Part shown: in pieces, positions 1 to 64,000 of the stretch
Position numbering within the stretch: position 1 is the first letter of the stretch
Layout of the letters: each line of letters opens with the position of its first letter
Source: a virus
Reading direction: 5' to 3' (one strand)
DNA length: 64,000 nucleotides
Virus record (IMG/VR): IMGVR_UViG_3300031857_007891
Span: 5,673 to 69,672 of that record
The notes under the pieces: generated by a model
The model's database searches: none
Seen by the model: only the letters and a program-made list of their open reading frames with translations
What the model was told of the DNA's origin: nothing
Program-made: the position numbers and the translations under genes

Positions 1-98
1 GCATTAACTGCTTCTACCTTGAATTTCTCCCCAACACTAACGTCGAGTTTTTCAAAGTTGTAAACAGCTGCATTGTCGAAGTATACATTAAGATTCAT
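1..98 (-). CDS. hypothetical protein, partial (runs off the left edge)
   Basis: Own translation from ATG at 98: MNLNVYFDNAAVYNFEKLDVSVGEKFKVEAVN, open to the edge; starts 9 nt after the stop of the 106-aa gene. Confidence 0.7.
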   Translation of the reverse strand, partial: MNLNVYFDNAAVYNFEKLDVSVGEKFKVEAVN

Positions 99-107
99 GG
101 CTTAATG

Positions 108-428
108 TTATTTAGGTTCAACAGCAGATACAATACCGAGAGCTTGAGCTTCAGCAGCAACTACAGTGTAAACAATAGTCTCAGTAATAGTACGAACTTC
201 CTCAGCATCGAGATCAGCATCAGCAGATACTTCGATGAGGTTAGCTACGTTAGGTTGACCAGAGATGATGTAGCAAGACAAGCCATCAGCAGAAGGCTCG
301 AGAGTGCAATCACCTGATACTACAGTCCATACAGGAATTCCGTCAACAGTTGCAGGGTTACCAGCAGCAGTTGTTGGGTTAATAGATACGAGAACTTTCT
401 CTTCGTTGGTTGATGAAATTGGGAACAT
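108..428 (-). CDS. hypothetical beta-rich (Ig-like?) protein, 106 aa
   Basis: Protein-like ORF rich in V/T/S/A beta-strand patterns; A-rich upstream region and a promoter-like motif at 463-470. Confidence 0.75.
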   Translation of the reverse strand: MFPISSTNEEKVLVSINPTTAAGNPATVDGIPVWTVVSGDCTLEPSADGLSCYIISGQPNVANLIEVSADADLDAEEVRTITETIVYTVVAAEAQALGIVSAVEPK

Positions 429-462
429 GTGATTTAAAATTTTTAAGATTTAATTAGAGGCA

Positions 463-470
463 CGAAGATA
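463..470 (-). promoter_or_regulatory. Bacteroidota-type -7 promoter element (TATCTTCG, one mismatch)
   Basis: Near match to TAnnTTTG, 35 nt upstream of the ATG at 428; divergent from the element at 494. Confidence 0.45.
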
Positions 471-493
471 CTAAATCCAATTCCATTTTATAC

Positions 494-501
494 TAACTTT
501 G
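494..501 (+). promoter_or_regulatory. Bacteroidota-type -7 promoter element TAACTTTG
   Basis: Exact TAnnTTTG in the intergenic strand-switch region, upstream of the ATG at 533. Confidence 0.65.
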
Positions 502-532
502 GGATAAATAAGAAACGAAACAAACTAGTAAA

Positions 533-673
533 ATGTCTAAGATTAAAGCAGGTACGTCGAATTCATTCAGTCCAAACCCTAGAAGAAAGAGACCAGGGGT
601 ACATTCTAAGAAGAAGTTCTCAAAACTAAAAAGTTCAAAACTTTACAAAAAAGTTTCTAGAGGGCAAGGTTAA
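533..673 (+). CDS. small highly basic protein, 46 aa (not in ORF track)
   Basis: MSKIKAGTSNSFSPNPRRKRPGVHSKKKFSKLKSSKLYKKVSRGQG*; A-rich start, promoter upstream; KRPGVHSK...RGQG resembles small basic proteins of aquatic phages. Confidence 0.75.
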   Translation: MSKIKAGTSNSFSPNPRRKRPGVHSKKKFSKLKSSKLYKKVSRGQG

Positions 674-678
674 TTTGT

Positions 679-686
679 TACATTTG
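679..686 (+). promoter_or_regulatory. Bacteroidota-type -7 promoter element TACATTTG
   Basis: Exact TAnnTTTG directly before the structured non-coding region. Confidence 0.6.
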
Positions 687-691
687 CAGAT

Positions 692-962
692 AGCAACCAT
701 CCACTTTGGATGATCACCCCTGAGGGCCAAAGGTAAGTAGGGGGTCAGACGTTGGGTTCTATCATACTCATTCTCAATTACATAGAGTATGAAAGTTGTC
801 CCCGATAGTTGCTGAAATGGAATTGACATAAGGTTCTGGGGTGGATCAAGACTATAGGCTGAAAGAAATGTCCCACCGAAGGCTAAAGACGGCAGAACTG
901 AAAATCAATTTTAAACAAAAAAATCTCTAAGGGGATAGGTGTGCCCAATTGGGAAATTATCC
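692..962 (+). ncRNA. candidate structured non-coding RNA or long structured leader (family unknown)
   Basis: Nested stems: 692-697/808-813, 698-702/708-712, 717-721/739-743, 751-756/801-806, 762-769/785-792, 821-826/905-910, 833-838/893-898, 840-844/873-877, 933-938/957-962; no credible ORF. Confidence 0.55.
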
Positions 963-986
963 TTACCTTTATCTAAATTTTTAGAA

Positions 987-1217
987 ATGGCAACTAACAT
1001 TAAAGCAGGGCTATATCAACCCCCATTTACTGAAGGGGATGAGAACCTAAGTTATATGCTAGTTTACATAGATGATAAAGTTGTGCAGTTTCTAGATGAG
1101 GATGAGAAGTTCGTCTGCCAATTCTCGTATGAAGAACTCAGAGGGATAATGGCTATCATGGCTGCAGAGCAGGAGAAGACACACCTTAGAATACAAGCTC
1201 AAGTTAGAAAAAACTAA
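987..1217 (+). CDS. hypothetical protein, 76 aa
   Basis: ORF 939-1217; ATG at 987 preferred (A-rich context, TACCTTTA at 964-971); stop overlaps the next start. Confidence 0.7.
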   Translation: MATNIKAGLYQPPFTEGDENLSYMLVYIDDKVVQFLDEDEKFVCQFSYEELRGIMAIMAAEQEKTHLRIQAQVRKN

Positions 1218-3550
1218 TGGGAATAAAGTTAAAGAAAATAGATAGAGTACCAACATCTTTAAAAGAACTTATAGATGTAGACTCTAGCACAGGGATAACC
1301 AGGTGTGTTGACTGCATATCTAATGGGATGATTCTAGTAGCATCTGTCTCAGAGATATACAAGAGGGATACATTTGTCTTCAAGCATCTTACAGATATCA
1401 TTAAGGTTGGACAAGGAATACAGGCTACATTAACTAATGGGATTATGACACTCTCAAGTAGCTTAGAGTCACTAAACCTTAACGACTTACTTGATGTATC
1501 GATTACTAATCCAGCAGATGATGATGTTTTAACTTACAACTCTATCCTGCAAAGATGGGAGAACACGGCCAGTGGTTGGGTCCCAACTAGCAGGACTATT
1601 AGTATCAACGGGGTAATCCAAGATTTATCAGCAAATAGAAGCTGGACTATATCAGCAGGAACAGGGACAGTGACATCAGTTACTGGGACTGGGACTGTGT
1701 CGGGGTTAACATTATCTGGGACAGGTACTACAGCAGTTACACTTACTCTTGGGGGAGTTATAGCATTAAACTCTGGAGATATAACTTCAGGATTAGGCTT
1801 TACCCCATACAATGCTACTAACCCTGCTGGGTATATTACAACATCTGCTTTAGCTAACTATGTTACGAATAGTTCATTAAGCAGCACATTAACTAACTAC
1901 GTTACTAGTAGTACTTTCAGTAGTACAATATCAGGGCTATCTTCTGTGTACCAACCATTGTTTGTAACAGATAATGGGTTAACTTACTCAGCAGGTACAT
2001 TAAAACTAGGGGGTGCATTAACTGGAAATACAGCTATATCCGGAGCATCTGGTACATACTCTTTATATCTTCAAAGATTCTCAGAGTTAAAGTTAAATGC
2101 TGATGATAGTAATACTTCTACTGAAATAAATCTGACTCCAACTCAGATAAAAGTTAAGACTCCTCTTTACGGATCTAAGTCTGTTGGGGATGTTCTTACT
2201 CTTAAAGATCCCACTACTGGGGAGGTAGAATTTGAAACTCCGGCTACAGGAAGTGGGGGTCTTCAATATGGGGTAGCCTCAGGTACTAACACATATGCTG
2301 TAACTATCTCAGGAGTAGCTAGTTACGTAGATGGGGATACATACGTTGTTAAATTCACTAACGGGAATGACGATGACTCTACTATTAACATCAATGGCTT
2401 AGGGGCAAAACTACTTGTAAAAGAATTTAATGTACAACTTACTGGAGGGGATATTGTATCGGGGCAAGATCTGATAATCATCTACGATGGGACTAACTTC
2501 CAAACTTTAGGGGTAGCCCCAAATCAGTTGTTTGCTTACATAACTAATGATGACTCAGTTACTATAACTAAAGGTCAACCTGTGTATGCCTTTGGGTCGG
2601 CAGGAAATAGAATGAGTGTTAAACTAGCAAGTAATGCAGGTGACTCAACTTCTGCTCAAACAGTAGGATTAGTATTCAGTTCTAGCATAGCTGCAGGACA
2701 GAAAGGCTTTATAATAACTCAAGGGGTTATCTCAGGAGTTGATACTGGATCTTACTCAGCAGGGAACACTCTATTTCTAGGGGCTACAGCAGGGACATTA
2801 ACTGCAACTAAACCATATGCCCCAAATCACTTAGTTTATATAGGGACTGTAGAGAGAGCAAATGCAGGGAATGGTCAGATCTATGTTAAACCACAAAATG
2901 GTTATGAGCTAAATGAGATTCATGATATAGACTTAGTCTCAACCGCCCCTGTAAATAACGACGTACTTGTATTTGATACTAGCACTACTCCTGACTTATG
3001 GAAACCTAAGAGTATCCCAACTATCTTAGGGTACACCCCACAAAATTCTAGTTATGCTTCATATACTGTACAAGCTAACAATACCGGGGCTACAGCAACT
3101 GCTGTTGATCATGCATTTAGATATAATGGAAACCAAACCTTCACTGGAACTATTACATATAACCAAGGAAGCAATTTAACATTAGGAGCAGGAACATATT
3201 ATTACAACTGGACAAGGATTGGTAATATGGTAAACTATTCGTTTTACTTTTACACTAGTGCTACACCAATAACATGGGTTGCTAACTCAGGTTTTATAAC
3301 ATGGGACCTGCCTACCGACATGCCAAATCCGGTAGTACCATCTGGGGTAAGCGTAAATGGATACTGGCTTATAAGAAATTTTATGTCAGTAGTTAATCAA
3401 AGAGACACCACAAGTAGTCAAGCTACTTTTTATGGGGGTTTGCAAGTAAATGTTGCAACTACCCCTACATTTAGATTCTTATTTAATCCTGCTGCAAACA
3501 TAACAAATGCTAGATTTTATAACTATAGTGGAACATATTTTACTTCATAA
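1217..3550 (+). CDS. fibre / receptor-binding-like virion protein, 777 aa
   Basis: G/T/S-rich, with typical phage fibre segments (LNDLLDVSIT..DDDVLTYN..W, VPTSRTISING, GTVTSV, LGFTPYN, LGYTP). Confidence 0.75.
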   Translation: MGIKLKKIDRVPTSLKELIDVDSSTGITRCVDCISNGMILVASVSEIYKRDTFVFKHLTDIIKVGQGIQATLTNGIMTLSSSLESLNLNDLLDVSITNPADDDVLTYNSILQRWENTASGWVPTSRTISINGVIQDLSANRSWTISAGTGTVTSVTGTGTVSGLTLSGTGTTAVTLTLGGVIALNSGDITSGLGFTPYNATNPAGYITTSALANYVTNSSLSSTLTNYVTSSTFSSTISGLSSVYQPLFVTDNGLTYSAGTLKLGGALTGNTAISGASGTYSLYLQRFSELKLNADDSNTSTEINLTPTQIKVKTPLYGSKSVGDVLTLKDPTTGEVEFETPATGSGGLQYGVASGTNTYAVTISGVASYVDGDTYVVKFTNGNDDDSTININGLGAKLLVKEFNVQLTGGDIVSGQDLIIIYDGTNFQTLGVAPNQLFAYITNDDSVTITKGQPVYAFGSAGNRMSVKLASNAGDSTSAQTVGLVFSSSIAAGQKGFIITQGVISGVDTGSYSAGNTLFLGATAGTLTATKPYAPNHLVYIGTVERANAGNGQIYVKPQNGYELNEIHDIDLVSTAPVNNDVLVFDTSTTPDLWKPKSIPTILGYTPQNSSYASYTVQANNTGATATAVDHAFRYNGNQTFTGTITYNQGSNLTLGAGTYYYNWTRIGNMVNYSFYFYTSATPITWVANSGFITWDLPTDMPNPVVPSGVSVNGYWLIRNFMSVVNQRDTTSSQATFYGGLQVNVATTPTFRFLFNPAANITNARFYNYSGTYFTS

Positions 3551-3552
3551 TC

Positions 3553-3798
3553 ATGATAACAGCAATTCTTCCAAGCCCGTTGATTTACTTCAACACTACC
3601 CTGACCAAGTTAAAGTGGGCAATGACCTACCCCGACAACGTGGCCTACTACCAGTTAACGACAGCAGATGACCTTATCCTAAAGGATGGTCAGTGTTTCA
3701 TTGACGACGCCACGGTTCAGTCTTGGGGGGCGGACGATACAATCATTACGGATGCCATAATCGCATTGGCTCCATGGAATATACAAATACCAGAATAA
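3553..3798 (+). CDS. small protein, possible fibre assembly chaperone, 81 aa
   Basis: Directly follows the fibre gene; acidic, W-G-A-D-D motif; raised GC3. Confidence 0.6.
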   Translation: MITAILPSPLIYFNTTLTKLKWAMTYPDNVAYYQLTTADDLILKDGQCFIDDATVQSWGADDTIITDAIIALAPWNIQIPE

Positions 3799-4859
3799 TG
3801 CAAAACTTAGATAAAGCACTAAGACTCCTTAACCTCCCAACAGAGCTAGGAGCAATCAATGGACAGATCAATAAGAGAACAACTAAGTCTCTAATTGAGA
3901 ACTGCTTGATGGATTTTACTAAGATGGTAAAGAATCCCACAACTGGGAAGTCTGAACCTACGACTACATTTAGCTATGTCATCGAGTCATCTGAATCTTT
4001 ATTCGGAGCTTACCCACTAAACTTAGTTGCTATTCACTTGCATTCTAGTAATATGGAATTGGTTAGCACGGAGAATAATTCATTCACTCTCTATCGGCCA
4101 TTCCAGGAGATAACTATATCTGACACACAGACAAGTTGGGTGGGATGGAATGAAATATCTATTGTCCCTACGGCTAATGGGTATGACTACAACTTCTACT
4201 ACGAGCAGGGCTTCAACAGCTACTTCGGGGTGTACTACCCACACGACGAAAACATCACGTGGAGGTCTATCTTAAGAAAGACATTTATCAAAACCACATC
4301 TACACCCAATCCCACCCGATTCAGTAAGTCATACCCTAAATACACTATTGCTGAACTTAAAAGAAAAACAGGGTTTACAGACCGTCAGTTAGCTGAAGCG
4401 TTTGGGACTACATGGCATGTAGAGCTTAAGAGTCCAGCTACTCACTGCCTTAACTTAGCAAGTGATATTGTAGTTATAAGTAATGAGATAGTAAAAGGAG
4501 AAGCGTATATCAATGGAATCCTCAGCAGAAACATCATGTATAAAACTCTGATTAGCTCTTACTTTAAGCTACTCCCAGACTTTGTTTGCAGATGGAAACT
4601 GTATAATGATAAGTTTACTACAGGCGGGGATAATGTATTTGGCACTGCTTGGAATAAGACTATTTCATCTACTGCAGATACTACCTTGAATCTTAAGAAG
4701 GGTACAGCTGTTAGTTATGATTCTACAACTAATACACTAACCTATCCACCAAATAGTAGACTTGTATTTGACTATGAATTCCTCCCAGCTCAGGGAAAGA
4801 ATGAAACCAATGGTTCACAACTCTACTTAGATACAATGACTAAAGAGTTATTCATATGA
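3798..4859 (+). CDS. hypothetical protein, 353 aa
   Basis: ORF 3723-4859; ATG at 3798 is coupled to the upstream stop (TAATG). Confidence 0.75.
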   Translation: MQNLDKALRLLNLPTELGAINGQINKRTTKSLIENCLMDFTKMVKNPTTGKSEPTTTFSYVIESSESLFGAYPLNLVAIHLHSSNMELVSTENNSFTLYRPFQEITISDTQTSWVGWNEISIVPTANGYDYNFYYEQGFNSYFGVYYPHDENITWRSILRKTFIKTTSTPNPTRFSKSYPKYTIAELKRKTGFTDRQLAEAFGTTWHVELKSPATHCLNLASDIVVISNEIVKGEAYINGILSRNIMYKTLISSYFKLLPDFVCRWKLYNDKFTTGGDNVFGTAWNKTISSTADTTLNLKKGTAVSYDSTTNTLTYPPNSRLVFDYEFLPAQGKNETNGSQLYLDTMTKELFI

Positions 4860-5236
4860 AAGACTTAATAAAATCAATCAAGTATAGACTGCAGCTCTTT
4901 GACGGGCTGTGGTCTATTCCACTAGCTTTCGTAACCTTCACAGCGTTTGGGTACATAAGCTCAGTCTACTTTGGTGATCCACTTATATCTATCGAGTACT
5001 TGCAACAAGTTTTAATGGCTGCATTAATCCTTGTATTTGCTAACTTTGTAGTATTCCTTGGAATTAACTTCAACTTTAGAAACTTACAGAAAGAGTTTTA
5101 CTCTAAAGATCTGAAGTACTACTCTAAAATGGAACTTAACTCATGGCAAAAAATAAAATTATATCTGCTTGTTTACTTTGGATTTCTCTTATCCTTCCTA
5201 CTAATCCTTTGGTTAGTAATGACGGTTACTGCGTAA
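4856..5236 (+). CDS. putative holin (3 predicted TM helices)
   Basis: Three hydrophobic stretches; immediately upstream of the endolysin. Confidence 0.65.
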   Translation: MKDLIKSIKYRLQLFDGLWSIPLAFVTFTAFGYISSVYFGDPLISIEYLQQVLMAALILVFANFVVFLGINFNFRNLQKEFYSKDLKYYSKMELNSWQKIKLYLLVYFGFLLSFLLILWLVMTVTA

Positions 5237-5712
5237 GATTAACTGCAGAAGCTTTCATTGGAATTAGCGAGAAAGGTGGGAATAACAAGGGGTTTACGGA
5301 TAAATACTTCCGTAGACTAATGGAGAAGCAAGGCTGGAAACCAGGCTATGCTTGGTGTAGCTTCTTTGTCATGGGGGTACTAGATGAGTGTGACATCCCT
5401 AACACTATAACTGGATGGGCCCCAACTGCGTACAATAGAAAAGATGTGATATTCACGGATGGAAAGTTTAAGCAAAACTATAATCCAGCTGACGTGTTAA
5501 TCATGACTTTAAGCTATGGGTATGACAGGACTAGATACAAAGGTATCGGGCACACAGGCGTAGTAGAACTAATAGGGAAACACTCAGTTAGAACCATAGA
5601 AGGGAATACTAACGAAAGAGGGACTAGAGATTCAAGAACAGGGGATGGAGTATTTAGAAAGGTACGTCCATTGTCACGAAACTTACACATAACCAGATGG
5701 AAAAAAGCGTAA
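5143..5712 (+). CDS. CHAP-family endolysin with N-terminal signal-like peptide
   Basis: AWCSFFV (catalytic Cys), GHTGVV (His), IEGN motifs; N-terminus basic then hydrophobic. Confidence 0.85.
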   Translation: MAKNKIISACLLWISLILPTNPLVSNDGYCVRLTAEAFIGISEKGGNNKGFTDKYFRRLMEKQGWKPGYAWCSFFVMGVLDECDIPNTITGWAPTAYNRKDVIFTDGKFKQNYNPADVLIMTLSYGYDRTRYKGIGHTGVVELIGKHSVRTIEGNTNERGTRDSRTGDGVFRKVRPLSRNLHITRWKKA

Positions 5713-6098
5713 CAATCAAAGTAATTCAAGCGTTATCAGCTACACTACTTCTTATAGCAATTGCTGTCACAGTCAAAACTTGTAAGAGAGAAGATAGCGA
5801 TCCACTGCAGGATAGACTAGAGGAGATAAATGATAGCTTAATGCAAGAGGTAATGGAGAACTCAATTAAGATTGATTCTCTATACCTTAAAATAGACTCA
5901 CTAGATCTACTATCAGATACGATAATTAACAAACAATCAGTTGTCAATGAATACTATAATCAAGAGGTTTACAATATCCTTAGTGCTGATGCTCGTGGTG
6001 CTAACCGCAAGCTCGCAGAAGTCCTTAAAGTTTCGGACTCCCTCCTCAAAGCAGGATTCTTTTCCCGTACTATCAACGTACCAAACGAGCTTAATTAA
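5697..6098 (+). CDS. putative spanin component (N-terminal membrane anchor plus coiled coil)
   Basis: LSATLLLIAIAVTVKTC anchor, then repeated DSL heptads; follows the endolysin. Confidence 0.6.
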   Translation: MEKSVTIKVIQALSATLLLIAIAVTVKTCKREDSDPLQDRLEEINDSLMQEVMENSIKIDSLYLKIDSLDLLSDTIINKQSVVNEYYNQEVYNILSADARGANRKLAEVLKVSDSLLKAGFFSRTINVPNELN

Positions 6099-6402
6099 CC
6101 TCAACTTTAACTCCATGATGTACTGGTACGATGCCGCTACCAGGATGGAAAGGTTGTACCTATTGCAAAGAGAAAAATTAGACTACTATTATAAAATTAC
6201 TGGCGTACAAGCTACCAGTATACAAGATCTTCAAATGGTTTACGAGAATAAAGTAGCAATAGAGAAAAAAATTAAGGACGAAGCTGCTGACGAAGTTAAT
6301 AAACTCAAGAAACAAGTCAAAGGATTGAAGATAAAAAACACAATCTTGACAATCGGAGTAGGAGGTCTGGCGTTGACTACAGCTTATTTTGCTATTTTTT
6401 AG
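5947..6402 (+). CDS. putative second spanin component (signal peptide, coiled coil, C-terminal TM)
   Basis: Overlaps the previous gene in another frame; KRFTISLVLMLVVLTASSQ signal and TILTIGVGGLALTTAYFAIF C-terminal anchor; ATG at 5947 preferred to TTG at 5941. Confidence 0.6.
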   Translation: MNTIIKRFTISLVLMLVVLTASSQKSLKFRTPSSKQDSFPVLSTYQTSLINLNFNSMMYWYDAATRMERLYLLQREKLDYYYKITGVQATSIQDLQMVYENKVAIEKKIKDEAADEVNKLKKQVKGLKIKNTILTIGVGGLALTTAYFAIF

Positions 6403-6432
6403 TAAAACTATTGTTTATATAAAAAGTCTTAT

Positions 6433-6440
6433 TACATTTG
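6433..6440 (+). promoter_or_regulatory. Bacteroidota-type promoter (-7 TACATTTG, upstream TTG at 6411)
   Basis: Exact TAnnTTTG in the intergenic gap before groES. Confidence 0.7.
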
Positions 6441-6458
6441 CATAAAACCAAACGTAAT

Positions 6459-6722
6459 ATGAACTTTAATCCTACCAGAGATTGGGTAGTTCTCCCAATC
6501 CCACACAAGAAAGTAACAGACAGCGGAATTCTTTTATCTGATGAAGCCGCGAACTCACTTAAGTCTAACATATTAGAAGCCCTCAAAGTTGGACCAGAAT
6601 GTAAGCTGGTTAAAGAGGGAGATATGGTCTACGTGCACCCACACACTGAGGGTGTTATTATTACTGTTGAAGGAATTGACTACGTTATGATTAACGAATT
6701 CATGATTCTAGGTACACTATGA
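6459..6722 (+). CDS. groES: GroES/Cpn10-like co-chaperonin, 87 aa
   Basis: MNFNPTRDWVV..TDSGILL (mobile loop)..KVGP..VKEGDMV..EGIDYVMINEFMILG matches the Cpn10 pattern; ATG at 6459. Confidence 0.9.
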   Translation: MNFNPTRDWVVLPIPHKKVTDSGILLSDEAANSLKSNILEALKVGPECKLVKEGDMVYVHPHTEGVIITVEGIDYVMINEFMILGTL

Positions 6723-6973
6723 CTGGAAGCGTTACCATCTCATTAGAGGACTACGAAGAACTTAAAGACGGTTCTAAATCATCAATAGAACTAAAGTCTA
6801 AAGTTATCAAAGCAGCCAAAGAGATAGAGGTATTCTTGTCATTTCTATGTACCAGGGAAAGTATCTCTGAGTATATCACCGAGTTTAACTCGTATTCAAA
6901 GAAGTGTAAGATACATCTAATCGATGGAAAGGCTAAAATAGAACTTAACGAATTGCAAGATGAAGAAGTTTAA
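6719..6973 (+). CDS. hypothetical protein, 84 aa
   Basis: ATGA-coupled to groES; VTISLEDYEELK N-terminus is common in phage proteins. Confidence 0.75.
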   Translation: MTGSVTISLEDYEELKDGSKSSIELKSKVIKAAKEIEVFLSFLCTRESISEYITEFNSYSKKCKIHLIDGKAKIELNELQDEEV

Positions 6974-7277
6974 CATTACTGTAGATTCTACTAAGAAATT
7001 CCTGCAAGCTTTTAATGGGATTTTTAACATGACGTCTATGGAGTTGTCAGTATTAGCTGAGCTTCTAGACCATGGGGACACGGTCAATCTATGTTCCCCG
7101 GATAATAAGCGTAAAGTATCAAAGCTTTTAGAAATCAAGGACCACAACACCCTGAATAACTATGTTAAAAGACTTAAGGATAAGAAAGCTATCATAAAGT
7201 CTAAAGATGGGTACGTGATTAACCCTGTTTTAAGGAAGCAAGACTCTCAAATCATTATAACTATCAAGAATGGATGA
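6960..7277 (+). CDS. winged-helix DNA-binding-like protein
   Basis: MTSMELSVLAEL...RKVSKLLEI..HNTLNNYVKRLKDKKAI...YVINP fits a wHTH layout. Confidence 0.7.
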   Translation: MKKFNITVDSTKKFLQAFNGIFNMTSMELSVLAELLDHGDTVNLCSPDNKRKVSKLLEIKDHNTLNNYVKRLKDKKAIIKSKDGYVINPVLRKQDSQIIITIKNG

Positions 7278-7407
7278 AGTACAACTAACTGATGTGGTAA
7301 CCTTTTATCATATTGAGTACCACAACGTCGTTATAATAGTAGTACAATCCCCAACTGGTAAGGTTAAAAAAATAGATACAACTTACTCAATAGATTATAT
7401 AAACTAA
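7270..7407 (+). CDS. small hypothetical protein, 45 aa (not in ORF track)
   Basis: MDEVQLTDVVTFYHIEYHNVVIIVVQSPTGKVKKIDTTYSIDYIN*; fills the gap exactly and its TAA overlaps the next ATG. Confidence 0.6.
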   Translation: MDEVQLTDVVTFYHIEYHNVVIIVVQSPTGKVKKIDTTYSIDYIN

Positions 7408-7745
7408 TGGAAAAACAATTCCCCTCATTTCTTCAGATGATGTCTAACTATGTTAAATCATCTGCAAAACACATTGCTAATGGTTTTAAGGTGACTACAG
7501 AAGAGCAATATCGTAACAGATTGCAAGCCTGTCACTCCTGCCCAAACCTGAGTGAAGAGAAAAGATGTCTTCTTTGTGGTTGCTATGTAGAAAGTAAGGC
7601 ATACAGAATCTCTGATTACTGTCCAGACAATCCCCCAAGATGGGAGAAGTTGACAATTGGACAAGACGGAGTCCCTGTATCCATTAAATCTACAGATAAT
7701 GCAAAAGGAGAAGATAATAATACAGAAGCTAGCAACAAAGTATAA
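7407..7745 (+). CDS. Cys-rich putative metal-binding protein (DUF6171-like)
   Basis: RLQACHSC..RCLLCGC..K....CP...W pattern. Confidence 0.7.
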   Translation: MEKQFPSFLQMMSNYVKSSAKHIANGFKVTTEEQYRNRLQACHSCPNLSEEKRCLLCGCYVESKAYRISDYCPDNPPRWEKLTIGQDGVPVSIKSTDNAKGEDNNTEASNKV

Positions 7746-7935
7746 TCTCCCACTGCAGAAAATAGAAGAGATAGTCTACTCTCAATTTAAATACGTGGCT
7801 AAGGTCATGAAAGAGGGAGGCTTTGCTTCAATTCGACTGCAATATTTTGGGAAATTTCATGCAAAAAGTGAACGTATAGCTCATCTAAACGAGAAAACCA
7901 GACGTAAGAATGAAAGACTTGCTAACAGTAAATAA
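7699..7935 (+). CDS. IHF/HU-like DNA-binding protein
   Basis: KLATKYNLP..KIEEIV..F....IRLQYFGKF histone-like fold; ATG at 7699; typical position before terminase in crAss-like phages. Confidence 0.8.
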   Translation: MQKEKIIIQKLATKYNLPLQKIEEIVYSQFKYVAKVMKEGGFASIRLQYFGKFHAKSERIAHLNEKTRRKNERLANSK

Positions 7936-8407
7936 CAACATAGTCATACCATCCCCGTATGCTTTGACTATTACAGAGTTTGAGAAGTTGACTACAAAAG
8001 AGTTAGCATTTATCTATTTTTTTGCAGATCATCGGTCTAGCTATGCAGCCTATGACGAAGAAGAAAGAAAAGATAAGTTACTAGCCGAGTTAAAAGTCAA
8101 GTCAACTCCTAACCTACATGCAGGATTGCAGAAGTATAGGGAGTTGTCAGAGACACATGCTATCAAACTGCTCAAATCAGCTAGGTCTGCAGTTAATAAG
8201 CTAGAGAAATACTTCAAAGACATTGATCTTACAGCCATGGATGAGAATGGTAAGCTTCTTTATCAGGCAAAAGACTTGGTTGCTAACCTATCTAAAATCG
8301 GGGAGGTAATTGAAGGTTTAGATAGATTAGAAGAACTGGTGCAGAAGCAACAGGCTAAGGACAATCCTAACAGAGCAGGGGTTAAGACTAACAAATACAG
8401 TGAATAA
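7910..8407 (+). CDS. terS: putative terminase small subunit
   Basis: Helical 165-aa protein directly upstream of and coupled to TerL; KELAFIYF..D.RS.Y motif. Confidence 0.6.
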   Translation: MKDLLTVNNNIVIPSPYALTITEFEKLTTKELAFIYFFADHRSSYAAYDEEERKDKLLAELKVKSTPNLHAGLQKYRELSETHAIKLLKSARSAVNKLEKYFKDIDLTAMDENGKLLYQAKDLVANLSKIGEVIEGLDRLEELVQKQQAKDNPNRAGVKTNKYSE

Positions 8408-10371
8408 TGCTGAAGGATACCCATCTATTCTCACCTGCTGCTAGACATTACATAGAGTATGGGCACTATACTGATGCTCTCCCTGGAACTAAACAGTACT
8501 ACGAGTATTGGGATGGTGAACAGTTTAAATGCATGCACGGGTGTGAGATAAATGGGGTTAAGATATCAGGCTTTCACTACTTCTATCTTAACTACTGTCC
8601 TATTGATAGGATTATCGATGAAGAACAACCAGATGGAGAGGTAATATCACGAAGAGATAGAACTTTCCCAGCTTTCTATGATGGGGATTACCAATACTTC
8701 AATTCTGTAGATAAGGCTAGAAAAGAAAACAAACACATGGTTGTTCTCAAAGCACGTCGTAAGGGTTTCTCTTACAAAGCTGCAGCCATGCTATGTAGAA
8801 ACTACTTTCATCTAAGGAATAGCAAGAACTTTGTATTTGCTTCAGATAAGCAATACTTGATTGGGGATGGAATGCTGTCTAAAGCTTGGGATATTATCTC
8901 ATTCATAGATGATAACACAGCCTGGACACAACCTAGACTTATTGACCGTGAGATGCATAAACAATCAGGGTATAAAAAGAATGTAAACGGGGCTGACGTA
9001 ACTCTAGGATTTAAGTCACAGATAATTGGGGTATCACTTAAAGACGATCCAGATAAGATACGTGGTAAAGCAGGGGAATTAATCTTCTTCGAAGAATCAG
9101 GTTCATTCTCAGGCTTGCTTAAAGCTTGGGAGGTAGCTATGCCTACAATGAGACAGGGTTCTAAGACACTTGGAACTATGATTGCCTTTGGAACTGGTGG
9201 AGAAGAGGGCCCTGGATTTGAAGGATTAGAAGAACTATTCTACCATCCTGATGCCTACAACTGTTTAGGCTTTGAAAATGATTGGGATTCAGGGGCCATG
9301 GGAACTCAGTGTGGTTACTTCGTTCCTATCTACCAGAATTTAGATGGATTCATGGATGCTGATGGGAATAGTTTAACACAAGAGGCAATAGAGTATGAGG
9401 AGATGCAAAGGGAGAATAAAAAGAAAGCTAACGACCCAAAGTCTCATGACCAGTATATAGCTGAACATCCGTTTAGTCCTCAAGAAGCAACCTTGCAAGT
9501 AACGTCAAACACGTTTGATGTTAACTCATTAAAAGAGCAGTACAATAAGGTCATTGCTAATAATCTGCAGAAGATGGGGGTAGCAGGAAGATTCTACTAT
9601 GACTCACAGAATAAAATAGCCTTCTCCCCAACTCCTGATGCTAATCCAATCAATAAGTTCCCACACAGAAAAGACGATGACTTGACTGGATGCCCAGTTA
9701 TTTACGAAGCTCCATACAAAACTAAAGAAGGATTAACCCCTAAGAATTTATACGTAGTCTGTCATGACCCGTATGCCCAGGGAAAAGCTGAAAGCTCAAT
9801 GTCGTTAGGGGCTGCATACGTTATTAAGGTCCCAAATAATGTCTCTCAACCTGACGATTTAATAGTAGCCTCGTATATAGGGAGACCTCAGACGCAAGAT
9901 GAATACAATAGAAATCTATTTATGCTTGCTGAATTCTACAATGCTAAGATAGGATTCGAAAATGACCGAGGTGAGGTAATTGCCTATGCTAAAAGGTTCA
10001 GGAAACTACATCTTCTCCAAGAAGAATTTGAGATGTTGGATAAAAGGGAACTTAGAAGTAAGACAGTTAAACGTCAGTATGGTATGCACATGACTGAGCA
10101 AAGAAAGTCTCAGGGTGAATTGTATATTCGTGACTGGCTGATATCTGGGAGAGGAGCTGACGAGGATGGGAATGTGACCTTGAACATGCATAAGATATAT
10201 GACCCAGCTTTACTTCAAGAGTTAATAAAGTTTAACAGGAAAGGTAACTTTGACCGTGTGATGGCACTGATGGTTGGGATGTACCACACTAGAGAACTGT
10301 TTAACAAGGAACTACTATTAGACAATGACGATAATGCAACCAATGAATGGTTCGATAGGATATATAAATAA
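8407..10371 (+). CDS. terL: terminase large subunit
   Basis: Walker A-like LKARRKGFS, Walker B IFFEESG, GTGG coupling motif, RNase H-like HDPY...FDRVMA. Confidence 0.95.
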   Translation: MLKDTHLFSPAARHYIEYGHYTDALPGTKQYYEYWDGEQFKCMHGCEINGVKISGFHYFYLNYCPIDRIIDEEQPDGEVISRRDRTFPAFYDGDYQYFNSVDKARKENKHMVVLKARRKGFSYKAAAMLCRNYFHLRNSKNFVFASDKQYLIGDGMLSKAWDIISFIDDNTAWTQPRLIDREMHKQSGYKKNVNGADVTLGFKSQIIGVSLKDDPDKIRGKAGELIFFEESGSFSGLLKAWEVAMPTMRQGSKTLGTMIAFGTGGEEGPGFEGLEELFYHPDAYNCLGFENDWDSGAMGTQCGYFVPIYQNLDGFMDADGNSLTQEAIEYEEMQRENKKKANDPKSHDQYIAEHPFSPQEATLQVTSNTFDVNSLKEQYNKVIANNLQKMGVAGRFYYDSQNKIAFSPTPDANPINKFPHRKDDDLTGCPVIYEAPYKTKEGLTPKNLYVVCHDPYAQGKAESSMSLGAAYVIKVPNNVSQPDDLIVASYIGRPQTQDEYNRNLFMLAEFYNAKIGFENDRGEVIAYAKRFRKLHLLQEEFEMLDKRELRSKTVKRQYGMHMTEQRKSQGELYIRDWLISGRGADEDGNVTLNMHKIYDPALLQELIKFNRKGNFDRVMALMVGMYHTRELFNKELLLDNDDNATNEWFDRIYK

Positions 10372-10433
10372 TGCCATAGTACTAATAAAAAGCACAAAAG
10401 AGTCGTAAATTAGCCTCTAGTATAAAACTAAAG

Positions 10434-10441
10434 TAATTTTG
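10434..10441 (+). promoter_or_regulatory. -7 promoter element TAATTTTG, 5 nt before the portal ATG
   Basis: Exact TAnnTTTG in an intergenic gap. Confidence 0.6.
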
Positions 10442-10446
10442 TATTA

Positions 10447-12660
10447 ATGTTCGGACAAGCCTCAATACCTAAGCAAAGAATTCCTCTCTCTCAGAAAACA
10501 GAAAAATGGGGAAAAGAGTGTGTAGACGCATTCATAGACTTATCAAAATTTGGGTTAAGTGAACGAAGAAGTTACTTGAAATCCATGTATGATTACTACA
10601 ATGGTGTAATCGATGAGGAGGATTACAACTATGTGCTAAAGCCATACGGGAAAACAAGATCTCACTTCCCATCTAAGATGAGGAACTACCCCATCATCAA
10701 ACCTATCATAGACCTATTGCTTGGGGAAAAATCAAAACGTCCACTAGAGTTTACTGTAACCGTTCAGAACTCAGATGCAGTCAGCATTAAAGAAGAGGCT
10801 TTAAAGAATCTAATTCTGCAAAATCTAAGGGAGCGGTTCCTTGCAGAGTTAGCAAAATCCGGGCAATTGGATATGCAAGGGGAGCAGGTTGAAGAACCTC
10901 CGCTCCCAAAGCAAATCCAGGAGGAATTCAATAGGTCTTATAAAGATCGAAGAGCTATTAGAGGGCAGGCTAGCCTTAACTATATAATGTATTACAATGA
11001 AATCTACGATAAGCTTCAAAAGCAGTGGTTTCATTTCTTAGTGTCAGGAGAGTGCTACTCACATAAAGGGGTAAGAAGGAACGAACCTTTCTATGAGGTA
11101 ATAAACCCACTAGATGTAGACTTTGATAAAGATCCTGATATCGACTTTGTAGAAGATGCAGATTGGGCTATCATCAGAAAATTCTCACATGCCTCAACTA
11201 TTGTAGATGCATACGGGGATTACTTGTCAGAAGAACAAGTACTAGATTTAGAGAACCCAACTCACACTTCATCTGAAGCTTACCTACTTTATAGAGTACA
11301 AGCTTCTGGAGCAGATAGCAACATGAATCGTAATAGACTGATTGAGGTTATCACTGTCTATTGGAAGAGTAGAAAACGTATTGGGTTTATGACCTACGTA
11401 AATCCAGAGACTGGAGTACCTGAAACAGTATCTATACAAGATGGATTTAGAATAACCCCTGAACTAAAAGAGTTAGGGGCTAAAGTAGAATGGGAATGGG
11501 TTAACGAAGTATGGGAGGGAACTCGTATAGATGGAAGATTCTATATCAGAGTTAATCCTGTAGCTAACCAAAGAGCTAGTCTAGACAACCCATCACTGTG
11601 CAAACTCCCAATTAATGGAAGAAAATACTCTGACATTAACTCTCAGAATGTTTCGATAGTAAGCTTAGGTATTCCTTACCAGCTTAACTATAATATTTAT
11701 AAGTATCGACTAGAGCTAGCTATTGCACGAAGCAAGGACATCATTGCTCAATTCGATATTAACATGATCCCTAAGAATTGGGACATGGATAAGTTCATGT
11801 ACTTTGTAGAAGGTACAGGTATTGCTTGGGTAGATTATAACAAAGAAGGAATTATCCTATCTCCTCAGCACCAGTCTGTACTAGACATGTCTATTAAGAC
11901 AATATCTCAGTATCTAACTCTCCTTGAATCTATCATGGTTGAATGGGAGAAGGTTAGTGGGGTAACTAGACAAAGACAAGGACAGATGGGCACCTATGAA
12001 GGTAAAGCTACATCTCAACAAAGTATTGTACAATCTTCACACATAACTGAAGACTTGTTTAGAAAATTCTCTCACTTTGAACAAAGAGAATTGCAAGGAA
12101 TGCTAGACTACTCTAAAGTAGCCTGGATAAATGGAAAGAAATCTATGTATGTCCTCCCTGATGGATCTGTAGACGATATTGACGTAGACCCACTAACTCA
12201 TATGGAAAGTGAGTACGGAATATTCGTATCAGATGCAGGTAAGGATGTAGAAAGAATGCAAAAAATAGAAGGTTTAACTCAAGCAGCACTACAAAATGGT
12301 ACTCCACTCTCATCAATCATTTCAATTTTTGAAAGCAACAGCTTTGCTCAAATTAAAGACAAAGTTATCCAAGCTGAAAAATCTGCTCAAGAGCTGGCTA
12401 AAGCCCAACAGCAAGCAGAGCAAGAAGCAAAAGCCCAAGAAATGCAAATGCAACAACAAAACCTGCAAATGCAGTTAGTCGAGAAAGAGAAAGACAGGCA
12501 GATGCAAATTGAGAAAGCTTTGATTGCTGCAGAATCCTCATTTAACGGAAATAGTGCAAGCCTTGAAAAGATGCTTCAAGATTTCCAAATTAAACAAGAG
12601 GAGTTAGCACTTAAAGAAAGAGAACTCGAGATAAAAGCTCAGCAAGTAAATAAAGAATAA
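10447..12660 (+). CDS. portal protein
   Basis: Follows TerL; NYPIIKPIIDLLLGE, WEGTRI, SGVTRQRQG motifs of crAss-like portals; Q-rich coiled-coil C-terminal barrel. Confidence 0.92.
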   Translation: MFGQASIPKQRIPLSQKTEKWGKECVDAFIDLSKFGLSERRSYLKSMYDYYNGVIDEEDYNYVLKPYGKTRSHFPSKMRNYPIIKPIIDLLLGEKSKRPLEFTVTVQNSDAVSIKEEALKNLILQNLRERFLAELAKSGQLDMQGEQVEEPPLPKQIQEEFNRSYKDRRAIRGQASLNYIMYYNEIYDKLQKQWFHFLVSGECYSHKGVRRNEPFYEVINPLDVDFDKDPDIDFVEDADWAIIRKFSHASTIVDAYGDYLSEEQVLDLENPTHTSSEAYLLYRVQASGADSNMNRNRLIEVITVYWKSRKRIGFMTYVNPETGVPETVSIQDGFRITPELKELGAKVEWEWVNEVWEGTRIDGRFYIRVNPVANQRASLDNPSLCKLPINGRKYSDINSQNVSIVSLGIPYQLNYNIYKYRLELAIARSKDIIAQFDINMIPKNWDMDKFMYFVEGTGIAWVDYNKEGIILSPQHQSVLDMSIKTISQYLTLLESIMVEWEKVSGVTRQRQGQMGTYEGKATSQQSIVQSSHITEDLFRKFSHFEQRELQGMLDYSKVAWINGKKSMYVLPDGSVDDIDVDPLTHMESEYGIFVSDAGKDVERMQKIEGLTQAALQNGTPLSSIISIFESNSFAQIKDKVIQAEKSAQELAKAQQQAEQEAKAQEMQMQQQNLQMQLVEKEKDRQMQIEKALIAAESSFNGNSASLEKMLQDFQIKQEELALKERELEIKAQQVNKE

Positions 12661-14831
12661 TGGATAATCAGACTAGAAGGATATTGCTTGAGAGAGTAAA
12701 GGCTTCTGGTTTCCCAGGGTCAATACTAGATGTATTTCAGAACCCTACTATTCTAGATGAGTATACGGCTCAACAGCAACAACAGTTAATAGTAGCTCAA
12801 ACTCCACAAGAGCAAGAGCAAGGTCTACGTCCTGCACATGCAGCAGGTAATGTTGGGCAGTCTATGGTCTTCCCTGACGTACAACCTAACCAAAGCTTTA
12901 ACACAGTAGGGATGAAGATCCCTATTGACATTAATAAGGTTGACAATCAAGGTAACTTAGTAGAATCTTATAAAGCTGTACCCCCAGGAATTCAAAACCT
13001 ACCTACAGGACCTAATAGTGGGATGGTAATAGAAACTCCTGCTGAAGGATATAAAACTGGGGGAGTAAAAAAGTATCAGACAGGAGACTTTAGAACTACT
13101 CCTGCTAATTTACCTTGGCTAGGAACTAAAGGGCAGGTACTAACAGAAGAAGAACAAGAAGAAAAACTTTTAGATAAAAAGTTTGGTATAGGTCCAACAG
13201 TAGATAAAGCAGAAGCAATTAAAGCTAAAGAGACAATACAAAGAACAAAACGTATTGAAACTCCGCTTCCTTCAGGAGCTATAACTCCAACTATGGGGCC
13301 AGTTGAATTTGCTCTGATGGCACCAGTAGCTGGAGCATCTGCTATGAGAGCAGCACCAATGATTGGATCAGCATTAAATACATCTATAGCAGGAGTACAA
13401 GGGTTAACAGTAGGTAATGCATTAGGTGCCGGATTTGCTTCTGATGCATTAGTTAATAGATTACCACAGATTCCAGGACAACTCAGCAGAGGAGAATATG
13501 CTGATGCTGCTATTAATGCTGGTACAGGTGTACTAGACTTATACGGGGCAGGTATGCTTAGACCTATTTCCAGAATGATTAGACCTACTTATAAAGGAGC
13601 TAGTCCTAAAGAGAAATTATACGAGACAGATTTTGAGGAGGTAAAGAATGCAGATGGATATGTAAGTGGTACATATGTTCCAGATTATTACACAGATTAC
13701 ACAAATGAGAACTTTAGAATGTATAGATCGAATCAGTTACCTGACCCTCCTCAATTTATAGATATTGGAGACCTTGGTACTAGTGCTCCTCGTAATACTT
13801 TCAAGAAGTTTACAAACAAATCTGGATTAACTAAAGAAGAAGCTCTTACACGAGTTACTGATAAAGACAAAGATGTTATCTCTAAAATGTCTGAAACAGA
13901 ATTTCAAAATAGTGTATTAAAACCTAATGGAGAGATTGTTCAATACGAGCAAGGATCTTTAATGGATGAATTTTCTGGTAAACAAAGTGTAGTACCTATG
14001 ACTCCAAAAGCTTACACAGAAGAGTTCAACTCTAAAATAGATCTTCTTAATGATATTATTGCTCAAAGAAATAAATCAGGAGTACAATATAAAGTCAAGG
14101 AGTTAACTGAGGATGGTAGATTAATCTTTGAAACACCAGAGCAAACAGTTCCAAGGCAATTAACAGCTAAACAAAAAGAAAATATAGAATGGTTTACTAA
14201 AGATGCTGAAGACTGGGCAGTGAATAAAGGGGGATTAGTAAAAAAAGAAAAAGGATGGGTATATACAAATCCAAATGTTCATCATGATGATTTTTTTAAA
14301 ACTAAAGAAGAAGCTATTCAATCTATAAGAGCTGAAATAACTAGAATACAAACTCCTAAAACAATAGGAGGTCAATCTTCTTGGGGAGTAGGTATTAAGT
14401 CTGGTCAATGGAGAGGAGATGTAAAAGACATTGCAAATACTGATTACTTTAGAAGTATTCCTGGGTTAGAAATGAGAAATACTACTCAATCTGTATTTGC
14501 AGACTCTACTCCTAGAAAAGGCTCAGGGGCTTATGAAGCTATTAATGAGTATCTAAAAAAGATAGACCTAGGGAGAGTAAAACCAGGATTTAACTCTCAG
14601 ACAGAATTCTCAAGAGGAGCATGGGAGAATTTTATTAATTCAGGAAGAGCAGTAGGATTTTATGGCAATCCCAGCACTGTATATGGAACTATGAAAACCA
14701 TACTTCCTCCTGCACTTGTAGTAGGAGCAGCAGCTGCCCAAGAAAAGAAACTAACTGGAGGCACTAAAACCTATCTAAAAGGTGGATTAAAGAACAGAGT
14801 GCTATACAATAAAGCTAAGTATAAAAGATAA
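12660..14831 (+). CDS. multidomain virion-associated protein: DUF192-like N-terminus, GG motifs, hydrophobic helices, GNAT-like C-terminal domain
   Basis: VAQTPQEQEQGL..SMVF..SF...MKIPIDI..D..G.LV..VIETPA resembles DUF192; RKGSGAYEAI...S.GAWE.F..SG.A resembles GNAT motifs A/B. Confidence 0.6.
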   Translation: MDNQTRRILLERVKASGFPGSILDVFQNPTILDEYTAQQQQQLIVAQTPQEQEQGLRPAHAAGNVGQSMVFPDVQPNQSFNTVGMKIPIDINKVDNQGNLVESYKAVPPGIQNLPTGPNSGMVIETPAEGYKTGGVKKYQTGDFRTTPANLPWLGTKGQVLTEEEQEEKLLDKKFGIGPTVDKAEAIKAKETIQRTKRIETPLPSGAITPTMGPVEFALMAPVAGASAMRAAPMIGSALNTSIAGVQGLTVGNALGAGFASDALVNRLPQIPGQLSRGEYADAAINAGTGVLDLYGAGMLRPISRMIRPTYKGASPKEKLYETDFEEVKNADGYVSGTYVPDYYTDYTNENFRMYRSNQLPDPPQFIDIGDLGTSAPRNTFKKFTNKSGLTKEEALTRVTDKDKDVISKMSETEFQNSVLKPNGEIVQYEQGSLMDEFSGKQSVVPMTPKAYTEEFNSKIDLLNDIIAQRNKSGVQYKVKELTEDGRLIFETPEQTVPRQLTAKQKENIEWFTKDAEDWAVNKGGLVKKEKGWVYTNPNVHHDDFFKTKEEAIQSIRAEITRIQTPKTIGGQSSWGVGIKSGQWRGDVKDIANTDYFRSIPGLEMRNTTQSVFADSTPRKGSGAYEAINEYLKKIDLGRVKPGFNSQTEFSRGAWENFINSGRAVGFYGNPSTVYGTMKTILPPALVVGAAAAQEKKLTGGTKTYLKGGLKNRVLYNKAKYKR

Positions 14832-14861
14832 ATTTATACTTTTTAACTATAAGTAAACCAA

Positions 14862-14869
14862 TACCTTTG
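14862..14869 (+). promoter_or_regulatory. -7 promoter element TACCTTTG, 5 nt before the scaffold ATG
   Basis: Exact TAnnTTTG in an intergenic gap. Confidence 0.65.
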
Positions 14870-14874
14870 TATAT

Positions 14875-16032
14875 ATGGCAACCAAACAGAACGAAGAAAA
14901 GCTAAGTATTTCAGACATTACATTCGACGATTTTATCGGGGATGGTCTAGAAACAAAAGAAAATGAAAGTGAAAGTGCTTCTAACGAACTTGATAACGAT
15001 TCTAAGAAAAGGTCTCCTAAGAATGAAGACCTGGACGAAGAAGATGTCAACTCGGAAGAAGATTCTGATGAAGACGATGACGAGGAAGGAGAGGAAGAAT
15101 CTCCTAGACCGTCTAGAAAAAATTCAAAAGAAGAACAAGACGACGATGATGTAAATGAAGATAACTCTGACGAAGACTCAGAATCTTCAATTGCTCGGTC
15201 TATTGCAAAGGCATTAGGCTATGACCTTGAAAATACGTATGCTGATACTGAAGAAGGATTAGTAGAGTTTACTAAAGATATTGCTCAAAACATTGCTGAA
15301 GATCAAATTCAGGAGTTGTTTTCTCAATTCCCTTTAATTCAAAAGCATCTAGATTATGTTCTAGCAGGTGGAGACTCTGAACAATTCTTCCAGGCTTACA
15401 ATCCAGGAATGGACTACAGCCAAATGGAAGTTGATAAAGGAGATTCAAGAATGCAGAAGATGCTGATTACTGACTACTTCAAATCTAAAGGGCACGATGA
15501 GGAATTCATCAAAGATATGCTTGACGATTATGAAGATACTGGTAAACTCTATGATAAGGCTACTGTAGCTCAAAAACAACTTTCTGCTATTCAAACAAAA
15601 GAAAGAGAGCAGATGGTTGAGTTACAGAAGCAAAGACAACAAGAGATGCAGCAAAAGCAACAAGAATTCTGGGAGGGTGTTGCTAATACTATAGATGAAG
15701 GAAGAGAGTTCTCAGGGATTAAGATCCCAGAAAAAGAGAAAGGCAAATTCTTCGATTATATCTCTGCCCCTGTAAATAAACAGGGAAATACTAAAAGAGA
15801 TATGGACTATAATAATGCCCCACTAGAAACTAAATTGGCAATTGACTACCTGTTATATAAGGGATTCAACTTGTCTGAAATCATAACTACTAAGGCTAAG
15901 ACTGAAAGTGCTAGAAACCTTAGAGATAGAATTCAGACAGGTCAGGAGAAACTTAGAAACCAAGGTATGGTAGATAAGAAAATAAAGAAATTCGATCCAG
16001 ACCAACTGGATGTAAAGAGGCTGTTTGAATAA
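14875..16032 (+). CDS. putative capsid scaffolding protein
   Basis: Very acidic low-complexity N-terminus, coiled-coil C-terminal half, directly upstream of MCP. Confidence 0.75.
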   Translation: MATKQNEEKLSISDITFDDFIGDGLETKENESESASNELDNDSKKRSPKNEDLDEEDVNSEEDSDEDDDEEGEEESPRPSRKNSKEEQDDDDVNEDNSDEDSESSIARSIAKALGYDLENTYADTEEGLVEFTKDIAQNIAEDQIQELFSQFPLIQKHLDYVLAGGDSEQFFQAYNPGMDYSQMEVDKGDSRMQKMLITDYFKSKGHDEEFIKDMLDDYEDTGKLYDKATVAQKQLSAIQTKEREQMVELQKQRQQEMQQKQQEFWEGVANTIDEGREFSGIKIPEKEKGKFFDYISAPVNKQGNTKRDMDYNNAPLETKLAIDYLLYKGFNLSEIITTKAKTESARNLRDRIQTGQEKLRNQGMVDKKIKKFDPDQLDVKRLFE

Positions 16033-16069
16033 AACTCAGACAACAATTAACTTTTAAAATTATAGAATC

Positions 16070-17494
16070 ATGGCTCTAATGCAAGTTTTGAAAACGTACT
16101 ATAACGATGCACAAATGACCGACACTAATTCGTTGGTTAATGCACTTATGGAACGTCCCGCGGAGTTGTCTCCGATCATTACTCACTTGGCTGGTCGTGA
16201 AGAAAAGAAATTCCCTCTCTCCTTCCTTACCGAAGGAGTTGGTAATACTCGTTCTATCGATCGCTATGAGTACGAATATCGTGTTAAGACACACGAAATT
16301 AATGTCCGTCCTGTTATTGCAAGTTCAGGAACAGGTGGTGGTGGTGCTCCATTCACCGTTACTTTCCCTGACAAGTGGTTTATCTTCCCTTACACCTTGG
16401 TGTCTCAGTCTGGTGTTCTCGCTCGTATTATGACCGAGCCAGTTGCTGATGGTGCTGGTTGGAAGTACACTTTGAAATTGGTTTCTCCTGATGCTGCTGC
16501 TTTGTCTTCAGCTGCAGGTGGTGACTTGGCTGCAGGTGCTCTCTGGGGTATGTTGTATGCTAACGTGGGTATTGACTTCTCACGTGGTAATGCATCTAAC
16601 TGGACTGCTCCTGGTCTTGTTCGTTCTAAGATTGGTACTATTCGTAAATCTTACCACTTCTCTGGAAATGCTAAAGACTATGTAGCTCAGTTCGAATTGC
16701 CTTTGAAAGAAGGTTCTAAGACTAAATTGTGGATGGATTACGAAGAGTACCGTCACATGATTAAGTTCAAGGAAGAGTGTGAAATGTACTACTGGTATGG
16801 TCAGAAGACTCACGATGCTAATGGTGTTAGCACTATGCTCGATGAGAACGGTCAACCTGTAGTATCTGGTCCTGGTTTGCTTGAGCAGATCATCAACAAA
16901 GATTCTTACTCAACTCTTACTCAAGCTAAGATTGAAGAAGTAATTGGTGACTTGTTCTATGGTATGACTGATGCTACTGATAAGCAAGTGACTTTGTACA
17001 CTGGTATCGGTGGTGCTCGTGAATTTGACCGTGCACTTAAGACTTACTATAGTGGCAACCAATATCTGCAGACCACTCAACCTACGTTCATCACTGGTAG
17101 CGGTCGTAACCTCGGTATTACTGGTTACTTCACTAGTTACGATCACGTAGATGGTCACAGAGTTAATGTAGTTAAATCTCCTTTGTTTGATCACGGTCCT
17201 GTGGCTCAAGCTTCTAAGAAGCACCCAGTATCTGGTCTTCCATTGGAATCATATCGTATGGTGTTTGTTGACCAATCTACTTATGATGGTGAAAACAACC
17301 TCCAAATGGTAAATAAGAAAGGTCGTGAAATGATGCGCTGGTGTGTAGCTGGTTCTGTAGTTCCAAAAGGATTTACAGGCAACGACACTCGTGCTAGTGA
17401 CATTGACGGTGCATCTGTTCATATGTTGAAGACTGCTGGTGTTTTGCTTCGTCGTTTTGACACTAGCATTGATCTTCAGTGTATTGCATCGTAA
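16070..17494 (+). CDS. major capsid protein (crAss-like)
   Basis: 474 aa; GPGLLEQI, LYTGIGG..EFD, HPVSGLPLESYRM motifs typical of crAss-like MCP; strong CGT/GGT codon bias; followed by a terminator. Confidence 0.92.
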   Translation: MALMQVLKTYYNDAQMTDTNSLVNALMERPAELSPIITHLAGREEKKFPLSFLTEGVGNTRSIDRYEYEYRVKTHEINVRPVIASSGTGGGGAPFTVTFPDKWFIFPYTLVSQSGVLARIMTEPVADGAGWKYTLKLVSPDAAALSSAAGGDLAAGALWGMLYANVGIDFSRGNASNWTAPGLVRSKIGTIRKSYHFSGNAKDYVAQFELPLKEGSKTKLWMDYEEYRHMIKFKEECEMYYWYGQKTHDANGVSTMLDENGQPVVSGPGLLEQIINKDSYSTLTQAKIEEVIGDLFYGMTDATDKQVTLYTGIGGAREFDRALKTYYSGNQYLQTTQPTFITGSGRNLGITGYFTSYDHVDGHRVNVVKSPLFDHGPVAQASKKHPVSGLPLESYRMVFVDQSTYDGENNLQMVNKKGREMMRWCVAGSVVPKGFTGNDTRASDIDGASVHMLKTAGVLLRRFDTSIDLQCIAS

Positions 17495-17514
17495 TTTGTG
17501 TTTGGTTTGCAATA

Positions 17515-17543
17515 AAAAGGGGGGGTACCCAATCCCCCCTTTT
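17515..17543 (+). terminator. intrinsic terminator after MCP
   Basis: AAAAGGGGGG-gtacccaat-CCCCCCTTTT inverted repeat. Confidence 0.85.
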
Positions 17544-17605
17544 AAAACTATAAAATTGAAGGTTATTCTTTATCCTTCAGTACTAATTAATAAAAAGAAC
17601 TTATT

Positions 17606-18412
17606 ATGGAAAGAAAAGTAATTGTTAGAAGAAAAGAGGTTCTTAACCATCTCCCAAAAGAGATTAGAGCAGGAGCCAAAGTGAAACTAGGGTCAATTTT
17701 TGTTGACCGTCTCCCACTCAAAGGAGTTGATGGAGAAGAAGAGCAAAAACTCTTGAAAAGAGTAATTGACGTTGCGGCAGGACACCCTGAATTTGGACCG
17801 AAAGCAAAAGACTTTTGGGCAAGTTTAACTCTCAGAGTTCCATTTGAAGGAGTAGAATTAGATATTTCTATCGACGCAAATGGAGAACCAGTTAACGCTA
17901 TGGATTACATATACTGGAAATGGTGTATGAAACATAGACATGTAGCTATGACTGAAGAGGAAATGAAACTAGATGCAAACAAAAGATTTTACATCTACGA
18001 TCCTCAGAAAGATCTACTTAAACGTAGTGAAAAGGTACAGGTTAAAAAGGAAGCTGACAAAGAGTTTATCAAGGTGTCAATGGAAGAGAGTAAGATGCAG
18101 ATGCTTCTTAGAGTTCTAACAGGAGGAGATCCTGATAGATTATCTAAGATAGAAATCGAAAACACTCTCTATGATTATAAGGAAAAGAATCCTGAGAGAT
18201 TCTTGAAGTATTCACTTGATACTAACCTTGAAGTTAGATTTGAAATCGAGGATATGATTGCAAAATCAATTCTTAGAAAAATCGGAAATCAGGTTATCTA
18301 TGAAGATGAGACAATTGGAGAGGATATGAAAGATACAATCACCTACTTCAAGAACAAGAAGAACTCAGGTATAGTAAATATATTGAGAGCAAAACTAAAA
18401 GAAGTATCATAG
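17606..18412 (+). CDS. conserved crAss-like protein downstream of MCP, 268 aa
   Basis: Long ORF; FW..L....P, P.N.MDYI.W, FYIYDP motifs; position in the head module. Confidence 0.8.
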   Translation: MERKVIVRRKEVLNHLPKEIRAGAKVKLGSIFVDRLPLKGVDGEEEQKLLKRVIDVAAGHPEFGPKAKDFWASLTLRVPFEGVELDISIDANGEPVNAMDYIYWKWCMKHRHVAMTEEEMKLDANKRFYIYDPQKDLLKRSEKVQVKKEADKEFIKVSMEESKMQMLLRVLTGGDPDRLSKIEIENTLYDYKEKNPERFLKYSLDTNLEVRFEIEDMIAKSILRKIGNQVIYEDETIGEDMKDTITYFKNKKNSGIVNILRAKLKEVS

Positions 18413-19593
18413 TGACTATTAACGAGATGCATATAGCTGTCAACCTGGGGGTGCAAAAGATTGCATCTTACCAGGTTGATGTCTTATTACCTGAGGAAAT
18501 CGATCATGAGTTAAATCTAGCAATGACTAGGTTTATAAAGCAGAAGTACAATCCTTCATCTAATAGATTGGGGAAAGGCTTTGAGCAATCTCAAAAAAGA
18601 ATCGATGACCTCAGGGCACTCGTTGTAGATGCTCAGATTGAAACATTTAATCATGGGATACTTAGTGATGTATTGGGTAAGTATGTATATACTGCCAATA
18701 GAACTAATATCTATGTAGATAGAACTACACTTCCACTAGATTATATGTTTCTAGTAGGAGTAAGAGGTATAGTTGAATACTCTTGTGATAAAGTACTTAC
18801 AAGCAATTCTTCTATAACATTTGCTTTACCAACAACTAGAAAATATATAGTTGCTATCCCAATGTACCCATCTTATGCAACTAATCTTAATGATTATGTT
18901 CTAAGTACAATTGTATTTAATGATTTTACAGGGGTTCAAACAACAGGGTTTACTAACTACAATAATTTAAAACTTCCAGTTCTACATGACGTCTTAATAG
19001 ACTCTAACAACTGGAATTCTGCAACTCCAGTAGTTAGCCAAAATACTGAAAGTACTTCAATAGGTACTACACACGTTACACCAACTGAGCAGTCAAATAA
19101 CTTACTTATTGAGGTAGGAGAAGACTTTTATAACAACTTAGCCGATAACTCGGCTATTGTAATAACCTGGTTAATTGACAATGCACCTGTCACAGTTAAT
19201 ATAAACAAAGATCAGTTTATAATTACTGAAACAAATAATAGAAAAATCTTAGCTGGTGGAGATAAAAGAATATCTCTTTGTAAATTTGCACAACAAGATG
19301 ACGTGATAAACATGATGTTAGATCCGTTTAATATCACTGATTATCGTTCTCCTGTGTACACGATAGAAGAGAACTTCATAGATATCCACACAGATAATAC
19401 ATTTATGGTTCCTGAAGTTGTACTTAAGTACATCAGAACCCCAAAAGCCATGTCTATAAAAGATGGGATAGGATGTGAACTTGCAGAACACGTTCACCCT
19501 GAAATTGTAGAAATGGCAATAAAGAGCATACTTGAGGGTGTACAAGACCCTAGGTATCAAACTCAAACTTTAGAAAATCTAGAGAGTGAGTAA
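18412..19593 (+). CDS. head-tail adaptor / ring protein with central insertion
   Basis: MTINEMH..EEIDHELN..GFEQSQKRIDDLR.L..LPLDYMF..YIRTP..CEL.EHVH.EIVEMA; GTG start overlaps the upstream TAG. Confidence 0.75.
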   Translation: MTINEMHIAVNLGVQKIASYQVDVLLPEEIDHELNLAMTRFIKQKYNPSSNRLGKGFEQSQKRIDDLRALVVDAQIETFNHGILSDVLGKYVYTANRTNIYVDRTTLPLDYMFLVGVRGIVEYSCDKVLTSNSSITFALPTTRKYIVAIPMYPSYATNLNDYVLSTIVFNDFTGVQTTGFTNYNNLKLPVLHDVLIDSNNWNSATPVVSQNTESTSIGTTHVTPTEQSNNLLIEVGEDFYNNLADNSAIVITWLIDNAPVTVNINKDQFIITETNNRKILAGGDKRISLCKFAQQDDVINMMLDPFNITDYRSPVYTIEENFIDIHTDNTFMVPEVVLKYIRTPKAMSIKDGIGCELAEHVHPEIVEMAIKSILEGVQDPRYQTQTLENLESE

Positions 19594-19632
19594 TAATTCA
19601 AATAATGTGTTTAACGCCTAAATTAATAAAAA

Positions 19633-20634
19633 ATGGCACCTTCTAATTTAAATCAGGTATTTATAGCTAACGTAGCTACTAATCCTGCAGCCTTTAATAC
19701 TTCAACTGCAGCTAATGCAAGTGCTATTGGAGTCTATTCTGTAGCTGGACCGAATGCTGGTTCTGTTATTTCTACTGCATTGACTGCTGAAACTACTATT
19801 CAGTTTTTTCAAACTATGCCTAGTGGTACTGCTACTATTGCATCTCCTTTGATTGATGTAAAAGATATTAAACGTATCAATTATAACAGACAAGTAGATT
19901 TTGTTCGTCATGCAGTTCCTGTAACTTGTGCAAACATTGCTAATACTGGTGATTCTGTAATGGTACGTATTGCACTTCGTACTGCTCCTACTGCTTATGC
20001 TAACTATTATCAAGATGGCGAGGCATTGGATTTGTCAGGTGCTGGATATGATTTCCCATTGCTTGGTAATTTTTCTGCAGGTCGTATGATTTTTAACGTA
20101 GAATTGACTGCTTCAACTGCTGCTGCAAACGCTACACAGTTAACAGACTTCATTAACAATCATCCAAGTTTGAAAAAAGTATTTACTGTAAGTGGTACTC
20201 CTACTGTAACTATTACTGCTCGTCATGCTGGAGTTGTATTTGATGTTACAGTTCAAGCTTTAGATGGCGCTGATGCTGATTTAGTAGGTCCTACTGGATT
20301 TAGTGTTGGTACTACTACTGGATTTGTAGGTGGAGCTGGTAATTACTATCAAGCACTTTCTGATGAAAAATCAATGCGCGCTAGATATGGTAACTTTAAC
20401 CGTATGTATTTCCCTGCAACTTTCCCAACATTTGCACAATCTGGAAATACTTACGATGTGCTTGAAATTGCTTATGAGCATGGTCATCCATCATCTACTG
20501 GTATTGCTCGTGCAGGTGAGTTGAATACTATTAAAATTTATGTAGTAGAAACTGCTCTAGGTAGTACTACTTTGGATACTACATTCGGAATTGGAGCTTC
20601 TTGGGGAGTATCTGATTTGGAATTAACGTATTAA
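19633..20634 (+). CDS. abundant structural protein (possible auxiliary capsid protein), 333 aa
   Basis: A/T/G-rich, MCP-like codon bias (mostly CGT for Arg), own terminator. Confidence 0.65.
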   Translation: MAPSNLNQVFIANVATNPAAFNTSTAANASAIGVYSVAGPNAGSVISTALTAETTIQFFQTMPSGTATIASPLIDVKDIKRINYNRQVDFVRHAVPVTCANIANTGDSVMVRIALRTAPTAYANYYQDGEALDLSGAGYDFPLLGNFSAGRMIFNVELTASTAAANATQLTDFINNHPSLKKVFTVSGTPTVTITARHAGVVFDVTVQALDGADADLVGPTGFSVGTTTGFVGGAGNYYQALSDEKSMRARYGNFNRMYFPATFPTFAQSGNTYDVLEIAYEHGHPSSTGIARAGELNTIKIYVVETALGSTTLDTTFGIGASWGVSDLELTY

Positions 20635-20648
20635 TCTTAATTAAATTG

Positions 20649-20676
20649 AAAAGTAGGGGAGCAATCCCCTACTTTT
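20649..20676 (+). terminator. intrinsic terminator with GCAA tetraloop
   Basis: AAAAGTAGGGGA-GCAA-TCCCCTACTTTT perfect inverted repeat. Confidence 0.92.
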
Positions 20677-20701
20677 TATTATCTTTACAAAAACTACTGA
20701 A

Positions 20702-21199
20702 ATGATAATTGACTCTATAACCTTTTCCCCTAATTGTAAGAAAATCACAGTAGTAATCTCAGATTGCCCTAACCCAATAACTATTGCTTACGAGAATAAA
20801 GTAAGTAATAAGCTTGCTCATACTACTCAATCATTAGTCCCATCAAATGACGACATAGTGATATGGGAAGAGTATGCACCTACTTTAGAGGTAGGTAATT
20901 CAGCAATTAATGGGGTAGTTGCTGTGACTGCTACAGATAGTATTACAGCTGCAGTTGTTTCTGGGGCAGCAGTATCAAGTTGTGAACTATACTGCTGTAT
21001 AGCTAAACTTGTAGAGTCAGGAATATCTTGCACTTGCAACTGTTCTAAATGTGATGATGATATTAGAACTGCTGAGAAGATTCATCTTCTAGTTAAATCA
21101 GCAGAATCTGCTGCAACTCAGGGCACTGTTACTGATGCAATTGATAAATATACTAAAGCTAAATCACTCTGTGACACCACATGTGGATGTGGATGCTAA
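20702..21199 (+). CDS. Cys-rich tail-associated protein (possible fibre hub)
   Basis: CELYCC..CTCNCSKC..CDTTCGCGC; lies between the capsid accessory gene and fibre genes; TATCTTTA at 20680-20687. Confidence 0.6.
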   Translation: MIIDSITFSPNCKKITVVISDCPNPITIAYENKVSNKLAHTTQSLVPSNDDIVIWEEYAPTLEVGNSAINGVVAVTATDSITAAVVSGAAVSSCELYCCIAKLVESGISCTCNCSKCDDDIRTAEKIHLLVKSAESAATQGTVTDAIDKYTKAKSLCDTTCGCGC

Positions 21200-21208
21200 T
21201 TAACTGAT

Positions 21209-23611
21209 ATGCCAAAAGTCTGCCTAACATGCTCTCAAGATATTAATGATCCCTGTTTCGGGGTCTTAATATACTTTACAATCCCTAGAAACTCTTCAAT
21301 TATAGAGACTGATACTGTCAAGGTAATAACCCCTAGTACAGTTACAACTCCAGGATTGATTGAAATCTCTCCGTTTGTAAACTTAAATGCATCAGGAGAT
21401 ATCTTCTATCAGTTCAATATAATACTTTCAAGTATTGAAACAGCCAACTTTGTAATATATAGAAGAGCAGGCAATACCCACTGGGTAGTTGGAAGAAGAC
21501 TTGATCCAGAGTCAGTTACATACATAGAATATGCTACAGCTGTTTGGAATGAAGGAGATGATTGCATATTCAGTCATGTATTAACCTGGACACCAAATAC
21601 GACATTTACGATAGGGGCAGAGACTTACTCTATTCCCCCTGAATTCAATATAGATAGTGTTGACCAAGCAGTTATCCCAACACCATCAGAAAATCTCAAT
21701 ATCTGTGACCCTCCAGTTAACGTCCCTATAGATGTTAACAGCAAAGAGTACACAGCTGTAACAATTAATGACCTTGATAAGTGTCTTGTTTCTAAAGGAA
21801 CAGACTACTTAAATAAACTTAAAGGTGGAATAGCATGTTCTAATCTAGAACTAGTAAAGCTAGGATTGATTATAGAACTGCTAAAGAAAAAAGACTGTGA
21901 GACTGCTCTCCCGTGCCTGTACAATAGAAGAGACTTCCCTACCACATTATATAAAGGGAATTCTTGCTCAGACTTAAACTACATATCAGGGGATAGAATT
22001 AACTTATCTGGAAACTTTATAGGATATGCAGGAGCTAACTTTAATGTTAGCTGTGGTGGACCATTTCCTAATGTAGACTACGTTACCCCAGAGCCAGTTT
22101 GTGATACATGTCCAACTGGATATGATTTCGATGTAGTTAACACCCAAGAGATATGTGTAGAAACAACAAATCAAGCTGCAATCACTGATCCTGTAACCCC
22201 CAATACAACTACAATAAGAGCTGGAACTCCAAATGGTGCATACGGTTCTGGGGGATTAAACCTAATTCAACCTATAAATGATTACTTAAATGATCTTCCA
22301 ATAAATTTCTCTGGGACAGCAGTAGGGAATTATACTTTTAAAAGTGCATCAGGAACAACAATACCAGGGGATTCAGGAACTATTACAATAGGAGGATCTG
22401 AATATCCAGCATATTCTAAGAATAATACATATCAGTTTGTTCAATTAAACAATCCATTATTCTCTTCGAGGACTGGGTGGAACATTGGTAATATATCAGG
22501 TAGTACATCTACTGGAAATGGAATGCTTAATTACAGTGGTATTTGGGTAAATGGTACAGCTGTTGATTGTGATTTACTATCACCATCAATACCTGCATGT
22601 GACACAGCTAACCTATATGTTGAAATTTATAAATGTTTAGTAATACCAAACTCTCAAACTGAACGAAATTACTTAATAGGAATAGCAGCTGATAATGCTA
22701 TTAAAATAGAAATTAAAGGTCCTGGATTTGGGGATGGACAATCTTTTGTGGAATTTATAAAATTAAGTGCTACTGATTCAGGACATCAAGATCCTTTCCT
22801 ATGGTATCACGCTATCCCAATTACATTTGATCCTGGGTCATATACTTTTAAGATAAGACTTTATAACTATGGTAGTGTTTCTTCTATTGCTGTTGATATA
22901 TTCAATATATCTATAACTAAATTTAAAGAAGAGTTTTGTAACACTAATTTGATGGTATACAATACTCCTACAGGAGTTGGAGGAGCCCAATCAATAGTGG
23001 GGGCAACATTCCCTGATGGGGATGTAGTTAATTCAAGTACTCTAGCTAATAAAAGAACTGCATTATTTAGTTCTACTTATTGTGTGTTTAGTTTAGGGGG
23101 AGATGCTTTTGCTGGGCAAATAGTAGGGAATACGGTTTATACACAAGCAGTAGATTACTCATGTCCATTAGGGGCAGCTTTAGATTACTGTGCTAATCCT
23201 ACTGCCCCAACATGTTCTACAATTACAGATACTGTACCCTATTATAATTGCTGTAATCAACCAGCTTGTCTAGAAAATCTAGAAGGATTTAGCTCTGAAA
23301 TTGTAGATGTAATTTATGATGAAAACATAGATGTAAGTACACTAGTATTAGCTACGCCTATCCCAGAGGAAGCAGTAGGGAATGGAAATACTTGTATTAA
23401 CTACTGTATCTCTTACTCCCCTACACCAGAAACTTACCTAGAGACATTTGTAAACTATATCAGTAAAGAATGTCGTAGTTGTGTAACTAATCCTACTAAG
23501 TTTAGTGTATCAACCCCTATCCCTGTAGTTCCTCAAAGAACTCCTGAAACAGTGACAACAAGTACTGGACAAAATATCACTCTTGAAAACGGATCAAATA
23601 TAACCTTATAA
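21209..23611 (+). CDS. Cys-rich tail/fibre protein with possible PA14-like sugar-binding domain, 800 aa
   Basis: Many Cys, CPTGY/CPLG segments, YLIGIAADNAIKIEI..PITFDPGSYTF..N.G beta-sandwich. Confidence 0.6.
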   Translation: MPKVCLTCSQDINDPCFGVLIYFTIPRNSSIIETDTVKVITPSTVTTPGLIEISPFVNLNASGDIFYQFNIILSSIETANFVIYRRAGNTHWVVGRRLDPESVTYIEYATAVWNEGDDCIFSHVLTWTPNTTFTIGAETYSIPPEFNIDSVDQAVIPTPSENLNICDPPVNVPIDVNSKEYTAVTINDLDKCLVSKGTDYLNKLKGGIACSNLELVKLGLIIELLKKKDCETALPCLYNRRDFPTTLYKGNSCSDLNYISGDRINLSGNFIGYAGANFNVSCGGPFPNVDYVTPEPVCDTCPTGYDFDVVNTQEICVETTNQAAITDPVTPNTTTIRAGTPNGAYGSGGLNLIQPINDYLNDLPINFSGTAVGNYTFKSASGTTIPGDSGTITIGGSEYPAYSKNNTYQFVQLNNPLFSSRTGWNIGNISGSTSTGNGMLNYSGIWVNGTAVDCDLLSPSIPACDTANLYVEIYKCLVIPNSQTERNYLIGIAADNAIKIEIKGPGFGDGQSFVEFIKLSATDSGHQDPFLWYHAIPITFDPGSYTFKIRLYNYGSVSSIAVDIFNISITKFKEEFCNTNLMVYNTPTGVGGAQSIVGATFPDGDVVNSSTLANKRTALFSSTYCVFSLGGDAFAGQIVGNTVYTQAVDYSCPLGAALDYCANPTAPTCSTITDTVPYYNCCNQPACLENLEGFSSEIVDVIYDENIDVSTLVLATPIPEEAVGNGNTCINYCISYSPTPETYLETFVNYISKECRSCVTNPTKFSVSTPIPVVPQRTPETVTTSTGQNITLENGSNITL

Positions 23612-23612
23612 A

Positions 23613-24890
23613 ATGGCAACAATAACCAGCCTTCCAACTTTAGCTAAGAATAGTGTTACAGCATCTCATTACTTGCTTGTAGCTGCTACTAACAATAATT
23701 ATAAGTTTACTCTACAGGACCTCTTCCCAACTCTTACAACTTTGGGGTCAGGACAATCTGTATTTGTAAGTATTACAAGTAAGAATGTAATTAACTTTAA
23801 AGGGATTGCATCTGTAAACAACTTAATTACTGTTGCCACTGCTAGTAACAATGTTACTTTGCAACTTAATGAGGCTAATATCAATCTTGCTAATTGTAAT
23901 AATACTAGCTCAGGATTCCTTACTAGTGTAGCTTTAGCTTCAGGAACTGTAACTGGTACTCTTCCTGTTGCAAAGGGAGGCACAGGAGCAACTACATTAA
24001 CTGCTAATACACTTCTTCTTGCAAATGGAACTTCAGCTCTGACTTCACTTGGAGCAGCAACCAATGGTCAAATCCCAATTGGAAGAACAGGTTTAGCTCC
24101 AGTACTTGCTAACCTAACAGCTGGTTCTAATATTACTATTACTAATGGGTCTGGATCTATAACTATTGCTGCAGCATTCTCAACATTGGCAACTGCTTTA
24201 AATGCTAATAGCAATAACATTTACGGATTTAACTGGTTGAGCCCTGATACTAGCAATAGAGGTCTTAAGTTTAATGGAACTGGACAGACATTTATTGGTA
24301 GTGGTACCCCAACTCCATTCTATAGTGGAGACTTAAACGTAGCTAACAATATTTACGTTAATGGTAATGTATCTCAAACTATTGGTTCTATACTTACTGC
24401 TACTGTTACTCCTGCGGCTTTAACTATTAGATCAGCAGATGCTAATGCTTCTAATAAAGGAGGAGATTTGTATATTAAAGCTGGCTCTTCGTTCGGAGCT
24501 AACTTAGGAGGTGAGCTAGAACTTTATGCAGGAAAGCATGACGGAGCTGGTACGTCCGGAAATATATCATTCTATGGGTACGATAGTGCAGGCAGTGTAC
24601 ATTCATTAATGACACTTAAAGGTGCTAGTAGATATATTGGAATTAACAATACATCTCCATCAGCTCCATTAGATGTTAAACAAAATAGCACAACTGCTAA
24701 TATTCCGGCTCTGGAGTTAGAACAGCTTGACACAGACGAATCTTTCATTAACTTTGTCGGAACTAGCAGTGCAGCTAGTGCTAACTCAATCTCTAGCTCA
24801 ACAGCATCAGCAGGTGCTAAGACTGGAGCAATAAAAATTAAAATTAACGGTGTAGATGCTTGGATTAGAGTCTACGCCACAGCAGAGTAA
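23613..24890 (+). CDS. tail fibre protein, 425 aa
   Basis: MATITSLP N-terminus, GTLPVAKGGTGAT, GGDLYIKAG, IGINNTSPSAPLDV, IKIKING..WI fibre motifs. Confidence 0.8.
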   Translation: MATITSLPTLAKNSVTASHYLLVAATNNNYKFTLQDLFPTLTTLGSGQSVFVSITSKNVINFKGIASVNNLITVATASNNVTLQLNEANINLANCNNTSSGFLTSVALASGTVTGTLPVAKGGTGATTLTANTLLLANGTSALTSLGAATNGQIPIGRTGLAPVLANLTAGSNITITNGSGSITIAAAFSTLATALNANSNNIYGFNWLSPDTSNRGLKFNGTGQTFIGSGTPTPFYSGDLNVANNIYVNGNVSQTIGSILTATVTPAALTIRSADANASNKGGDLYIKAGSSFGANLGGELELYAGKHDGAGTSGNISFYGYDSAGSVHSLMTLKGASRYIGINNTSPSAPLDVKQNSTTANIPALELEQLDTDESFINFVGTSSAASANSISSSTASAGAKTGAIKIKINGVDAWIRVYATAE

Positions 24891-24913
24891 TTTCAAACCA
24901 AACATTATATTTT

Positions 24914-25327
24914 ATGAACAAGATTTATGTAACAGCGACGAACAGAGACTTCTTAAACATTTTTAAGACTCTTACAGACACTAAGAATGTTAAAGACACT
25001 TCTTATGCAAAGACAGTAGTAGAGAATTCAGAGGCTATCATGAAGCATCTGGCAGAACTCGAAGAGTTGTCTAAGCCATCTCAGGAGTTTATTGAACTAG
25101 CTATGAAAGCTAAAGCTCTGATCGACGCAGGTGATGAAGAAGGATTGAAGAAGTATGAAGAAGAAAACAAAGACATTGTAGAAGAGAGAAAGAACCAATT
25201 GGATAAAGTTAACTCTAGACTAGATGAAGCATCATCTATGGAGTTGATTCTAATTGAAGAAACTAATCTACCTTCTGACCTGGATGCAGACCAATTAGCA
25301 AGTCTTCGTCCTATAATTAAAAAATAG
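24914..25327 (+). CDS. coiled-coil protein, possible fibre chaperone
   Basis: Charged helical 137-aa protein directly after the fibre gene. Confidence 0.55.
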   Translation: MNKIYVTATNRDFLNIFKTLTDTKNVKDTSYAKTVVENSEAIMKHLAELEELSKPSQEFIELAMKAKALIDAGDEEGLKKYEEENKDIVEERKNQLDKVNSRLDEASSMELILIEETNLPSDLDADQLASLRPIIKK

Positions 25328-25330
25328 CCT

Positions 25331-26461
25331 ATGAAGCAGCACTTGTTGATAGAGACATTAAAGGATAAACAGGGTTACCTTAAATCAGGGCCGACCAAAG
25401 TTTCTCAAATATTTAATGTCTCTATCGATAATGCTGTTAATGCTATCAGAGAAGCTAAAAGACAGCTAAAGCTAGATAATAGCAATAGCAGTGATAACAG
25501 AATAACAGAGTTTGAAAACTATCTGGCAGAAAACGGAATTGAAAGAGATAGTGTAACATCTGTTAAGTTCTGGCAGACAATGAAAGGAGAACAACGGTTC
25601 TCTGTGGTAACTAAAGATGACAAAGCCTCTATTGAGGAGATAAAGAAAGAGATTGAGGAATTTGCTACGATATTCAGTCCGACTGTATTCAAGCAATCTC
25701 CCCCATTCCAAGAAAAAGATGGGGTAGCTTATGAGATATCTCTTCCTGATATTCACTATGGTAAACTCACTGAGCTTAGCATAGAAGCAGCAGAAGAGCA
25801 GTTCATGAGCACTATTCATAACTTAGTGGAAAAAGCTAAGGGATTAGATATTGAGAAGTTCATCCTTCCTATCGGGAATGACGGGATGAACTCTGAAGGG
25901 ATGAGGCTTACTACAACCAAAGGCACCTTTCAGCATGACTCAATAGGATGGAGAGAGAGCTTTCAGGGATATTGTATGCTAATGACTAGAGCTATTGACT
26001 ATCTAAAAGCTAAAGCTCCAGTCCAAATAGTAGTTGTATCAGGGAATCACGATTTTGAAAGAATGTTTTATGCCGGAGATTTCATCAAAGGATGGTATAG
26101 AAATGATAAGAATGTTGTTGTAGACAACAGCATGGAGAGTAGAAAGTATGTAGAGTACGGAGTAAACATGATAATGTATACTCACGGGGATAAGGAAAGA
26201 CCAAGTGAAATGCCACTGATTATGGCAACTGAGCAACCAGAGATGTTTGCCAGATGCTCAGTTAGAGAGGTGCACTGTGGTCACTTACATAAGGAAATGG
26301 TCAATGAGTACCGTGGAATTAAAGTAAGATTTATCCCCTCCATTTGTGCTAATGATGACTGGCACAAAACTATGGGATACTCAGCTATTAGAACAGGCCA
26401 GGCTTATATCTGGAGTAAAACTAATGGACTAGAAGGCTATCTACAAACTATTGTAAAATGA
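25331..26461 (+). CDS. calcineurin-like metallophosphoesterase
   Basis: PDIHYG, GND, GNHD, HGD, GHLH metal-binding motifs. Confidence 0.9.
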   Translation: MKQHLLIETLKDKQGYLKSGPTKVSQIFNVSIDNAVNAIREAKRQLKLDNSNSSDNRITEFENYLAENGIERDSVTSVKFWQTMKGEQRFSVVTKDDKASIEEIKKEIEEFATIFSPTVFKQSPPFQEKDGVAYEISLPDIHYGKLTELSIEAAEEQFMSTIHNLVEKAKGLDIEKFILPIGNDGMNSEGMRLTTTKGTFQHDSIGWRESFQGYCMLMTRAIDYLKAKAPVQIVVVSGNHDFERMFYAGDFIKGWYRNDKNVVVDNSMESRKYVEYGVNMIMYTHGDKERPSEMPLIMATEQPEMFARCSVREVHCGHLHKEMVNEYRGIKVRFIPSICANDDWHKTMGYSAIRTGQAYIWSKTNGLEGYLQTIVK

Positions 26462-26757
26462 GTGAAGATGAATACGACGAAGAATTCGAACGGACTATGG
26501 ACGAATTCATCGAGAAAGTAGCATCAATTGATGCTTGTTACAACAATGGCTATAAGTTAATCACAGCTAAACAGACACTAGCTGAGTTAACTACTGAAAA
26601 GCTTGTGGTGTTATTTCCATTTAACCCCAGCAAGCTTGAGGATTTTTTGAATGTTGCAGACCTTATGATAAGTTATTTTGAACAAAACGAAGAATACGAG
26701 AAATGCATAGACTTAGTGAGAGCTAAGGAAGAGATGACTAATAAAATAAGTAACTAA
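26458..26757 (+). CDS. acidic protein with UVR-like C-terminal motif
   Basis: FEQNEEYEKCIDL resembles the UvrB/C coiled-coil motif; ATGA overlap with the upstream gene end. Confidence 0.6.
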   Translation: MSEDEYDEEFERTMDEFIEKVASIDACYNNGYKLITAKQTLAELTTEKLVVLFPFNPSKLEDFLNVADLMISYFEQNEEYEKCIDLVRAKEEMTNKISN

Positions 26758-26768
26758 TACATTCGTAA

Positions 26769-27479
26769 ATGACCTTAGATGAGATTGCATATAATCTATT
26801 AAATTCTTTTAGGGGAGGTAGGTCTTCTCAAGATGAGACTATATCAATAGATCAGATCAAGTTTAACATTAAGCACTATCGTGCTGTATTCATTCGTAGA
26901 GACTATGCTAGAAATGGACTAGTTACTAGGCACTTGGAGCAGGATCTTAGATGCATTGAACTAGAGAAGGTAGACCTATCTAAATGCTGTGGGATAACCT
27001 TAAACTGTCCTGCCTACAGGAGTGTGAAGAGAATCCCTAGAACTGTGAGATTTAACTTCGAAGAAGCTATCACATATGTAGGGGATATAACAGGATTAAA
27101 GAGATTTCAAATAATTAAACCATATGAAGTAAACTACTTGTCAGCTGATAGGTATACTGGAAAGAATACTAAGGCTTACATGATTGAGGATTACTTATAT
27201 GTAATAAATTCAGATGCAGACTTTGTCAATATTAGAGGGATATTTGAAGACCCTGAAGAGGCTCTTAAGTTTACGGATTGTAACGGCACTCCTTGTTATA
27301 CTGATGATTCTCCCTTTCCTATGCCGATGGACATGGTGCAGGCTGTTACCCAGGGCATGATAAACGGAGAATTAAGACTATTAGCAGGCACATTCTCGGA
27401 TACTTCCGCAGATAGAAGTCAAGATAGTCCTAATAGTATCCCACAAAATAATCAACAAGGCAATAGCAAAGAACAATAA
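26769..27479 (+). CDS. ring / head-tail adaptor protein
   Basis: MTLDEIAY..Q.L.C.EL.KVD...C..YLY...V.IRGIFEDP..D..FP pattern of crAss-like ring proteins. Confidence 0.75.
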   Translation: MTLDEIAYNLLNSFRGGRSSQDETISIDQIKFNIKHYRAVFIRRDYARNGLVTRHLEQDLRCIELEKVDLSKCCGITLNCPAYRSVKRIPRTVRFNFEEAITYVGDITGLKRFQIIKPYEVNYLSADRYTGKNTKAYMIEDYLYVINSDADFVNIRGIFEDPEEALKFTDCNGTPCYTDDSPFPMPMDMVQAVTQGMINGELRLLAGTFSDTSADRSQDSPNSIPQNNQQGNSKEQ

Positions 27480-27486
27480 TATTATT

Positions 27487-27494
27487 TAACTTTG
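27487..27494 (+). promoter_or_regulatory. -7 promoter element TAACTTTG, 5 nt before ATG 27500
   Basis: Exact TAnnTTTG in a 20-nt intergenic gap. Confidence 0.65.
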
Positions 27495-27499
27495 TAGCA

Positions 27500-27766
27500 A
27501 TGGCATCACCAGCATGGCAACGATCAGAAGGTAAGAACCCAAAAGGGGGATTAAATGCCAAAGGCAGGGCATCTTACCGTGCTGCTAACCCAGGCTCTAA
27601 ACTTGGAGCCCCACAACCTAAAGGAGGAAGCCGACGTAACTCCTTCTGTAACAGGATGTGTGGCATGAAATCTAAGCTTACATCAAGCAAAACTGCAAAC
27701 GACCCAAATTCAAGAATAAACAAGTCTCTTCGCATCTGGAAATGTGGGAGCTGCTCAAACTGGTAA
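27500..27766 (+). CDS. small basic phage protein (DUF6321-like)
   Basis: AWQRSEGKNPKGGLNAKGRASY...RRNSFC.RM.GMK...DPNSRINKSLR.W.C, a widespread phage family. Confidence 0.8.
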   Translation: MASPAWQRSEGKNPKGGLNAKGRASYRAANPGSKLGAPQPKGGSRRNSFCNRMCGMKSKLTSSKTANDPNSRINKSLRIWKCGSCSNW

Positions 27767-27767
27767 A

Positions 27768-27998
27768 ATGAAAAACTTAGAATTTGACGATAACATGACT
27801 CACCAACTTGAATGGATCGGACTTAATGCAATATGGGCAGGATGGACCGTGGCAATGATGTCCAATGCTATAACATGGGGACTAGGAATTGTAGGGGGTA
27901 TAACCCTGATTTGGTTCAACATAGAACGTGCTCTAACTGCTAGAAGACAGAGAGCTATGTACGATAAAAAACTACAAGAGAATGAAGAAAATGCTTAA
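27768..27998 (+). CDS. small membrane protein (holin-like)
   Basis: Hydrophobic WIGLNAIWAGWTVAMM and ITWGLGIVGGITLIWF, then a charged tail; ATG at 27768. Confidence 0.6.
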   Translation: MKNLEFDDNMTHQLEWIGLNAIWAGWTVAMMSNAITWGLGIVGGITLIWFNIERALTARRQRAMYDKKLQENEENA

Positions 27999-28566
27999 AA
28001 GAGCTGATGGCTCAAAAAGTCAAAGAGGTCTCTGGGATAATATTAGAGCTAAAGCTGCATCTAATAAGAAAGCTGGGAAGAAAGGTAAAGCTCCTAGCAA
28101 AGCTATGCTTGAACAAGAAAGAAAAATTAAAAAAGAAGAAGATATGAAATCAATGTATAAAAAAGGTGGCAATAAAAAAAATGCCATGAAAAACACTAAA
28201 AAAGAGAAAGACTCTTACATGCTTGAAAATATAGAGCTAGACTTCGAAAAAGAATCCATGGGAATGGGGGGAAAGATGAAGTATAAATCTGCTGGTTTTC
28301 CCGATCTTAACAAGGATGGAGAAACTACTTTTGCTGATGTACTAAAAGGCAGAGGAGTTGATATGAAGAAGAGTGGTGGTAAGTCTATGGAGCCAGGTGG
28401 TGGTGGAAGATTTGCTGCAATGGTCTCAGGTCTTAAAAAAGAAGGTAAATCAGAAGGTTCTGCTAAAGCTATTGCCGCTTCTATCGGAAGAAAGAAGTAT
28501 GGTAAGTCTCGTTTTCAGGAGATGGCTGCTGCAGGAAAGAAGAAGATGGGTGGAAAGAAAAAGTAA
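27982..28566 (+). CDS. Lys/Gly/Met-rich basic protein of concatenated short phage motifs
   Basis: GLWDNIRAK, FPDLNKDGETTFADVLKGRG (EF-hand-like), GGGGRF..AIAASIGRKKYG, separated by KxGG motifs. Confidence 0.75.
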   Translation: MKKMLKRADGSKSQRGLWDNIRAKAASNKKAGKKGKAPSKAMLEQERKIKKEEDMKSMYKKGGNKKNAMKNTKKEKDSYMLENIELDFEKESMGMGGKMKYKSAGFPDLNKDGETTFADVLKGRGVDMKKSGGKSMEPGGGGRFAAMVSGLKKEGKSEGSAKAIAASIGRKKYGKSRFQEMAAAGKKKMGGKKK

Positions 28567-28571
28567 TTTGA

Positions 28572-29078
28572 ATGCAAACCAAATCACATACCATCAGAAC
28601 CATATATAAAGAATACTCAAAAGAAGCAAAAGACGAAATAAGCAGTAGGGTATTCTCAGATATATGTTCTGAATTCAATCTAGCCATCATGGAGGAAATC
28701 CTAGATGGCTATGAGTTTAATATGCAAAATAACTTAGGGACTATCTCTATCAGAAGAGTAGAGAGAGACCCTAGAATCCCTCAGATTAACTGGGGAGAAA
28801 CCAGTAAGTACAAACAAGAATTGCTAGACAAAGGAGAGCAGTTGTTTGATAGTGCTACTGGTGATGGAGTTAAATGGCATATTTACTATGTAGATAAGTA
28901 CTACTATAAGTATCATTGGACTAAAAGCAGAGCAAAGATTAAGAATAAGACTGCTTATAGATTCGATGCTACTAGAGGAGTAAAGGGAAATAAAGAAAAG
29001 CTAACTGCATTGTTGCAAAATGATGATATGGCTTATTTAAGATTTAAAAAGTATGTACCTGCATACTTTAAAAAATAA
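28572..29078 (+). CDS. IHF-like protein of the crAss tail module
   Basis: F..ICSEFN....ILDG.EF.M..NLG.I.I....INW..T...Y..HW.K; position before the tail tube gene. Confidence 0.7.
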   Translation: MQTKSHTIRTIYKEYSKEAKDEISSRVFSDICSEFNLAIMEEILDGYEFNMQNNLGTISIRRVERDPRIPQINWGETSKYKQELLDKGEQLFDSATGDGVKWHIYYVDKYYYKYHWTKSRAKIKNKTAYRFDATRGVKGNKEKLTALLQNDDMAYLRFKKYVPAYFKK

Positions 29079-29084
29079 TTTAAC

Positions 29085-29978
29085 ATGGTATACAAGTTAA
29101 CATCCAGTAAGAGCATCATTAGAAAAATAATGAGAGATCTAAAACCACCCACAGATAACTGGGTGGATGACTCTATTGAATGGATGGGGGAAGCACTTGA
29201 GCATATTGGCTCAGGTCCACAGCTTGTAGAGAAGTCAAAGGTACTTTCAATCAGCAATTATAGAGTAGAGCTCCCTGCCGATTTGTATCAAATTAATCAA
29301 GTGGCAATTAGTAACAATACTAATCCTTCAATTACCACAGAACTTACTGAACTCCTCAATCAAGTAAAACAGTTAAATGCTCAGATAGTCTCTGATCCAA
29401 ATGATGCTATTAGCTATAACTATCAACTGAGAGAATTGAATGCTAGGATATTAGTTCTTGAGAATATTTATATGAATAGTGGGGAGCCTATGGCTGCTCT
29501 TCAATACAATACTGGCACTTTCCCACAGTCTGACTGTGAGGAATGTGAGAATAAGTTTGGGTCAGTAAAGCATACTTACTTCGTAGATGGTGGGTACGTT
29601 AAGACTTCATTTGAGACTGGGGCAATCTGTATAAGCTATAAAGCCTTTGATACTGATGATGACTGCTTCCCAATGATCCCAGATGATATTAGCTTTAAAG
29701 AAGCCCTATTCTGGTACTCATATAAGCAAATGTTGCTTGGTGGATACACTCCAGCAATCAATGGAATTGACTACAACTTTGCAGATGCTAAGTGGAAGTT
29801 CTATTGCACACAAGCTAGAAATCAATCTAAGTATCCAAGCATCGATAAGTACGAATCATTTATGAACCAATGGGTTCGTCTTGTACCTAACTTGAATAGA
29901 CATTCAAACTTCTTTGAGAACTTAGGTACCAGAGAGACTTTAGATAGAGGAAGATATACTAACTACGGAATACTATAA
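29085..29978 (+). CDS. tail tubular / ring protein (P22 gp4-like position)
   Basis: IEWMGEAL.HIG, LPADL, TSFETG.I.ISY.A..TD...P.IPD, W.FYC.QA motifs; directly before the muzzle gene. Confidence 0.75.
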   Translation: MVYKLTSSKSIIRKIMRDLKPPTDNWVDDSIEWMGEALEHIGSGPQLVEKSKVLSISNYRVELPADLYQINQVAISNNTNPSITTELTELLNQVKQLNAQIVSDPNDAISYNYQLRELNARILVLENIYMNSGEPMAALQYNTGTFPQSDCEECENKFGSVKHTYFVDGGYVKTSFETGAICISYKAFDTDDDCFPMIPDDISFKEALFWYSYKQMLLGGYTPAINGIDYNFADAKWKFYCTQARNQSKYPSIDKYESFMNQWVRLVPNLNRHSNFFENLGTRETLDRGRYTNYGIL

Positions 29979-32900
29979 TGGCAGCAGAAACCGGAAGATT
30001 CTTAAAGGGGATGAACAAAGACACCCCGCAGATTGATCAACCCGATGGTACATATAGGGATGCTATTAATGCTGTAGTTGACAGTAAGCTTGGAGCTGTA
30101 TGCTCTGACTTAGGGAATGAATTAACTGCACAGATACTATGGAAGTTTGTATCTAATGGGGTTGTATACAAAGTATATTTCAATATTATCGGTAATATCC
30201 CAATTCCTGGGGATGCATTTATTGTATTCGGGTCAGGATTACTTGAACAATATGAGTACAAAGACGGTAGTAGAGGAGATATAGAATTTTCAGGTATATT
30301 CTACTTATCAGATAGAGATATTATTGTAGATGGGGGTGGTACTATACTAGGAGTAGGTAATCAATGGATTATCCATGACACTTCTTTCTCTGCTAACTCG
30401 TTAATTGGATTTGTGGATTCTAAGATAATTCCACTATTCATTTCAACAAATAAAGACTTTCGTTACGTTAAAGCTCCTGTAGCCTCCGAGATATTCTTTG
30501 ACAATGTAAAACCTCTTCTAGGTCATCTAAACTTTGATAAGTATCACCCAGTATCTGGGGAGTTTAAGATACTATCTAATGGTAACATGATGGTGTACTT
30601 TACAGATAATAAGTACACTAAAGTAAACTTTGAAGATTACTTATCAGGGGATACATCTACAGGCACACCTACATCAGAGTATGACTACATAATAGATTTT
30701 AATCCCCCAAGGGCATTTAACTTAACCAGACAACTAAAGTGTTTGGCAAGTGAATTTGCAGGGGAGATATTCTTGTATCCTAACGATGTTAATAATGCAG
30801 GTATACATATCGACAGACTTAATCTATTTACAGACTCTGGTAGAATCCCTATCATAGAACTTGATGGGGTAAACTTAGGGGGTGGATTAAAGACTGGGGC
30901 ATATTACTTAGGACTAGCCTATTCTGATGAGGATGGATTTGAGACTAATGTTCTTACTCTAGCTCCTCCTGTATACATAGTCCCAACACCGGATGACTCA
31001 TTCCCAATTGAATCTATCGGGGGAGCCCCAGCAAATACACAGACTAATAAATCTATTAGATGGGAGATTAAGAACGCCAATATAGAGTATAAATACCTAA
31101 TCCCATACGTAATTCAGTATATCGGGAATGAGTTAAAAGCTATCAAATTAGAGGTAGTAGACACATTCTCTCCACTAGGCAATCCAATATATGTTACATA
31201 TACAGGGATAGAAAGAGTAGCTACAGAGTCTGTAGATAAAGTAATACTTGATAAAATAAGATATCTTACTAGCAAGGTAATGACTCAACTTGATAATAAG
31301 TTGTATCTAGCCAATATGACTGCTAGGAAGGATATAGGATTTCAAAGATTTGCTAACTCTATTAAAGTAGAACCTGTAACACGGGAGATGCTAAACTTTG
31401 ATCCTAGATACTACGATATCTACAACATCAATGAAGGTTACTCTCAACTTGTTTTCCCAGATAACGATACAACCGATACTACTCTTTATCCTCCTGCTGT
31501 AGTTGGGGATGGAGATGGTTCTACAGCTCAGACTTTTACAAACTTTATAGCAGCTAACTATAATGACTGGCATGATGGGGCAGAATATAGAGATGGTACT
31601 GCACCTTACGAATATTTAGCTACTAGATTAGGAAGAACAGATGCAAGATATCTACAGGGATTAACAGCTATACAAAATCAAGGGTATAGAGGATACAGAG
31701 ACCCATTCTTAAACTTTGCATACAAGTCATTTAGAAGACAAGAGGTATATGCATTCTACATTTCATTTGTACTTAAAGATGGAAGTGAATCATATGCTTA
31801 TCATATTCCTGGACAGAATGTAGATGAGTATTATAAAAACTGGGCTGACTTTCAAGCAAATATTCTTCAATTTAATCCTGGGGAAATTGTAGTATCTAGA
31901 CCTAACTCTAAACCATATCAGTACGTAGACACATCTGAGTTTACTACTAATACAGATATGGGGCACTGGGAGAATGAATCAGAATTCTACCCAGATACTA
32001 ACGACTTTGATATCTGGAACGTACTTAGCAATGGAGAAGCTTTTAAGGTAACAGGTAACTCTATAAGAGGCCTGAATGTTAGACACCATAAGATGCCTGG
32101 CAATAAAGGGGATTATTCTACAATTAAAGTAAACCAAGATTTCTCTAATCCTGGTATTGATTCCGATTCTACAGGTAAGAATGAAGAAAGAGCATTTGCA
32201 GAGACAGTTAGAATCTTAGGTGTTAAGTTATCAAACTTAAAGATCCCTAAACTAATTCTAGAGCAGGTACAAGGATATAAGATATACTTTGCTAAGAGAA
32301 CTCAGGTAAATAAAACTATACTTGGTCAGTCTCTAGTTCACCCTGCTAATCTTTATCTGGCAGCTAACTTCTCAGCTACATTAGATGTGGCTAAAGATGG
32401 TCCATATTTCAATATATGGGCATTTGAAGGAAAGCATATTACAGGAGGAATTCACACTAAGAGTGCATGGTACGATAAAGCATATATGGGGCAACCTGTT
32501 ATGAAGTTCCATGACTTTAACTTACTTAGGAATAAGCACAGTCTTACTGGAGCTACTCACGTAGACTTGCAGTATATAGTAACAATGCAGCACTGGAGAG
32601 GAGGATATAAGAATGCTATCCCTTCAGAGCTTACTGCACAGTATGCTGAGGACCCTTATTTTAAAGGGACATTATTCTATAAGATGTTCAGAGATGGGTA
32701 TGGGGAGGCAGAATACTCTTGGATACATGCAGACTTAGCAAACTTAACAAATGCTAACTACAGCATAACTGAACTTGATCCTGTTACGAATATTCCTATA
32801 TACGAAGAGTTCTACAATGTACCAGGAGTTAGATTCCCTTGGGGACAGGTATTTGTAGGAGCTGCTTACTGGGCTTTAGGAACATCTACAAATAATGGAA

Positions 32901-35782
32901 CAATTGTAGATGTAGGTACTAAGTTTACACAATACACTTCAGGTGGTGGAACTTACCCACTTAGAGATGTAAATGAAACTCCTCCATATGATTATCAAGA
33001 AGATTTAGCAGCAAATAATATTTTAGCAGATACTGGGTTAGATCAAACTGCTATTGAAAGATATGCTAATGGAGTTCCGTGGAATGATACAGTAAAGCAG
33101 TACCAGCATTTGATACTAAATAAGTATCAGACAGTATTCATGCTAGAACCTAATGCATCTAGTTATGTTAATGGTATTTCGTTACTTAAACCAACAGATG
33201 CAGCAGCTTATAAAGGAGCTAGCTATCTATCTAATTTATATGGTGAGACAGGTATTGCATTAGGATTAGTGTCAGGTCCTCCAGTACTTGGTGGATACAA
33301 GGATACCAGATGGACATTTGAGAATATAGTCCTAGACGCTGCTAAAAAAATAGCAAGAGAGGGAGCCGCATCTTTATTTAATGGAGTAACCCCACAAGTT
33401 TGGGGAGAACCTGTAGGAACTCCTAGCACCATTAATTCAGGACAAAATCATGTTGGTAATTCATGGTTTCCTAGCAGTGGAAATCCATATTTTGTAGATT
33501 ATTTTGAAGTAATACCATCAGGTTATGCAGAAGGATTTGCATTTGAGTATACAGGCCCGGTAGCATTAGATTTTAGAATTGATATTGATTATAAATATGG
33601 ACACTACAGAGCTTCATGTGTATGTGGGGCAGATGGCTGTATAGATAATAGAGAATCTAGTAACCATAGGATTTATATTAATAAAAAAGATGCAGGATCA
33701 GATTCTTTTACTACTGCAAACTATGTGGATAGAATGTTTTATGTAAGTGACGCTCGATGTAATGCATGGCCAACTGATGTGCAAGCTGGTTATTCTGAAA
33801 ATCCTAACATAATTTATGATACTACATTAGTTCCAGGAGATAGGATAGCTGTAACTGTGGCAAACATTAGTGGAAATGATGGTCAAGAAGATTTATATCT
33901 TGCTAGATTTATTATTAGAATTTATCCAGTTACAGGAATTACACCTGGAGATGCTACAACTAATACAGGATACTGGCTGGAAACATTCTTATTAGATGAG
34001 AAGTTAAAGTCAGGATTAAAGAACTTAATACTCAGAGCAGTTACTCAGGATCACCATGTATTAAGACAAGAAGAAGCAATTAAAGGTCGTCCTAATGCAT
34101 ACCTTACTAACTTATGTGCTGAGAAGTCAGATGTATTCGAACCATTTGATCAACAGAAATTAGTATGGACTGGATTCTATAGAGACTTATCTGATGCTGA
34201 TACTACTACTGGACTCGCACCAATTTATACTTACAATGATATTGAAAGTGGAGATGGTAAAAGAAACACTAATAAAGTAGCAAGAGTTTCATCTAGTGTA
34301 AATACTTTTGAACCAAATCCTGTATGTGCAGGAGACTGGACTACTTTTTATGACTCCACAGATGTACCAAACTATGTTGCAAGTGGACATGATGTTTATT
34401 TAGGGGAAGACAATACAGGAACATTACTAACAATTCAAAATTTAAATGCTATATCTGGAAGTAGTAGTACAGTAGAAATACAAATACCTTCTAATACATC
34501 TGTAGGTGTTCAGCCTATTAGCTTTTATAAAGGGGGAGAAAAGATAGGAGAGACACAGTATGTATCTGTAGAGAATTGCACAAGTACACCAGCTCCTGTT
34601 AGAACTAAAGTTAACCTTTACACAGTTGGAGATACAGTAGATGTATTTGGTGGTGATACTTACATATGCAAGTATTCTTACAGAACTACATCATTTGACT
34701 ACCCATTAAATAGATTTATCAAAGGTCCTAATGCTCTTTATAAAGACATACCAGGTACAGTAGATGACTACATCTTTGGGGATATCCCATTGAACATGAA
34801 GACTGGTATGTCAGGTGAGTACCCTGTAATGAAATTATCAAGTGCAGGATCATCATTATCTGGAGAGGAAAAAAGAAAATTAATCATACAGAATGAGAGA
34901 AACTGGACATGGGGTAACTATGACTTATTCTCTACTGTATATCAGGTAATTGTAGAAGCTGATGACAATCTTAACTACAGATACTCTGGTGATGTAGTTA
35001 AAGGGGTATCAGAATCTTCAAGCTTATTCTTTGATAAATCTTTAGCTGCTGATGTGGTATTTAAAACTCCACTAAAGGATTTGACTAAGCAAGATAATCT
35101 GTTGTATGAGAATCACTATTCTTCAGTTCAGGATATTAGAGTAACAGTCCCATTCCCAAAAAGAGGAAGAACGGTATCTCTATTCCCTAATAGAATAGTG
35201 AGATCTAATATTCAGACTGGGTCATTCGTAGATGCATACAGAACATTCCTTGCATTTGAATTCAAAGACATTGCACTTAATAGAGGTCCAATTAACAACA
35301 TCTTTGTACTTGAAAGCTTGCTATATATACATACTGAAAAGAGTTTATTCAAGACTCAGGGTAAGCAAACTGTAGAGTTATCTGATTCTAGTGAAGCATT
35401 CGTTGGAAGTGGGGATATCTTCATCAGAGATGTTGTAGAAATCTTATACCAATCTAATGATGGATATCTAGGATTGTATGATAAGACAGGAAGTATACTG
35501 ACTAAAGATGGGTATGTGTTCTTATCTTATAATGCAAGAAAGCTATTCATGATTGGAGGTAAAGAGGAAGTTAAAGACCTGACAGTAGCAGGAATGTCTA
35601 GATGGTTTATAGATAACATCCCATTTAAGTATGACAAATACTATGGAATGAACTCTATCTTACTTGCTAATGCCCCAAATGCTGGGTTCGGATTTACCTT
35701 AGGGTATGACCCAATCTACAAAAGAATCTTCTTAACTAAACTTGATTTAGAGACTACTCTACCTATAAACAACAATCTATAA
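29978..35782 (+). CDS. muzzle / tail stabilisation protein (P22 gp10-like), N-terminal part, with large insertions
   Basis: KGMNKD..Y.DA.N, YFTD..NPPR..N, R.EVYAFYI..V.KDG..S..YHIPG, VRHHKMP, FGGDTYI, GMSRWF, GYDPIYKR.FLTK. Confidence 0.8.
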   Translation: MAAETGRFLKGMNKDTPQIDQPDGTYRDAINAVVDSKLGAVCSDLGNELTAQILWKFVSNGVVYKVYFNIIGNIPIPGDAFIVFGSGLLEQYEYKDGSRGDIEFSGIFYLSDRDIIVDGGGTILGVGNQWIIHDTSFSANSLIGFVDSKIIPLFISTNKDFRYVKAPVASEIFFDNVKPLLGHLNFDKYHPVSGEFKILSNGNMMVYFTDNKYTKVNFEDYLSGDTSTGTPTSEYDYIIDFNPPRAFNLTRQLKCLASEFAGEIFLYPNDVNNAGIHIDRLNLFTDSGRIPIIELDGVNLGGGLKTGAYYLGLAYSDEDGFETNVLTLAPPVYIVPTPDDSFPIESIGGAPANTQTNKSIRWEIKNANIEYKYLIPYVIQYIGNELKAIKLEVVDTFSPLGNPIYVTYTGIERVATESVDKVILDKIRYLTSKVMTQLDNKLYLANMTARKDIGFQRFANSIKVEPVTREMLNFDPRYYDIYNINEGYSQLVFPDNDTTDTTLYPPAVVGDGDGSTAQTFTNFIAANYNDWHDGAEYRDGTAPYEYLATRLGRTDARYLQGLTAIQNQGYRGYRDPFLNFAYKSFRRQEVYAFYISFVLKDGSESYAYHIPGQNVDEYYKNWADFQANILQFNPGEIVVSRPNSKPYQYVDTSEFTTNTDMGHWENESEFYPDTNDFDIWNVLSNGEAFKVTGNSIRGLNVRHHKMPGNKGDYSTIKVNQDFSNPGIDSDSTGKNEERAFAETVRILGVKLSNLKIPKLILEQVQGYKIYFAKRTQVNKTILGQSLVHPANLYLAANFSATLDVAKDGPYFNIWAFEGKHITGGIHTKSAWYDKAYMGQPVMKFHDFNLLRNKHSLTGATHVDLQYIVTMQHWRGGYKNAIPSELTAQYAEDPYFKGTLFYKMFRDGYGEAEYSWIHADLANLTNANYSITELDPVTNIPIYEEFYNVPGVRFPWGQVFVGAAYWALGTSTNNGTIVDVGTKFTQYTSGGGTYPLRDVNETPPYDYQEDLAANNILADTGLDQTAIERYANGVPWNDTVKQYQHLILNKYQTVFMLEPNASSYVNGISLLKPTDAAAYKGASYLSNLYGETGIALGLVSGPPVLGGYKDTRWTFENIVLDAAKKIAREGAASLFNGVTPQVWGEPVGTPSTINSGQNHVGNSWFPSSGNPYFVDYFEVIPSGYAEGFAFEYTGPVALDFRIDIDYKYGHYRASCVCGADGCIDNRESSNHRIYINKKDAGSDSFTTANYVDRMFYVSDARCNAWPTDVQAGYSENPNIIYDTTLVPGDRIAVTVANISGNDGQEDLYLARFIIRIYPVTGITPGDATTNTGYWLETFLLDEKLKSGLKNLILRAVTQDHHVLRQEEAIKGRPNAYLTNLCAEKSDVFEPFDQQKLVWTGFYRDLSDADTTTGLAPIYTYNDIESGDGKRNTNKVARVSSSVNTFEPNPVCAGDWTTFYDSTDVPNYVASGHDVYLGEDNTGTLLTIQNLNAISGSSSTVEIQIPSNTSVGVQPISFYKGGEKIGETQYVSVENCTSTPAPVRTKVNLYTVGDTVDVFGGDTYICKYSYRTTSFDYPLNRFIKGPNALYKDIPGTVDDYIFGDIPLNMKTGMSGEYPVMKLSSAGSSLSGEEKRKLIIQNERNWTWGNYDLFSTVYQVIVEADDNLNYRYSGDVVKGVSESSSLFFDKSLAADVVFKTPLKDLTKQDNLLYENHYSSVQDIRVTVPFPKRGRTVSLFPNRIVRSNIQTGSFVDAYRTFLAFEFKDIALNRGPINNIFVLESLLYIHTEKSLFKTQGKQTVELSDSSEAFVGSGDIFIRDVVEILYQSNDGYLGLYDKTGSILTKDGYVFLSYNARKLFMIGGKEEVKDLTVAGMSRWFIDNIPFKYDKYYGMNSILLANAPNAGFGFTLGYDPIYKRIFLTKLDLETTLPINNNL

Positions 35783-35783
35783 T

Positions 35784-38700
35784 ATGGCTTTCTGTAATAA
35801 TCAATATCCTGATCAAGGGACTAATACCCCAAATGCTGCTGTAGGTTTTAACTCTGGTACTGTCACTATTGAGACAGAAGGTATTGATATTACTTATCCT
35901 ACTATAGTAATTACTGACGGAAATTTAGGATTTACTCCAAGAGAATGGTTTGGAGCTAACTTAATTGGAGCAAATATATTTGGTCTTACTTTCACGGCAT
36001 CTGAAACAGCCTGGAGACTTACTACCAATACATATGCAGCAGGACCTGCATTTAATGGTACTGATAATGAATTTTCAACTATTGATAAAGCTGGCTTCAA
36101 TCTTTGTAGAGCTGGATTCTTATATAAACCAGCTTGTATAAGCAAAATCAATGAGTGGTTAGATTCGGATGAAGCAGTCAAACAAATAGGTAGTGGATGG
36201 AGAGTTGCAACAGAAACAGACTTTAATGAGTTGCACAGAGTAATAGGTTCTCAAAATGCAGTATATAAAGTTAGAACTAATGCACCTACAACTAGTACTA
36301 CAAGTACTACATTATGGTCTACTTTGAGTACTGCAACACCAGCAGGTGTAACTTTAAATTACTCAGGATTTAATGCTTTTGCTGCTGGTGCAAGAACTAT
36401 TACCGGTACAGGGGTAGCAGGAGGTATTAACCAGCAAGCTAGATTAGCAGCATGGTGGCTAGGTCCTTCAAATGGAGATCCAAACGGAACAGATAATACT
36501 TTTACAATTAATTCTGTAATTAACACAAAATCAGTATCAGCTTGGTATCTAAATGAAAATACTCCCCCAAGTACAGGAGCCTTGATGAATTTAAGGTTTA
36601 ATACTAGTGCAGTTTTAGAAGTAGGTTCTGCTAAAGTATCCAATGACCCTCTTGCTGGTAACTCAATACGTTTAGTAAGAGATTATGTTAATCCTACATG
36701 TACTGACTTAACAACATCAAATGATGCATTAAACCGATCAATAACTTACGACTCAATTTCACTTGGAGGAGTTACATATCCTACTCTTTGGATTGGGGCT
36801 CAGAAATGGGTAGCTGCAAATCTTATAGGAAATTTTGGTAATATACCATACACAGAATCTCAAAGTGCTTGGAATAATCTTTCAGCAGAAGGTTACTCTT
36901 CTTACAATGCACCTAATGATTTATTAGGATGTTATAATGGGCATTTATATAATGGATATGCAGCTACAGCTATTAATAACAGACTTATAGCTACATCATC
37001 TCTTTATAGAGTACCATCAACAGACGACTTTAACGAACTGCTTGCAACATTAGGACTAAGTGCTGCTACTGCTGGAGGTGAGTTAAAAACAAACTCTATA
37101 TCTACAACTGAAACTTACTGGAATGATCCTAATACTGCAGCAAATAATAGCTCTGGATTTTCAGGGATAGGTGCAGGAATTCGTGGGATAACAGGAGCTA
37201 CTGCAAATTATTCTGATTTAAAAATAAGCACTAGCTTTTGGACAATAACCGCTGGAGCGTCAGCTGGACTTCAACAATCTAGAAGTCTTAGTAAAGATAC
37301 CGATGCATTTAATCTATCAGATCAAGATATAAAGTATGGATTTTCAGTAAGATTGCTTATACCTAGTATCCCAGTTAACGTATTTTTTGCTGGGGCAGGT
37401 TTAGGTACAGTTCAAATACTAGGATCAGATAGTGCTATTACTAATTCAAGTTCTGGTGGATATACTATACGATTAAGAAATGGGGAGAATGCAATTATTA
37501 CAGCAACTCCTAATCCTAACTCTGTAGTTACTTCTATTGCAGCTGCAACAGTAGTAGGGAGCACATCAGTTGCTATTACAGATGGACAAATTGCTGCTTT
37601 ATCAGAAGCCGTTAATGTCACTGTTACATTTGGCATATTTGTCCCCCCATCAATTCCTAATGAATGGGAGAAACAGAATTTATGTATAGGGGATACAGTA
37701 GTATTATCAAACTATAACTGTGACATTGTAAATACTGTATCCTACATAGTAATGGATGGAGTATCAATTAATCAATTTACTACAAATCCATCTGGAGATC
37801 CTTGCACAATATCTTTTGTAATTCCGTCTGGGGTTAGCATTGGGGAGACTGTCAGTGTAAACTTTTATGGGGGAGGTGGAACATTACTAGAGTCTCTTCC
37901 ATTCTCGGTTAAGATTTGTGGGGGTGATTTTTTTGGTCCTGATGCTAATATCGGAGCTCCTGCTTGCTCTACTATAACTTATACTAATAGTGACTGTTCT
38001 GTTATTCAGAACTTTGATCAACTATATGTAGATGGGGTACTAGCAACATATGCAATTGTATCTAATACTCCTCCTTGTCAGATAGTCATAGAGATTCCTG
38101 AATTACAAGGAAAGTTTCCTAAGCCAGTAAAAATAGATTTCTATTCTGATGGAAGACCTTCTTTTACAGAAACCTATCTCATAACAGCAAACTGTGATGG
38201 GGTAGGTGATGGAGAAGTTGTTAACCCTAGCTGTTTGGAACTATTAGAGACAGACAATCTAACATTTGTAGACTGTCAGACAGGACAGGTAGTTCCATTT
38301 GAAGAGGGAACTGTCTTTAAAAGAACTGGGTGGACAATCTCATTTTCTACTGAACTTGGGGTATGGGAGAGTAGACATACTTATTATCCGTACATGTATA
38401 TGTACAACTCAAAAGCTATGTACACTCTGTATAGGGAGTTCGGGATTGACTCATTCTGGAAACATACAGAAAGAGCTAAGAGACTTCTTTACTATGGAAG
38501 ACCCCTGCAGGATAACTTTGAACTAGAAGTTATCTTCCCTGGTGAAGATAGAAGAACTACTACAGGAACCACAACTACTAGAAACTCTAATAAGATATTC
38601 TCAGCCTTTGCAATATCAGCTGACTCTTTTGAAGATGGCTTAGACATGATGAGGAATAAGTATAATCTTCCATTCACGGAGTTCTATGTTTACAATAGCT

Positions 38701-39038
38701 TCCAAATATCTGGACTAGTAAACATGGAGTATCTAAACAATGTTAGAAGAGTAGATGGAAGCTGGGTTATTAATGAGTTCAGAGATCTCAGCAGATATGG
38801 AACTAGCAGTGATGGACTTGCAACACTATCTCCTGGTTTAGGGGAACAGATGTTCCTAGAAGAAGGAAGAATAAACATTACTTATATAAGCTCTACAAAA
38901 GAATGGTATGACCAGAGAAAGTTTGTAGATAAGTGGATAGGATTACGATTAATTTATAACCCATCTACTACCAATTCTAATGTAGATTTAGTATATTTGT
39001 ACAATGTAGTCTTTAACTCTAGACAGTCGTTTAGATAA
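35784..39038 (+). CDS. two Fib_succ_major (FISUMP)-like domains, Ig-like repeats and the C-terminal part of the muzzle protein
   Basis: IGAQKWVAANL..GHLYN..RVPS.DDF..AGGELK..SGFS..GAG.R..FW..GFSVRL (two copies); C-terminal WTISFS..W.SRH.Y.P, W.INEFRD, KFVDKW..LRL. Confidence 0.8.
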   Translation: MAFCNNQYPDQGTNTPNAAVGFNSGTVTIETEGIDITYPTIVITDGNLGFTPREWFGANLIGANIFGLTFTASETAWRLTTNTYAAGPAFNGTDNEFSTIDKAGFNLCRAGFLYKPACISKINEWLDSDEAVKQIGSGWRVATETDFNELHRVIGSQNAVYKVRTNAPTTSTTSTTLWSTLSTATPAGVTLNYSGFNAFAAGARTITGTGVAGGINQQARLAAWWLGPSNGDPNGTDNTFTINSVINTKSVSAWYLNENTPPSTGALMNLRFNTSAVLEVGSAKVSNDPLAGNSIRLVRDYVNPTCTDLTTSNDALNRSITYDSISLGGVTYPTLWIGAQKWVAANLIGNFGNIPYTESQSAWNNLSAEGYSSYNAPNDLLGCYNGHLYNGYAATAINNRLIATSSLYRVPSTDDFNELLATLGLSAATAGGELKTNSISTTETYWNDPNTAANNSSGFSGIGAGIRGITGATANYSDLKISTSFWTITAGASAGLQQSRSLSKDTDAFNLSDQDIKYGFSVRLLIPSIPVNVFFAGAGLGTVQILGSDSAITNSSSGGYTIRLRNGENAIITATPNPNSVVTSIAAATVVGSTSVAITDGQIAALSEAVNVTVTFGIFVPPSIPNEWEKQNLCIGDTVVLSNYNCDIVNTVSYIVMDGVSINQFTTNPSGDPCTISFVIPSGVSIGETVSVNFYGGGGTLLESLPFSVKICGGDFFGPDANIGAPACSTITYTNSDCSVIQNFDQLYVDGVLATYAIVSNTPPCQIVIEIPELQGKFPKPVKIDFYSDGRPSFTETYLITANCDGVGDGEVVNPSCLELLETDNLTFVDCQTGQVVPFEEGTVFKRTGWTISFSTELGVWESRHTYYPYMYMYNSKAMYTLYREFGIDSFWKHTERAKRLLYYGRPLQDNFELEVIFPGEDRRTTTGTTTTRNSNKIFSAFAISADSFEDGLDMMRNKYNLPFTEFYVYNSFQISGLVNMEYLNNVRRVDGSWVINEFRDLSRYGTSSDGLATLSPGLGEQMFLEEGRINITYISSTKEWYDQRKFVDKWIGLRLIYNPSTTNSNVDLVYLYNVVFNSRQSFR
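38992..38999 (+). promoter_or_regulatory. -7 promoter element TATATTTG upstream of the cargo gene block
   Basis: Exact TAnnTTTG 50 nt before ATG 39050, inside the end of the upstream gene. Confidence 0.45.
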
Positions 39039-39049
39039 CCTTTACTCCG

Positions 39050-42000
39050 ATGACTAAAAAAACTTACTTTAAGGGAAAGAAGAAATCAGTTAAACCTAAG
39101 AAATATCAATTTGCTGGGTTTGAGGAAGCTATGCAAATAGATAATACTGGTTACCTTAATAAACTTTACAATCCTAACTATTACGGATCTCAACAGGCTG
39201 TAGACACGACTGCTACTAAGGAGAACATATCTAAGAATGTACAGTTAGGTCAAACAGCTGCTATAAATATACAAGGGGCTAAGGAAAATACTGCTGATGC
39301 AATAACTAGATTACAGCAAGTTAAAACAGATGCAGAAGCTGCAGAAAAACAGCAGTTAACTGAAATGAATGAGGCTAGTAAGACACAAGCAGTAACTTCT
39401 GCTGGAGCTTCTCTTTTAACAGGATTGGGGGATATTGCTAAAACTTATCTTCCTGCAGCTGCAGCAAAAGCTTCTACTACTGCAGTAGCTAAGCCACCAG
39501 CAAATCTACTTACTAAGTTTGGGACACCTCCTAGTTCTAACGTAATGAATTTTAAAGTTCCTGGAGCAGAATCAATAGGTGAGCAAGGAGTTAAAAATAC
39601 AATAGGCTCGGCAACCTGGTCAACTCCTGGAGCCGCAGCTGCAGCAGCTGGTATTGGAATAGCTGCTAGTGTTGGGGGGTCTTTATGGGATAATTTATCA
39701 GAAGATGCTGATCCATATACTTATAGTAGAAAAGAAAAATGGGGGGATTGGGGAGGAAATATACTTTCTGAAACAGGTAAGTGGGGAGGTGTAGGAGCAA
39801 CGGTAGGTGGGCCTTTAGGAGCTTTAATAGGAGGAGTAGCTGGAGTAGGTATTGGAGCCTTTAAAGCTGCAAGAGAATCTAAACAAAATAAAAAAATGGC
39901 TAAGGAGATGACAGCTGAAAGAGATAGACAGCAAGCTGAGTATCGTAGATTAATGAATGAATACCAATCAAATTTAGACAAACAGCAAAGAGTCTATGAT
40001 TATAATAAGGCAAAGATTCAACAGAATATAGTTATGGGGGAAGAACAGTTAAGACAGAACAGACTTCAAGACTTAACAGAAAGTCAGTTATCTGGTAATA
40101 CTTCTATAGTTAAAACTGGAGGAAAAAGAAACTACTTTGGTAAAGGTGGGGTAAGTGTTCCAGGGGGACAAATTGTCCCTATAGGTGGAGGAGCTGTAGA
40201 GTTTGTTGGAAGAAAACATTCTCAAGGTGGAATTCTACTAGACCCACAAACTGAGGTAGAAGGTGGTGAAACTATGGACCAAGTTGCAATGAATGAATAT
40301 AAAGGTGGAGGTAAAATGAATGATTACTTCTTCTCAGCTTATCTTAAACTTGGGGGTAAGTCATTTGCTCAAAGACATAAAGAATTAATTAAGAGTGGAG
40401 CTGGCCAAGCAGCTATCCAAGAGTTAGCTAGAAAACAAGAAGAGGTAGCTTATAAGAATGGAGAGAAGGATAGAAGTCCAAAACAAATTGCTAAGTATGG
40501 TGGAGTTAGACAATATGCACCTGGTGGTCCTAAAGACGATACTGTCTCAATGGCTGAGTGGAAAGCAATGGATAAGAACCAAAGGTATAAATTAGTATAT
40601 GATTTAGCTGCAAAAGCAGGAGATCCAATGCCAGAAGTAACAGCAGCTCAATGGGCTATTGAAAGTGATTTTGGAAGAGCAATGACTGGTACGTGGAACT
40701 TTTTTGGGCAAACAACTAAAAGCAAAGATTCTACTAATTTAGCAACCCCAAGAGATCCTAGTGGTGGAAGTAAAAGGTTTAAAAATTATGAAAGCTTAGA
40801 AGATTCTGTTGCAGATCACGTTAACAGATGGTCACCAAAATATAAAGATGCAAAGAATCCTGAGGAGGCTTTAATGATGCTTGAAAATTATGGTGGAAAA
40901 GGTAGATATGCTGAAGGTTATCCAACCAAAGAGTTCCCAGAAGGAGATTGGAAAGCCTACGTAAAAAATACAAATAGCATTATAAAACAATATGATCCTG
41001 TAGTTAAAGCAAAACCTGCAGCTGCAGCACAAGCACAAGCTCAAGTTGATGGGCAACCTATGAGTGCTGCTGAGTATCAAAGATTGACTGCAGGCAGACC
41101 TCCTCTTCCTTCTGGAGCTGTTCAATCCACATCTAGTCCAATTGATTATGCTCTTTTAGGAACTGGTTTAGGTATTGCTAGGGGTACTGGAGCTCTTGCA
41201 GGATTTGTAGGAGGTGCTGCTAGAGATATGGTAGGTAATGCTACAAGGCCTACACCTGGTACAGTTACACCAAGAGCTGAGTTAGTAAGAATGCCACAAA
41301 CAGGTACAGGAGTAACACCTTTTGCACCAAATGGTCCAAACTGGACATTCTGGAAACCAGGTGTTGGTGGTCAAGCAACTACCCAAGGAGGTAAATTTCC
41401 TTTAATGGCTCCTGTTAAGGAGAGTGTAGGAAAACTTCCTGATGTTGCTACAGCTCAAAAAGCTGCTGAGTTTACTCCAACTCCATTTAGTGTAACTCCT
41501 GCCGCAGATGGTACAGCAGTAGATCCAGGAACAGAGGGGCCATTCCCACAGGATCCTGCAGAAAACCTTTCTAGTGCTACTACGTTAAACTATTCTTCAA
41601 AATTTGATCCTACTATATCTCTAAAAACTCCTCTTGAGTCTATAAAACCAGATATAAAAAAGAGTACAGAGCCTGACAGTAAACCAGAGTTTAATCCAAT
41701 GTATACAAAGCAGCAGATAAAGAATGCTAGAAGATTAGCTGCTTTTGGATTTTTATCTCAACTAGCAGCACCTACAGCAGCATTGTTTATGAAACCTAAA
41801 CTTGTAGGAGCTCCTCAAACTATTACTCCTGCATTGCTAGACGCTGCAATGGCTGCTAAGGCAGTAGGTCCAATGGTTACCCCTGGAACAGTTGCTGCTC
41901 AAAGACTTGGTAGAATAGCTCCGCAGACAGACAATATCCTTAATACAAATGCTGCTACTAAGCAGTTCATGGCTAACATGGGTGACCCATCTGCTATGGT

Positions 42001-42556
42001 TGGAATGATTGCTAGTGATACTAGAGCAGCAGAAGCAGAGAGAAAAGAAATGCAAAGAGCTCAAGAAATAAATACTCAGTTAGCTTCTGAAGAAGGTAAG
42101 ATTAAATTGCAGGCTAGTATGGCAAATCAAGATGCAAGCATGCAATCCCAGATAGCAAATCAAAGAAACATCAATGAAGCACAGAACAGATACTTTGATG
42201 TTCTTTCAAGAAATCAAGCTGCTCAGAATCAAGCTTATATAACTAATGCAGAGAATAAACTTAGAGCTGATTTAGCTAATGCAGATCTAAGAGCTGCTAA
42301 ACAAAATAGAGATATAGCAGCTCTATCAGTCATGGGAAGTAACATAGCTGGTGGGGTAGGAGATATATTCTCATATGCATCAGAAGAAGCAAAAGCTAGA
42401 ATAAATGCTGGGGAGACTGGAGTGTATGATAGAAACTTCAACTCATTGTTCCTAGGTAAGACTGGTGGTGCTAAAAAGAAAATGTACGGAGGTACTAACT
42501 CATATACATCAAGACTGGGAGATTTAAAATACAAACGAGCATTAAAAGTTAAGTAA
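39050..42556 (+). CDS. ejected cargo protein with Gly/Ala-rich membrane helices and GH73 (FlgJ/glucosaminidase-like) domain
   Basis: GGPLGALIGGVAGVGIG helices; G.KHSQGG..EVEGGE domain; AAQWAIESDFG..NFFG..FKNYESLEDS..DH..YA muramidase motifs. Confidence 0.8.
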   Translation: MTKKTYFKGKKKSVKPKKYQFAGFEEAMQIDNTGYLNKLYNPNYYGSQQAVDTTATKENISKNVQLGQTAAINIQGAKENTADAITRLQQVKTDAEAAEKQQLTEMNEASKTQAVTSAGASLLTGLGDIAKTYLPAAAAKASTTAVAKPPANLLTKFGTPPSSNVMNFKVPGAESIGEQGVKNTIGSATWSTPGAAAAAAGIGIAASVGGSLWDNLSEDADPYTYSRKEKWGDWGGNILSETGKWGGVGATVGGPLGALIGGVAGVGIGAFKAARESKQNKKMAKEMTAERDRQQAEYRRLMNEYQSNLDKQQRVYDYNKAKIQQNIVMGEEQLRQNRLQDLTESQLSGNTSIVKTGGKRNYFGKGGVSVPGGQIVPIGGGAVEFVGRKHSQGGILLDPQTEVEGGETMDQVAMNEYKGGGKMNDYFFSAYLKLGGKSFAQRHKELIKSGAGQAAIQELARKQEEVAYKNGEKDRSPKQIAKYGGVRQYAPGGPKDDTVSMAEWKAMDKNQRYKLVYDLAAKAGDPMPEVTAAQWAIESDFGRAMTGTWNFFGQTTKSKDSTNLATPRDPSGGSKRFKNYESLEDSVADHVNRWSPKYKDAKNPEEALMMLENYGGKGRYAEGYPTKEFPEGDWKAYVKNTNSIIKQYDPVVKAKPAAAAQAQAQVDGQPMSAAEYQRLTAGRPPLPSGAVQSTSSPIDYALLGTGLGIARGTGALAGFVGGAARDMVGNATRPTPGTVTPRAELVRMPQTGTGVTPFAPNGPNWTFWKPGVGGQATTQGGKFPLMAPVKESVGKLPDVATAQKAAEFTPTPFSVTPAADGTAVDPGTEGPFPQDPAENLSSATTLNYSSKFDPTISLKTPLESIKPDIKKSTEPDSKPEFNPMYTKQQIKNARRLAAFGFLSQLAAPTAALFMKPKLVGAPQTITPALLDAAMAAKAVGPMVTPGTVAAQRLGRIAPQTDNILNTNAATKQFMANMGDPSAMVGMIASDTRAAEAERKEMQRAQEINTQLASEEGKIKLQASMANQDASMQSQIANQRNINEAQNRYFDVLSRNQAAQNQAYITNAENKLRADLANADLRAAKQNRDIAALSVMGSNIAGGVGDIFSYASEEAKARINAGETGVYDRNFNSLFLGKTGGAKKKMYGGTNSYTSRLGDLKYKRALKVK

Positions 42557-42557
42557 T

Positions 42558-44855
42558 ATGGAATTATTTAGACCGTATGTAAGTCTATTCAAAGACCCTG
42601 GAATGGACGAAGCTTCCACTATCCTACGTACTAGGTATATGGAGAATTTAAAAGCTAACGATGAGTTAGCTTTAGCTGTTGATCAGATGAAGGCTGCTCT
42701 TCCATTTGAGAATGATGTTAAAAGAAAGAATGAAATACAGCAAGAGATTAATAACAGTCTAGAGCAAATGGCCGGCAGAGCTGACTATGAGAACTTAGGA
42801 CTTTCTGTATATAGAACAGCTAAAAAGTTTGCTAAGGATTACTCTCCTGTTAAAGAAAACTATGAGAGATATCAAGCTGCATTGACCAGTTTAGGGGAGC
42901 AGTATGATAAAGGTCAGCTTAACTCTGAGCAATATGCTCTAGCTCCAGGTTATATGACCAGGAATTACAAAGGCTTTGAGATGGATCCTACTACTGGAAC
43001 AGTAAAATCTGGGACAATGTTTACTGCCCCTACTATCTATAGAGACCCTAAGATTATGGATCTGGTTGCTAAAAGACTTGAAATACTTCAAATGCAAAAA
43101 AGAGGTTATGAAGAAGGTAGTGTAGTAACAGATGAGAACGGAACTTACAAACGTAAGGTTGGGGAGTATACAGAATCAATCCCAGAAGTAGATGTGATGG
43201 AAATATATAATGCTGTTATTCAAGAGCCAGATGTAGCTGCCTATCTCAGTCAAATGGCCGATATGAAAACATATGCTGCTGATAAAAGTGGTCAGACTCA
43301 AGTAGTTCTTCAATCTAATCAAAAGCAGTATCAGAATGAAATATCTAGAATACAAGCTGCTGCTACTACAGAAACTGACGAAGCTAAAAAAGCTACATAT
43401 CAAACTCAACTTACAGCTTTACAAGAGGCTTCAAGCAAAATTGATGCTGCTATGAGAGATCCTGCATTAGCTAGCAGTATGATGAGAGATTATTTTCAAG
43501 AAGAAATACTTGCTCCTGTTAAGCAATATGCAATGAAGAAAGCAGGATTGTTTACTTACAAAGAAGAGTCTGGAATATCTGGAGGTGGAGATACAACTGG
43601 TAGTACGGCTGGTGGAGTAGGTGGTCTAGTTCCTCTGATGCAGTACGATCAGGTAAGAGCTAGTATGGATGTATCAGGAGTTGACCATAAGAGCAAGATG
43701 AATTATATTGCTACTACTGATCAACAAATTGCAGCCATCAGTACCGAAATTCAGAATGCAGATAAGAATGGATACTCAGATGAGATAAAAGCAAATCTTA
43801 ATAACTCTCTTAACTCTTTAATTAATAGTAAGAATAGAGTACTAGCACAGATGAAAGAAGCAGCTGATACTAGTGTAAGTATGGCTGATCTAGAATCGAT
43901 TGATAAAAAGATTGTAGATGTAGTTAAAGCTATGGCACCTAATGCATCTAGTGGAGAACTATATACTGAAATCCAAAGAATCTTTGACAATACTGGAGAC
44001 CAAGATTATATGAATTTCCAAGCTGAATTTGATAAGCAGTTTGGTCAAGGAGCTCTAGAACAGCATCTACAAACTGGTCAGTATACATCTCAAAGAGGTC
44101 AAAGTAGAATAGGACAAGAGCAAAATAAACCTAGTGGTAGACTATCACCAACAGAAGTATTTACTGAAGCTTTAGGTGGTAGAGTAAATGCTAAGTATGC
44201 AGAGATTAAAGAAAGCCGTCTCTACAACATGGGATTAATTGAAACTGGAATGGGAAAGAAAGCAGATGTTCAAACTACGAAAGCTGTTCGTGACTTCTTT
44301 GGAGTCTCTGATAGTGGAGGAGGTAGAGCAATAATGCAAGAAGAAATTATAACAATCCAATTGCCAGATGGAAGTGCTAAGCAAGTAAGTGGTGCTGACC
44401 CTGAACTTCAAGGCTACACAATTGAAAAAGTAGGATGGGATGCAACTAGCAATACATTCAAGTTAAATCTTACTAAAGGAGAAGGAGAGAAATCAACAGT
44501 TCTAACTGCTATCTATGATGGAAATCAAGTTAGAAATGAAGGTTTAACTGCTACTTTGAATAATCCTGAAGTAAGATTTGGTACTGCAATTATGAATCAA
44601 AGGTCTATGACTCCTGGAATTCCGACTAAGTTGGTTACTGTAAAGATTAAGAATGAACCTGTAATAATTAACATCTACAGTAGAGGGGACGAATCTCCGT
44701 ATATTTCGATCACCAAACAAGACGGTACTCCATTCCTAAAAACTGATATAGAAAAAGGAACGGCTACTAAGCATAACTTGAACGAGAAGATTATAAAAGA
44801 TCTGATAAACAGTAGAGATAAGGATACAGGAAAATTGATTGTAACAGACTACTAA
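42558..44855 (+). CDS. helical cargo (ejection) protein, 765 aa
   Basis: Coiled-coil-rich ORF between cargo genes; PYVS.F N-terminus. Confidence 0.7.
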   Translation: MELFRPYVSLFKDPGMDEASTILRTRYMENLKANDELALAVDQMKAALPFENDVKRKNEIQQEINNSLEQMAGRADYENLGLSVYRTAKKFAKDYSPVKENYERYQAALTSLGEQYDKGQLNSEQYALAPGYMTRNYKGFEMDPTTGTVKSGTMFTAPTIYRDPKIMDLVAKRLEILQMQKRGYEEGSVVTDENGTYKRKVGEYTESIPEVDVMEIYNAVIQEPDVAAYLSQMADMKTYAADKSGQTQVVLQSNQKQYQNEISRIQAAATTETDEAKKATYQTQLTALQEASSKIDAAMRDPALASSMMRDYFQEEILAPVKQYAMKKAGLFTYKEESGISGGGDTTGSTAGGVGGLVPLMQYDQVRASMDVSGVDHKSKMNYIATTDQQIAAISTEIQNADKNGYSDEIKANLNNSLNSLINSKNRVLAQMKEAADTSVSMADLESIDKKIVDVVKAMAPNASSGELYTEIQRIFDNTGDQDYMNFQAEFDKQFGQGALEQHLQTGQYTSQRGQSRIGQEQNKPSGRLSPTEVFTEALGGRVNAKYAEIKESRLYNMGLIETGMGKKADVQTTKAVRDFFGVSDSGGGRAIMQEEIITIQLPDGSAKQVSGADPELQGYTIEKVGWDATSNTFKLNLTKGEGEKSTVLTAIYDGNQVRNEGLTATLNNPEVRFGTAIMNQRSMTPGIPTKLVTVKIKNEPVIINIYSRGDESPYISITKQDGTPFLKTDIEKGTATKHNLNEKIIKDLINSRDKDTGKLIVTDY

Positions 44856-44874
44856 ATTTAGAATACCAAAGCAC

Positions 44875-47800
44875 ATGGAGGAAAACCCATATTTAGCACA
44901 GATAGCAAAAGACACTGGACTTGCTGTAGACACAAACCCTTCTGATACTTCTAAATACTCAGACAATCCATACCTACAACAAATTCAAAAGGACTCTGTA
45001 AAGCCTTTAGAGATTACTACCTCTCCTGATAAATACATGTCAGGGCTAGATCAGGCTGCTGGTATAATCAATGTAACCAATAGATACCAAGACTCACTTG
45101 CTAACTATGCTAAGTATGATGTAGGACTAAGCCCATTCGGAGAAGACTGGAATGAGATTCGTGCAAACAATCAGGGAGTTGGTGAGAAGATAGGAAGAGG
45201 ATTGTTAAAGATGGGAGCCACAATGAGTGGAGCTATTGCAGAAAATACTATCGGGGTATTCTCTGGGTTAGCCTCTATGACTACTGGAGGAACCTATGCA
45301 GACAATGCAGTAGGTAGATCTGTTGATGAAATGAATGAGTGGATGGCTGAAAACCTTCCACACTACTACACTCAGAAAGAACAGGATCCTGATCGTAGTA
45401 TGTTATCTGCTCTAGGGACAGCTAACTTCTGGACTGATAAGTTTGCTAATGGATTAGGTTATTCATTAGGATCACTAGCTACAGTATGGGCTACAGGAGG
45501 TACAGGATTGATTGGTAGAGCAGTTGGGATGGTAGGAAAAGGCATAGCTACCTTTGGTGAAGCTGCAGCTGTTGGCAAGATTGCAACTACAGGAGATAAA
45601 CTTAAAAAGATTTACGAAGCCTCTAAGATGATTAAGACTGGGGCTAAGTTATCAGATGATGTAGGAAAAGCAGCTAAGATAGCTAGAGGATTAAATGCTG
45701 CTAAGCACTTAGAGGTAGGAGCTATGATGTCTCTTGCTGAATCATCAGTAGAAGCCAGAGAGAAATCTAAAGAGTTTGTAAGAGAACAATTTGAAGCTTG
45801 GGAAGAGGCTAATCCAGGTAAGTCTGCTCAACAGGATATGAGTGTTGAGGAAAGGCAAGCAATTTTAGATAGTGCAAGAGCTGTAGAGAATACAGCATTT
45901 GGTTTAAATATGGCAATCTTAATGCCTACTAACTTATTCACCTTTGGTAGTATGTTAGGGGGATCTAAGAAGTTAGCCGGAATTCCAGTTGGTGAGAGTC
46001 TTACTGATGATATTATTAAGCAAGGAGATAAGTATGTACTTAAAACTCCTACTACCTCCTTTGGAAAAACTCTTCAGAAGGTCAACAAGTTCTCAAGTCC
46101 TATCTATCAGAATTCACTTAACGAAGCTTTCCAGGAAGGAGCTCAGTATGCAATTGGTGTAGGAGCTAGTGAATATTTTAAGAATAAGTTTGATACTGGA
46201 AGTGGGGATATTGCAGGTGCCTTTATGAAAGGTATGAGTGAAACTTTTGGAAGTGCAGACGGTAGAGAAAGCATGCTTCTTGGAGCTCTCATTGGTGGAG
46301 GTATGGGGGCAGTAAGTACAACAGTTGGTGCTGAAGCTAGTAGAAGGAAAACTGTTGCTGCTAATACAGAGGCTCTGTTAAATATTAAGAACAGTGCAAC
46401 ATTCACTAACCTGGCTGCTAGTGCAGAACAGAATGATGAGATTCTTAGAACCATCACTGGGATAACTGCTGCTAACCAAATGGGGAATTATAAAGTTGCT
46501 AATGAATTAAGAAAACAACTTATTGCTCAAAGAGCTGCTAAGTTTCAGGCACTAGATGCAGAGGATCTTGCCCTTGAAGAATTCGACGATCTTGAAAAGA
46601 TGTCAGAAGAAGAGTTCATGAAACGTACAGGGTACGATACTACTAAGACAGAAGATGGTAAATTAAAAAGTATATTTTCTGAACAAAGTGGAGGTAAAAG
46701 CCATGTGCAGGTAGTTCAAGAACTTAAAGAAGAATACAAAAAGGCTGCTAAGTTAAATAGAGACTTAGATAGTATTATTCAAAGAGTTAATCCTATTCAA
46801 ACAGGATTACCTGGACTACTACAATCGAAGGAGCAGAAGGCTGCAGATGCTACTCAAAGATTATATAATCAGAGGTTGAAAGCTATTATGATGCAACACA
46901 TGGTTGGCATCGATACCAGAGATGAAGAGATTGATTCTAGCATAAATGAACTTAGAAAGCTTTCCCCAGAAGGTCCAGATTCATTTGCTTCTATTAGTAA
47001 AAATGATATTCTAGCTCTTGTTAAAAAGAACAAGATAACTATGTCTGCATCTGGGGAGATACAATTCCCTAAATCTGTAGTAAGTACTACAATTACTGAC
47101 ACAGATACAGAAGAAGAAAAAGCTAGGAAGAAAGCAGAGGCTCAAAGCCCAGAAGGAAAGAGAGAAAAGAAGGAAGAGGATGATGATAATAAGGTGCTAT
47201 CTAAACTTGAGAAAGCAATTATCTATGCTCAAAATCTTGACCCACTGGCTAAGATAAAGTTCGAAAATGAACTTGCAAATTTGTTTACTGGGTTACGAAT
47301 GAGAGAAGAATCAATAGCTGCATTCGAAGAGCTTATGACTTCTCCAGAGAGAAGAGACTTAGCCATTCTTGCTAAACAATCTGCTAAGATAGAAGCTAAG
47401 ATTGCTAATGATAACAAAGAGGCTAGTGTAGTTATTGATGAGGCTAGATCTACTGCAGACCTAGATGCCCTTATAAATACAGATACACTTAGCCCTGAAC
47501 TAAAAGAAAAACTACTTAGAAAGTATAAAGAACTTGAAGAAGTAGAAGATAGATATGCAGAAGACTTTAACATTCTTACTGACGATCATCTTAAAGATTT
47601 GATGGTGGGTATAGAAGAGATTAAAGAATCTGATCCACAAAAAGCTGTAGCTCTGATGAGAGTTGTAGCAGCTAGAGCAGGGGAGACTAAAGCTCAGAAA
47701 GAAGCTAGAGTTGCTGCAAACGATAAACAGAAAGAAGCTCAAGCAGCAGCTGAAGCCTCGGTAGCTGGATTAGGGGCTAGCCAAGCTAATACTCCTAATG

Positions 47801-50800
47801 CTAAGCCATATGTAAATAAGATTAGAGTTACTACAAGTGATAATAGAAACCTGATAATTAATGGGGTTCCTTATAGGAATGACAACATTAATATTATGGA
47901 TGCTCTAGAACTGGATATGGTGGCAATGTCAGAAGATGGCCAAATCCCAGTAATAGCAGTTAATCTTACAAACAAAGCTGGTCAAAAGGTTAGGTTTGCC
48001 ACAGAACAAGATCCAATCTTAGCACAAGAACTTGCTGAGGTTATAATGACTGGGTATATTTCTGAGGGTACTATAGATACTGTAAACATGACTAGAGAGG
48101 AAGCTGAGGATAGAGCAAATACTATTCTTAAGCTTTCTAAGAAAAAAGAAAATGCAATACAGACTAAAACTAACATTAAAGCAGAAAACAGGCCAGATGC
48201 TGCTACCTATGAATTTGCAATCAAAGAAGTTCAAAAATATTTAGATGGATTATTCGAAGCTAAGAAGCTTTTAGAAGATGCATATAAACGAGACGGCCAG
48301 CCTGACTCAGTTGTACAAGGTCTTGAGAATTACCAAACTTTGGTACAAATGCTTGAGACTTATACAAAAAAGCTTGCAGATCTTCAAAAGTCTCATAGGG
48401 AAATGGTAGGCATACCTAACCAGGTAGATCCTACTATTACTCCAGGAGAATTAAACAATCAGGATTCTATAGAGATTAACAATGAAGTTGGTAGTCTAAA
48501 ATCAATGTCTCAGAATCTAGATGTTAAGATAGCTGCTCTTAGAAATTTAATACAAGGGATTGATACAGAATCTGGAGTAGGTCAAGAAGAGTTGAAAAAG
48601 CTTCAGGAGTCTCTAGACCTAGCTATAGAAGAACAAAGACAACTGCAAAATCAAATTAATAAATTATCACAAGAAGATGAAAGTAGAAAATCAAGTGAGT
48701 CTAGTAAAGAAACACAAACTCCCGAAGGAACTCAGGAACCTACTGCGGAACAAGGAGATAACGCAGAGGCTGAGGGAGATGTTCAAGTACCTACGACAGA
48801 AGAACTAGATATTAATGATGAGGAAGAAACCGGAGAGATGATCTTCGGAAGTGATTCATTTAGTTCTGTTGATTTATTTGCAGAAGAGACTGACGATGTA
48901 GCTATCAATCCAGTCTTTGAAGAAGATGATGAGGAAGGGGTTGAAGATATTGTAGATGAAGATATCCCAGTACGTGAGACAACTGTTACAGTTGTTGATG
49001 AAGAAGAGACAGAGATAAATGAAAATGCAGGAGATATAGATGCCAGGATAGTTAAGAATGAATATGGAACTACTGATGACTATAACAATATAATTATAGA
49101 CACAGATGGTACTCCTACTAAGAATGAAGACTATCATGGAAATGGAAAGAGGCCTGAAGAACCTGGATATAAAGAAGGAAGAAGGCAGAAGAATCTTAAG
49201 GGGCTAATTATTCCTATAGATCCTAGAATCCTTTCCTCACATATAGACTCCCCACAAGGAAGTGAAATTGAGTTTGAGGTTCGTCCAGATACTATGTACT
49301 GGAATAAAGTTAAAGATGCTATCCCTGCAAATAGACACTGGGAGAGTGTACCAATCTTTGTACGTGTTAAAACTCCTAATGGTTTTGAAAGAGTCGGGAT
49401 GTTGGAAGGTTATAATCCTAATAAACTAGAAAAAAATATAAGTCGTAAGGAAATATATGAAAACTTCTTAAAAGGAAAGAGAGTAACTAGTACTATAGCA
49501 GGTAAGAGAGGAATTCATAACTCTCAGAATATTGCAAATGCTATTGATAAGAATGGAGAAACATTCTTCTATAGTCCATTTCAAGATGGAGCTATGCCTA
49601 CTCTTGCTATTGCCACTCCACAGAAAGAGAGTGGTATGAGTAAATGGGAGGTATTCCTAAGAGGAGATAATGTAACAGAAGAAGATGAAATCCCAAGCTT
49701 TCAGGCTGACAGAAAGCATCTAGGAAAGGTAGCTATGATTGTTAGGACTCCATTAGGTGGGTTTAAGCAATTATTCCTTACTACTAGAAGAATGACCCAA
49801 GCAGGCTTAGATGCTGCAAAGATTGCTATTATAAAAGGAAGACCTGAGAAAGCAGATGATTTGGTAGGTTTTAACTTAATTGCTGAGATGGCCGTTAATT
49901 TAAGTAGAACGGACATGGTATTCTCAGATAACATATCTGAATCAGGATCTGAAATTCAAGAAAGATTATATACTTTTTATCTCCCTAAAGCTGAAAGTTA
50001 CATAAGAATAAACAATGTAGAGTTAGCAAAAGCTTTAGCTAAACAAAGTTTTAAATTTAGTTTTGTAAAAGCAGTAGTAGGAGAAAAGGGTGGAATAAAC
50101 TGGGACCCAGATAAGACTAAAGCTAAACTCCATAAACTTGTACAAGGTGATGTAGTTTCTGCTTTCGAGGAAGCAGTAATGAGAAGAAGATATCAAGTAA
50201 ACGGATTTAAACTTGCTTATAATGAAAAATTTGAATCTCCATTTTTAGATCCGAATACAGCAGAGGGTAGAGTATATAATTCATATATTGAATATCTTGC
50301 TGATCCTGAGGCTATACCTGATATTGATTCTGATAGCCAATCTCATACTGGTATTCTAATGTCAGATATGTACCTGAATGAAGATGGAAGTCCATACTTT
50401 GATATAGGGATTACTTATGGTCCAATGACAGTAGATGGTAAGAAGCTTAATAGTAGTGAAGAAACTATATCTGGACAGTCTGCTAATGCTAAAATAACTC
50501 CTGAGGAGGAAGAAGAAGATGATGAGTATGCTGATGACAATGATGATGATGATGAGTCTACGGATTCAGAAGATGAGGATGATGTTAACAATAGCATCTT
50601 TAGTGCTGTAAATGGAAATGAAGAAGTACAAGAAGAGGAAGAAGTACAAGATGAAACAACAGGATCTACTACAACAACCGAAGATCTACTAAAAGCAAGA
50701 GGTCTTGTATCTGAGGTAGAAAAAACTGAAGGAGAGGAAGAAGAACCTCAAATTGCTAAAGAAGAGGAAGATACCTCTGGATTAGAAGATCCACTCATTG

Positions 50801-51885
50801 CCAGACTGATAGAAGTTCAGAAAAATGAGTATAAAGGGATGTTTAAAGATACGGTTACTGGGGAAGAGACTCACTACAAAATTCAACCTAAAGGAGATCC
50901 CACAGATAGAAAGTTTGCTCGTATCTCAAGTTTTGCTACTGAACCATTCAAAGGAGATAAACAAACTCAGATAGCTTCTAGTAGAGCAGGTGTTACAGTA
51001 CATGATATTGTAGAATCTATCTTGATGGGGAAAACAGACTTTACTCGTGGAGATAAAATGAGTCGTGTAGCATTCCTTGAACTCATTAGTCAAGTAGCAG
51101 ATATAAAAAGATTGATTGTAAAGAACAAAGAAACAGTTCTTGCTACTGAAATGATTGTTTATAGGGGAAAAGATAGCAGATATGATGGGGAAGAATTTGC
51201 TGGTAAGTTTGATATCCTTGTAAAAAAGCCAAAGAAAAGAGGAAAGCCTACTGAGTATCACATCTACGATATAAAAACTGGATCAGAAGCTAGCCTCAAC
51301 TCTTATGATAAAGGGTATACAGATCCAAAGACTAAGCAAGTTTCTAAAAGTAAAAGAGACCAGCATGGCACTCAACTCAGTCTGTATGCTTATTCTTTAG
51401 TAGGCTTAGGTGACTTAAAACCAGCTAACATCACAGGTAGTGTTCTATTTATCCCAGTAAGATATAATACAGAAGGGTATATAGAAAAAGTATCTAACAT
51501 GGCTGAAAAGAAGTTTACTTTAAACTTTAATGTGAAAGAGTTATTGAAAGGTAACGTATCTTTCGAGCAGAAAAGAGTAAACACTACTTCTGATCCTAGT
51601 ATCAATAATGCTGGTAAAAGTAAAGGAAGCACAAAGGCTACTACTAAAGGTGCTGCCCCTAAGGGTGAAGAGACAGAAGCAGAAGCAGAGGCGGAGTCTA
51701 TCAAAAAAACTAAAGACAGTGGATTTGTAAAAGGAGACGTATTAGATGCAGGTTTGAAGATAGCTATAATGAGTGATGCTATAGATGCTGAAGGTATTGT
51801 TAGTTTGTATAAATCTCAAAATAAAACTATAAGCCTAGAGGAAGCGCAGAAGTTAATGGATAAGGTATTGAAAAAAAATTGTTAA
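44875..51885 (+). CDS. giant cargo protein with N-terminal membrane-like helices and C-terminal PD-(D/E)XK nuclease domain, 2336 aa
   Basis: NFW.DK..NGLG, E...EA, EAFQEGAQ, GALIGG motifs; acidic linkers; G..VH..E, E, AGKFD, IYDIKTG, QLSLYA nuclease motifs. Confidence 0.8.
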   Translation: MEENPYLAQIAKDTGLAVDTNPSDTSKYSDNPYLQQIQKDSVKPLEITTSPDKYMSGLDQAAGIINVTNRYQDSLANYAKYDVGLSPFGEDWNEIRANNQGVGEKIGRGLLKMGATMSGAIAENTIGVFSGLASMTTGGTYADNAVGRSVDEMNEWMAENLPHYYTQKEQDPDRSMLSALGTANFWTDKFANGLGYSLGSLATVWATGGTGLIGRAVGMVGKGIATFGEAAAVGKIATTGDKLKKIYEASKMIKTGAKLSDDVGKAAKIARGLNAAKHLEVGAMMSLAESSVEAREKSKEFVREQFEAWEEANPGKSAQQDMSVEERQAILDSARAVENTAFGLNMAILMPTNLFTFGSMLGGSKKLAGIPVGESLTDDIIKQGDKYVLKTPTTSFGKTLQKVNKFSSPIYQNSLNEAFQEGAQYAIGVGASEYFKNKFDTGSGDIAGAFMKGMSETFGSADGRESMLLGALIGGGMGAVSTTVGAEASRRKTVAANTEALLNIKNSATFTNLAASAEQNDEILRTITGITAANQMGNYKVANELRKQLIAQRAAKFQALDAEDLALEEFDDLEKMSEEEFMKRTGYDTTKTEDGKLKSIFSEQSGGKSHVQVVQELKEEYKKAAKLNRDLDSIIQRVNPIQTGLPGLLQSKEQKAADATQRLYNQRLKAIMMQHMVGIDTRDEEIDSSINELRKLSPEGPDSFASISKNDILALVKKNKITMSASGEIQFPKSVVSTTITDTDTEEEKARKKAEAQSPEGKREKKEEDDDNKVLSKLEKAIIYAQNLDPLAKIKFENELANLFTGLRMREESIAAFEELMTSPERRDLAILAKQSAKIEAKIANDNKEASVVIDEARSTADLDALINTDTLSPELKEKLLRKYKELEEVEDRYAEDFNILTDDHLKDLMVGIEEIKESDPQKAVALMRVVAARAGETKAQKEARVAANDKQKEAQAAAEASVAGLGASQANTPNAKPYVNKIRVTTSDNRNLIINGVPYRNDNINIMDALELDMVAMSEDGQIPVIAVNLTNKAGQKVRFATEQDPILAQELAEVIMTGYISEGTIDTVNMTREEAEDRANTILKLSKKKENAIQTKTNIKAENRPDAATYEFAIKEVQKYLDGLFEAKKLLEDAYKRDGQPDSVVQGLENYQTLVQMLETYTKKLADLQKSHREMVGIPNQVDPTITPGELNNQDSIEINNEVGSLKSMSQNLDVKIAALRNLIQGIDTESGVGQEELKKLQESLDLAIEEQRQLQNQINKLSQEDESRKSSESSKETQTPEGTQEPTAEQGDNAEAEGDVQVPTTEELDINDEEETGEMIFGSDSFSSVDLFAEETDDVAINPVFEEDDEEGVEDIVDEDIPVRETTVTVVDEEETEINENAGDIDARIVKNEYGTTDDYNNIIIDTDGTPTKNEDYHGNGKRPEEPGYKEGRRQKNLKGLIIPIDPRILSSHIDSPQGSEIEFEVRPDTMYWNKVKDAIPANRHWESVPIFVRVKTPNGFERVGMLEGYNPNKLEKNISRKEIYENFLKGKRVTSTIAGKRGIHNSQNIANAIDKNGETFFYSPFQDGAMPTLAIATPQKESGMSKWEVFLRGDNVTEEDEIPSFQADRKHLGKVAMIVRTPLGGFKQLFLTTRRMTQAGLDAAKIAIIKGRPEKADDLVGFNLIAEMAVNLSRTDMVFSDNISESGSEIQERLYTFYLPKAESYIRINNVELAKALAKQSFKFSFVKAVVGEKGGINWDPDKTKAKLHKLVQGDVVSAFEEAVMRRRYQVNGFKLAYNEKFESPFLDPNTAEGRVYNSYIEYLADPEAIPDIDSDSQSHTGILMSDMYLNEDGSPYFDIGITYGPMTVDGKKLNSSEETISGQSANAKITPEEEEEDDEYADDNDDDDESTDSEDEDDVNNSIFSAVNGNEEVQEEEEVQDETTGSTTTTEDLLKARGLVSEVEKTEGEEEEPQIAKEEEDTSGLEDPLIARLIEVQKNEYKGMFKDTVTGEETHYKIQPKGDPTDRKFARISSFATEPFKGDKQTQIASSRAGVTVHDIVESILMGKTDFTRGDKMSRVAFLELISQVADIKRLIVKNKETVLATEMIVYRGKDSRYDGEEFAGKFDILVKKPKKRGKPTEYHIYDIKTGSEASLNSYDKGYTDPKTKQVSKSKRDQHGTQLSLYAYSLVGLGDLKPANITGSVLFIPVRYNTEGYIEKVSNMAEKKFTLNFNVKELLKGNVSFEQKRVNTTSDPSINNAGKSKGSTKATTKGAAPKGEETEAEAEAESIKKTKDSGFVKGDVLDAGLKIAIMSDAIDAEGIVSLYKSQNKTISLEEAQKLMDKVLKKNC

Positions 51886-51886
51886 T

Positions 51887-54800
51887 ATGACATTTTGCCC
51901 AAACAAATCACTTCCTGAATGGAAGGCATTAGAAGAATCTCAACCCGACAGAGCTTACTATCTGTGGAATAAATATAAAGGAGAGGTACCTAGTAAGTTC
52001 TACTATCCTAAAGAAGTAGATAGAAAAGAGAAAGCAATCTCTTATCTATCTAAATTGTTTCCTGGAAAGGAAACTATCTTCTATGACTTTGCCAAAGAGA
52101 TAGGGAATAAAACTCAGCATGGATATGTTGAGAATGGAGCAATTAACATGTGGACCTCAGCCGAGGCTGGTACTGAATATCACGAAGCTTATCACTTGCT
52201 ATTCAGGACAATGCTGTCTGAAGAGCAAAGAGAATCTTTATATAAAGATGCTAGTAAGGAATTCGGTGCCCCAACTAAAGAAGAGATTGAAGCTATTAAG
52301 AAAGAGATTCTTAGCTTATATGATGTAGAGCTTGGGGATGAAGAGGCTACTAAGTTAGTACTTGAGGAAAAGATGGGGGATGGCTTCATGGAGCACATGC
52401 TTACAGAGGAAGAGAGTAGCAGAGGGATACTAGCTAGTATTGCTAAGTGGTTTAGAGATTTGTTTAGCTGGATAAAAGGTTTGATCTCTAACAAAATTGG
52501 ACTTAGAGATCTGTACTCTCTTATGGAGACTACCAAATCCAATGATACTTTCCTTGGTAGAGGAGTATTTAGAAATCCTCAAACTATGAATAGCACATAT
52601 AATCCTAGCAGACTTATAGAGGGAATCCCTAGTGCTACTGTAGATAAGATGGTAGATGGTTTAACTACTATGGCTATTAAAGAGATAGATAACTGGGATG
52701 TAGCTGAGGTAGCTAAAATACTAGGAGATGGTAAAAGAACTAATGGCTCTATAGTAAATGGACTGCTGTATCAGATTTATGAATTTAAAGATGGGAGAGT
52801 TAAAAGCAAAGCTGATATTGGTGTGCTGCAAAAAGCTTTTAGTCTGGAACTAACATTAAAAAATGCAGAACTAAAATATAAGTCTCTTGTAAAACAAAAA
52901 CTTACAGATCAAGCTAAAGCCTTCAAGCCTGAGCTAGATGCTGCTATAAAGAATCTAGCAAACTATACTAATGAGAAGGGATTAAAAACAAAAAACTTAG
53001 TCCTTGTAAAGAAAGGTGCTAGTAAAAGAGATAAGGATATTGCAAGAAAAAAGAATACTCGTCGTACTCAGATTATGCATGTTATACAAAACTGGTACGG
53101 TAAAAAAGATCAAGCTACTGGAAACACATTAGTCCCATCTTGGAGGGCATGGATTATTGACGAGCTCAATGCCAATCAATATAACATAGTAAAAGATGTA
53201 ATCAAAGAGTCAGTTAAATCTACAAACGAAGAAGGTGATGCTGAGGATGGTGTTGTAGAAGCAGATGATGCAGGGGCAGAAAGAAAAGAAATTCATGGAA
53301 GAAGTCACTTTGCTGACTCTCCAGCAAATAAACTTTCTCAAAAAGCAAAAATGCTTTTAAGAAGTATACCTATACTAACACCTGAATTATCACCTGATTC
53401 TGGTAAAATTATTTATAAGCCTTCTAAGAATCCTGTATTTACTAACATAACTCAAACATACTCGTTAAGATATGTATACAAGCAGCTCTCAGAACTATGG
53501 GCAGACTCTAGAAGTTTTGAAGAGATGGAGGCTAGGCTTATAGAAAAGAGTAAGTATAGACCAGACTATGCTGCAATTAACCAACGTGTTAAAAACTTTA
53601 ATAATCAAGAGAGAGCATTATTATATCATTCACTTGCATATACCTTAGCTGAATTCAATCTCATTATTCTAGGAGAAAAAGGCAAGGTTATGAATGCCAA
53701 CAGTTCGTCTACTGAGTCTAAAATTATGTCACAGTGGACTAATCAGATAGTAGAGGTAGAAGGGCAATCAGAAGAAAGTGGTCAATCCAATAGAGCTGTA
53801 TATACTAAAACTTTTGGAGAAGAGGATGATGAGGCTACAGCAGAGTTTGCTGTAAAAGACTCTAAGTATAAAGCAATCAAAGATGCTCTTGAGAAGACAT
53901 ATAAATTCTATACTAAGAAGTATAAAGATGATACTACAGCTAATGCAGCCTTTATTGGAAAAGAGGGGGCAATAGGTTCACCTGCATGGGAGCTGGGAAG
54001 TCTTATATGGGAGTTAGGTATGAACCTAGGAGATAATATAAGCAAGCTATCTACTATTAGAAATATACAATCTCTTATAGATAATGGATTTACAGCCACA
54101 GTTACAGAAGGTAAAAGAGTACGATCTCAGAAATTTATAGGACACTTAGCATTTCAAAAAATATATGAGCTAGGTAGATTAGAGGAAATAATTAAAACAG
54201 GTGTTGCTACTATAGCTCCAAGTGGTAAAGAGATTAATATAAGTGGTAAGTTAAAAAATCCTACCCCATTCTTTAACACTCAGAAAGGTGGTATGAAATT
54301 CCTTGCAAGTCTTGCTCCAATGTTCATGAGTAGATCTGCAGAAAGTTTTGTAACCCCTGTAAACACAGCTATTTATCCTGTAAATATGCCTACCTCTATA
54401 TCAGAGATGGTGACAGAGGTAAAGGCAGATTTAGAAAAGAATGGAAAAGAGGCATTCCAACTATACCGTGAGGATAAGTTTATATTTCCTCCAGGTATGG
54501 AACCAAGCCATATGTTTAATCACTTGCTAAATAATGAAGATTATCGTAGTGAATTTAAGATTCGTCCTACTGTAGGTATAAGAAATCCATCTGATGAAGG
54601 ATTAGAGTATGAAGATTTTAATGACTTAGATTTTATTCTTACTAGAATAGAAGCATATCACAATAATGGGGATTCTAAATACTATTACTGTACTACTCCA
54701 TCTCCTGGGGATAGAGCACGAAATGATATGGACTTACTCCCCAGAATAAATGGTCACCGTTCAAGTGGATTTAATAAAACATATGCAGACGTATTTAGGG

Positions 54801-57800
54801 ATGCTATCTTACAAGACCTATTTAGAATCAAGCAGGCTAAAGAAACAATAGCTAATCCTAATGCTATAAAAATCCCTGACTATCATACAGGGGCCATGAG
54901 AGGAATCAGTGATGAGTTTATGCAGTTTGATGGAATAGATGAACTTGGAAATAGAATCGTTAAGAATAAATACATCTCTGGCAAAGCTGGTGGAAGAGAC
55001 ATGTCTGATTTAGTTGAAAGCTACCTTAATCATAAGAAATTAGGGATGGCTTTATCAGAAGACTTAAATCAGTTTGAAAGAAACCTTACAGAAATGATTT
55101 CTGGTCTAACGGGATTTTATCAAAACCAGGCAGAAAAAATTGCTGAACTTATTTTAGAATCTGATAGAAAAAATAATCTGAATGCAGATCTATTGAACAA
55201 GTGGGGTGTAAAAGGAAAAGGATCGAAAAGAGAAGAATTTATTGAAGGAGCTAGTAAAATGCTCGTAGACTTTCTTATCCACGAGGACCTAGGAAGAAAT
55301 GAGTTTATAAAATATACTAGAGGTAACAGAGCTCTCTTTAAAAATATAGAAGACTTTACTAAACGTCAAAGACTTATGAGTACCCCTTATGCTAAACTGG
55401 CTGAGAAGGGTACACTTGGTAAGGAGTCTAACAGAAATCCTACTTGGATGGATGAGGAATATGGTGCTGATAGAACATATGATGAGATGGTGTTTGAAGA
55501 TCCAATGGGTCAGATTACCCAAGCAATAAAAAATCGTATGAATGCTTGGACAGAGAGAACAGCTGCACAGCTTATTAAATCTGGATACTCCCCAGAAGAA
55601 GCTGCATTTACTGCACAGTATATGGCTGGTGAGTTTGAAGAGTATGATGGCTTGACAATAATCTCTATTGACTGGTTAAAGCAAATCATGATGGGTCAAG
55701 GAAAGTGGTTTGAATACCATGAGATTGCTTACAAAAACTATAAGAAAGATCCAGAAGGAAAGTTTGTATATCCTGAAGGGGTTGAACTACCAAAAGGAGT
55801 AAAGGCTGGAGAAGATATAGCTAGTACACCTTACAAACCATTTGCACAAGAAGTTAAAAAGGTTAATGGTACTATTGCTTCTGATATAACTAAAACAGCT
55901 TACTTTCTTGCACTTAAGTCTTACACTAAAGCATTCCCTATCATGGATGACATGAGAATGAGAATGGAGGCTAACCCGCTAGAGGCTGATAATCCTTATT
56001 CAGGTATGAAGAAAATTCATACTTCAAGTGCAAAGTCTAGTAAGAAGGGGTTACAGTTAAACGTATTTGATATTAAAAACTGGTCCTCTACAGAAGGAGG
56101 ATTCTTTGCTAATGTAAAAGCCAATACAAACTCCACATCTAAACTTGGTTTTCCTCAGACTATACCATCTGCAAAAGAATATTCCCAAACTATATTCGGA
56201 AGACAGGTTAAAAAGAATGCCATTGCTAACGTAAAACCTGATGAACTATACTATTATAATCCAGGAATAGAAGGAGAGACTGAAGTTGTTGGTGAAGACA
56301 TGACAGCTTTATACCATGCTGCTATTGAAGAAAGGCTTAGAAGAGATTTTGAAAAAGTAAATAAGCAGATAGGTTTGACAGAATTCAAAAAGGTAGTAGA
56401 GAGACTTAAGTCTCAAAATATGAATATCGATGCAATAAAAGGAGCTCAAGACTTTAAAGATGCTAAAAGAAAGCTACTAAAGAATATTAGAACTCTTATA
56501 GAAAATCAAGCTATTGAAAGAGAAATGAGTGATACATTCATGAAAGCTCTTGATATAACTATTGATGCTAACGGTATTACAAAGTTTGCTATCCCACTTG
56601 ACTTCCCTGTATATGGTACAGCTTTCCAGAGTGCATTATTTAGCATATATAACAACAATGTATTTAAGCAATACCTATCAGGATATGAGGCTGTACAAAC
56701 TGCTGCAATAGGAGGGTTTGAAGTAAACAATACTCTTAATTTCTTAGAGATTGTAGATCATCCTTCTAACAAAACAAGAGGCACACGACTAGCTCATGCC
56801 GAGATTATGGTTAGAGAAGATATACTTAGAAAGTTTGGGGTAGAGCCTGGGGCTGACTTAGATGTTAACAACATCCCAGAAGAACTTAGAAGGATCATCG
56901 GTTACCGTATCCCTAACCAGGATAAGGCTTCTACAATCATCTTTAAGATTAAAGCTGTTCTTCCTGCTGGATATGAAAAAGCAATTGTTGTCCCACCACA
57001 GCTTGTTAAGCTTATGGGATCTGACTTTGACGTCGATAAAATGTTTCTTCTGTTCCCTGAGCTTAACGACGAAGGTACTGCTAAGGTTAAACCTAATTAT
57101 AGTATCCTATCTAAGACAAAAGATGTATCTAAGGTTAGTGATAAAGAGTTAGCTAACATTATGCTTGATACAATCGAAGCAGTATTCTCCTCTCCAGAAC
57201 ACTACCTGGAAACACTAAGACCACTTGATGATGAAGTTCTTAAAAATATAAGAACTAGTCTAATAAAATTAAATCCTGAACTAATGCCTACTACAGTGTT
57301 TACTGGTGCTATGTATGAGACACAGAGTGCTATAAGAAACATGCTTGGTAACAAACTCAGAGGTTTATGGGCTAATGCAATGGCTGGAAGAAACGTAGCA
57401 TCTGTATCAGATAACTTCAATCTCCAGTCAGAGTTTGCAATTAAAATTGCGGGACAGTTAATCAATACGAAGTTCTTAAAAGAAATCCCAAAAGGAAATG
57501 ACTTCGTTAAAAAATTTGGGGTAAGTCCAGACTCTAGTCACAAGTATGACTTAGGTCTTACCACAGATAGAATAAGTAGCCGATATACAACTGCTGCTGT
57601 GGATTCTACTAAAGCTCCATATCACTACATTGTAAATGATAACATCATCACATTTCCTGTAGAGCTTTTATGGGTGCACTATCATGGGGACACTGAACTC
57701 TTACACCACTTCCTTAATCAACCAATCATTAGGGATTTTGTAAAGATTATGTCCGACGAGTTTAATGATGACTTATCTTCAATTAACATAGCTTATAGAA

Positions 57801-59398
57801 AAATTGCTGCTAAGTACAACATATCTTTAGAATCACGAGACTTGCCTAAAAACTATAAGAATATCCCAAATACTCATACTATGAACAGAGAGGATATTAT
57901 GAAGCTATCTGTAACTCCGGCAAGAGCTCTTCAGAACTTTTTAAAGATGTACACTGCAGGAAAGCAACTTCAGCAGGCATTTAAATTATTGACCCCAGAT
58001 ACTCTAACTGGTATTAATAGATTAGAGGCCATTCAATCCTATGTAGAAAAAAGAAATAAGTTTGACAATCCAGTAGGTAATAAAATAGATAATGCTCCAA
58101 TAGCATTTTATGGAAGAGGTAAAGATGAGAACGTGTTAAATCAGTTCTTTGATGAAAACTCTATATACGGACTTGAAAGGGGCTACTATAACTTGGTAAA
58201 GGATATGTTAGGAGTGGCTAGCACAATATTCCCTATGACTACATCAGATGCTACAGTTAAATTTAAAGAGGCTATTAAATCTGTTACAGGCAGAGACTCT
58301 TTAACTACTGAGCAGCATAGAGATATTAATGCAGGAATTATGTTTACACTTTTAACTACTGATGAATCTCCGTTAGCTAACTATCTGAATGTAGATTATA
58401 GTGAAAGACTATACAAACCAGGATATAAAGAGCCACAAGTTGATAAGAATAAGCCTGCTAAAGAACCTAAGACTTTGTGGACAAGAATAAAACTAGCTCT
58501 TGACAGTACAGCTAATTTGTCTGGAAATGAATTCCTTACTAAACTTACTGATGATGACGTGAACACAAAGGTTAAAAACTTTATAACTTTTAACTTTGAT
58601 GCTACTCAGCAGTTCTCTAGAGAAGAGAAAGCCAGAATTCAAGATGACTTGTACAATCTGATGTACAGACCTGAAGCTTATGTTGTAAAGCCTAAAAAGT
58701 CTGCTTCAGAAAAAGAGAAAGAAGATTACAATAAAAAAATAGAAAGTATAAGACAGATAGGATTTGATTTGTGTATACACACTTTGATCTACAATGGGTT
58801 TAGAAAGTCTGCATTTAACTATGCATCTATGATCCCACCACAATTTTGGTTGCAGCCATTAAACAGAGATGCAGCTAAAGCTACCACTGGAAATAATAAG
58901 TTAGGACCTATAAGTGTAGCAGACTTCATGCATCAGGAATCTATAAAGATGCAAACTGGAGAATACTTTACTGTTGAAGACTTAGCTAGATTCTTTAGGA
59001 TCTATGGGGAGATTCGTCCTGGAGGTTCAAACCTTGTAGATAGGCACTCTCTTAATGAAGAGGTATCGAAGCTTGGTAAATCTCATACTATCAAGACAGA
59101 TAAGTATGGAGGTAACAGATATGCTCCAGGGATTATGATATTACGAACTAAAAAGGGGGAATCTGGTGTATACATAAAAGCTAATCCAACAGTTGATAGC
59201 GACTATTCCGTATATTTGGACATGTTTAAGACTTCTAACAATAAGAAACATATTGTAGGAGGAGACTGGTTGAATAAGAAATCAGTAGGAAATAGCACTG
59301 AGGGGTATAAGAGTATGCTAGGAATGCTCCAAGCATTTTACGATAGTGCTTCTAGAAAAGTCACCCCACAAGACATCACTCAAATTTGTATGCTATAA
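51887..59398 (+). CDS. virion-packaged DNA-dependent RNA polymerase (crAss/phi14:2 gp66-like) with N-terminal zincin domain
   Basis: YRIPNQ..S and GSDFDVDK (57023-57037) catalytic region; HEAYH at 52181-52195. Confidence 0.9.
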   Translation: MTFCPNKSLPEWKALEESQPDRAYYLWNKYKGEVPSKFYYPKEVDRKEKAISYLSKLFPGKETIFYDFAKEIGNKTQHGYVENGAINMWTSAEAGTEYHEAYHLLFRTMLSEEQRESLYKDASKEFGAPTKEEIEAIKKEILSLYDVELGDEEATKLVLEEKMGDGFMEHMLTEEESSRGILASIAKWFRDLFSWIKGLISNKIGLRDLYSLMETTKSNDTFLGRGVFRNPQTMNSTYNPSRLIEGIPSATVDKMVDGLTTMAIKEIDNWDVAEVAKILGDGKRTNGSIVNGLLYQIYEFKDGRVKSKADIGVLQKAFSLELTLKNAELKYKSLVKQKLTDQAKAFKPELDAAIKNLANYTNEKGLKTKNLVLVKKGASKRDKDIARKKNTRRTQIMHVIQNWYGKKDQATGNTLVPSWRAWIIDELNANQYNIVKDVIKESVKSTNEEGDAEDGVVEADDAGAERKEIHGRSHFADSPANKLSQKAKMLLRSIPILTPELSPDSGKIIYKPSKNPVFTNITQTYSLRYVYKQLSELWADSRSFEEMEARLIEKSKYRPDYAAINQRVKNFNNQERALLYHSLAYTLAEFNLIILGEKGKVMNANSSSTESKIMSQWTNQIVEVEGQSEESGQSNRAVYTKTFGEEDDEATAEFAVKDSKYKAIKDALEKTYKFYTKKYKDDTTANAAFIGKEGAIGSPAWELGSLIWELGMNLGDNISKLSTIRNIQSLIDNGFTATVTEGKRVRSQKFIGHLAFQKIYELGRLEEIIKTGVATIAPSGKEINISGKLKNPTPFFNTQKGGMKFLASLAPMFMSRSAESFVTPVNTAIYPVNMPTSISEMVTEVKADLEKNGKEAFQLYREDKFIFPPGMEPSHMFNHLLNNEDYRSEFKIRPTVGIRNPSDEGLEYEDFNDLDFILTRIEAYHNNGDSKYYYCTTPSPGDRARNDMDLLPRINGHRSSGFNKTYADVFRDAILQDLFRIKQAKETIANPNAIKIPDYHTGAMRGISDEFMQFDGIDELGNRIVKNKYISGKAGGRDMSDLVESYLNHKKLGMALSEDLNQFERNLTEMISGLTGFYQNQAEKIAELILESDRKNNLNADLLNKWGVKGKGSKREEFIEGASKMLVDFLIHEDLGRNEFIKYTRGNRALFKNIEDFTKRQRLMSTPYAKLAEKGTLGKESNRNPTWMDEEYGADRTYDEMVFEDPMGQITQAIKNRMNAWTERTAAQLIKSGYSPEEAAFTAQYMAGEFEEYDGLTIISIDWLKQIMMGQGKWFEYHEIAYKNYKKDPEGKFVYPEGVELPKGVKAGEDIASTPYKPFAQEVKKVNGTIASDITKTAYFLALKSYTKAFPIMDDMRMRMEANPLEADNPYSGMKKIHTSSAKSSKKGLQLNVFDIKNWSSTEGGFFANVKANTNSTSKLGFPQTIPSAKEYSQTIFGRQVKKNAIANVKPDELYYYNPGIEGETEVVGEDMTALYHAAIEERLRRDFEKVNKQIGLTEFKKVVERLKSQNMNIDAIKGAQDFKDAKRKLLKNIRTLIENQAIEREMSDTFMKALDITIDANGITKFAIPLDFPVYGTAFQSALFSIYNNNVFKQYLSGYEAVQTAAIGGFEVNNTLNFLEIVDHPSNKTRGTRLAHAEIMVREDILRKFGVEPGADLDVNNIPEELRRIIGYRIPNQDKASTIIFKIKAVLPAGYEKAIVVPPQLVKLMGSDFDVDKMFLLFPELNDEGTAKVKPNYSILSKTKDVSKVSDKELANIMLDTIEAVFSSPEHYLETLRPLDDEVLKNIRTSLIKLNPELMPTTVFTGAMYETQSAIRNMLGNKLRGLWANAMAGRNVASVSDNFNLQSEFAIKIAGQLINTKFLKEIPKGNDFVKKFGVSPDSSHKYDLGLTTDRISSRYTTAAVDSTKAPYHYIVNDNIITFPVELLWVHYHGDTELLHHFLNQPIIRDFVKIMSDEFNDDLSSINIAYRKIAAKYNISLESRDLPKNYKNIPNTHTMNREDIMKLSVTPARALQNFLKMYTAGKQLQQAFKLLTPDTLTGINRLEAIQSYVEKRNKFDNPVGNKIDNAPIAFYGRGKDENVLNQFFDENSIYGLERGYYNLVKDMLGVASTIFPMTTSDATVKFKEAIKSVTGRDSLTTEQHRDINAGIMFTLLTTDESPLANYLNVDYSERLYKPGYKEPQVDKNKPAKEPKTLWTRIKLALDSTANLSGNEFLTKLTDDDVNTKVKNFITFNFDATQQFSREEKARIQDDLYNLMYRPEAYVVKPKKSASEKEKEDYNKKIESIRQIGFDLCIHTLIYNGFRKSAFNYASMIPPQFWLQPLNRDAAKATTGNNKLGPISVADFMHQESIKMQTGEYFTVEDLARFFRIYGEIRPGGSNLVDRHSLNEEVSKLGKSHTIKTDKYGGNRYAPGIMILRTKKGESGVYIKANPTVDSDYSVYLDMFKTSNNKKHIVGGDWLNKKSVGNSTEGYKSMLGMLQAFYDSASRKVTPQDITQICML

Positions 59399-59409
59399 AA
59401 TAAAAATCA

Positions 59410-62400
59410 ATGGCCTGTAAAGTATTTGAACTAAACAACGAAGATCATCCAGAACCTTCATTAAGATATCAAATGTTATTTGATACCTTAGAGAGCAATG
59501 TTGCTAATAAAGCAAAAGCTTTGAAGTACAATTTGATAGATGGATTCCCAGAGTATTTCACCGTAGACAACTCTGGGGAGATTACTGTTAGAGGTAACAT
59601 TAAAGATCCTAGACACATTGTTAATGTCTTAAATAGCAATGTTGCAAGATACTTTAGACCTAATGGGGCAACTCAGAAATTCCTTAGTGCTAAAAGGGTA
59701 AATAGTGATACATTCAGGCTAACTATTAATGAAAACTTTTTTACCCCAACAGAAACTTTAGCAAAGGAGGCATACATCCCTAAAGTAGATGACAATACTA
59801 TAAGAGATGCTTATAGAATTATATCACCTCCTAGAGTTGCAATGATGGAGGAAGAAACTGTTGAACCTACTACTAAAGCTTCTAAAGTATTTACTAACTC
59901 CCCAACTGTATCAGAACAAGTAAAGCATTTAATAAACACGTTTGCTACAGCAGGTGTGACGGTTAGTGTACAGTTTGATGATACTATTGATACTAAGGGG
60001 AAGGCTATAACTAAGAGTGACAATACAGTTAATATTATCCTCAACCCAATTCTTATGACTGAGGATACCCATATCCATGAGTTCAGTCATATCCTTATCG
60101 ATCTGCTAGGAGAAGATAACTCTTTGGTTAAGCAGGCTCTGACTATGGTAAAGGGTACTGACCTTTATGAGCAGGTAGCTGAAGCATATCCAGAATTGTC
60201 AGAGAAAGCATTACTCAAAGAGACTTTGATTACTGCTATGGGAATAGCAGGAGCTAAAAGACAAGAAGGTAAATCAAAACTTCAAGGTGCAATCAACAAG
60301 TTTATACGAGCAATAAAAAACTTCTTTGGAATATCAGATAATGCAGTAGAGACATTGTTGGATAAGATGTTCAGTAAAAGACTCAATCCTATAGAGTTCA
60401 CTGGAAAGTTAACAGATGAAGAGTACAATAGTAAGACTATCAACAAAAAAGCAGATGACCTTAAAGACTTAATAGGTCTGACAGCTGAAACTCTTAGAGC
60501 TCAATTAATGAGACTCGAGTCTCTTCCTGTAAAAAATGACCAAGTAATTGTGCAGATTAAAGCACAGCTTGCTGCTTTTGAAAATATTTCTAAAGTAGAA
60601 GACTTCATGGGATTTGTAGATTACATGGGAAGAATGGTTAAACTTAATCAAGAGAGTATAGATTATATAATGAAGTTCTCTGATGAAAGTTTGAAGAGTA
60701 TGGATGAGTCAGAAAGATTTAAGTTAATGAATAACTTATATCATATTGGGAATAGCATACAAGACTTTTTTGGGGGAGGAGAGAATAGTATAGCTGCTAA
60801 GTTGCAAGATGTTATATTAGATAGAAAAGAATCTTCAAGACTCAGTACCTCTCAAGAAGAAAAGCTATCTACTATGGAAGTAAAAGTAGATGATTTATTA
60901 AAAAAATTAGGTAGACAGGCTAAGTACTATAGAGAAATTGGATTAGAGCTGCAGGTAGATTTGCTTTTAGGGTATTATAATAAAGATATTAACGATGAGC
61001 TGCAAGGTGTTATAGATAATATCGATACCAACAAACGTCTCATAAACATACAAAAAGACGAAGAGTACTATAAACTAAAAGATGACCTAAAGCAAAAGAA
61101 GATAACTGAAGAAACGTATACTAAAGATATGCTTAAGTTGAATATTAAGCAACTTAAGAATAAAATGGTAGGTAGAGATACTTTAATCAAAGAGTTAAGA
61201 GAAGCTCAACTTGATAAATCAAAGTACTCAGTTCTTATGGATCCTCTTATAAATTCTAGTCAAACTTCATTACAGTTATTTACATCATTACTTAAGAATA
61301 AATTATATCAAGCTGCAGCAGATACTAGAGATGTAGTAGATGAGCTTGCCCCAATTTATAGAGAGTATGCTGAATACAAAGGGTCAGACTTAAATCCAAC
61401 TACGTTTAATGATGACATACTAGATACTTATACCTATTACATCAGAGATGAGCAGACTGGGAAGAGAAAGCCTATGCAGCTTCTGTCTTTCATTCAGCCT
61501 TATGATGTCACTAAATTCCAAGAGGCTGAGTATCAAATGAGAAAAGATCTTAAGGCAAAGTATAAGCAACCTGAATATGGAACTACTGAATATAAAGAAT
61601 GGGCTAAGAGTAATGACGGTGCTAGATTCTTTACAGAAGTCTCTAATTGGTATAGAACTAATACAGTTGTAACAGAAGAAGGGATAAAAGCAGTAGAAGA
61701 TTTAGATAAAAGAATTAAAAAACTAAATGATAAAATTAAAGCTGCTGAGACTAGTCCTGATTTGTTAGCTAGTTACGAAGCCTATAAAATAGATCTTCTT
61801 CAGCAGAAGGCTAGAATGTATGACTCAAAGAATGAGCAATACAAAGGAGTAGCAGTTAGACCTAATTCTAAATATACTAATCCAAGGTATACTGCTTTGA
61901 TGTCTAACCCTAATTCTCCTGCTGCTAAATATTACACTGCTCTTCTTAAAGTATTTCATGATCATCAAAAGTTTTGTGGGTCACAGATACCACTTAAGAA
62001 TGATTGGGATACTCTCTCATATGTTCTCCCATCAGTAGAAGCTCAAGGTTTAGAAAAGTTGCAGTCTGATAACTACAATGTATTCAAGTCTACAAAAGAT
62101 TTTGTTAATAGAGAGTTTAAGTTTCTTTCTACAGATGATTCATATGGATCAGTAATCAATGCTAATAAAGAGCAGAGAAATAAGATTGTCCCAATTTTTT
62201 ATATTACTCCTACTGATGCAAGATTTGTAAGTAGAGATGTAGGATCTACAATAGTATTGTTTGCAGGAATGGCTAATACATTCAAAAGAAAGTCTGAGAT
62301 ATTAGGTTCTGTAATTATGATGAGAGACCTAGTAGAACAAAGAGAGGTATTAGAAGCAAACGTACATGGTAATCCTATACTATCTACAGCTGCTAAGATG

Positions 62401-63837
62401 CAGGGGGTTAACAGACCTAGTAGAAAAGCTGGGGTATCAAATAACTTACAACACTTAGTAGAGGTTATAGATAGAGATTTCTTTGGGGAGAGGGAAATTA
62501 AAGAAGAGATTGAAGTACTTGGAAGAGTACTCAGTGCTAATAAGATAGTTAATAAACTTGCCACATTCTCAGCACTTAACACTCTTGCTCTTAACGCTCT
62601 TCAAGCAACTAACCAGTTCTTGATAGATAATGAGAAGCTAATGGAAGAAGCAGTAGCTGGTCAATATTTTAATACTAAGAACCTAGCATATGCTAAGTCT
62701 ACTTATACTAAAGCAATACTATCTGGGGAGAGTATATCAGATACCGGTAAGTACAATAAGGATACTAAGTTATCTAGATTTATCCAAGAGTTTGACTTGA
62801 TGGGTACAGAGCTTGGCTCGTTTGCTGAAAAACGTACAGGAAATAGGATATTAAAAGGCATAGATACAAATAGTTTATTTGTTTTGCAACATACAGCTGA
62901 ACATGAGACTGCTGTAACTAGAGGCTTAGCTATAGCTGATACGTACAAAGGAAAACTAAAAGATAAAGACGGTAATGTAATTAAGAATGCTGATGGATCT
63001 GAAGCAAACCTATACGATGTATTTATTAAAGATGATAAAGGCAAGTGGAAAATAGATCCTAAAGTTGCTAACTTCAAGCCTATCCAGATGATTAATAAAG
63101 TATCTGGATTATATAAGAAAACTAACCAGATTAAAACTTCTATCGATGATCCTATTCTTAACAGAAGATGGTATGGTAAAGCTCTATTGATGTATCGTAG
63201 ATATTTTCAACCAGGTTTGAGACGTAGGTTTGGACATGGCCATGGGATACATGTTGATACAGAAGTTGAAGGTATATCAGAAGGTATGTATCTGAGCTTC
63301 CTCCGATATATGAAAGAGTCATTTAAAAAAGGAGCTAAGTTTGGAAGTGTGTATCAGATTTTAACTCCAATGGAGAAGGCCAATGTAAAACGAACATCCA
63401 TAGAAGCAGGACTGACTTTATCTTTAACAGCAATCGGAGCAATACTTGCTGGAATGATGACTGATGATGATGAAGAGGATGATTACGTATCAGCATTTGC
63501 AGCTTATCAAGCTATGAGAATATCATCAGAGCTATCTCAGTTCTACAACCTAAAAGAATTCTATAGATTTGCTTCGTCTCCTACAGCTTTAGATAAGCCA
63601 TTCATAAATTCAATAGAATTAATCTGGCACTTAGGTACTAAAGAACTACCATATAGAATTGGACTAAGAGATGAAGATGGCATTTACTATGAAAGAAAAA
63701 CTGGAGCATATGAGAAAGGAGATTTGAAACTAACTAAGCTATTCAGAGATGTTGCCCCAATACTTAGAGGTATTGACAAGACAACTAATCCTCAGGATGC
63801 ACTTAAGTTCTTCATTGCTCCTCCAGGAGCTGTATAG
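59410..63837 (+). CDS. large cargo protein with zincin-like HExxH domain, 1475 aa
   Basis: HEFSH at 60076-60090 followed by E.L; helical C-terminal region as in crAss RNAP-adjacent proteins. Confidence 0.8.
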   Translation: MACKVFELNNEDHPEPSLRYQMLFDTLESNVANKAKALKYNLIDGFPEYFTVDNSGEITVRGNIKDPRHIVNVLNSNVARYFRPNGATQKFLSAKRVNSDTFRLTINENFFTPTETLAKEAYIPKVDDNTIRDAYRIISPPRVAMMEEETVEPTTKASKVFTNSPTVSEQVKHLINTFATAGVTVSVQFDDTIDTKGKAITKSDNTVNIILNPILMTEDTHIHEFSHILIDLLGEDNSLVKQALTMVKGTDLYEQVAEAYPELSEKALLKETLITAMGIAGAKRQEGKSKLQGAINKFIRAIKNFFGISDNAVETLLDKMFSKRLNPIEFTGKLTDEEYNSKTINKKADDLKDLIGLTAETLRAQLMRLESLPVKNDQVIVQIKAQLAAFENISKVEDFMGFVDYMGRMVKLNQESIDYIMKFSDESLKSMDESERFKLMNNLYHIGNSIQDFFGGGENSIAAKLQDVILDRKESSRLSTSQEEKLSTMEVKVDDLLKKLGRQAKYYREIGLELQVDLLLGYYNKDINDELQGVIDNIDTNKRLINIQKDEEYYKLKDDLKQKKITEETYTKDMLKLNIKQLKNKMVGRDTLIKELREAQLDKSKYSVLMDPLINSSQTSLQLFTSLLKNKLYQAAADTRDVVDELAPIYREYAEYKGSDLNPTTFNDDILDTYTYYIRDEQTGKRKPMQLLSFIQPYDVTKFQEAEYQMRKDLKAKYKQPEYGTTEYKEWAKSNDGARFFTEVSNWYRTNTVVTEEGIKAVEDLDKRIKKLNDKIKAAETSPDLLASYEAYKIDLLQQKARMYDSKNEQYKGVAVRPNSKYTNPRYTALMSNPNSPAAKYYTALLKVFHDHQKFCGSQIPLKNDWDTLSYVLPSVEAQGLEKLQSDNYNVFKSTKDFVNREFKFLSTDDSYGSVINANKEQRNKIVPIFYITPTDARFVSRDVGSTIVLFAGMANTFKRKSEILGSVIMMRDLVEQREVLEANVHGNPILSTAAKMQGVNRPSRKAGVSNNLQHLVEVIDRDFFGEREIKEEIEVLGRVLSANKIVNKLATFSALNTLALNALQATNQFLIDNEKLMEEAVAGQYFNTKNLAYAKSTYTKAILSGESISDTGKYNKDTKLSRFIQEFDLMGTELGSFAEKRTGNRILKGIDTNSLFVLQHTAEHETAVTRGLAIADTYKGKLKDKDGNVIKNADGSEANLYDVFIKDDKGKWKIDPKVANFKPIQMINKVSGLYKKTNQIKTSIDDPILNRRWYGKALLMYRRYFQPGLRRRFGHGHGIHVDTEVEGISEGMYLSFLRYMKESFKKGAKFGSVYQILTPMEKANVKRTSIEAGLTLSLTAIGAILAGMMTDDDEEDDYVSAFAAYQAMRISSELSQFYNLKEFYRFASSPTALDKPFINSIELIWHLGTKELPYRIGLRDEDGIYYERKTGAYEKGDLKLTKLFRDVAPILRGIDKTTNPQDALKFFIAPPGAV

Positions 63838-63844
63838 ATGGGCT

Positions 63845-63875
63845 AAAAAAAGGGGGCTATTGCCCCACTTCTTTT
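63845..63875. terminator. bidirectional intrinsic terminator at the convergence of + and - modules
   Basis: A-tract, GGGGC-TATT-GCCCC, then CTTCTTTT. Confidence 0.75.
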
Positions 63876-64000
63876 ATCTTCAGCCTATCATAATCTTCCA
63901 TTAGCTTCTTTAAGTACAGAGCTAAATCAAGAGCTTCTTCATAGGCATGTTGCAGCCACTCTTGTTTAGATAGGTCCTTCCTATCCATAGTTGTACCGTA
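63857..64000 (-). CDS. partial MazG-like / all-alpha NTP pyrophosphohydrolase-like protein (3' end only)
   Basis: Own translation ..YGTTMDRKDLSKQEWLQHAYEEALDLALYLKKLMEDYDRLKIKEVGQ*; EExxD motif. Confidence 0.65.
   Translation of the reverse strand, partial: YGTTMDRKDLSKQEWLQHAYEEALDLALYLKKLMEDYDRLKIKEVGQ

Follow-up and report, generated by a model that had tools for sequence, protein, structure and literature searches.

In lambdoid phages, transcription of the late genes starts at the promoter PR' with a leader of ~194 nt, the '6S' RNA, which closes at the terminator tR' and is read through with the help of Q. The put RNAs of phage HK022 and the EAR element of Bacillus subtilis are cis-acting RNAs of ~70-120 nt, consisting of two or three hairpins, which make the polymerase resistant to terminators. 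To our knowledge, large and intricately conserved RNAs of no known function are rare, and each of those solved so far has revealed new biochemistry. For crAss-like phages, a preprint on phi14:2 (10.1101/2020.03.07.982082) reports that the rifampicin-sensitive host polymerase reads the middle and late genes, and it describes two abundant long intergenic RNAs in the early arm (g004-g006), present from the earliest time point onwards.

The DNA analysed in this study, referred to as the window, is a stretch of 64,000 nucleotides taken from an IMG/VR virus record of 69.7 kb (bases 5673-69672), the completeness of which is estimated at 85%. Its source is a lake-water crAss-like phage. The plus strand carries genes for terminase, portal and major head protein with crAss-type PHROG matches, and also very large ORFs of 1934-2503 aa. 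Replication genes, among them an ORF resembling family A DNA polymerases, occupy the minus strand upstream of the RNA described below, and the RNA itself is found ~260 nt into the rightward arm, just beyond the divergent intergenic region 429-532. The features surrounding the RNA are as follows.

494..501, + strand: box TAACTTTG, a match to the Bacteroidota -7 type pattern, upstream of the 46-aa gene
533..673, + strand: gene for a very basic 46-aa protein with GQG as its last residues, conserved as the neighbour on the 5' side of the RNA
679..686, + strand: box TACATTTG, candidate -7 promoter element of the RNA, recognised by the conserved placement of TAnnTTTG
947..986, + strand: terminator-free, variable A/T-rich spacer leading from the core of the RNA up to the following start codon
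987..1217, + strand: gene for a 76-aa protein, the first gene after the RNA in most clades, with 38 related loci
1217..3550, + strand: tail-fibre-like gene (777 aa), preceding the terminase, portal and head genes on the same strand
8407-10371, + strand: terminase gene (PHROG match)
10447-12660, + strand: portal gene (PHROG match)
16070-17494, + strand: major head protein gene (PHROG match)

The label 'tail fibre' for the 777-aa ORF is a putative one, given only for its repeat-rich sequence and its likeness to the N-terminus of the corresponding ORF in L214, the most divergent of the homologous loci. The box TAACTTTG at 494-501 is possibly the first promoter of the rightward arm, and the alignment of relatives likewise places a TAnnTTTG box upstream of the 46-aa peptide gene. 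Further into the array, a strong bidirectional intrinsic terminator with a 14-bp stem and a T-run is located at 20647-20678, between two late genes of the plus strand.

A sequence-only reading of this DNA had pointed to positions 679-962 as a structured non-coding RNA with its own promoter, situated in the only long ORF-free stretch of the window. When ORFs of at least 40 aa on the plus strand are considered, the longest uncovered stretch on that strand is indeed 674-938 (265 nt), the runner-up being only 104 nt. The sequences and coordinates which that reading gave are correct, with TACATTTG at 679-686, and all eight core helices that it named were found to be real, showing compensatory changes in homologues. 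Single-sequence folding energy, which it had proposed as a check, is unremarkable, with z-scores of -1.13 for 679-962 and -1.66 for 692-947; for the latter stretch, 10 of 200 shuffled sequences fold equally well. Since by the criterion of that reading the single-sequence energy counts against the finding, the decision had to come from homologues.

Homologues were gathered from viral, metagenome and MAG contigs. A profile search matched 146 loci, many of them the same contig found twice, with 131 at full length and 54 distinct sequences. The 76-aa protein recovered 38 loci, of which 12 carry the non-coding stretch at 75-98% identity; among the remaining ones, one has no upstream DNA and 25 have an ORF of 330-368 aa abutting the 76-aa gene. 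Scans with patterns of invariant motifs returned 21 stretches, 36 stretches (four by chance, two sequences) and 51 in metagenome contigs. The 16-mer pattern matched mostly by chance, and 27 of the 113 loci that it returned match the profile at E < 1e-30. In the species-genome collection, 2 of the 59 pattern matches are real and 57 are due to chance. Of the two real carriers, one is a contig of 81.6 kb binned with a Bacteroidia MAG and the other a contig of 3.3 kb binned with a Fusobacteriaceae MAG; as the binning may be wrong, the promoter type is the only indication of the host that is used here. Neither blastn nor megablast detected a homologue among public phage records, and none of five complete genomes of more distant relatives gave a match at E < 0.2. 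A covariance model restricted to domain 2 (R1), in which three P9 pairs are placed one column off with no effect on the results used here, scores 155.9 bits on the window and finds a single copy in the record.

In the larger relatives with genomes of 103-124 kb (L011, L015-L037 and L039), the ORF of 330-368 aa takes the place of both the peptide gene and the RNA. Going by the motifs it contains, we presume this ORF to be metallophosphoesterase-like. The possibility that the RNA is a pseudogene remnant of such an ORF was rejected, as tblastn of nine of the 330-368 aa proteins against window positions 1-1300 gave nothing better than E 0.26.

Covariation in homologues, another check proposed by the sequence-only reading, gave a clear outcome. 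The structure tested comprises the earlier helices in slightly extended form, 54 base pairs in ten helices, on an alignment of 54 sequences (49 distinct rows). Cells of the alignment at paired positions are complementary in 93.3% as against 80.3% in shuffles, changes on both sides are seen for 36 of the 54 pairs as against 24.8, cells with double changes number 326 as against 103, and the covariation score is 0.343 as against 0.141; for each of these measures, none of 500 shuffles reached the observed value. Shifting the partners by 1-3 columns lowers the score to 0.118 or less. None of the ten helices is without a pair that has changed on both sides. Working from the 54-sequence alignment alone, RNAalifold proposed 44 pairs, and compensatory double changes occur in 23 of these. 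In 12 of 13 nucleotide comparisons, the core is more similar to the window than both of the flanking coding sequences are. On a scan of all column pairs for an additional tertiary or pseudoknot helix, only scattered single pairs were detected, which the clade structure explains.

The changes also indicate the molecule and the strand. The pair 753/804 occurs as UA in 22 sequences, UG in 12 and CG in 15, and several other pairs likewise pass through G.U. On the other strand such intermediates would be A.C, which argues for an RNA made from the plus strand rather than a DNA element. The alternative of a DNA structure, which the sequence-only reading had kept beside its RNA, is thereby disfavoured, and the minus strand folds no better than its shuffles (z = 0.07).

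The conserved core extends over 692-946 (~255 nt) and is composed of a four-way junction, a long arm, an A-rich linker and an AAGGGG tail. Its parts are listed below.

692..813, + strand: domain 1, four-way junction, supported by covariation
692-697/808-813, + strand: helix H1, AGCAAC/GTTGCT, 5 of 6 pairs changed on both sides
698-702/708-712, + strand: helix H2, CATCC/GGATG, 4 of 5 pairs changed on both sides
716-721/740-745, + strand: helix H3, CCCCT/AGGGG, 4 of 6 pairs changed on both sides
727-728/732-733, + strand: mini-hairpin inside H3, 1 of 2 pairs changed on both sides
751-756/801-806, + strand: helix H4, GTTGGG/CCCGAT, carrying H5; 1 of 6 pairs changed on both sides, the others invariant
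763-769/785-791, + strand: helix H5, CATACTC/GAGTATG, 7 of 7 pairs changed on both sides
814..911, + strand: domain 2, long arm of three helices, supported by covariation
820-826/905-911, + strand: helix H6, including AATTGA/TCAATT at 821-826/905-910, 6 of 7 pairs changed on both sides
832-838/893-899, + strand: helix H7, including GTTCTG/CAGAAC at 833-838/893-898, 4 of 7 pairs changed on both sides
840-844/873-877 and 850-852/870-872, + strand: helix H8, GGTGG/CCACC in its first part, 2 of 5 and 2 of 3 pairs changed on both sides
878-892, + strand: 3' bulge GAAGGCTAAAGACGG of 15 nt, nearly invariant
912..946, + strand: A-rich linker (TTAAAC followed by seven A), invariant AAGGGG at 929-934 and a short closing hairpin, delimited by invariant columns

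The lower figure for H7, with 76.7% of the cells paired, is due to a shift of the MAFFT register from clade to clade. Throughout the core, long stretches of unpaired sequence are invariant, namely GATCACC, GGGTCAGA, GGGTTCTA and AAAGTTGTCCCC in domain 1 together with GAAGGCT.AA.ACGGCA and AAGGGG, and domain 2 has a conserved end loop of 17 nt; the invariance of unpaired runs signifies sequence conservation beyond pairing. The third hairpin at 933-962 with its palindrome CCCAATTGGG, which the sequence-only reading had included, is not conserved. What recurs of it is GGG 931-933 with CCC 944-946, and as these closing pairs vary on one side only, from G-C to G.U, the short hairpin is weakly supported. 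A 15-nt exact direct repeat, ATTACATAGAGTATG, is common to H5 (777-791) and the start of the terminase gene (8447-8461), and may be a chance occurrence in A/T-rich DNA.

On comparison with Rfam 15 (4227 models), no match was found at the gathering threshold in the whole window, and relaxing E up to 10 over 400-1100 yielded three eukaryotic chance matches only (E 3.3-9.8). For six diverse homologues, none of six weak Rfam matches overlaps the RNA. The sequence-only reading had not recognised a tRNA or tmRNA, and likewise no genes were detected by ARAGORN in the 64 kb and no Rfam tRNA or tmRNA match at E up to 10; that it recognised no known riboswitch either agrees with the lack of any Rfam riboswitch match at the same limit. 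A group I intron was considered and rejected. RF00028 gives no match at E up to 10, nothing is missing from the 76-aa ORF, which has the same start Met in relatives that do not have the RNA, and indels in the spacer are not multiples of three. No description of such an RNA was found in full-text literature, where supplements could list further motifs. A preprint on coevolutionary mining (10.64898/2026.09.22.753630) deals with reverse-transcriptase-linked RNA arrays that are unrelated to this RNA. The RNA is therefore a real and uncatalogued structured family of freshwater crAss-like phages.

All 54 homologues have a TAnnTTTG box whose end lies 0-5 nt upstream of the first helix, in agreement with the proposal that the RNA has its own promoter. 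We take TAnnTTTG to be the -7 consensus of the Bacteroidota primary sigma factor. The motif occurs 63 times in the window as against 66 expected; in view of this lack of window-wide enrichment, the weight of the box comes from its conserved placement only. A clear -33 element was not seen. Two other TAnnTTTG boxes, at 10434-10441 and 14862-14869, end just 5 nt before the starts of the portal gene and of the next large gene, and if they are promoters, they would give rise to very short leaders or to none.

The layout on the 3' side is equally constant. No terminator-like site lies between the core and the next start in any of the 54 homologues, and scans of window positions 1-4000 and 1-20000 found none on the plus strand within 947-986, the former range being free of such sites on that strand over its whole length. 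The next same-strand ORF begins 29-49 nt past the core in 42 of the 54; the other 12, which form one clade, have a short ORF ~40 nt past the core, followed by the 76-aa homologue. The first ORF after the RNA is the 76-aa gene in 41 cases, the short ORF in 12 and a tail-fibre-like gene in L214, where the RNA lies directly before that gene and the upstream peptide gene is absent. The downstream neighbour can accordingly be the 76-aa gene, a small membrane-like ORF or a tail-fibre-like gene, while position and orientation are fixed. With no terminator and a same-strand ORF close behind, the RNA is best regarded as a cis-acting 5' leader, and a free-standing non-coding RNA is less likely. Of the free-standing RNA with its own promoter which the sequence-only reading had proposed, the structured RNA and the conserved box stand, and it is the free-standing part that this layout speaks against.

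In L131, L070, L183 and their relatives, the short ORF inserted before the 76-aa homologue is hydrophobic (MDIILMF.. or MEILLMF..), and an additional TAACTTTG box separates the RNA from the 76-aa gene in the same clade. Masking of the start codon by the invariant tail was rejected as a general device, since the pairing is stronger than in shuffles for no more than 8 of the 53 sequences, all of them from two clades, and the median z is +0.41. Those eight related sequences have z from -2.3 to -3.4 and p from 0.003 to 0.02 (300 shuffles each), uncorrected for 53 tests.

On the 5' side, the stop codon of the basic peptide (44-47 aa) is found 15-24 nt before H1 in 124 of the 126 loci with upstream context. 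The 46-aa protein has no Pfam, PHROG or Atlas name. The peptide family (44-51 aa, consensus MAK..F.PKPK.KRPGVHSK.K.SKLK.SK.YKK.SRGQG) includes loci L267-L346, occurs in at least 322 of 600 candidate IMG/VR stretches, and has a wide variety of gene neighbours, on contigs that reach 299 kb. Among the best 80 peptide loci, only 4 carry the RNA as judged by nhmmer, and a search of other peptide loci with R1 gave no convincing match (best E 0.061). In loci without the RNA, the peptide gene is followed by terminators or unrelated genes. A dedicated ribonucleoprotein of the RNA and the 46-aa peptide was rejected, with 76 of these 80 loci devoid of the RNA. As the peptide family is far wider than the RNA, their linkage is treated as synteny within the phage group.

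Some hints of transcription come from sequencing libraries. Among 24 runs listed, six are RNA libraries with a small share of the words, and four were examined as Logan assembled contigs. Two contigs of the riverine RNA library X16 lie over 710-888 of the RNA, and contigs from X15, X16 and X18 lie over the 76-aa gene. These contigs hint only weakly at transcription; they may represent DNA carry-over, and give no ends or levels. That the X16 contigs stop at 888 is attributed to assembly breaks at a strain-invariant stretch, and no conclusion is drawn from positions that lack cover.

Considering these observations together, the explanation that we favour, and to which we give about an even chance, is that the RNA forms the structured, cis-acting 5' leader of the late arm and serves as a docking platform that decides late-gene expression. 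Host RNA polymerase would transcribe it from the Bacteroidota-type promoter with the box at 679-686, at the head of the rightward arm and a short way beyond the point at which the leftward replication genes diverge. Once folded, the leader would offer the inferred platform to a partner, for which the transcribing polymerase, a phage or host protein and a small ligand are all candidates, and this partner would decide the expression of the late genes downstream. Invariant unpaired runs fit such a role, whereas the single-sequence fold energy is ordinary (z from -1.1 to -1.7), and no expression platform common to the family was found, terminators being present in 0 of 54 and tail-start pairing in 8 of 53 sequences. 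Within this explanation, the sub-mechanism we prefer, on a tentative footing, is a co-transcriptional modification of the polymerase, i.e. processive antitermination. The modified polymerase would then be carried through internal terminators such as that at 20647-20678, which, being a strong terminator inside the array, would provide a read-through device with a target. Against antitermination, the RNAs known to act in this manner are far smaller than the 255-nt core. Also counting against the leader as a whole are the lack of window-wide TAnnTTTG enrichment and of a clear -33 element, and the five more distant relatives with complete genomes in which no match to the RNA appears.

A leader layout is also compatible with a stable RNA released by processing. 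Such a trans-acting non-coding RNA, cut from the mRNA by host RNases or ending at a non-canonical stop, might belong to a ribonucleoprotein, draw off a host protein or defence sensor as a decoy, or help in virion assembly. We consider it a good deal less probable than the cis-acting leader, about on a par with antitermination. RNAs with large binding partners typically show such a size, a two-domain build and long stretches of invariant unpaired sequence, and immediately downstream of the preceding gene the present RNA has a conserved promoter box of its own. The abundant long intergenic RNAs of phi14:2 described in the preprint (10.1101/2020.03.07.982082) would provide a precedent, though R1 finds no homologue there. 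The absence of a terminator-like site from all 54 homologues and the same-strand ORF 29-49 nt behind the core in 42 of them argue for the leader instead. The single copy per genome (by R1, in the record) also counts against a trans-acting role, as does the want of a dedicated partner in the basic peptide. Antisense targets were considered too and rejected, 10-mer complementarity to the rest of the window not being enriched (40 as against ~30 expected). A new riboswitch class, timing the late genes by a host metabolite or signal, appears improbable to us. A conserved multi-helix junction with invariant junction nucleotides, located in a 5' leader, is what such a switch would present, and the tail-start pairing in two clades (8 of 53 sequences, related to one another, p uncorrected for 53 tests) might be a part of its mechanism; but an expression platform is missing from the family at large, a limit as lax as E 10 brings up no Rfam riboswitch, and the genes downstream are structural, with no link to a metabolite.

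Domain 1 could alternatively mimic a tRNA, so that RNase P and the nucleases which process tRNA 3' ends would cut the transcript there and separate the peptide mRNA from the late mRNA, or some other tRNA-binding factor would be recruited. Read by eye from the sequence, the helices of domain 1 follow the order of cloverleaf arms, with a single base linking H1 (6 bp) to H4 (6 bp) on the 3' side and a gap of 5 nt between H3 and H4. By the tRNA consensus, the invariant GGGTTCTA (754-761) presumably reads like the end of a T-stem with its T-loop. Yet ARAGORN and the Rfam tRNA model (E up to 10) detect nothing of the kind, the H2 loop is variable with no D-loop signature, the H3 loop has 18 nt, the would-be T-loop bears a 38-nt insertion, and domain 2 would be left unexplained; we therefore hold this to be quite improbable. 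Least probable of all, in our estimate, is that the stretch acts at the DNA level, for instance as a site of packaging or an origin of replication, or else as a passive 5' structure that stabilises the mRNA. Its place near the point where the two arms diverge would suit an origin or a packaging site, but compensatory changes that pass through G.U on the plus strand only and the ordinary folding of the minus strand do not, and the invariant unpaired runs far exceed what a stabilising hairpin needs.

The cis-acting leader, our preferred reading, would have a wider meaning if the RNA were a protein-independent regulator of the 60-kb late arm acting through polymerase reprogramming, or a new riboswitch class, which we think unlikely but worth stating. 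If so, the fold of the nascent transcript would be a larger and more elaborate functional analogue of put RNA, and one RNA would time virion production in widespread freshwater crAss-like phages. The RNA sits where a crAss-like phage switches to virion production, and the host-polymerase-dependent timing of late genes in these abundant phages is poorly understood. With a defined core, a structure backed by covariation, 54 variants and clear boundaries, reporter, probing and end-mapping work can be designed now.

Several described systems share some of these properties. The phi29 pRNA (RF00044) resembles the present RNA in being a structured phage product a few hundred bases long, which has a promoter of its own, putative in the present case, and morphogenesis genes alongside; in contrast to it, our RNA has no Rfam match and belongs to a different phage group, and shows no evidence of ring-forming loop-loop pairing. 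The intergenic RNAs of phi14:2 are long non-coding transcripts from a crAss-like phage of a Bacteroidota host as well, but according to the preprint they are placed on the early, replication-side arm, and the best R1 match in NC_021806 has an E of only 0.38. In that genome, a 1.7-kb gene-free stretch (2904-4602) is where the preprint places the abundant non-coding RNAs, and by R1 it is unrelated. With cobalamin and T-box leaders, as we know them, the RNA has in common the multi-helix junction, the invariant junction bases and the location in a 5' untranslated region. It differs from them in matching no Rfam riboswitch, in having no conserved terminator or start-masking helix, and in lying upstream of virion genes.

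The closest likeness in position is to the antitermination leaders. As with put and EAR, a structured RNA comes right after a promoter, putative in our case, where a long operon with internal terminators begins, and no dedicated protein would be needed; unlike put and EAR, it has a core of ~255 nt with a four-way junction and a long arm, and no match to the EAR model of Rfam at E up to 10. Like the lambdoid late leader, it would be a promoter-proximal non-coding leader which heads a long same-strand late operon, presumably read by the host polymerase. It has no closing terminator (0/54), in contrast to that leader, and there is no sequence relation between the two. The lambda leader, as far as we know, is not an intricately conserved fold, whereas the present RNA has ten covarying helices, and as expected of a lambdoid or put-type leader, it lies behind a conserved box in 54 of 54 homologues and heads the same-strand terminase, portal and head genes.

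Follow-up and report, generated by a model that had tools for sequence, protein, structure and literature searches.

A recurrent Lys-Tyr-Gly-Gly peptide at the ends and domain borders of ejected proteins of crAss-like phages, with a possible role as a docking tag

The window analysed here is a stretch of 64,000 nucleotides (positions 5,673 to 69,672 of the IMG/VR virus record IMGVR_UViG_3300031857_007891). Three of its genes, and their relatives, encode proteins that carry the same short peptide, as listed in Table 1: the 12660 gene (a post-portal protein, polymorphic among relatives), the 27982 gene (a small protein rich in Lys and Gly) and the 39050 gene (a likely homologue of the crAss001 cargo protein C1). 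In relatives the peptide is restricted to these three classes. The peptide unit consists of a Lys-Tyr/Phe core between two Gly-Gly hinges. Its consensus is GG-hydrophobic-basic-K-[YF]-x-x-[GA]-G, with Pro and acidic residues often next, its conserved span is ~12–14 residues, and its variants are KTGGVKKYQTAG and NGGWLDKYxDGG, the latter being a second dialect. All the strings quoted in a preliminary description of this DNA are present in the translations of the three genes. The accompanying interpretation, a cleavage or loading signal, stood as regards border location, exchangeable modules, the lack of a detected prohead protease and two HExxH signatures, but not as regards a ‘GNAT-like module’, which is without Pfam or Atlas support, or a link between HExxH domains and the motif (see below).

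Table 1. Genes, modules and motif copies in the window, with nucleotide positions and residue numbers of the encoded proteins
Feature	Position	Strand	Residues	Basis or remark
Portal protein, putative tag receptor	10447..12660	+		phrog_6547, E 3e-122
Post-portal polymorphic cargo-like protein	12660..14831	+	723 aa	ORF and translation
DUF192-like region	12786..13070	+	43–137	Pfam PF02643, 30–32 bits, cut-off 27
Motif copy YKTGGVKKYQTG	13050..13085	+	131–142	matrix 22.5 bits
C-terminal tail motif LTGGTKTYLKGG, then LKNRVLYNKAKYKR	14751..14786	+	698–709	matrix 16.7 bits
Small Lys/Gly-rich protein	27982..28566	+	194 aa	23% K, 14% G; between ring-2 and ring-1 genes
YKKGG	28156..28170	+	59–63	string in translation
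GMGGKMKYKSAG, then EF-hand-like loop FPDLNKDGETTFAD	28264..28299	+	95–106	matrix 13.1 bits
KSGG half-motif	28369..28380	+	130–133	kept in relatives as K[TS]GGKSMEPGGGG
KMGG half-motif, C-terminal tail	28543..28554	+	188–191	string in translation
Likely homologue of crAss001 C1	39050..42556	+	1168 aa	synteny and hhalign
N-terminal motif KKYQFAG, behind Lys-rich leader	39098..39118	+	17–23	matrix 24.7 bits
KTGGKRNYFGKGG, directly upstream of conserved domain	40112..40150	+	355–367	pLDDT <50
Conserved domain of 39050 protein	40151..40492	+		331 representative clusters at E <=0.001
KYGGVRQYAPGG, between conserved domain and GH73 module	40493..40528	+	482–493	matrix 19.5 bits
GH73 glucosaminidase module	40607..40996	+	520–649	PF01832, 37.5 bits, cut-off 30.2
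C-terminal tail motif KTGGAKKKMYGG, then TNSYTSRLGDLKYKR	42458..42493	+	1137–1148	string in translation
HEAYH zincin-like signature, 2503-aa giant	52181..52195	+	99–103	relatives: GTEYHEA[YF]H
HEFSH signature, 1475-aa giant	60076..60090	+	223–227	conserved in relatives

In the 12660 protein, a conserved head at the N-terminus is combined with two motif copies, hydrophobic stretches of Gly/Ala, a C-terminal module without assignment and a basic tail. Its relatives (58 unique proteins of 83–1048 aa) have only the N-terminus and the C-tail in common, and their middle modules vary, being swapped among cell-wall enzymes. The end of the DUF192-like region falls exactly on the first motif, where all 35 aligned sequences have G134 and G135; this region is not folded by AlphaFold2, which is confident only at aa 1–40. 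C-terminal ends of the relatives read RKRY[IF]xGGLKNRVLYN, and an aromatic-GG is found within the last 45 aa in 22 of 39 post-portal proteins.

The 27982 protein is assembled from mini-modules and has no matching family in Pfam or PHROG. Its 21 relatives are mosaic and some are split into two ORFs, the second beginning with M..MYKKGG and the first ending with KMGGK.C, which also ends many single-ORF relatives; GG plus 1–4 residues forms the C-terminal end in 12 of the 21. The counterpart of the GMGGKMKYKSAG region reads GGxKY[KA]xGGFPDL[NT]xDG. KSGG and KMGG, previously counted as copies, are present but only as half-motifs.

The 39050 gene follows ring 1, a 1934-aa protein and a 1084-aa protein, and precedes a 765-aa protein and three giants. 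By hhalign, its product matches gp45, the C1 protein of crAss001, over the C-terminal helices (82% probability, E 1e-5), and the profile of its conserved domain aligns aa 381–487 to gp45 439–565 (57% probability, E 1e-4). PDB chain 7qog_M is matched at E 0.008. Membership of the C1 family, as judged from the two hhalign probabilities, is put forward with moderate, not strong, confidence. At the KKYQFAG site, Y19 is the same in all of 31 homologues, K18 and G23 in nearly all, and the motif lies within the first 40 aa in 15 of the 23 C1-class proteins. In the homologue alignment, T356, G366 and G367 of the KTGGKRNYFGKGG site are nearly invariant, and Y483, G484 and G485 of the KYGGVRQYAPGG site are invariant, as are G1147, G1148, Y1152, S1154, R1155, L1156 and G1157 of the C-tail. 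A core motif lies downstream of the conserved domain in 69 of 144 representatives, compared with 6.2% of random windows; upstream, the strict core shows no enrichment (13/128 versus 6.2% at random). The YKGGG string (aa 417–421) also exists, but in a variable loop within a domain. The GH73 module gives way to DUF2272 or to nothing recognisable in homologues, PF01832 being recorded in 7, PF10030 in 4 and nothing in 30 of 41 homologues.

Two in-genome patterns, both picked after the data had been seen, quantify the recurrence. The three proteins together contain the reader-style pattern 4 times, compared with 0.09 on average in shuffles (4 or more in 1 of 2000), and the other 48 ORFs (20,281 aa) contain it once; the position matrix at >=12 bits gives 6 matches in the 51 ORFs of the genome (mean 0.24 and maximum 2 in 100 shuffles). 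Among relatives, the matrix gives 105 matches in the three classes taken together (102 unique proteins) and 4 in all other classes (914 unique proteins, 320,658 aa), compared with 1 and 2 in composition-preserving shuffles of the two sets; these counts come from related phages and are therefore not independent of one another. Homologues of two of the three classes served to train the matrix. The small-protein class played no part in that training, nor did the distant genomes G001, G003 and G005. Seven whole crass-like genomes (586 ORFs) hold 26 matches versus 1.3 in shuffles, located in 15 ORFs of the three classes or in unclassified ORFs of distant or related genomes. For the strict core [KRH][YF]xx[GA]G, 46 occurrences were counted in the post-portal class (3.2 expected from shuffles; 58 unique proteins), 17 in the small-protein class (1.1 expected; 21 proteins) and 46 in the C1 class (4.3 expected; 23 proteins). 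The portal is the sole other enriched class (23 versus 2.4), due to a single inherited HFL[VI]AG site inside the fold, which is not the motif. DKYGGNRYAPG, considered as an extra copy in the 51887 gene, scores only 2.7 bits and is probably a chance occurrence.

A DNA pattern for GGWLDKYxxGG was found in 52 stretches of viral contigs and in 3 from 596 Gb of bacterial genomes; the 2 bacterial stretches scanned against Pfam are both tails of MFS transporters, and the Crass_capsid MCP is encoded in 5/5 sampled viral contigs with the pattern, which is specific to crass-like phages. In 102 distinct motif instances, Lys is encoded by AAA (50) or AAG (34), Tyr by TAT (47) or TAC (31) and the Gly positions by GGG, GGA and GGT. 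Since residues are conserved while codons vary, DNA identity for recombination is not the conserved feature, and selection on the motif acts at the peptide level. That the peptide recurs at termini and domain borders in a few ejected proteins is confirmed, also beyond the window; it is a genuine short linear motif that a large group of uncultured crAss-like phages has in its ejected (‘cargo’) proteins. No printed description of it was found in the literature.

In the three classes, the motif occupies disordered stretches, which lie at either terminus or separate folded modules, and it brackets swapped modules (GH73, lysozyme, YkuD, DUF2272, His_Phos_1 and ART-PolyVal). The position at domain borders first proposed from the letters alone holds for all four sites of the 39050 protein, which lie between folded parts in AlphaFold2 segments with pLDDT <50; the motif is given no structure and its sites are unmodelled coil. 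The modules between motifs are indeed exchangeable, as seen in the differing middle modules of post-portal relatives and in GH73 versus DUF2272 in 39050 homologues. Homology breakpoints fall <=10 aa from a core motif more often than random positions do (17% in the C1 class and 12% in the post-portal class versus 2.5%), a five- to seven-fold enrichment, and only about a sixth of them lie at a strict motif. Among natural termini, the N-terminal form is M..NWLDKFDxGG and the C-terminal form ...GGWLDxxx.

In line with the preliminary description, no classical prohead protease was detected, Peptidase_S78, CLP_protease, Peptidase_S77, Peptidase_C48 and MPTase-PolyVal each being found in 0/5 genomes (four complete). 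The two HExxH signatures in giant cargo proteins are also present and conserved in relatives; the HEAYH region has no matching Pfam family. A connection between them and the motif was not seen: no motif lies <=120 aa from the junction in 3/3 relatives with fused giants (best matrix score 0.6 bits). The RNA-polymerase-related giants are without the motif (core counts 4 versus 3.0 expected and 0 versus 0.2; best matrix scores 11.9, 3.6 and 4.5 bits). Such giants are cargo too in crAss001, according to the consulted part of PMC10172136, and the motif therefore cannot be a universal packaging signal.

How the motif functions can be explained in several ways. It might be a mere by-product of Lys/Gly-rich low-complexity sequence, as the composition of the 27982 protein, where half-motifs such as KSGG and KMGG are expected, and the strict-core counts per whole genome (just 3–6 versus 2.2–3.4 expected) would allow; this is extremely improbable, and for the main motif sites chance is refuted by the invariant alignment positions, by 105 matrix matches versus 0–2 in composition-preserving shuffles and by recurrence in distant genomes and in a family outside the matrix training. 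The Gly pairs could instead form a passive hinge and recombination joint that uncouples the folding of neighbours in proteins unfolding for tail passage, the motif persisting through module swaps at the motif without a dedicated reader. The coil location of all sites and the breakpoint enrichment agree with such a joint, as does the A1 alignment, in which P0006 resembles the 39050 protein as far as the motif and departs from it immediately beyond (GH73 to DUF2272). It is nevertheless unlikely, since plain linkers do not preserve a Lys-Tyr/Phe core at constant spacing in three unrelated families and in both dialects, codons vary at conserved residues, and copies at the extreme termini join nothing. 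A role after ejection is rather improbable as well: the motif would act in the host envelope, keeping the channel-forming C1 and the cell-wall enzymes in position either by anchoring at the membrane interface through aromatic, Lys and Leu residues or by binding a Bacteroidota envelope factor. Most of the flanked modules are enzymes that act on the cell wall (GH73, lysozyme, YkuD, LysM, DUF2272), C1 has Gly-zipper membrane-like segments resembling an N4 gp52-like ejection protein, and the cytoplasm-bound RNA-polymerase giants lack the motif; but ART-PolyVal and His_Phos_1, with likely cytoplasmic targets, are flanked too, no host-side partner is known, and the dialects differ in charge (KKYQT versus WLDKY), a poor fit to one mode of membrane binding.

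Alternatively, a protease could divide the multi-module proteins into individual enzymes for delivery by the virion and trim off terminal leaders, as the T4 prohead protease removes capsid-targeting sequences; candidates would be the zincin-like HExxH domain of a giant, an unrecognised phage protease or a host enzyme. Consistent with this, the same conserved peptide appears both near termini and between modules that are unrelated, L142 has the order motif, His_Phos_1 (aa 76–215), motif, the HExxH signatures are conserved, and the 12660 gene occupies the usual protease slot between portal and scaffold-like genes. Processing is nonetheless doubtful. Pro is the commonest residue directly after GG (30/105 sites), a poor place for a cut by endopeptidases, and the conserved span exceeds most protease sites. 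The motif is kept at the ends of separately encoded modules, including ORF ends in split small-protein genes, where a pure separator would not be needed; the fused giants lack it at 3/3 junctions, and the protease families searched had no match in 5 genomes. DUF192 is missing in 5/5 crass-like contigs with the GGWLDKY dialect and thus cannot be the common enzyme. In the literature, as far as the consulted parts go, cleavage by a zincin domain was suggested for crass cargo polyproteins (bioRxiv 10.1101/2020.03.07.982082) and by zincin-like metallopeptidase domains for polyvalent proteins (PMC5512222), and crAss001 C1 is described as spanning tail and capsid (PMC10172136), which speaks against cutting.

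The lack of matches to the five protease families in 5 genomes, Pro after GG and the motif-free giant junctions favour a shared docking or positioning tag, which is preferred, tentatively, over cleavage, a passive hinge or a post-ejection role. The motif would be an address peptide read by a conserved virion part, most likely the portal or the tail-barrel lumen; it would fix the register of unfolded cargo segments inside the particle, so that any module flanked by the tag could be carried and ejected, with the Gly pairs supplying flexibility for threading, and would not primarily be a cut site after GG. Portal identity across relatives is 75–80% and the cargo proteins of the same relatives are far more diverged. 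In the consulted part of PMC10172136, gp45 residues 214–245 are placed on rings R1/R2 and residues 425–552 on the portal wing. A motif-like site stands at, or directly before, the start of each segment (FSAYGGP 208–214 and AFGGWLNTQGG 425–435), and downstream of the domain is MFAYGG 559–564, to whose FAYGG the post-domain motif of the 39050 protein aligns. crAss001 and phi14:2, two cultured phages with virion data, have only degenerate aromatic-GG sites, and the structural link to the crAss001 virion is a weak likeness.

Several known systems resemble this one in part. Adenovirus protease sites, (M/L/I)XGG-X, and the GG-X or AG-X sites of ASFV and poxvirus core proteases likewise end on a Gly-Gly or Ala-Gly pair in capsid-packed proteins, but here the hydrophobic residue stands one place further from GG, Pro often follows, and Peptidase_C48, the clan-CE family searched, had no match in 5 genomes. 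The capsid-targeting sequence of T4 internal proteins and the cargo-loading peptides of encapsulins are short terminal or linker peptides that direct unrelated proteins into an HK97-fold shell; their receptors are established, as is the cut in T4. The motif is also a short conserved peptide, but its reader and cut are only putative, and it is in addition internal, multi-copy and missing from part of the cargo. MuF or SPP1 gp7-type head proteins, encoded directly after the portal gene, have a conserved N-terminal head and variable C-terminal enzymatic or toxin modules and are presumed to be packaged and ejected. The 12660 protein shares the post-portal gene, conserved head, variable enzymatic modules and presumed packaging and ejection, but its head is DUF192-like, not MuF, and it has a conserved C-terminal tail and an internal tag.

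Polyvalent proteins of phages and conjugative elements (Iyer, Burroughs, Anand, de Souza, Aravind 2017, PMC5512222, which also mentions MuF) are, in its consulted parts, multi-module too, thought to be virion-carried and delivered with DNA. Modules are shuffled in both, and ART-PolyVal modules occur in motif-bearing relatives; MPTase-PolyVal (PF18818) was, however, found in 0/5 genomes here, where modules are mostly cell-wall enzymes, and the word ‘linker’ has 0 occurrences in the consulted main text of that article. A further counterpart is crAss001 C1 (gp45; PDB 7QOG and related; Bayfield et al. 2023, PMC10172136, whose consulted part contains no description of the motif). The strict K-[YF]xx[GA]G copy and the GH73 module are both absent from gp45, whereas the two proteins share a place in the gene order, a Gly-rich membrane-like N-terminal part, alignment of the 39050 mid-domain to the portal-bound domain, a helical C-terminal part and aromatic-GG sites at matching segment borders.

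The source contig comprises 69,672 bases (completeness 85% by CheckV), and all 28 ORFs of at least 150 aa in the window lie on the + strand. Beyond the terminase, portal and capsid genes, the order runs from ring protein 2 and ring protein 1 through proteins of 1934 and 1084 aa to the 39050 gene, a 765-aa protein and giants of 2336, 2503 and 1475 aa (large RNA-polymerase-related proteins), in agreement with the crAss001 record. Since the DNA of the window has no match among GenBank phages and its capsid protein is at most ~30% identical to that of any of them, the source phage is, judged by sequence, an uncultured crass-like lineage. Two small features of the structural block deserve mention. 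It contains a gene for an Mre11/SbcD-like DNA repair exonuclease, and an 88-aa ORF between ring protein 2 and the small Lys-rich protein resembles the C-termini in eight PHROG families that differ greatly in length, i.e. a small widespread C-terminal module that is here a free-standing gene.

Features of the window discussed in the text, with coordinates, strand and basis of assignment
Feature	Coordinates	Strand	Basis
Large terminase	8407-10371	+	Pfam/PHROGs
Portal	10447-12660	+	Pfam/PHROGs
12660 protein, aa 1-40	12660-12780		AlphaFold2
Crass_capsid major capsid protein	16070-17494	+	Pfam/PHROGs
Mre11/SbcD-like DNA repair exonuclease	25331-26461		phrog_704, E 3e-56; weak Metallophos_2 match
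Crass ring protein 2	26769-27479	+	Pfam/PHROGs
88-aa ORF	27500-27766		e.g. phrog_3477, E 4e-36
27982 protein, aa 105-124 (FPDLNKDGETTFADVLKGRG)	28294-28353		resemblance to calcium loop
Crass ring protein 1	29085-29978	+	Pfam/PHROGs
Virion structural protein, 1934 aa		+	Pfam/PHROGs
39050 protein, Gly-zipper stretch (aa ~250-340)	39800-40070		weak profile matches
2503-aa giant (51887 gene)	51887-59398		
1475-aa giant	59410-63837		

Three proteins of the window carry a short peptide with the consensus GG-hydrophobic-basic-K-[YF]-x-x-[GA]-G: the polymorphic protein encoded behind the portal (12660 gene), a small Lys/Gly-rich protein (27982 gene) and the 39050 protein. All strings quoted for them in the preliminary description are present in the translations at the places named there. 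A pattern in the style of that description occurs four times in the three proteins (shuffle mean 0.09; four or more in 1/2000) and once in the remaining 48 ORFs, and a position matrix, i.e. a scoring model built from instances of the motif, gives six matches in this genome versus a shuffle mean of 0.24. Both within-genome patterns were picked post hoc, and therefore the main weight of evidence rests on relatives. The 14 columns of the matrix derive from 133 distinct motif instances, taken from homologues of the 12660 protein and of the 39050 protein, so that the small-protein class and distant genomes lie outside its training; it matches 105 times in the three classes (102 unique proteins) versus 4 times in all others (914 unique proteins). 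Over seven whole genomes (586 ORFs), 26 matches are found versus 1.3 in shuffles, spread over 15 ORFs. Eleven of these ORFs fall within the three classes; the other four, which are unclassified, are large ORFs in the distant genomes G001, G003 and G005 plus a small one in G010. An enrichment of 10- to 15-fold above shuffles is likewise seen for the strict core [KRH][YF]xx[GA]G in precisely the three classes proposed at the outset. The portal was considered as a fourth class and rejected, its score having come from one inherited buried site, HFL[VI]AG. A recombination signal at the DNA level was also rejected, the codons at the motif being diverse. The motif-bearing sequences are akin, so that these counts overstate the number of independent events; the independence of the support follows rather from the existence of several separate sites with varied codons, in three unrelated families and two dialects. 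Mere chance is a very improbable origin.

The 39050 protein is likely a homologue of C1 (gp45) of crAss001, an assignment based on profile alignments with gp45 and on synteny. A single-sequence phmmer search against the PDB gave no match, and a profile of the family retrieved 7qog_M at E 0.008. With hhalign, the family aligns with the C-terminal helices of gp45 (82% probability, E 1e-5) and its conserved domain with gp45 residues 439-565 (57%, E 1e-4, 38% identity over 93 columns); the two regions are collinear, neither being decisive singly. Residues 439-565 correspond to the segment 425-552 that, according to the available text of PMC10172136, is bound to the portal wing in crAss001. As for C1 in crAss001, the ring and muzzle genes precede this gene, and C2 and the RNA-polymerase-related giants follow it. 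Only degenerate motif sites are carried by gp45, yet they fall at the borders of its resolved pieces: FSAYGGP just before 214-245, AFGGWLNTQGG opening 425-552 and MFAYGG at 559-564. Among GenBank phages, the match of the 39050 protein is restricted to its GH73 part (PF01832, aa 520-649, 37.5 bits for a gathering cut-off of 30.2), and tblastn with its conserved mid-domain (the ‘EVEGGE’ domain) found nothing. A Gly-zipper stretch of this family has two weak profile matches: at E 0.0014 with an OmpA-family component from the structure of a type IV secretion system, and at E 0.025 with an N4 gp52-like ejection protein.

Of 41 homologues of the 39050 protein, 31 were aligned. Invariant residues are Y19 (in KKYQFAG), Y483, G484 and G485, and G1147, G1148, Y1152 and SRLG, with T356, G366 and G367 nearly so. 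AlphaFold2 with the 31 sequences yielded a poor overall model (mean pLDDT 48) with a chain profile that is still clear: the segments below 50 include aa 1-53, 334-367, 470-497 and 1094-1168, which comprise all four motif sites, and the helical parts and the GH73 module (74-90 in parts) score higher. The claim that the motif falls at domain borders is thus borne out. Extra inserted modules come with extra motif copies, as seen in P0010 and P0017 (a second copy ahead of GH73 or DUF2272), P0031 (copies on both sides of an insert of several hundred residues) and P0013 (a tandem copy). From the 331 representative clusters of the ‘EVEGGE’ domain, 149 representatives were compared with random windows (6.2% with a strict core); a strict core is present behind the domain in 69 of the 144 cases that could be assessed and ahead of it in only 13 of 128, a [YF]..TGG half-site being usual on that side.

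The 12660 gene occupies the slot in which many phages carry a protease or a MuF-type head protein. The portal itself is 75-80% identical across 80 loci; the gene behind it encodes 58 unique proteins with lengths between 83 and 1048 aa, laid out as a conserved N-terminal stretch of ~140 residues, TGG[VIF][KR][KR][YF]x[TE][GA]G, variable content and the tail RKRY[IF]xGGLKNRVLYN. GH73, phage lysozyme or YkuD is found in 6 of the 33 proteins scanned and none of these in the other 27. DUF192 (PF02643) matches the 12660 protein at 30.0 and 32.0 bits, just above the gathering cut-off of 27, and reaches E ≤0.001 in 6/33 scanned proteins (three above cut-off); it is joined with GH73 or YkuD in L081, L039 and L041. 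In an AlphaFold2 model built from 35 sequences, the DUF192-like region (aa 44-150) has pLDDT below 50. The only confidently modelled part of the head is aa 1-40, a three-helix segment (pLDDT ~90) with invariant N3, R6, L10 and G17, which in this model is a candidate for contact with the portal or with some other component of the virion. An ESM Atlas search with aa 300-700 returned no matches.

No PHROGs or Pfam family was found for the 27982 protein, even at loose thresholds. Its relatives are mosaic proteins composed of mini-modules. One of these modules, RGLWDNIRANKGSGK..., occurs in P0178 and P0179 as a direct fusion to the front of the C1 domain; the 27982 protein therefore shares the module pool of C1. 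The loci L003, L004, L006, L007, L010 and L011 were compared for ORF structure and C-termini: the small protein is one ORF in the window and some relatives and two consecutive ORFs in others, and the C-terminus of many copies reads ...KMGGK[KN]C, the final Cys of which is missing from the window's copy. The stretch FPDLNKDGETTFADVLKGRG resembles a single EF-hand or dockerin-type calcium loop and directly adjoins a motif copy; GGFPDL[NT]xDG is kept in relatives.

A second dialect of the motif, NGGWLDKY[NQ]DGGP, is seen in proteins homologous to the C-terminal module of the 12660 protein. These proteins also show variants at their ends, M..NWLDKFDxGG at the N-terminus and ...GGWLDxxx at the C-terminus. 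As a DNA pattern, GGWLDKYxxGG occurs in 52 stretches of viral contigs and three times in 596 Gb of bacterial genomes. The three bacterial matches share the C-terminal context ‘...AGGWLDKYGVGGFKY’, and the two scanned against Pfam are tails of MFS transporters; all are taken as chance. A crass capsid gene is present in 5/5 sampled viral contigs with this dialect, and by coordinates the motif ORFs lie 17-33 kb downstream of it, approximately the offset of the cargo genes in the window. Among 39 viral fragments of the group that were scanned, five contain LysM with YkuD, ART-PolyVal or His_Phos_1; LysM and YkuD occur together in L119, and in L142 a His_Phos_1 domain (aa 76-215) stands between motifs at aa 50 and aa 249.

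What the peptide does can be approached through the cleavage site proposed in the preliminary description, an unlikely function on the present balance. In its favour, the same peptide recurs between unrelated modules, and processing by zincin domains has been suggested in print for crass cargo polyproteins (bioRxiv 10.1101/2020.03.07.982082) and for polyvalent proteins (PMC5512222), as far as the available texts of both go; the available text of PMC7886860 makes no mention of polyprotein, zincin, protease, peptidase or prohead. The two HExxH signatures noted earlier are indeed conserved in relatives, namely GTEYHEA[YF]H (aa 99) in the 2503-aa giant and HEFSH (aa 223) in the 1475-aa giant. In these giants next to the 39050 gene, they are bare signatures: the regions bearing them match nothing in Pfam, and the N-termini of the giants match nothing in PHROGs or Pfam at loose thresholds. 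Against cleavage, five protease-related Pfam families are missing from 5/5 genomes. These are PF04586, PF00574, PF03420 and PF02902 (each 0/5), in line with the initial remark that a classical prohead protease is lacking, and the zincin-like MPTase-PolyVal PF18818 (0/5 at E up to 1). DUF192, considered as protease or reader of the motif, was rejected, being found in 0/5 contigs with the GGWLDKY dialect and not in crAss001; its absence where the second dialect occurs also counts against cleavage. In G010, G001 and G003, the 44875-type (2336-aa) and 51887-type giants are fused (4786, 4616 and 3914 aa), which leaves a zincin-like signature mid-protein. No motif lies near the junctions, a further point against cleavage, and the motif as a junction mark of fused RNA-polymerase polyproteins was rejected for this reason. 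Finally, Pro follows GG at 30 of 105 sites, and separately encoded pieces retain the tag at their ends.

This evidence for and against cleavage is what places a docking or positioning tag ahead of the other readings, as a credible function that nevertheless falls short of an even chance. The peptide is short and conserved, sits on termini and flexible linkers and is common to unrelated, presumably packaged proteins, as befits a capsid-targeting or cargo-loading signal. It is not carried by all packaged cargo, and herein lies a main weakness of the docking-tag reading: the motif is absent from the giants and from the 765-aa protein at the C2 position, and the giants are cargo in crAss001 too (PMC10172136, available text). 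A passive hinge that is also a joint for recombination seems improbable; of the BLAST breakpoints, 17% of 104 in the C1 class and 12% of 139 in the post-portal class have a strict motif no more than 10 aa away (random 2.5%), and the majority of breakpoints in both classes are away from any strict motif. Still less credence is given to a role after ejection, exerted in the host envelope by peptides that in 39050 homologues have GH73 and DUF2272 modules beside or between them.

A tentative and more specific version of the docking tag, doubtful as it is, would cast GG-x-K-[YF]-x-x-GG as the address label for the ejection apparatus of crAss-like phages, recognised by the portal or the tail lumen, with the modules between tags being loaded. 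Such a portable tag of ~12 residues would set which proteins and modules travel inside the tail and close to the portal and exit first, and phages would gain new injected enzymes merely by their placement between two tags. If the loading tag is real, foreign proteins could be loaded into crass-like virions. The matter is of some consequence, crAss-like phages being among the most abundant phages known and their capsid assembly and packaging mechanisms being not yet established according to the accessible part of a 2023 review (PMC10136315). A conserved and readily recognised peptide at the termini and joints of the cargo proteins that are ejected first would provide a sequence rule for cargo proteins and module borders in uncultured crass-like genomes, as well as a mutable handle on cargo positioning, threading or processing, and would account for the swapping of cell-wall enzymes and other effectors in and out of cargo proteins.

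Crass cargo proteins are already known (PMC10172136, available text); a description of the delimiting peptide was not found in the literature searched. Protease-processed capsid proteins (T4 gp21, HK97 and adenain types) differ from the present system in that no maturation protease gene of the four Pfam families searched (PF04586, PF00574, PF03420 and PF02902) was found here (0/5 genomes). Polyvalent proteins (PMC5512222) are a known class of modular proteins with several domains that are delivered by the virion; their MPTase-PolyVal domain was not detected here, and the likeness consists in at least two unrelated effector modules per polypeptide, with GH73 beside a conserved domain in the 39050 protein. 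If the motif is the cargo-loading signal of a tailed phage, the comparable system would be that of the encapsulin loading peptides.
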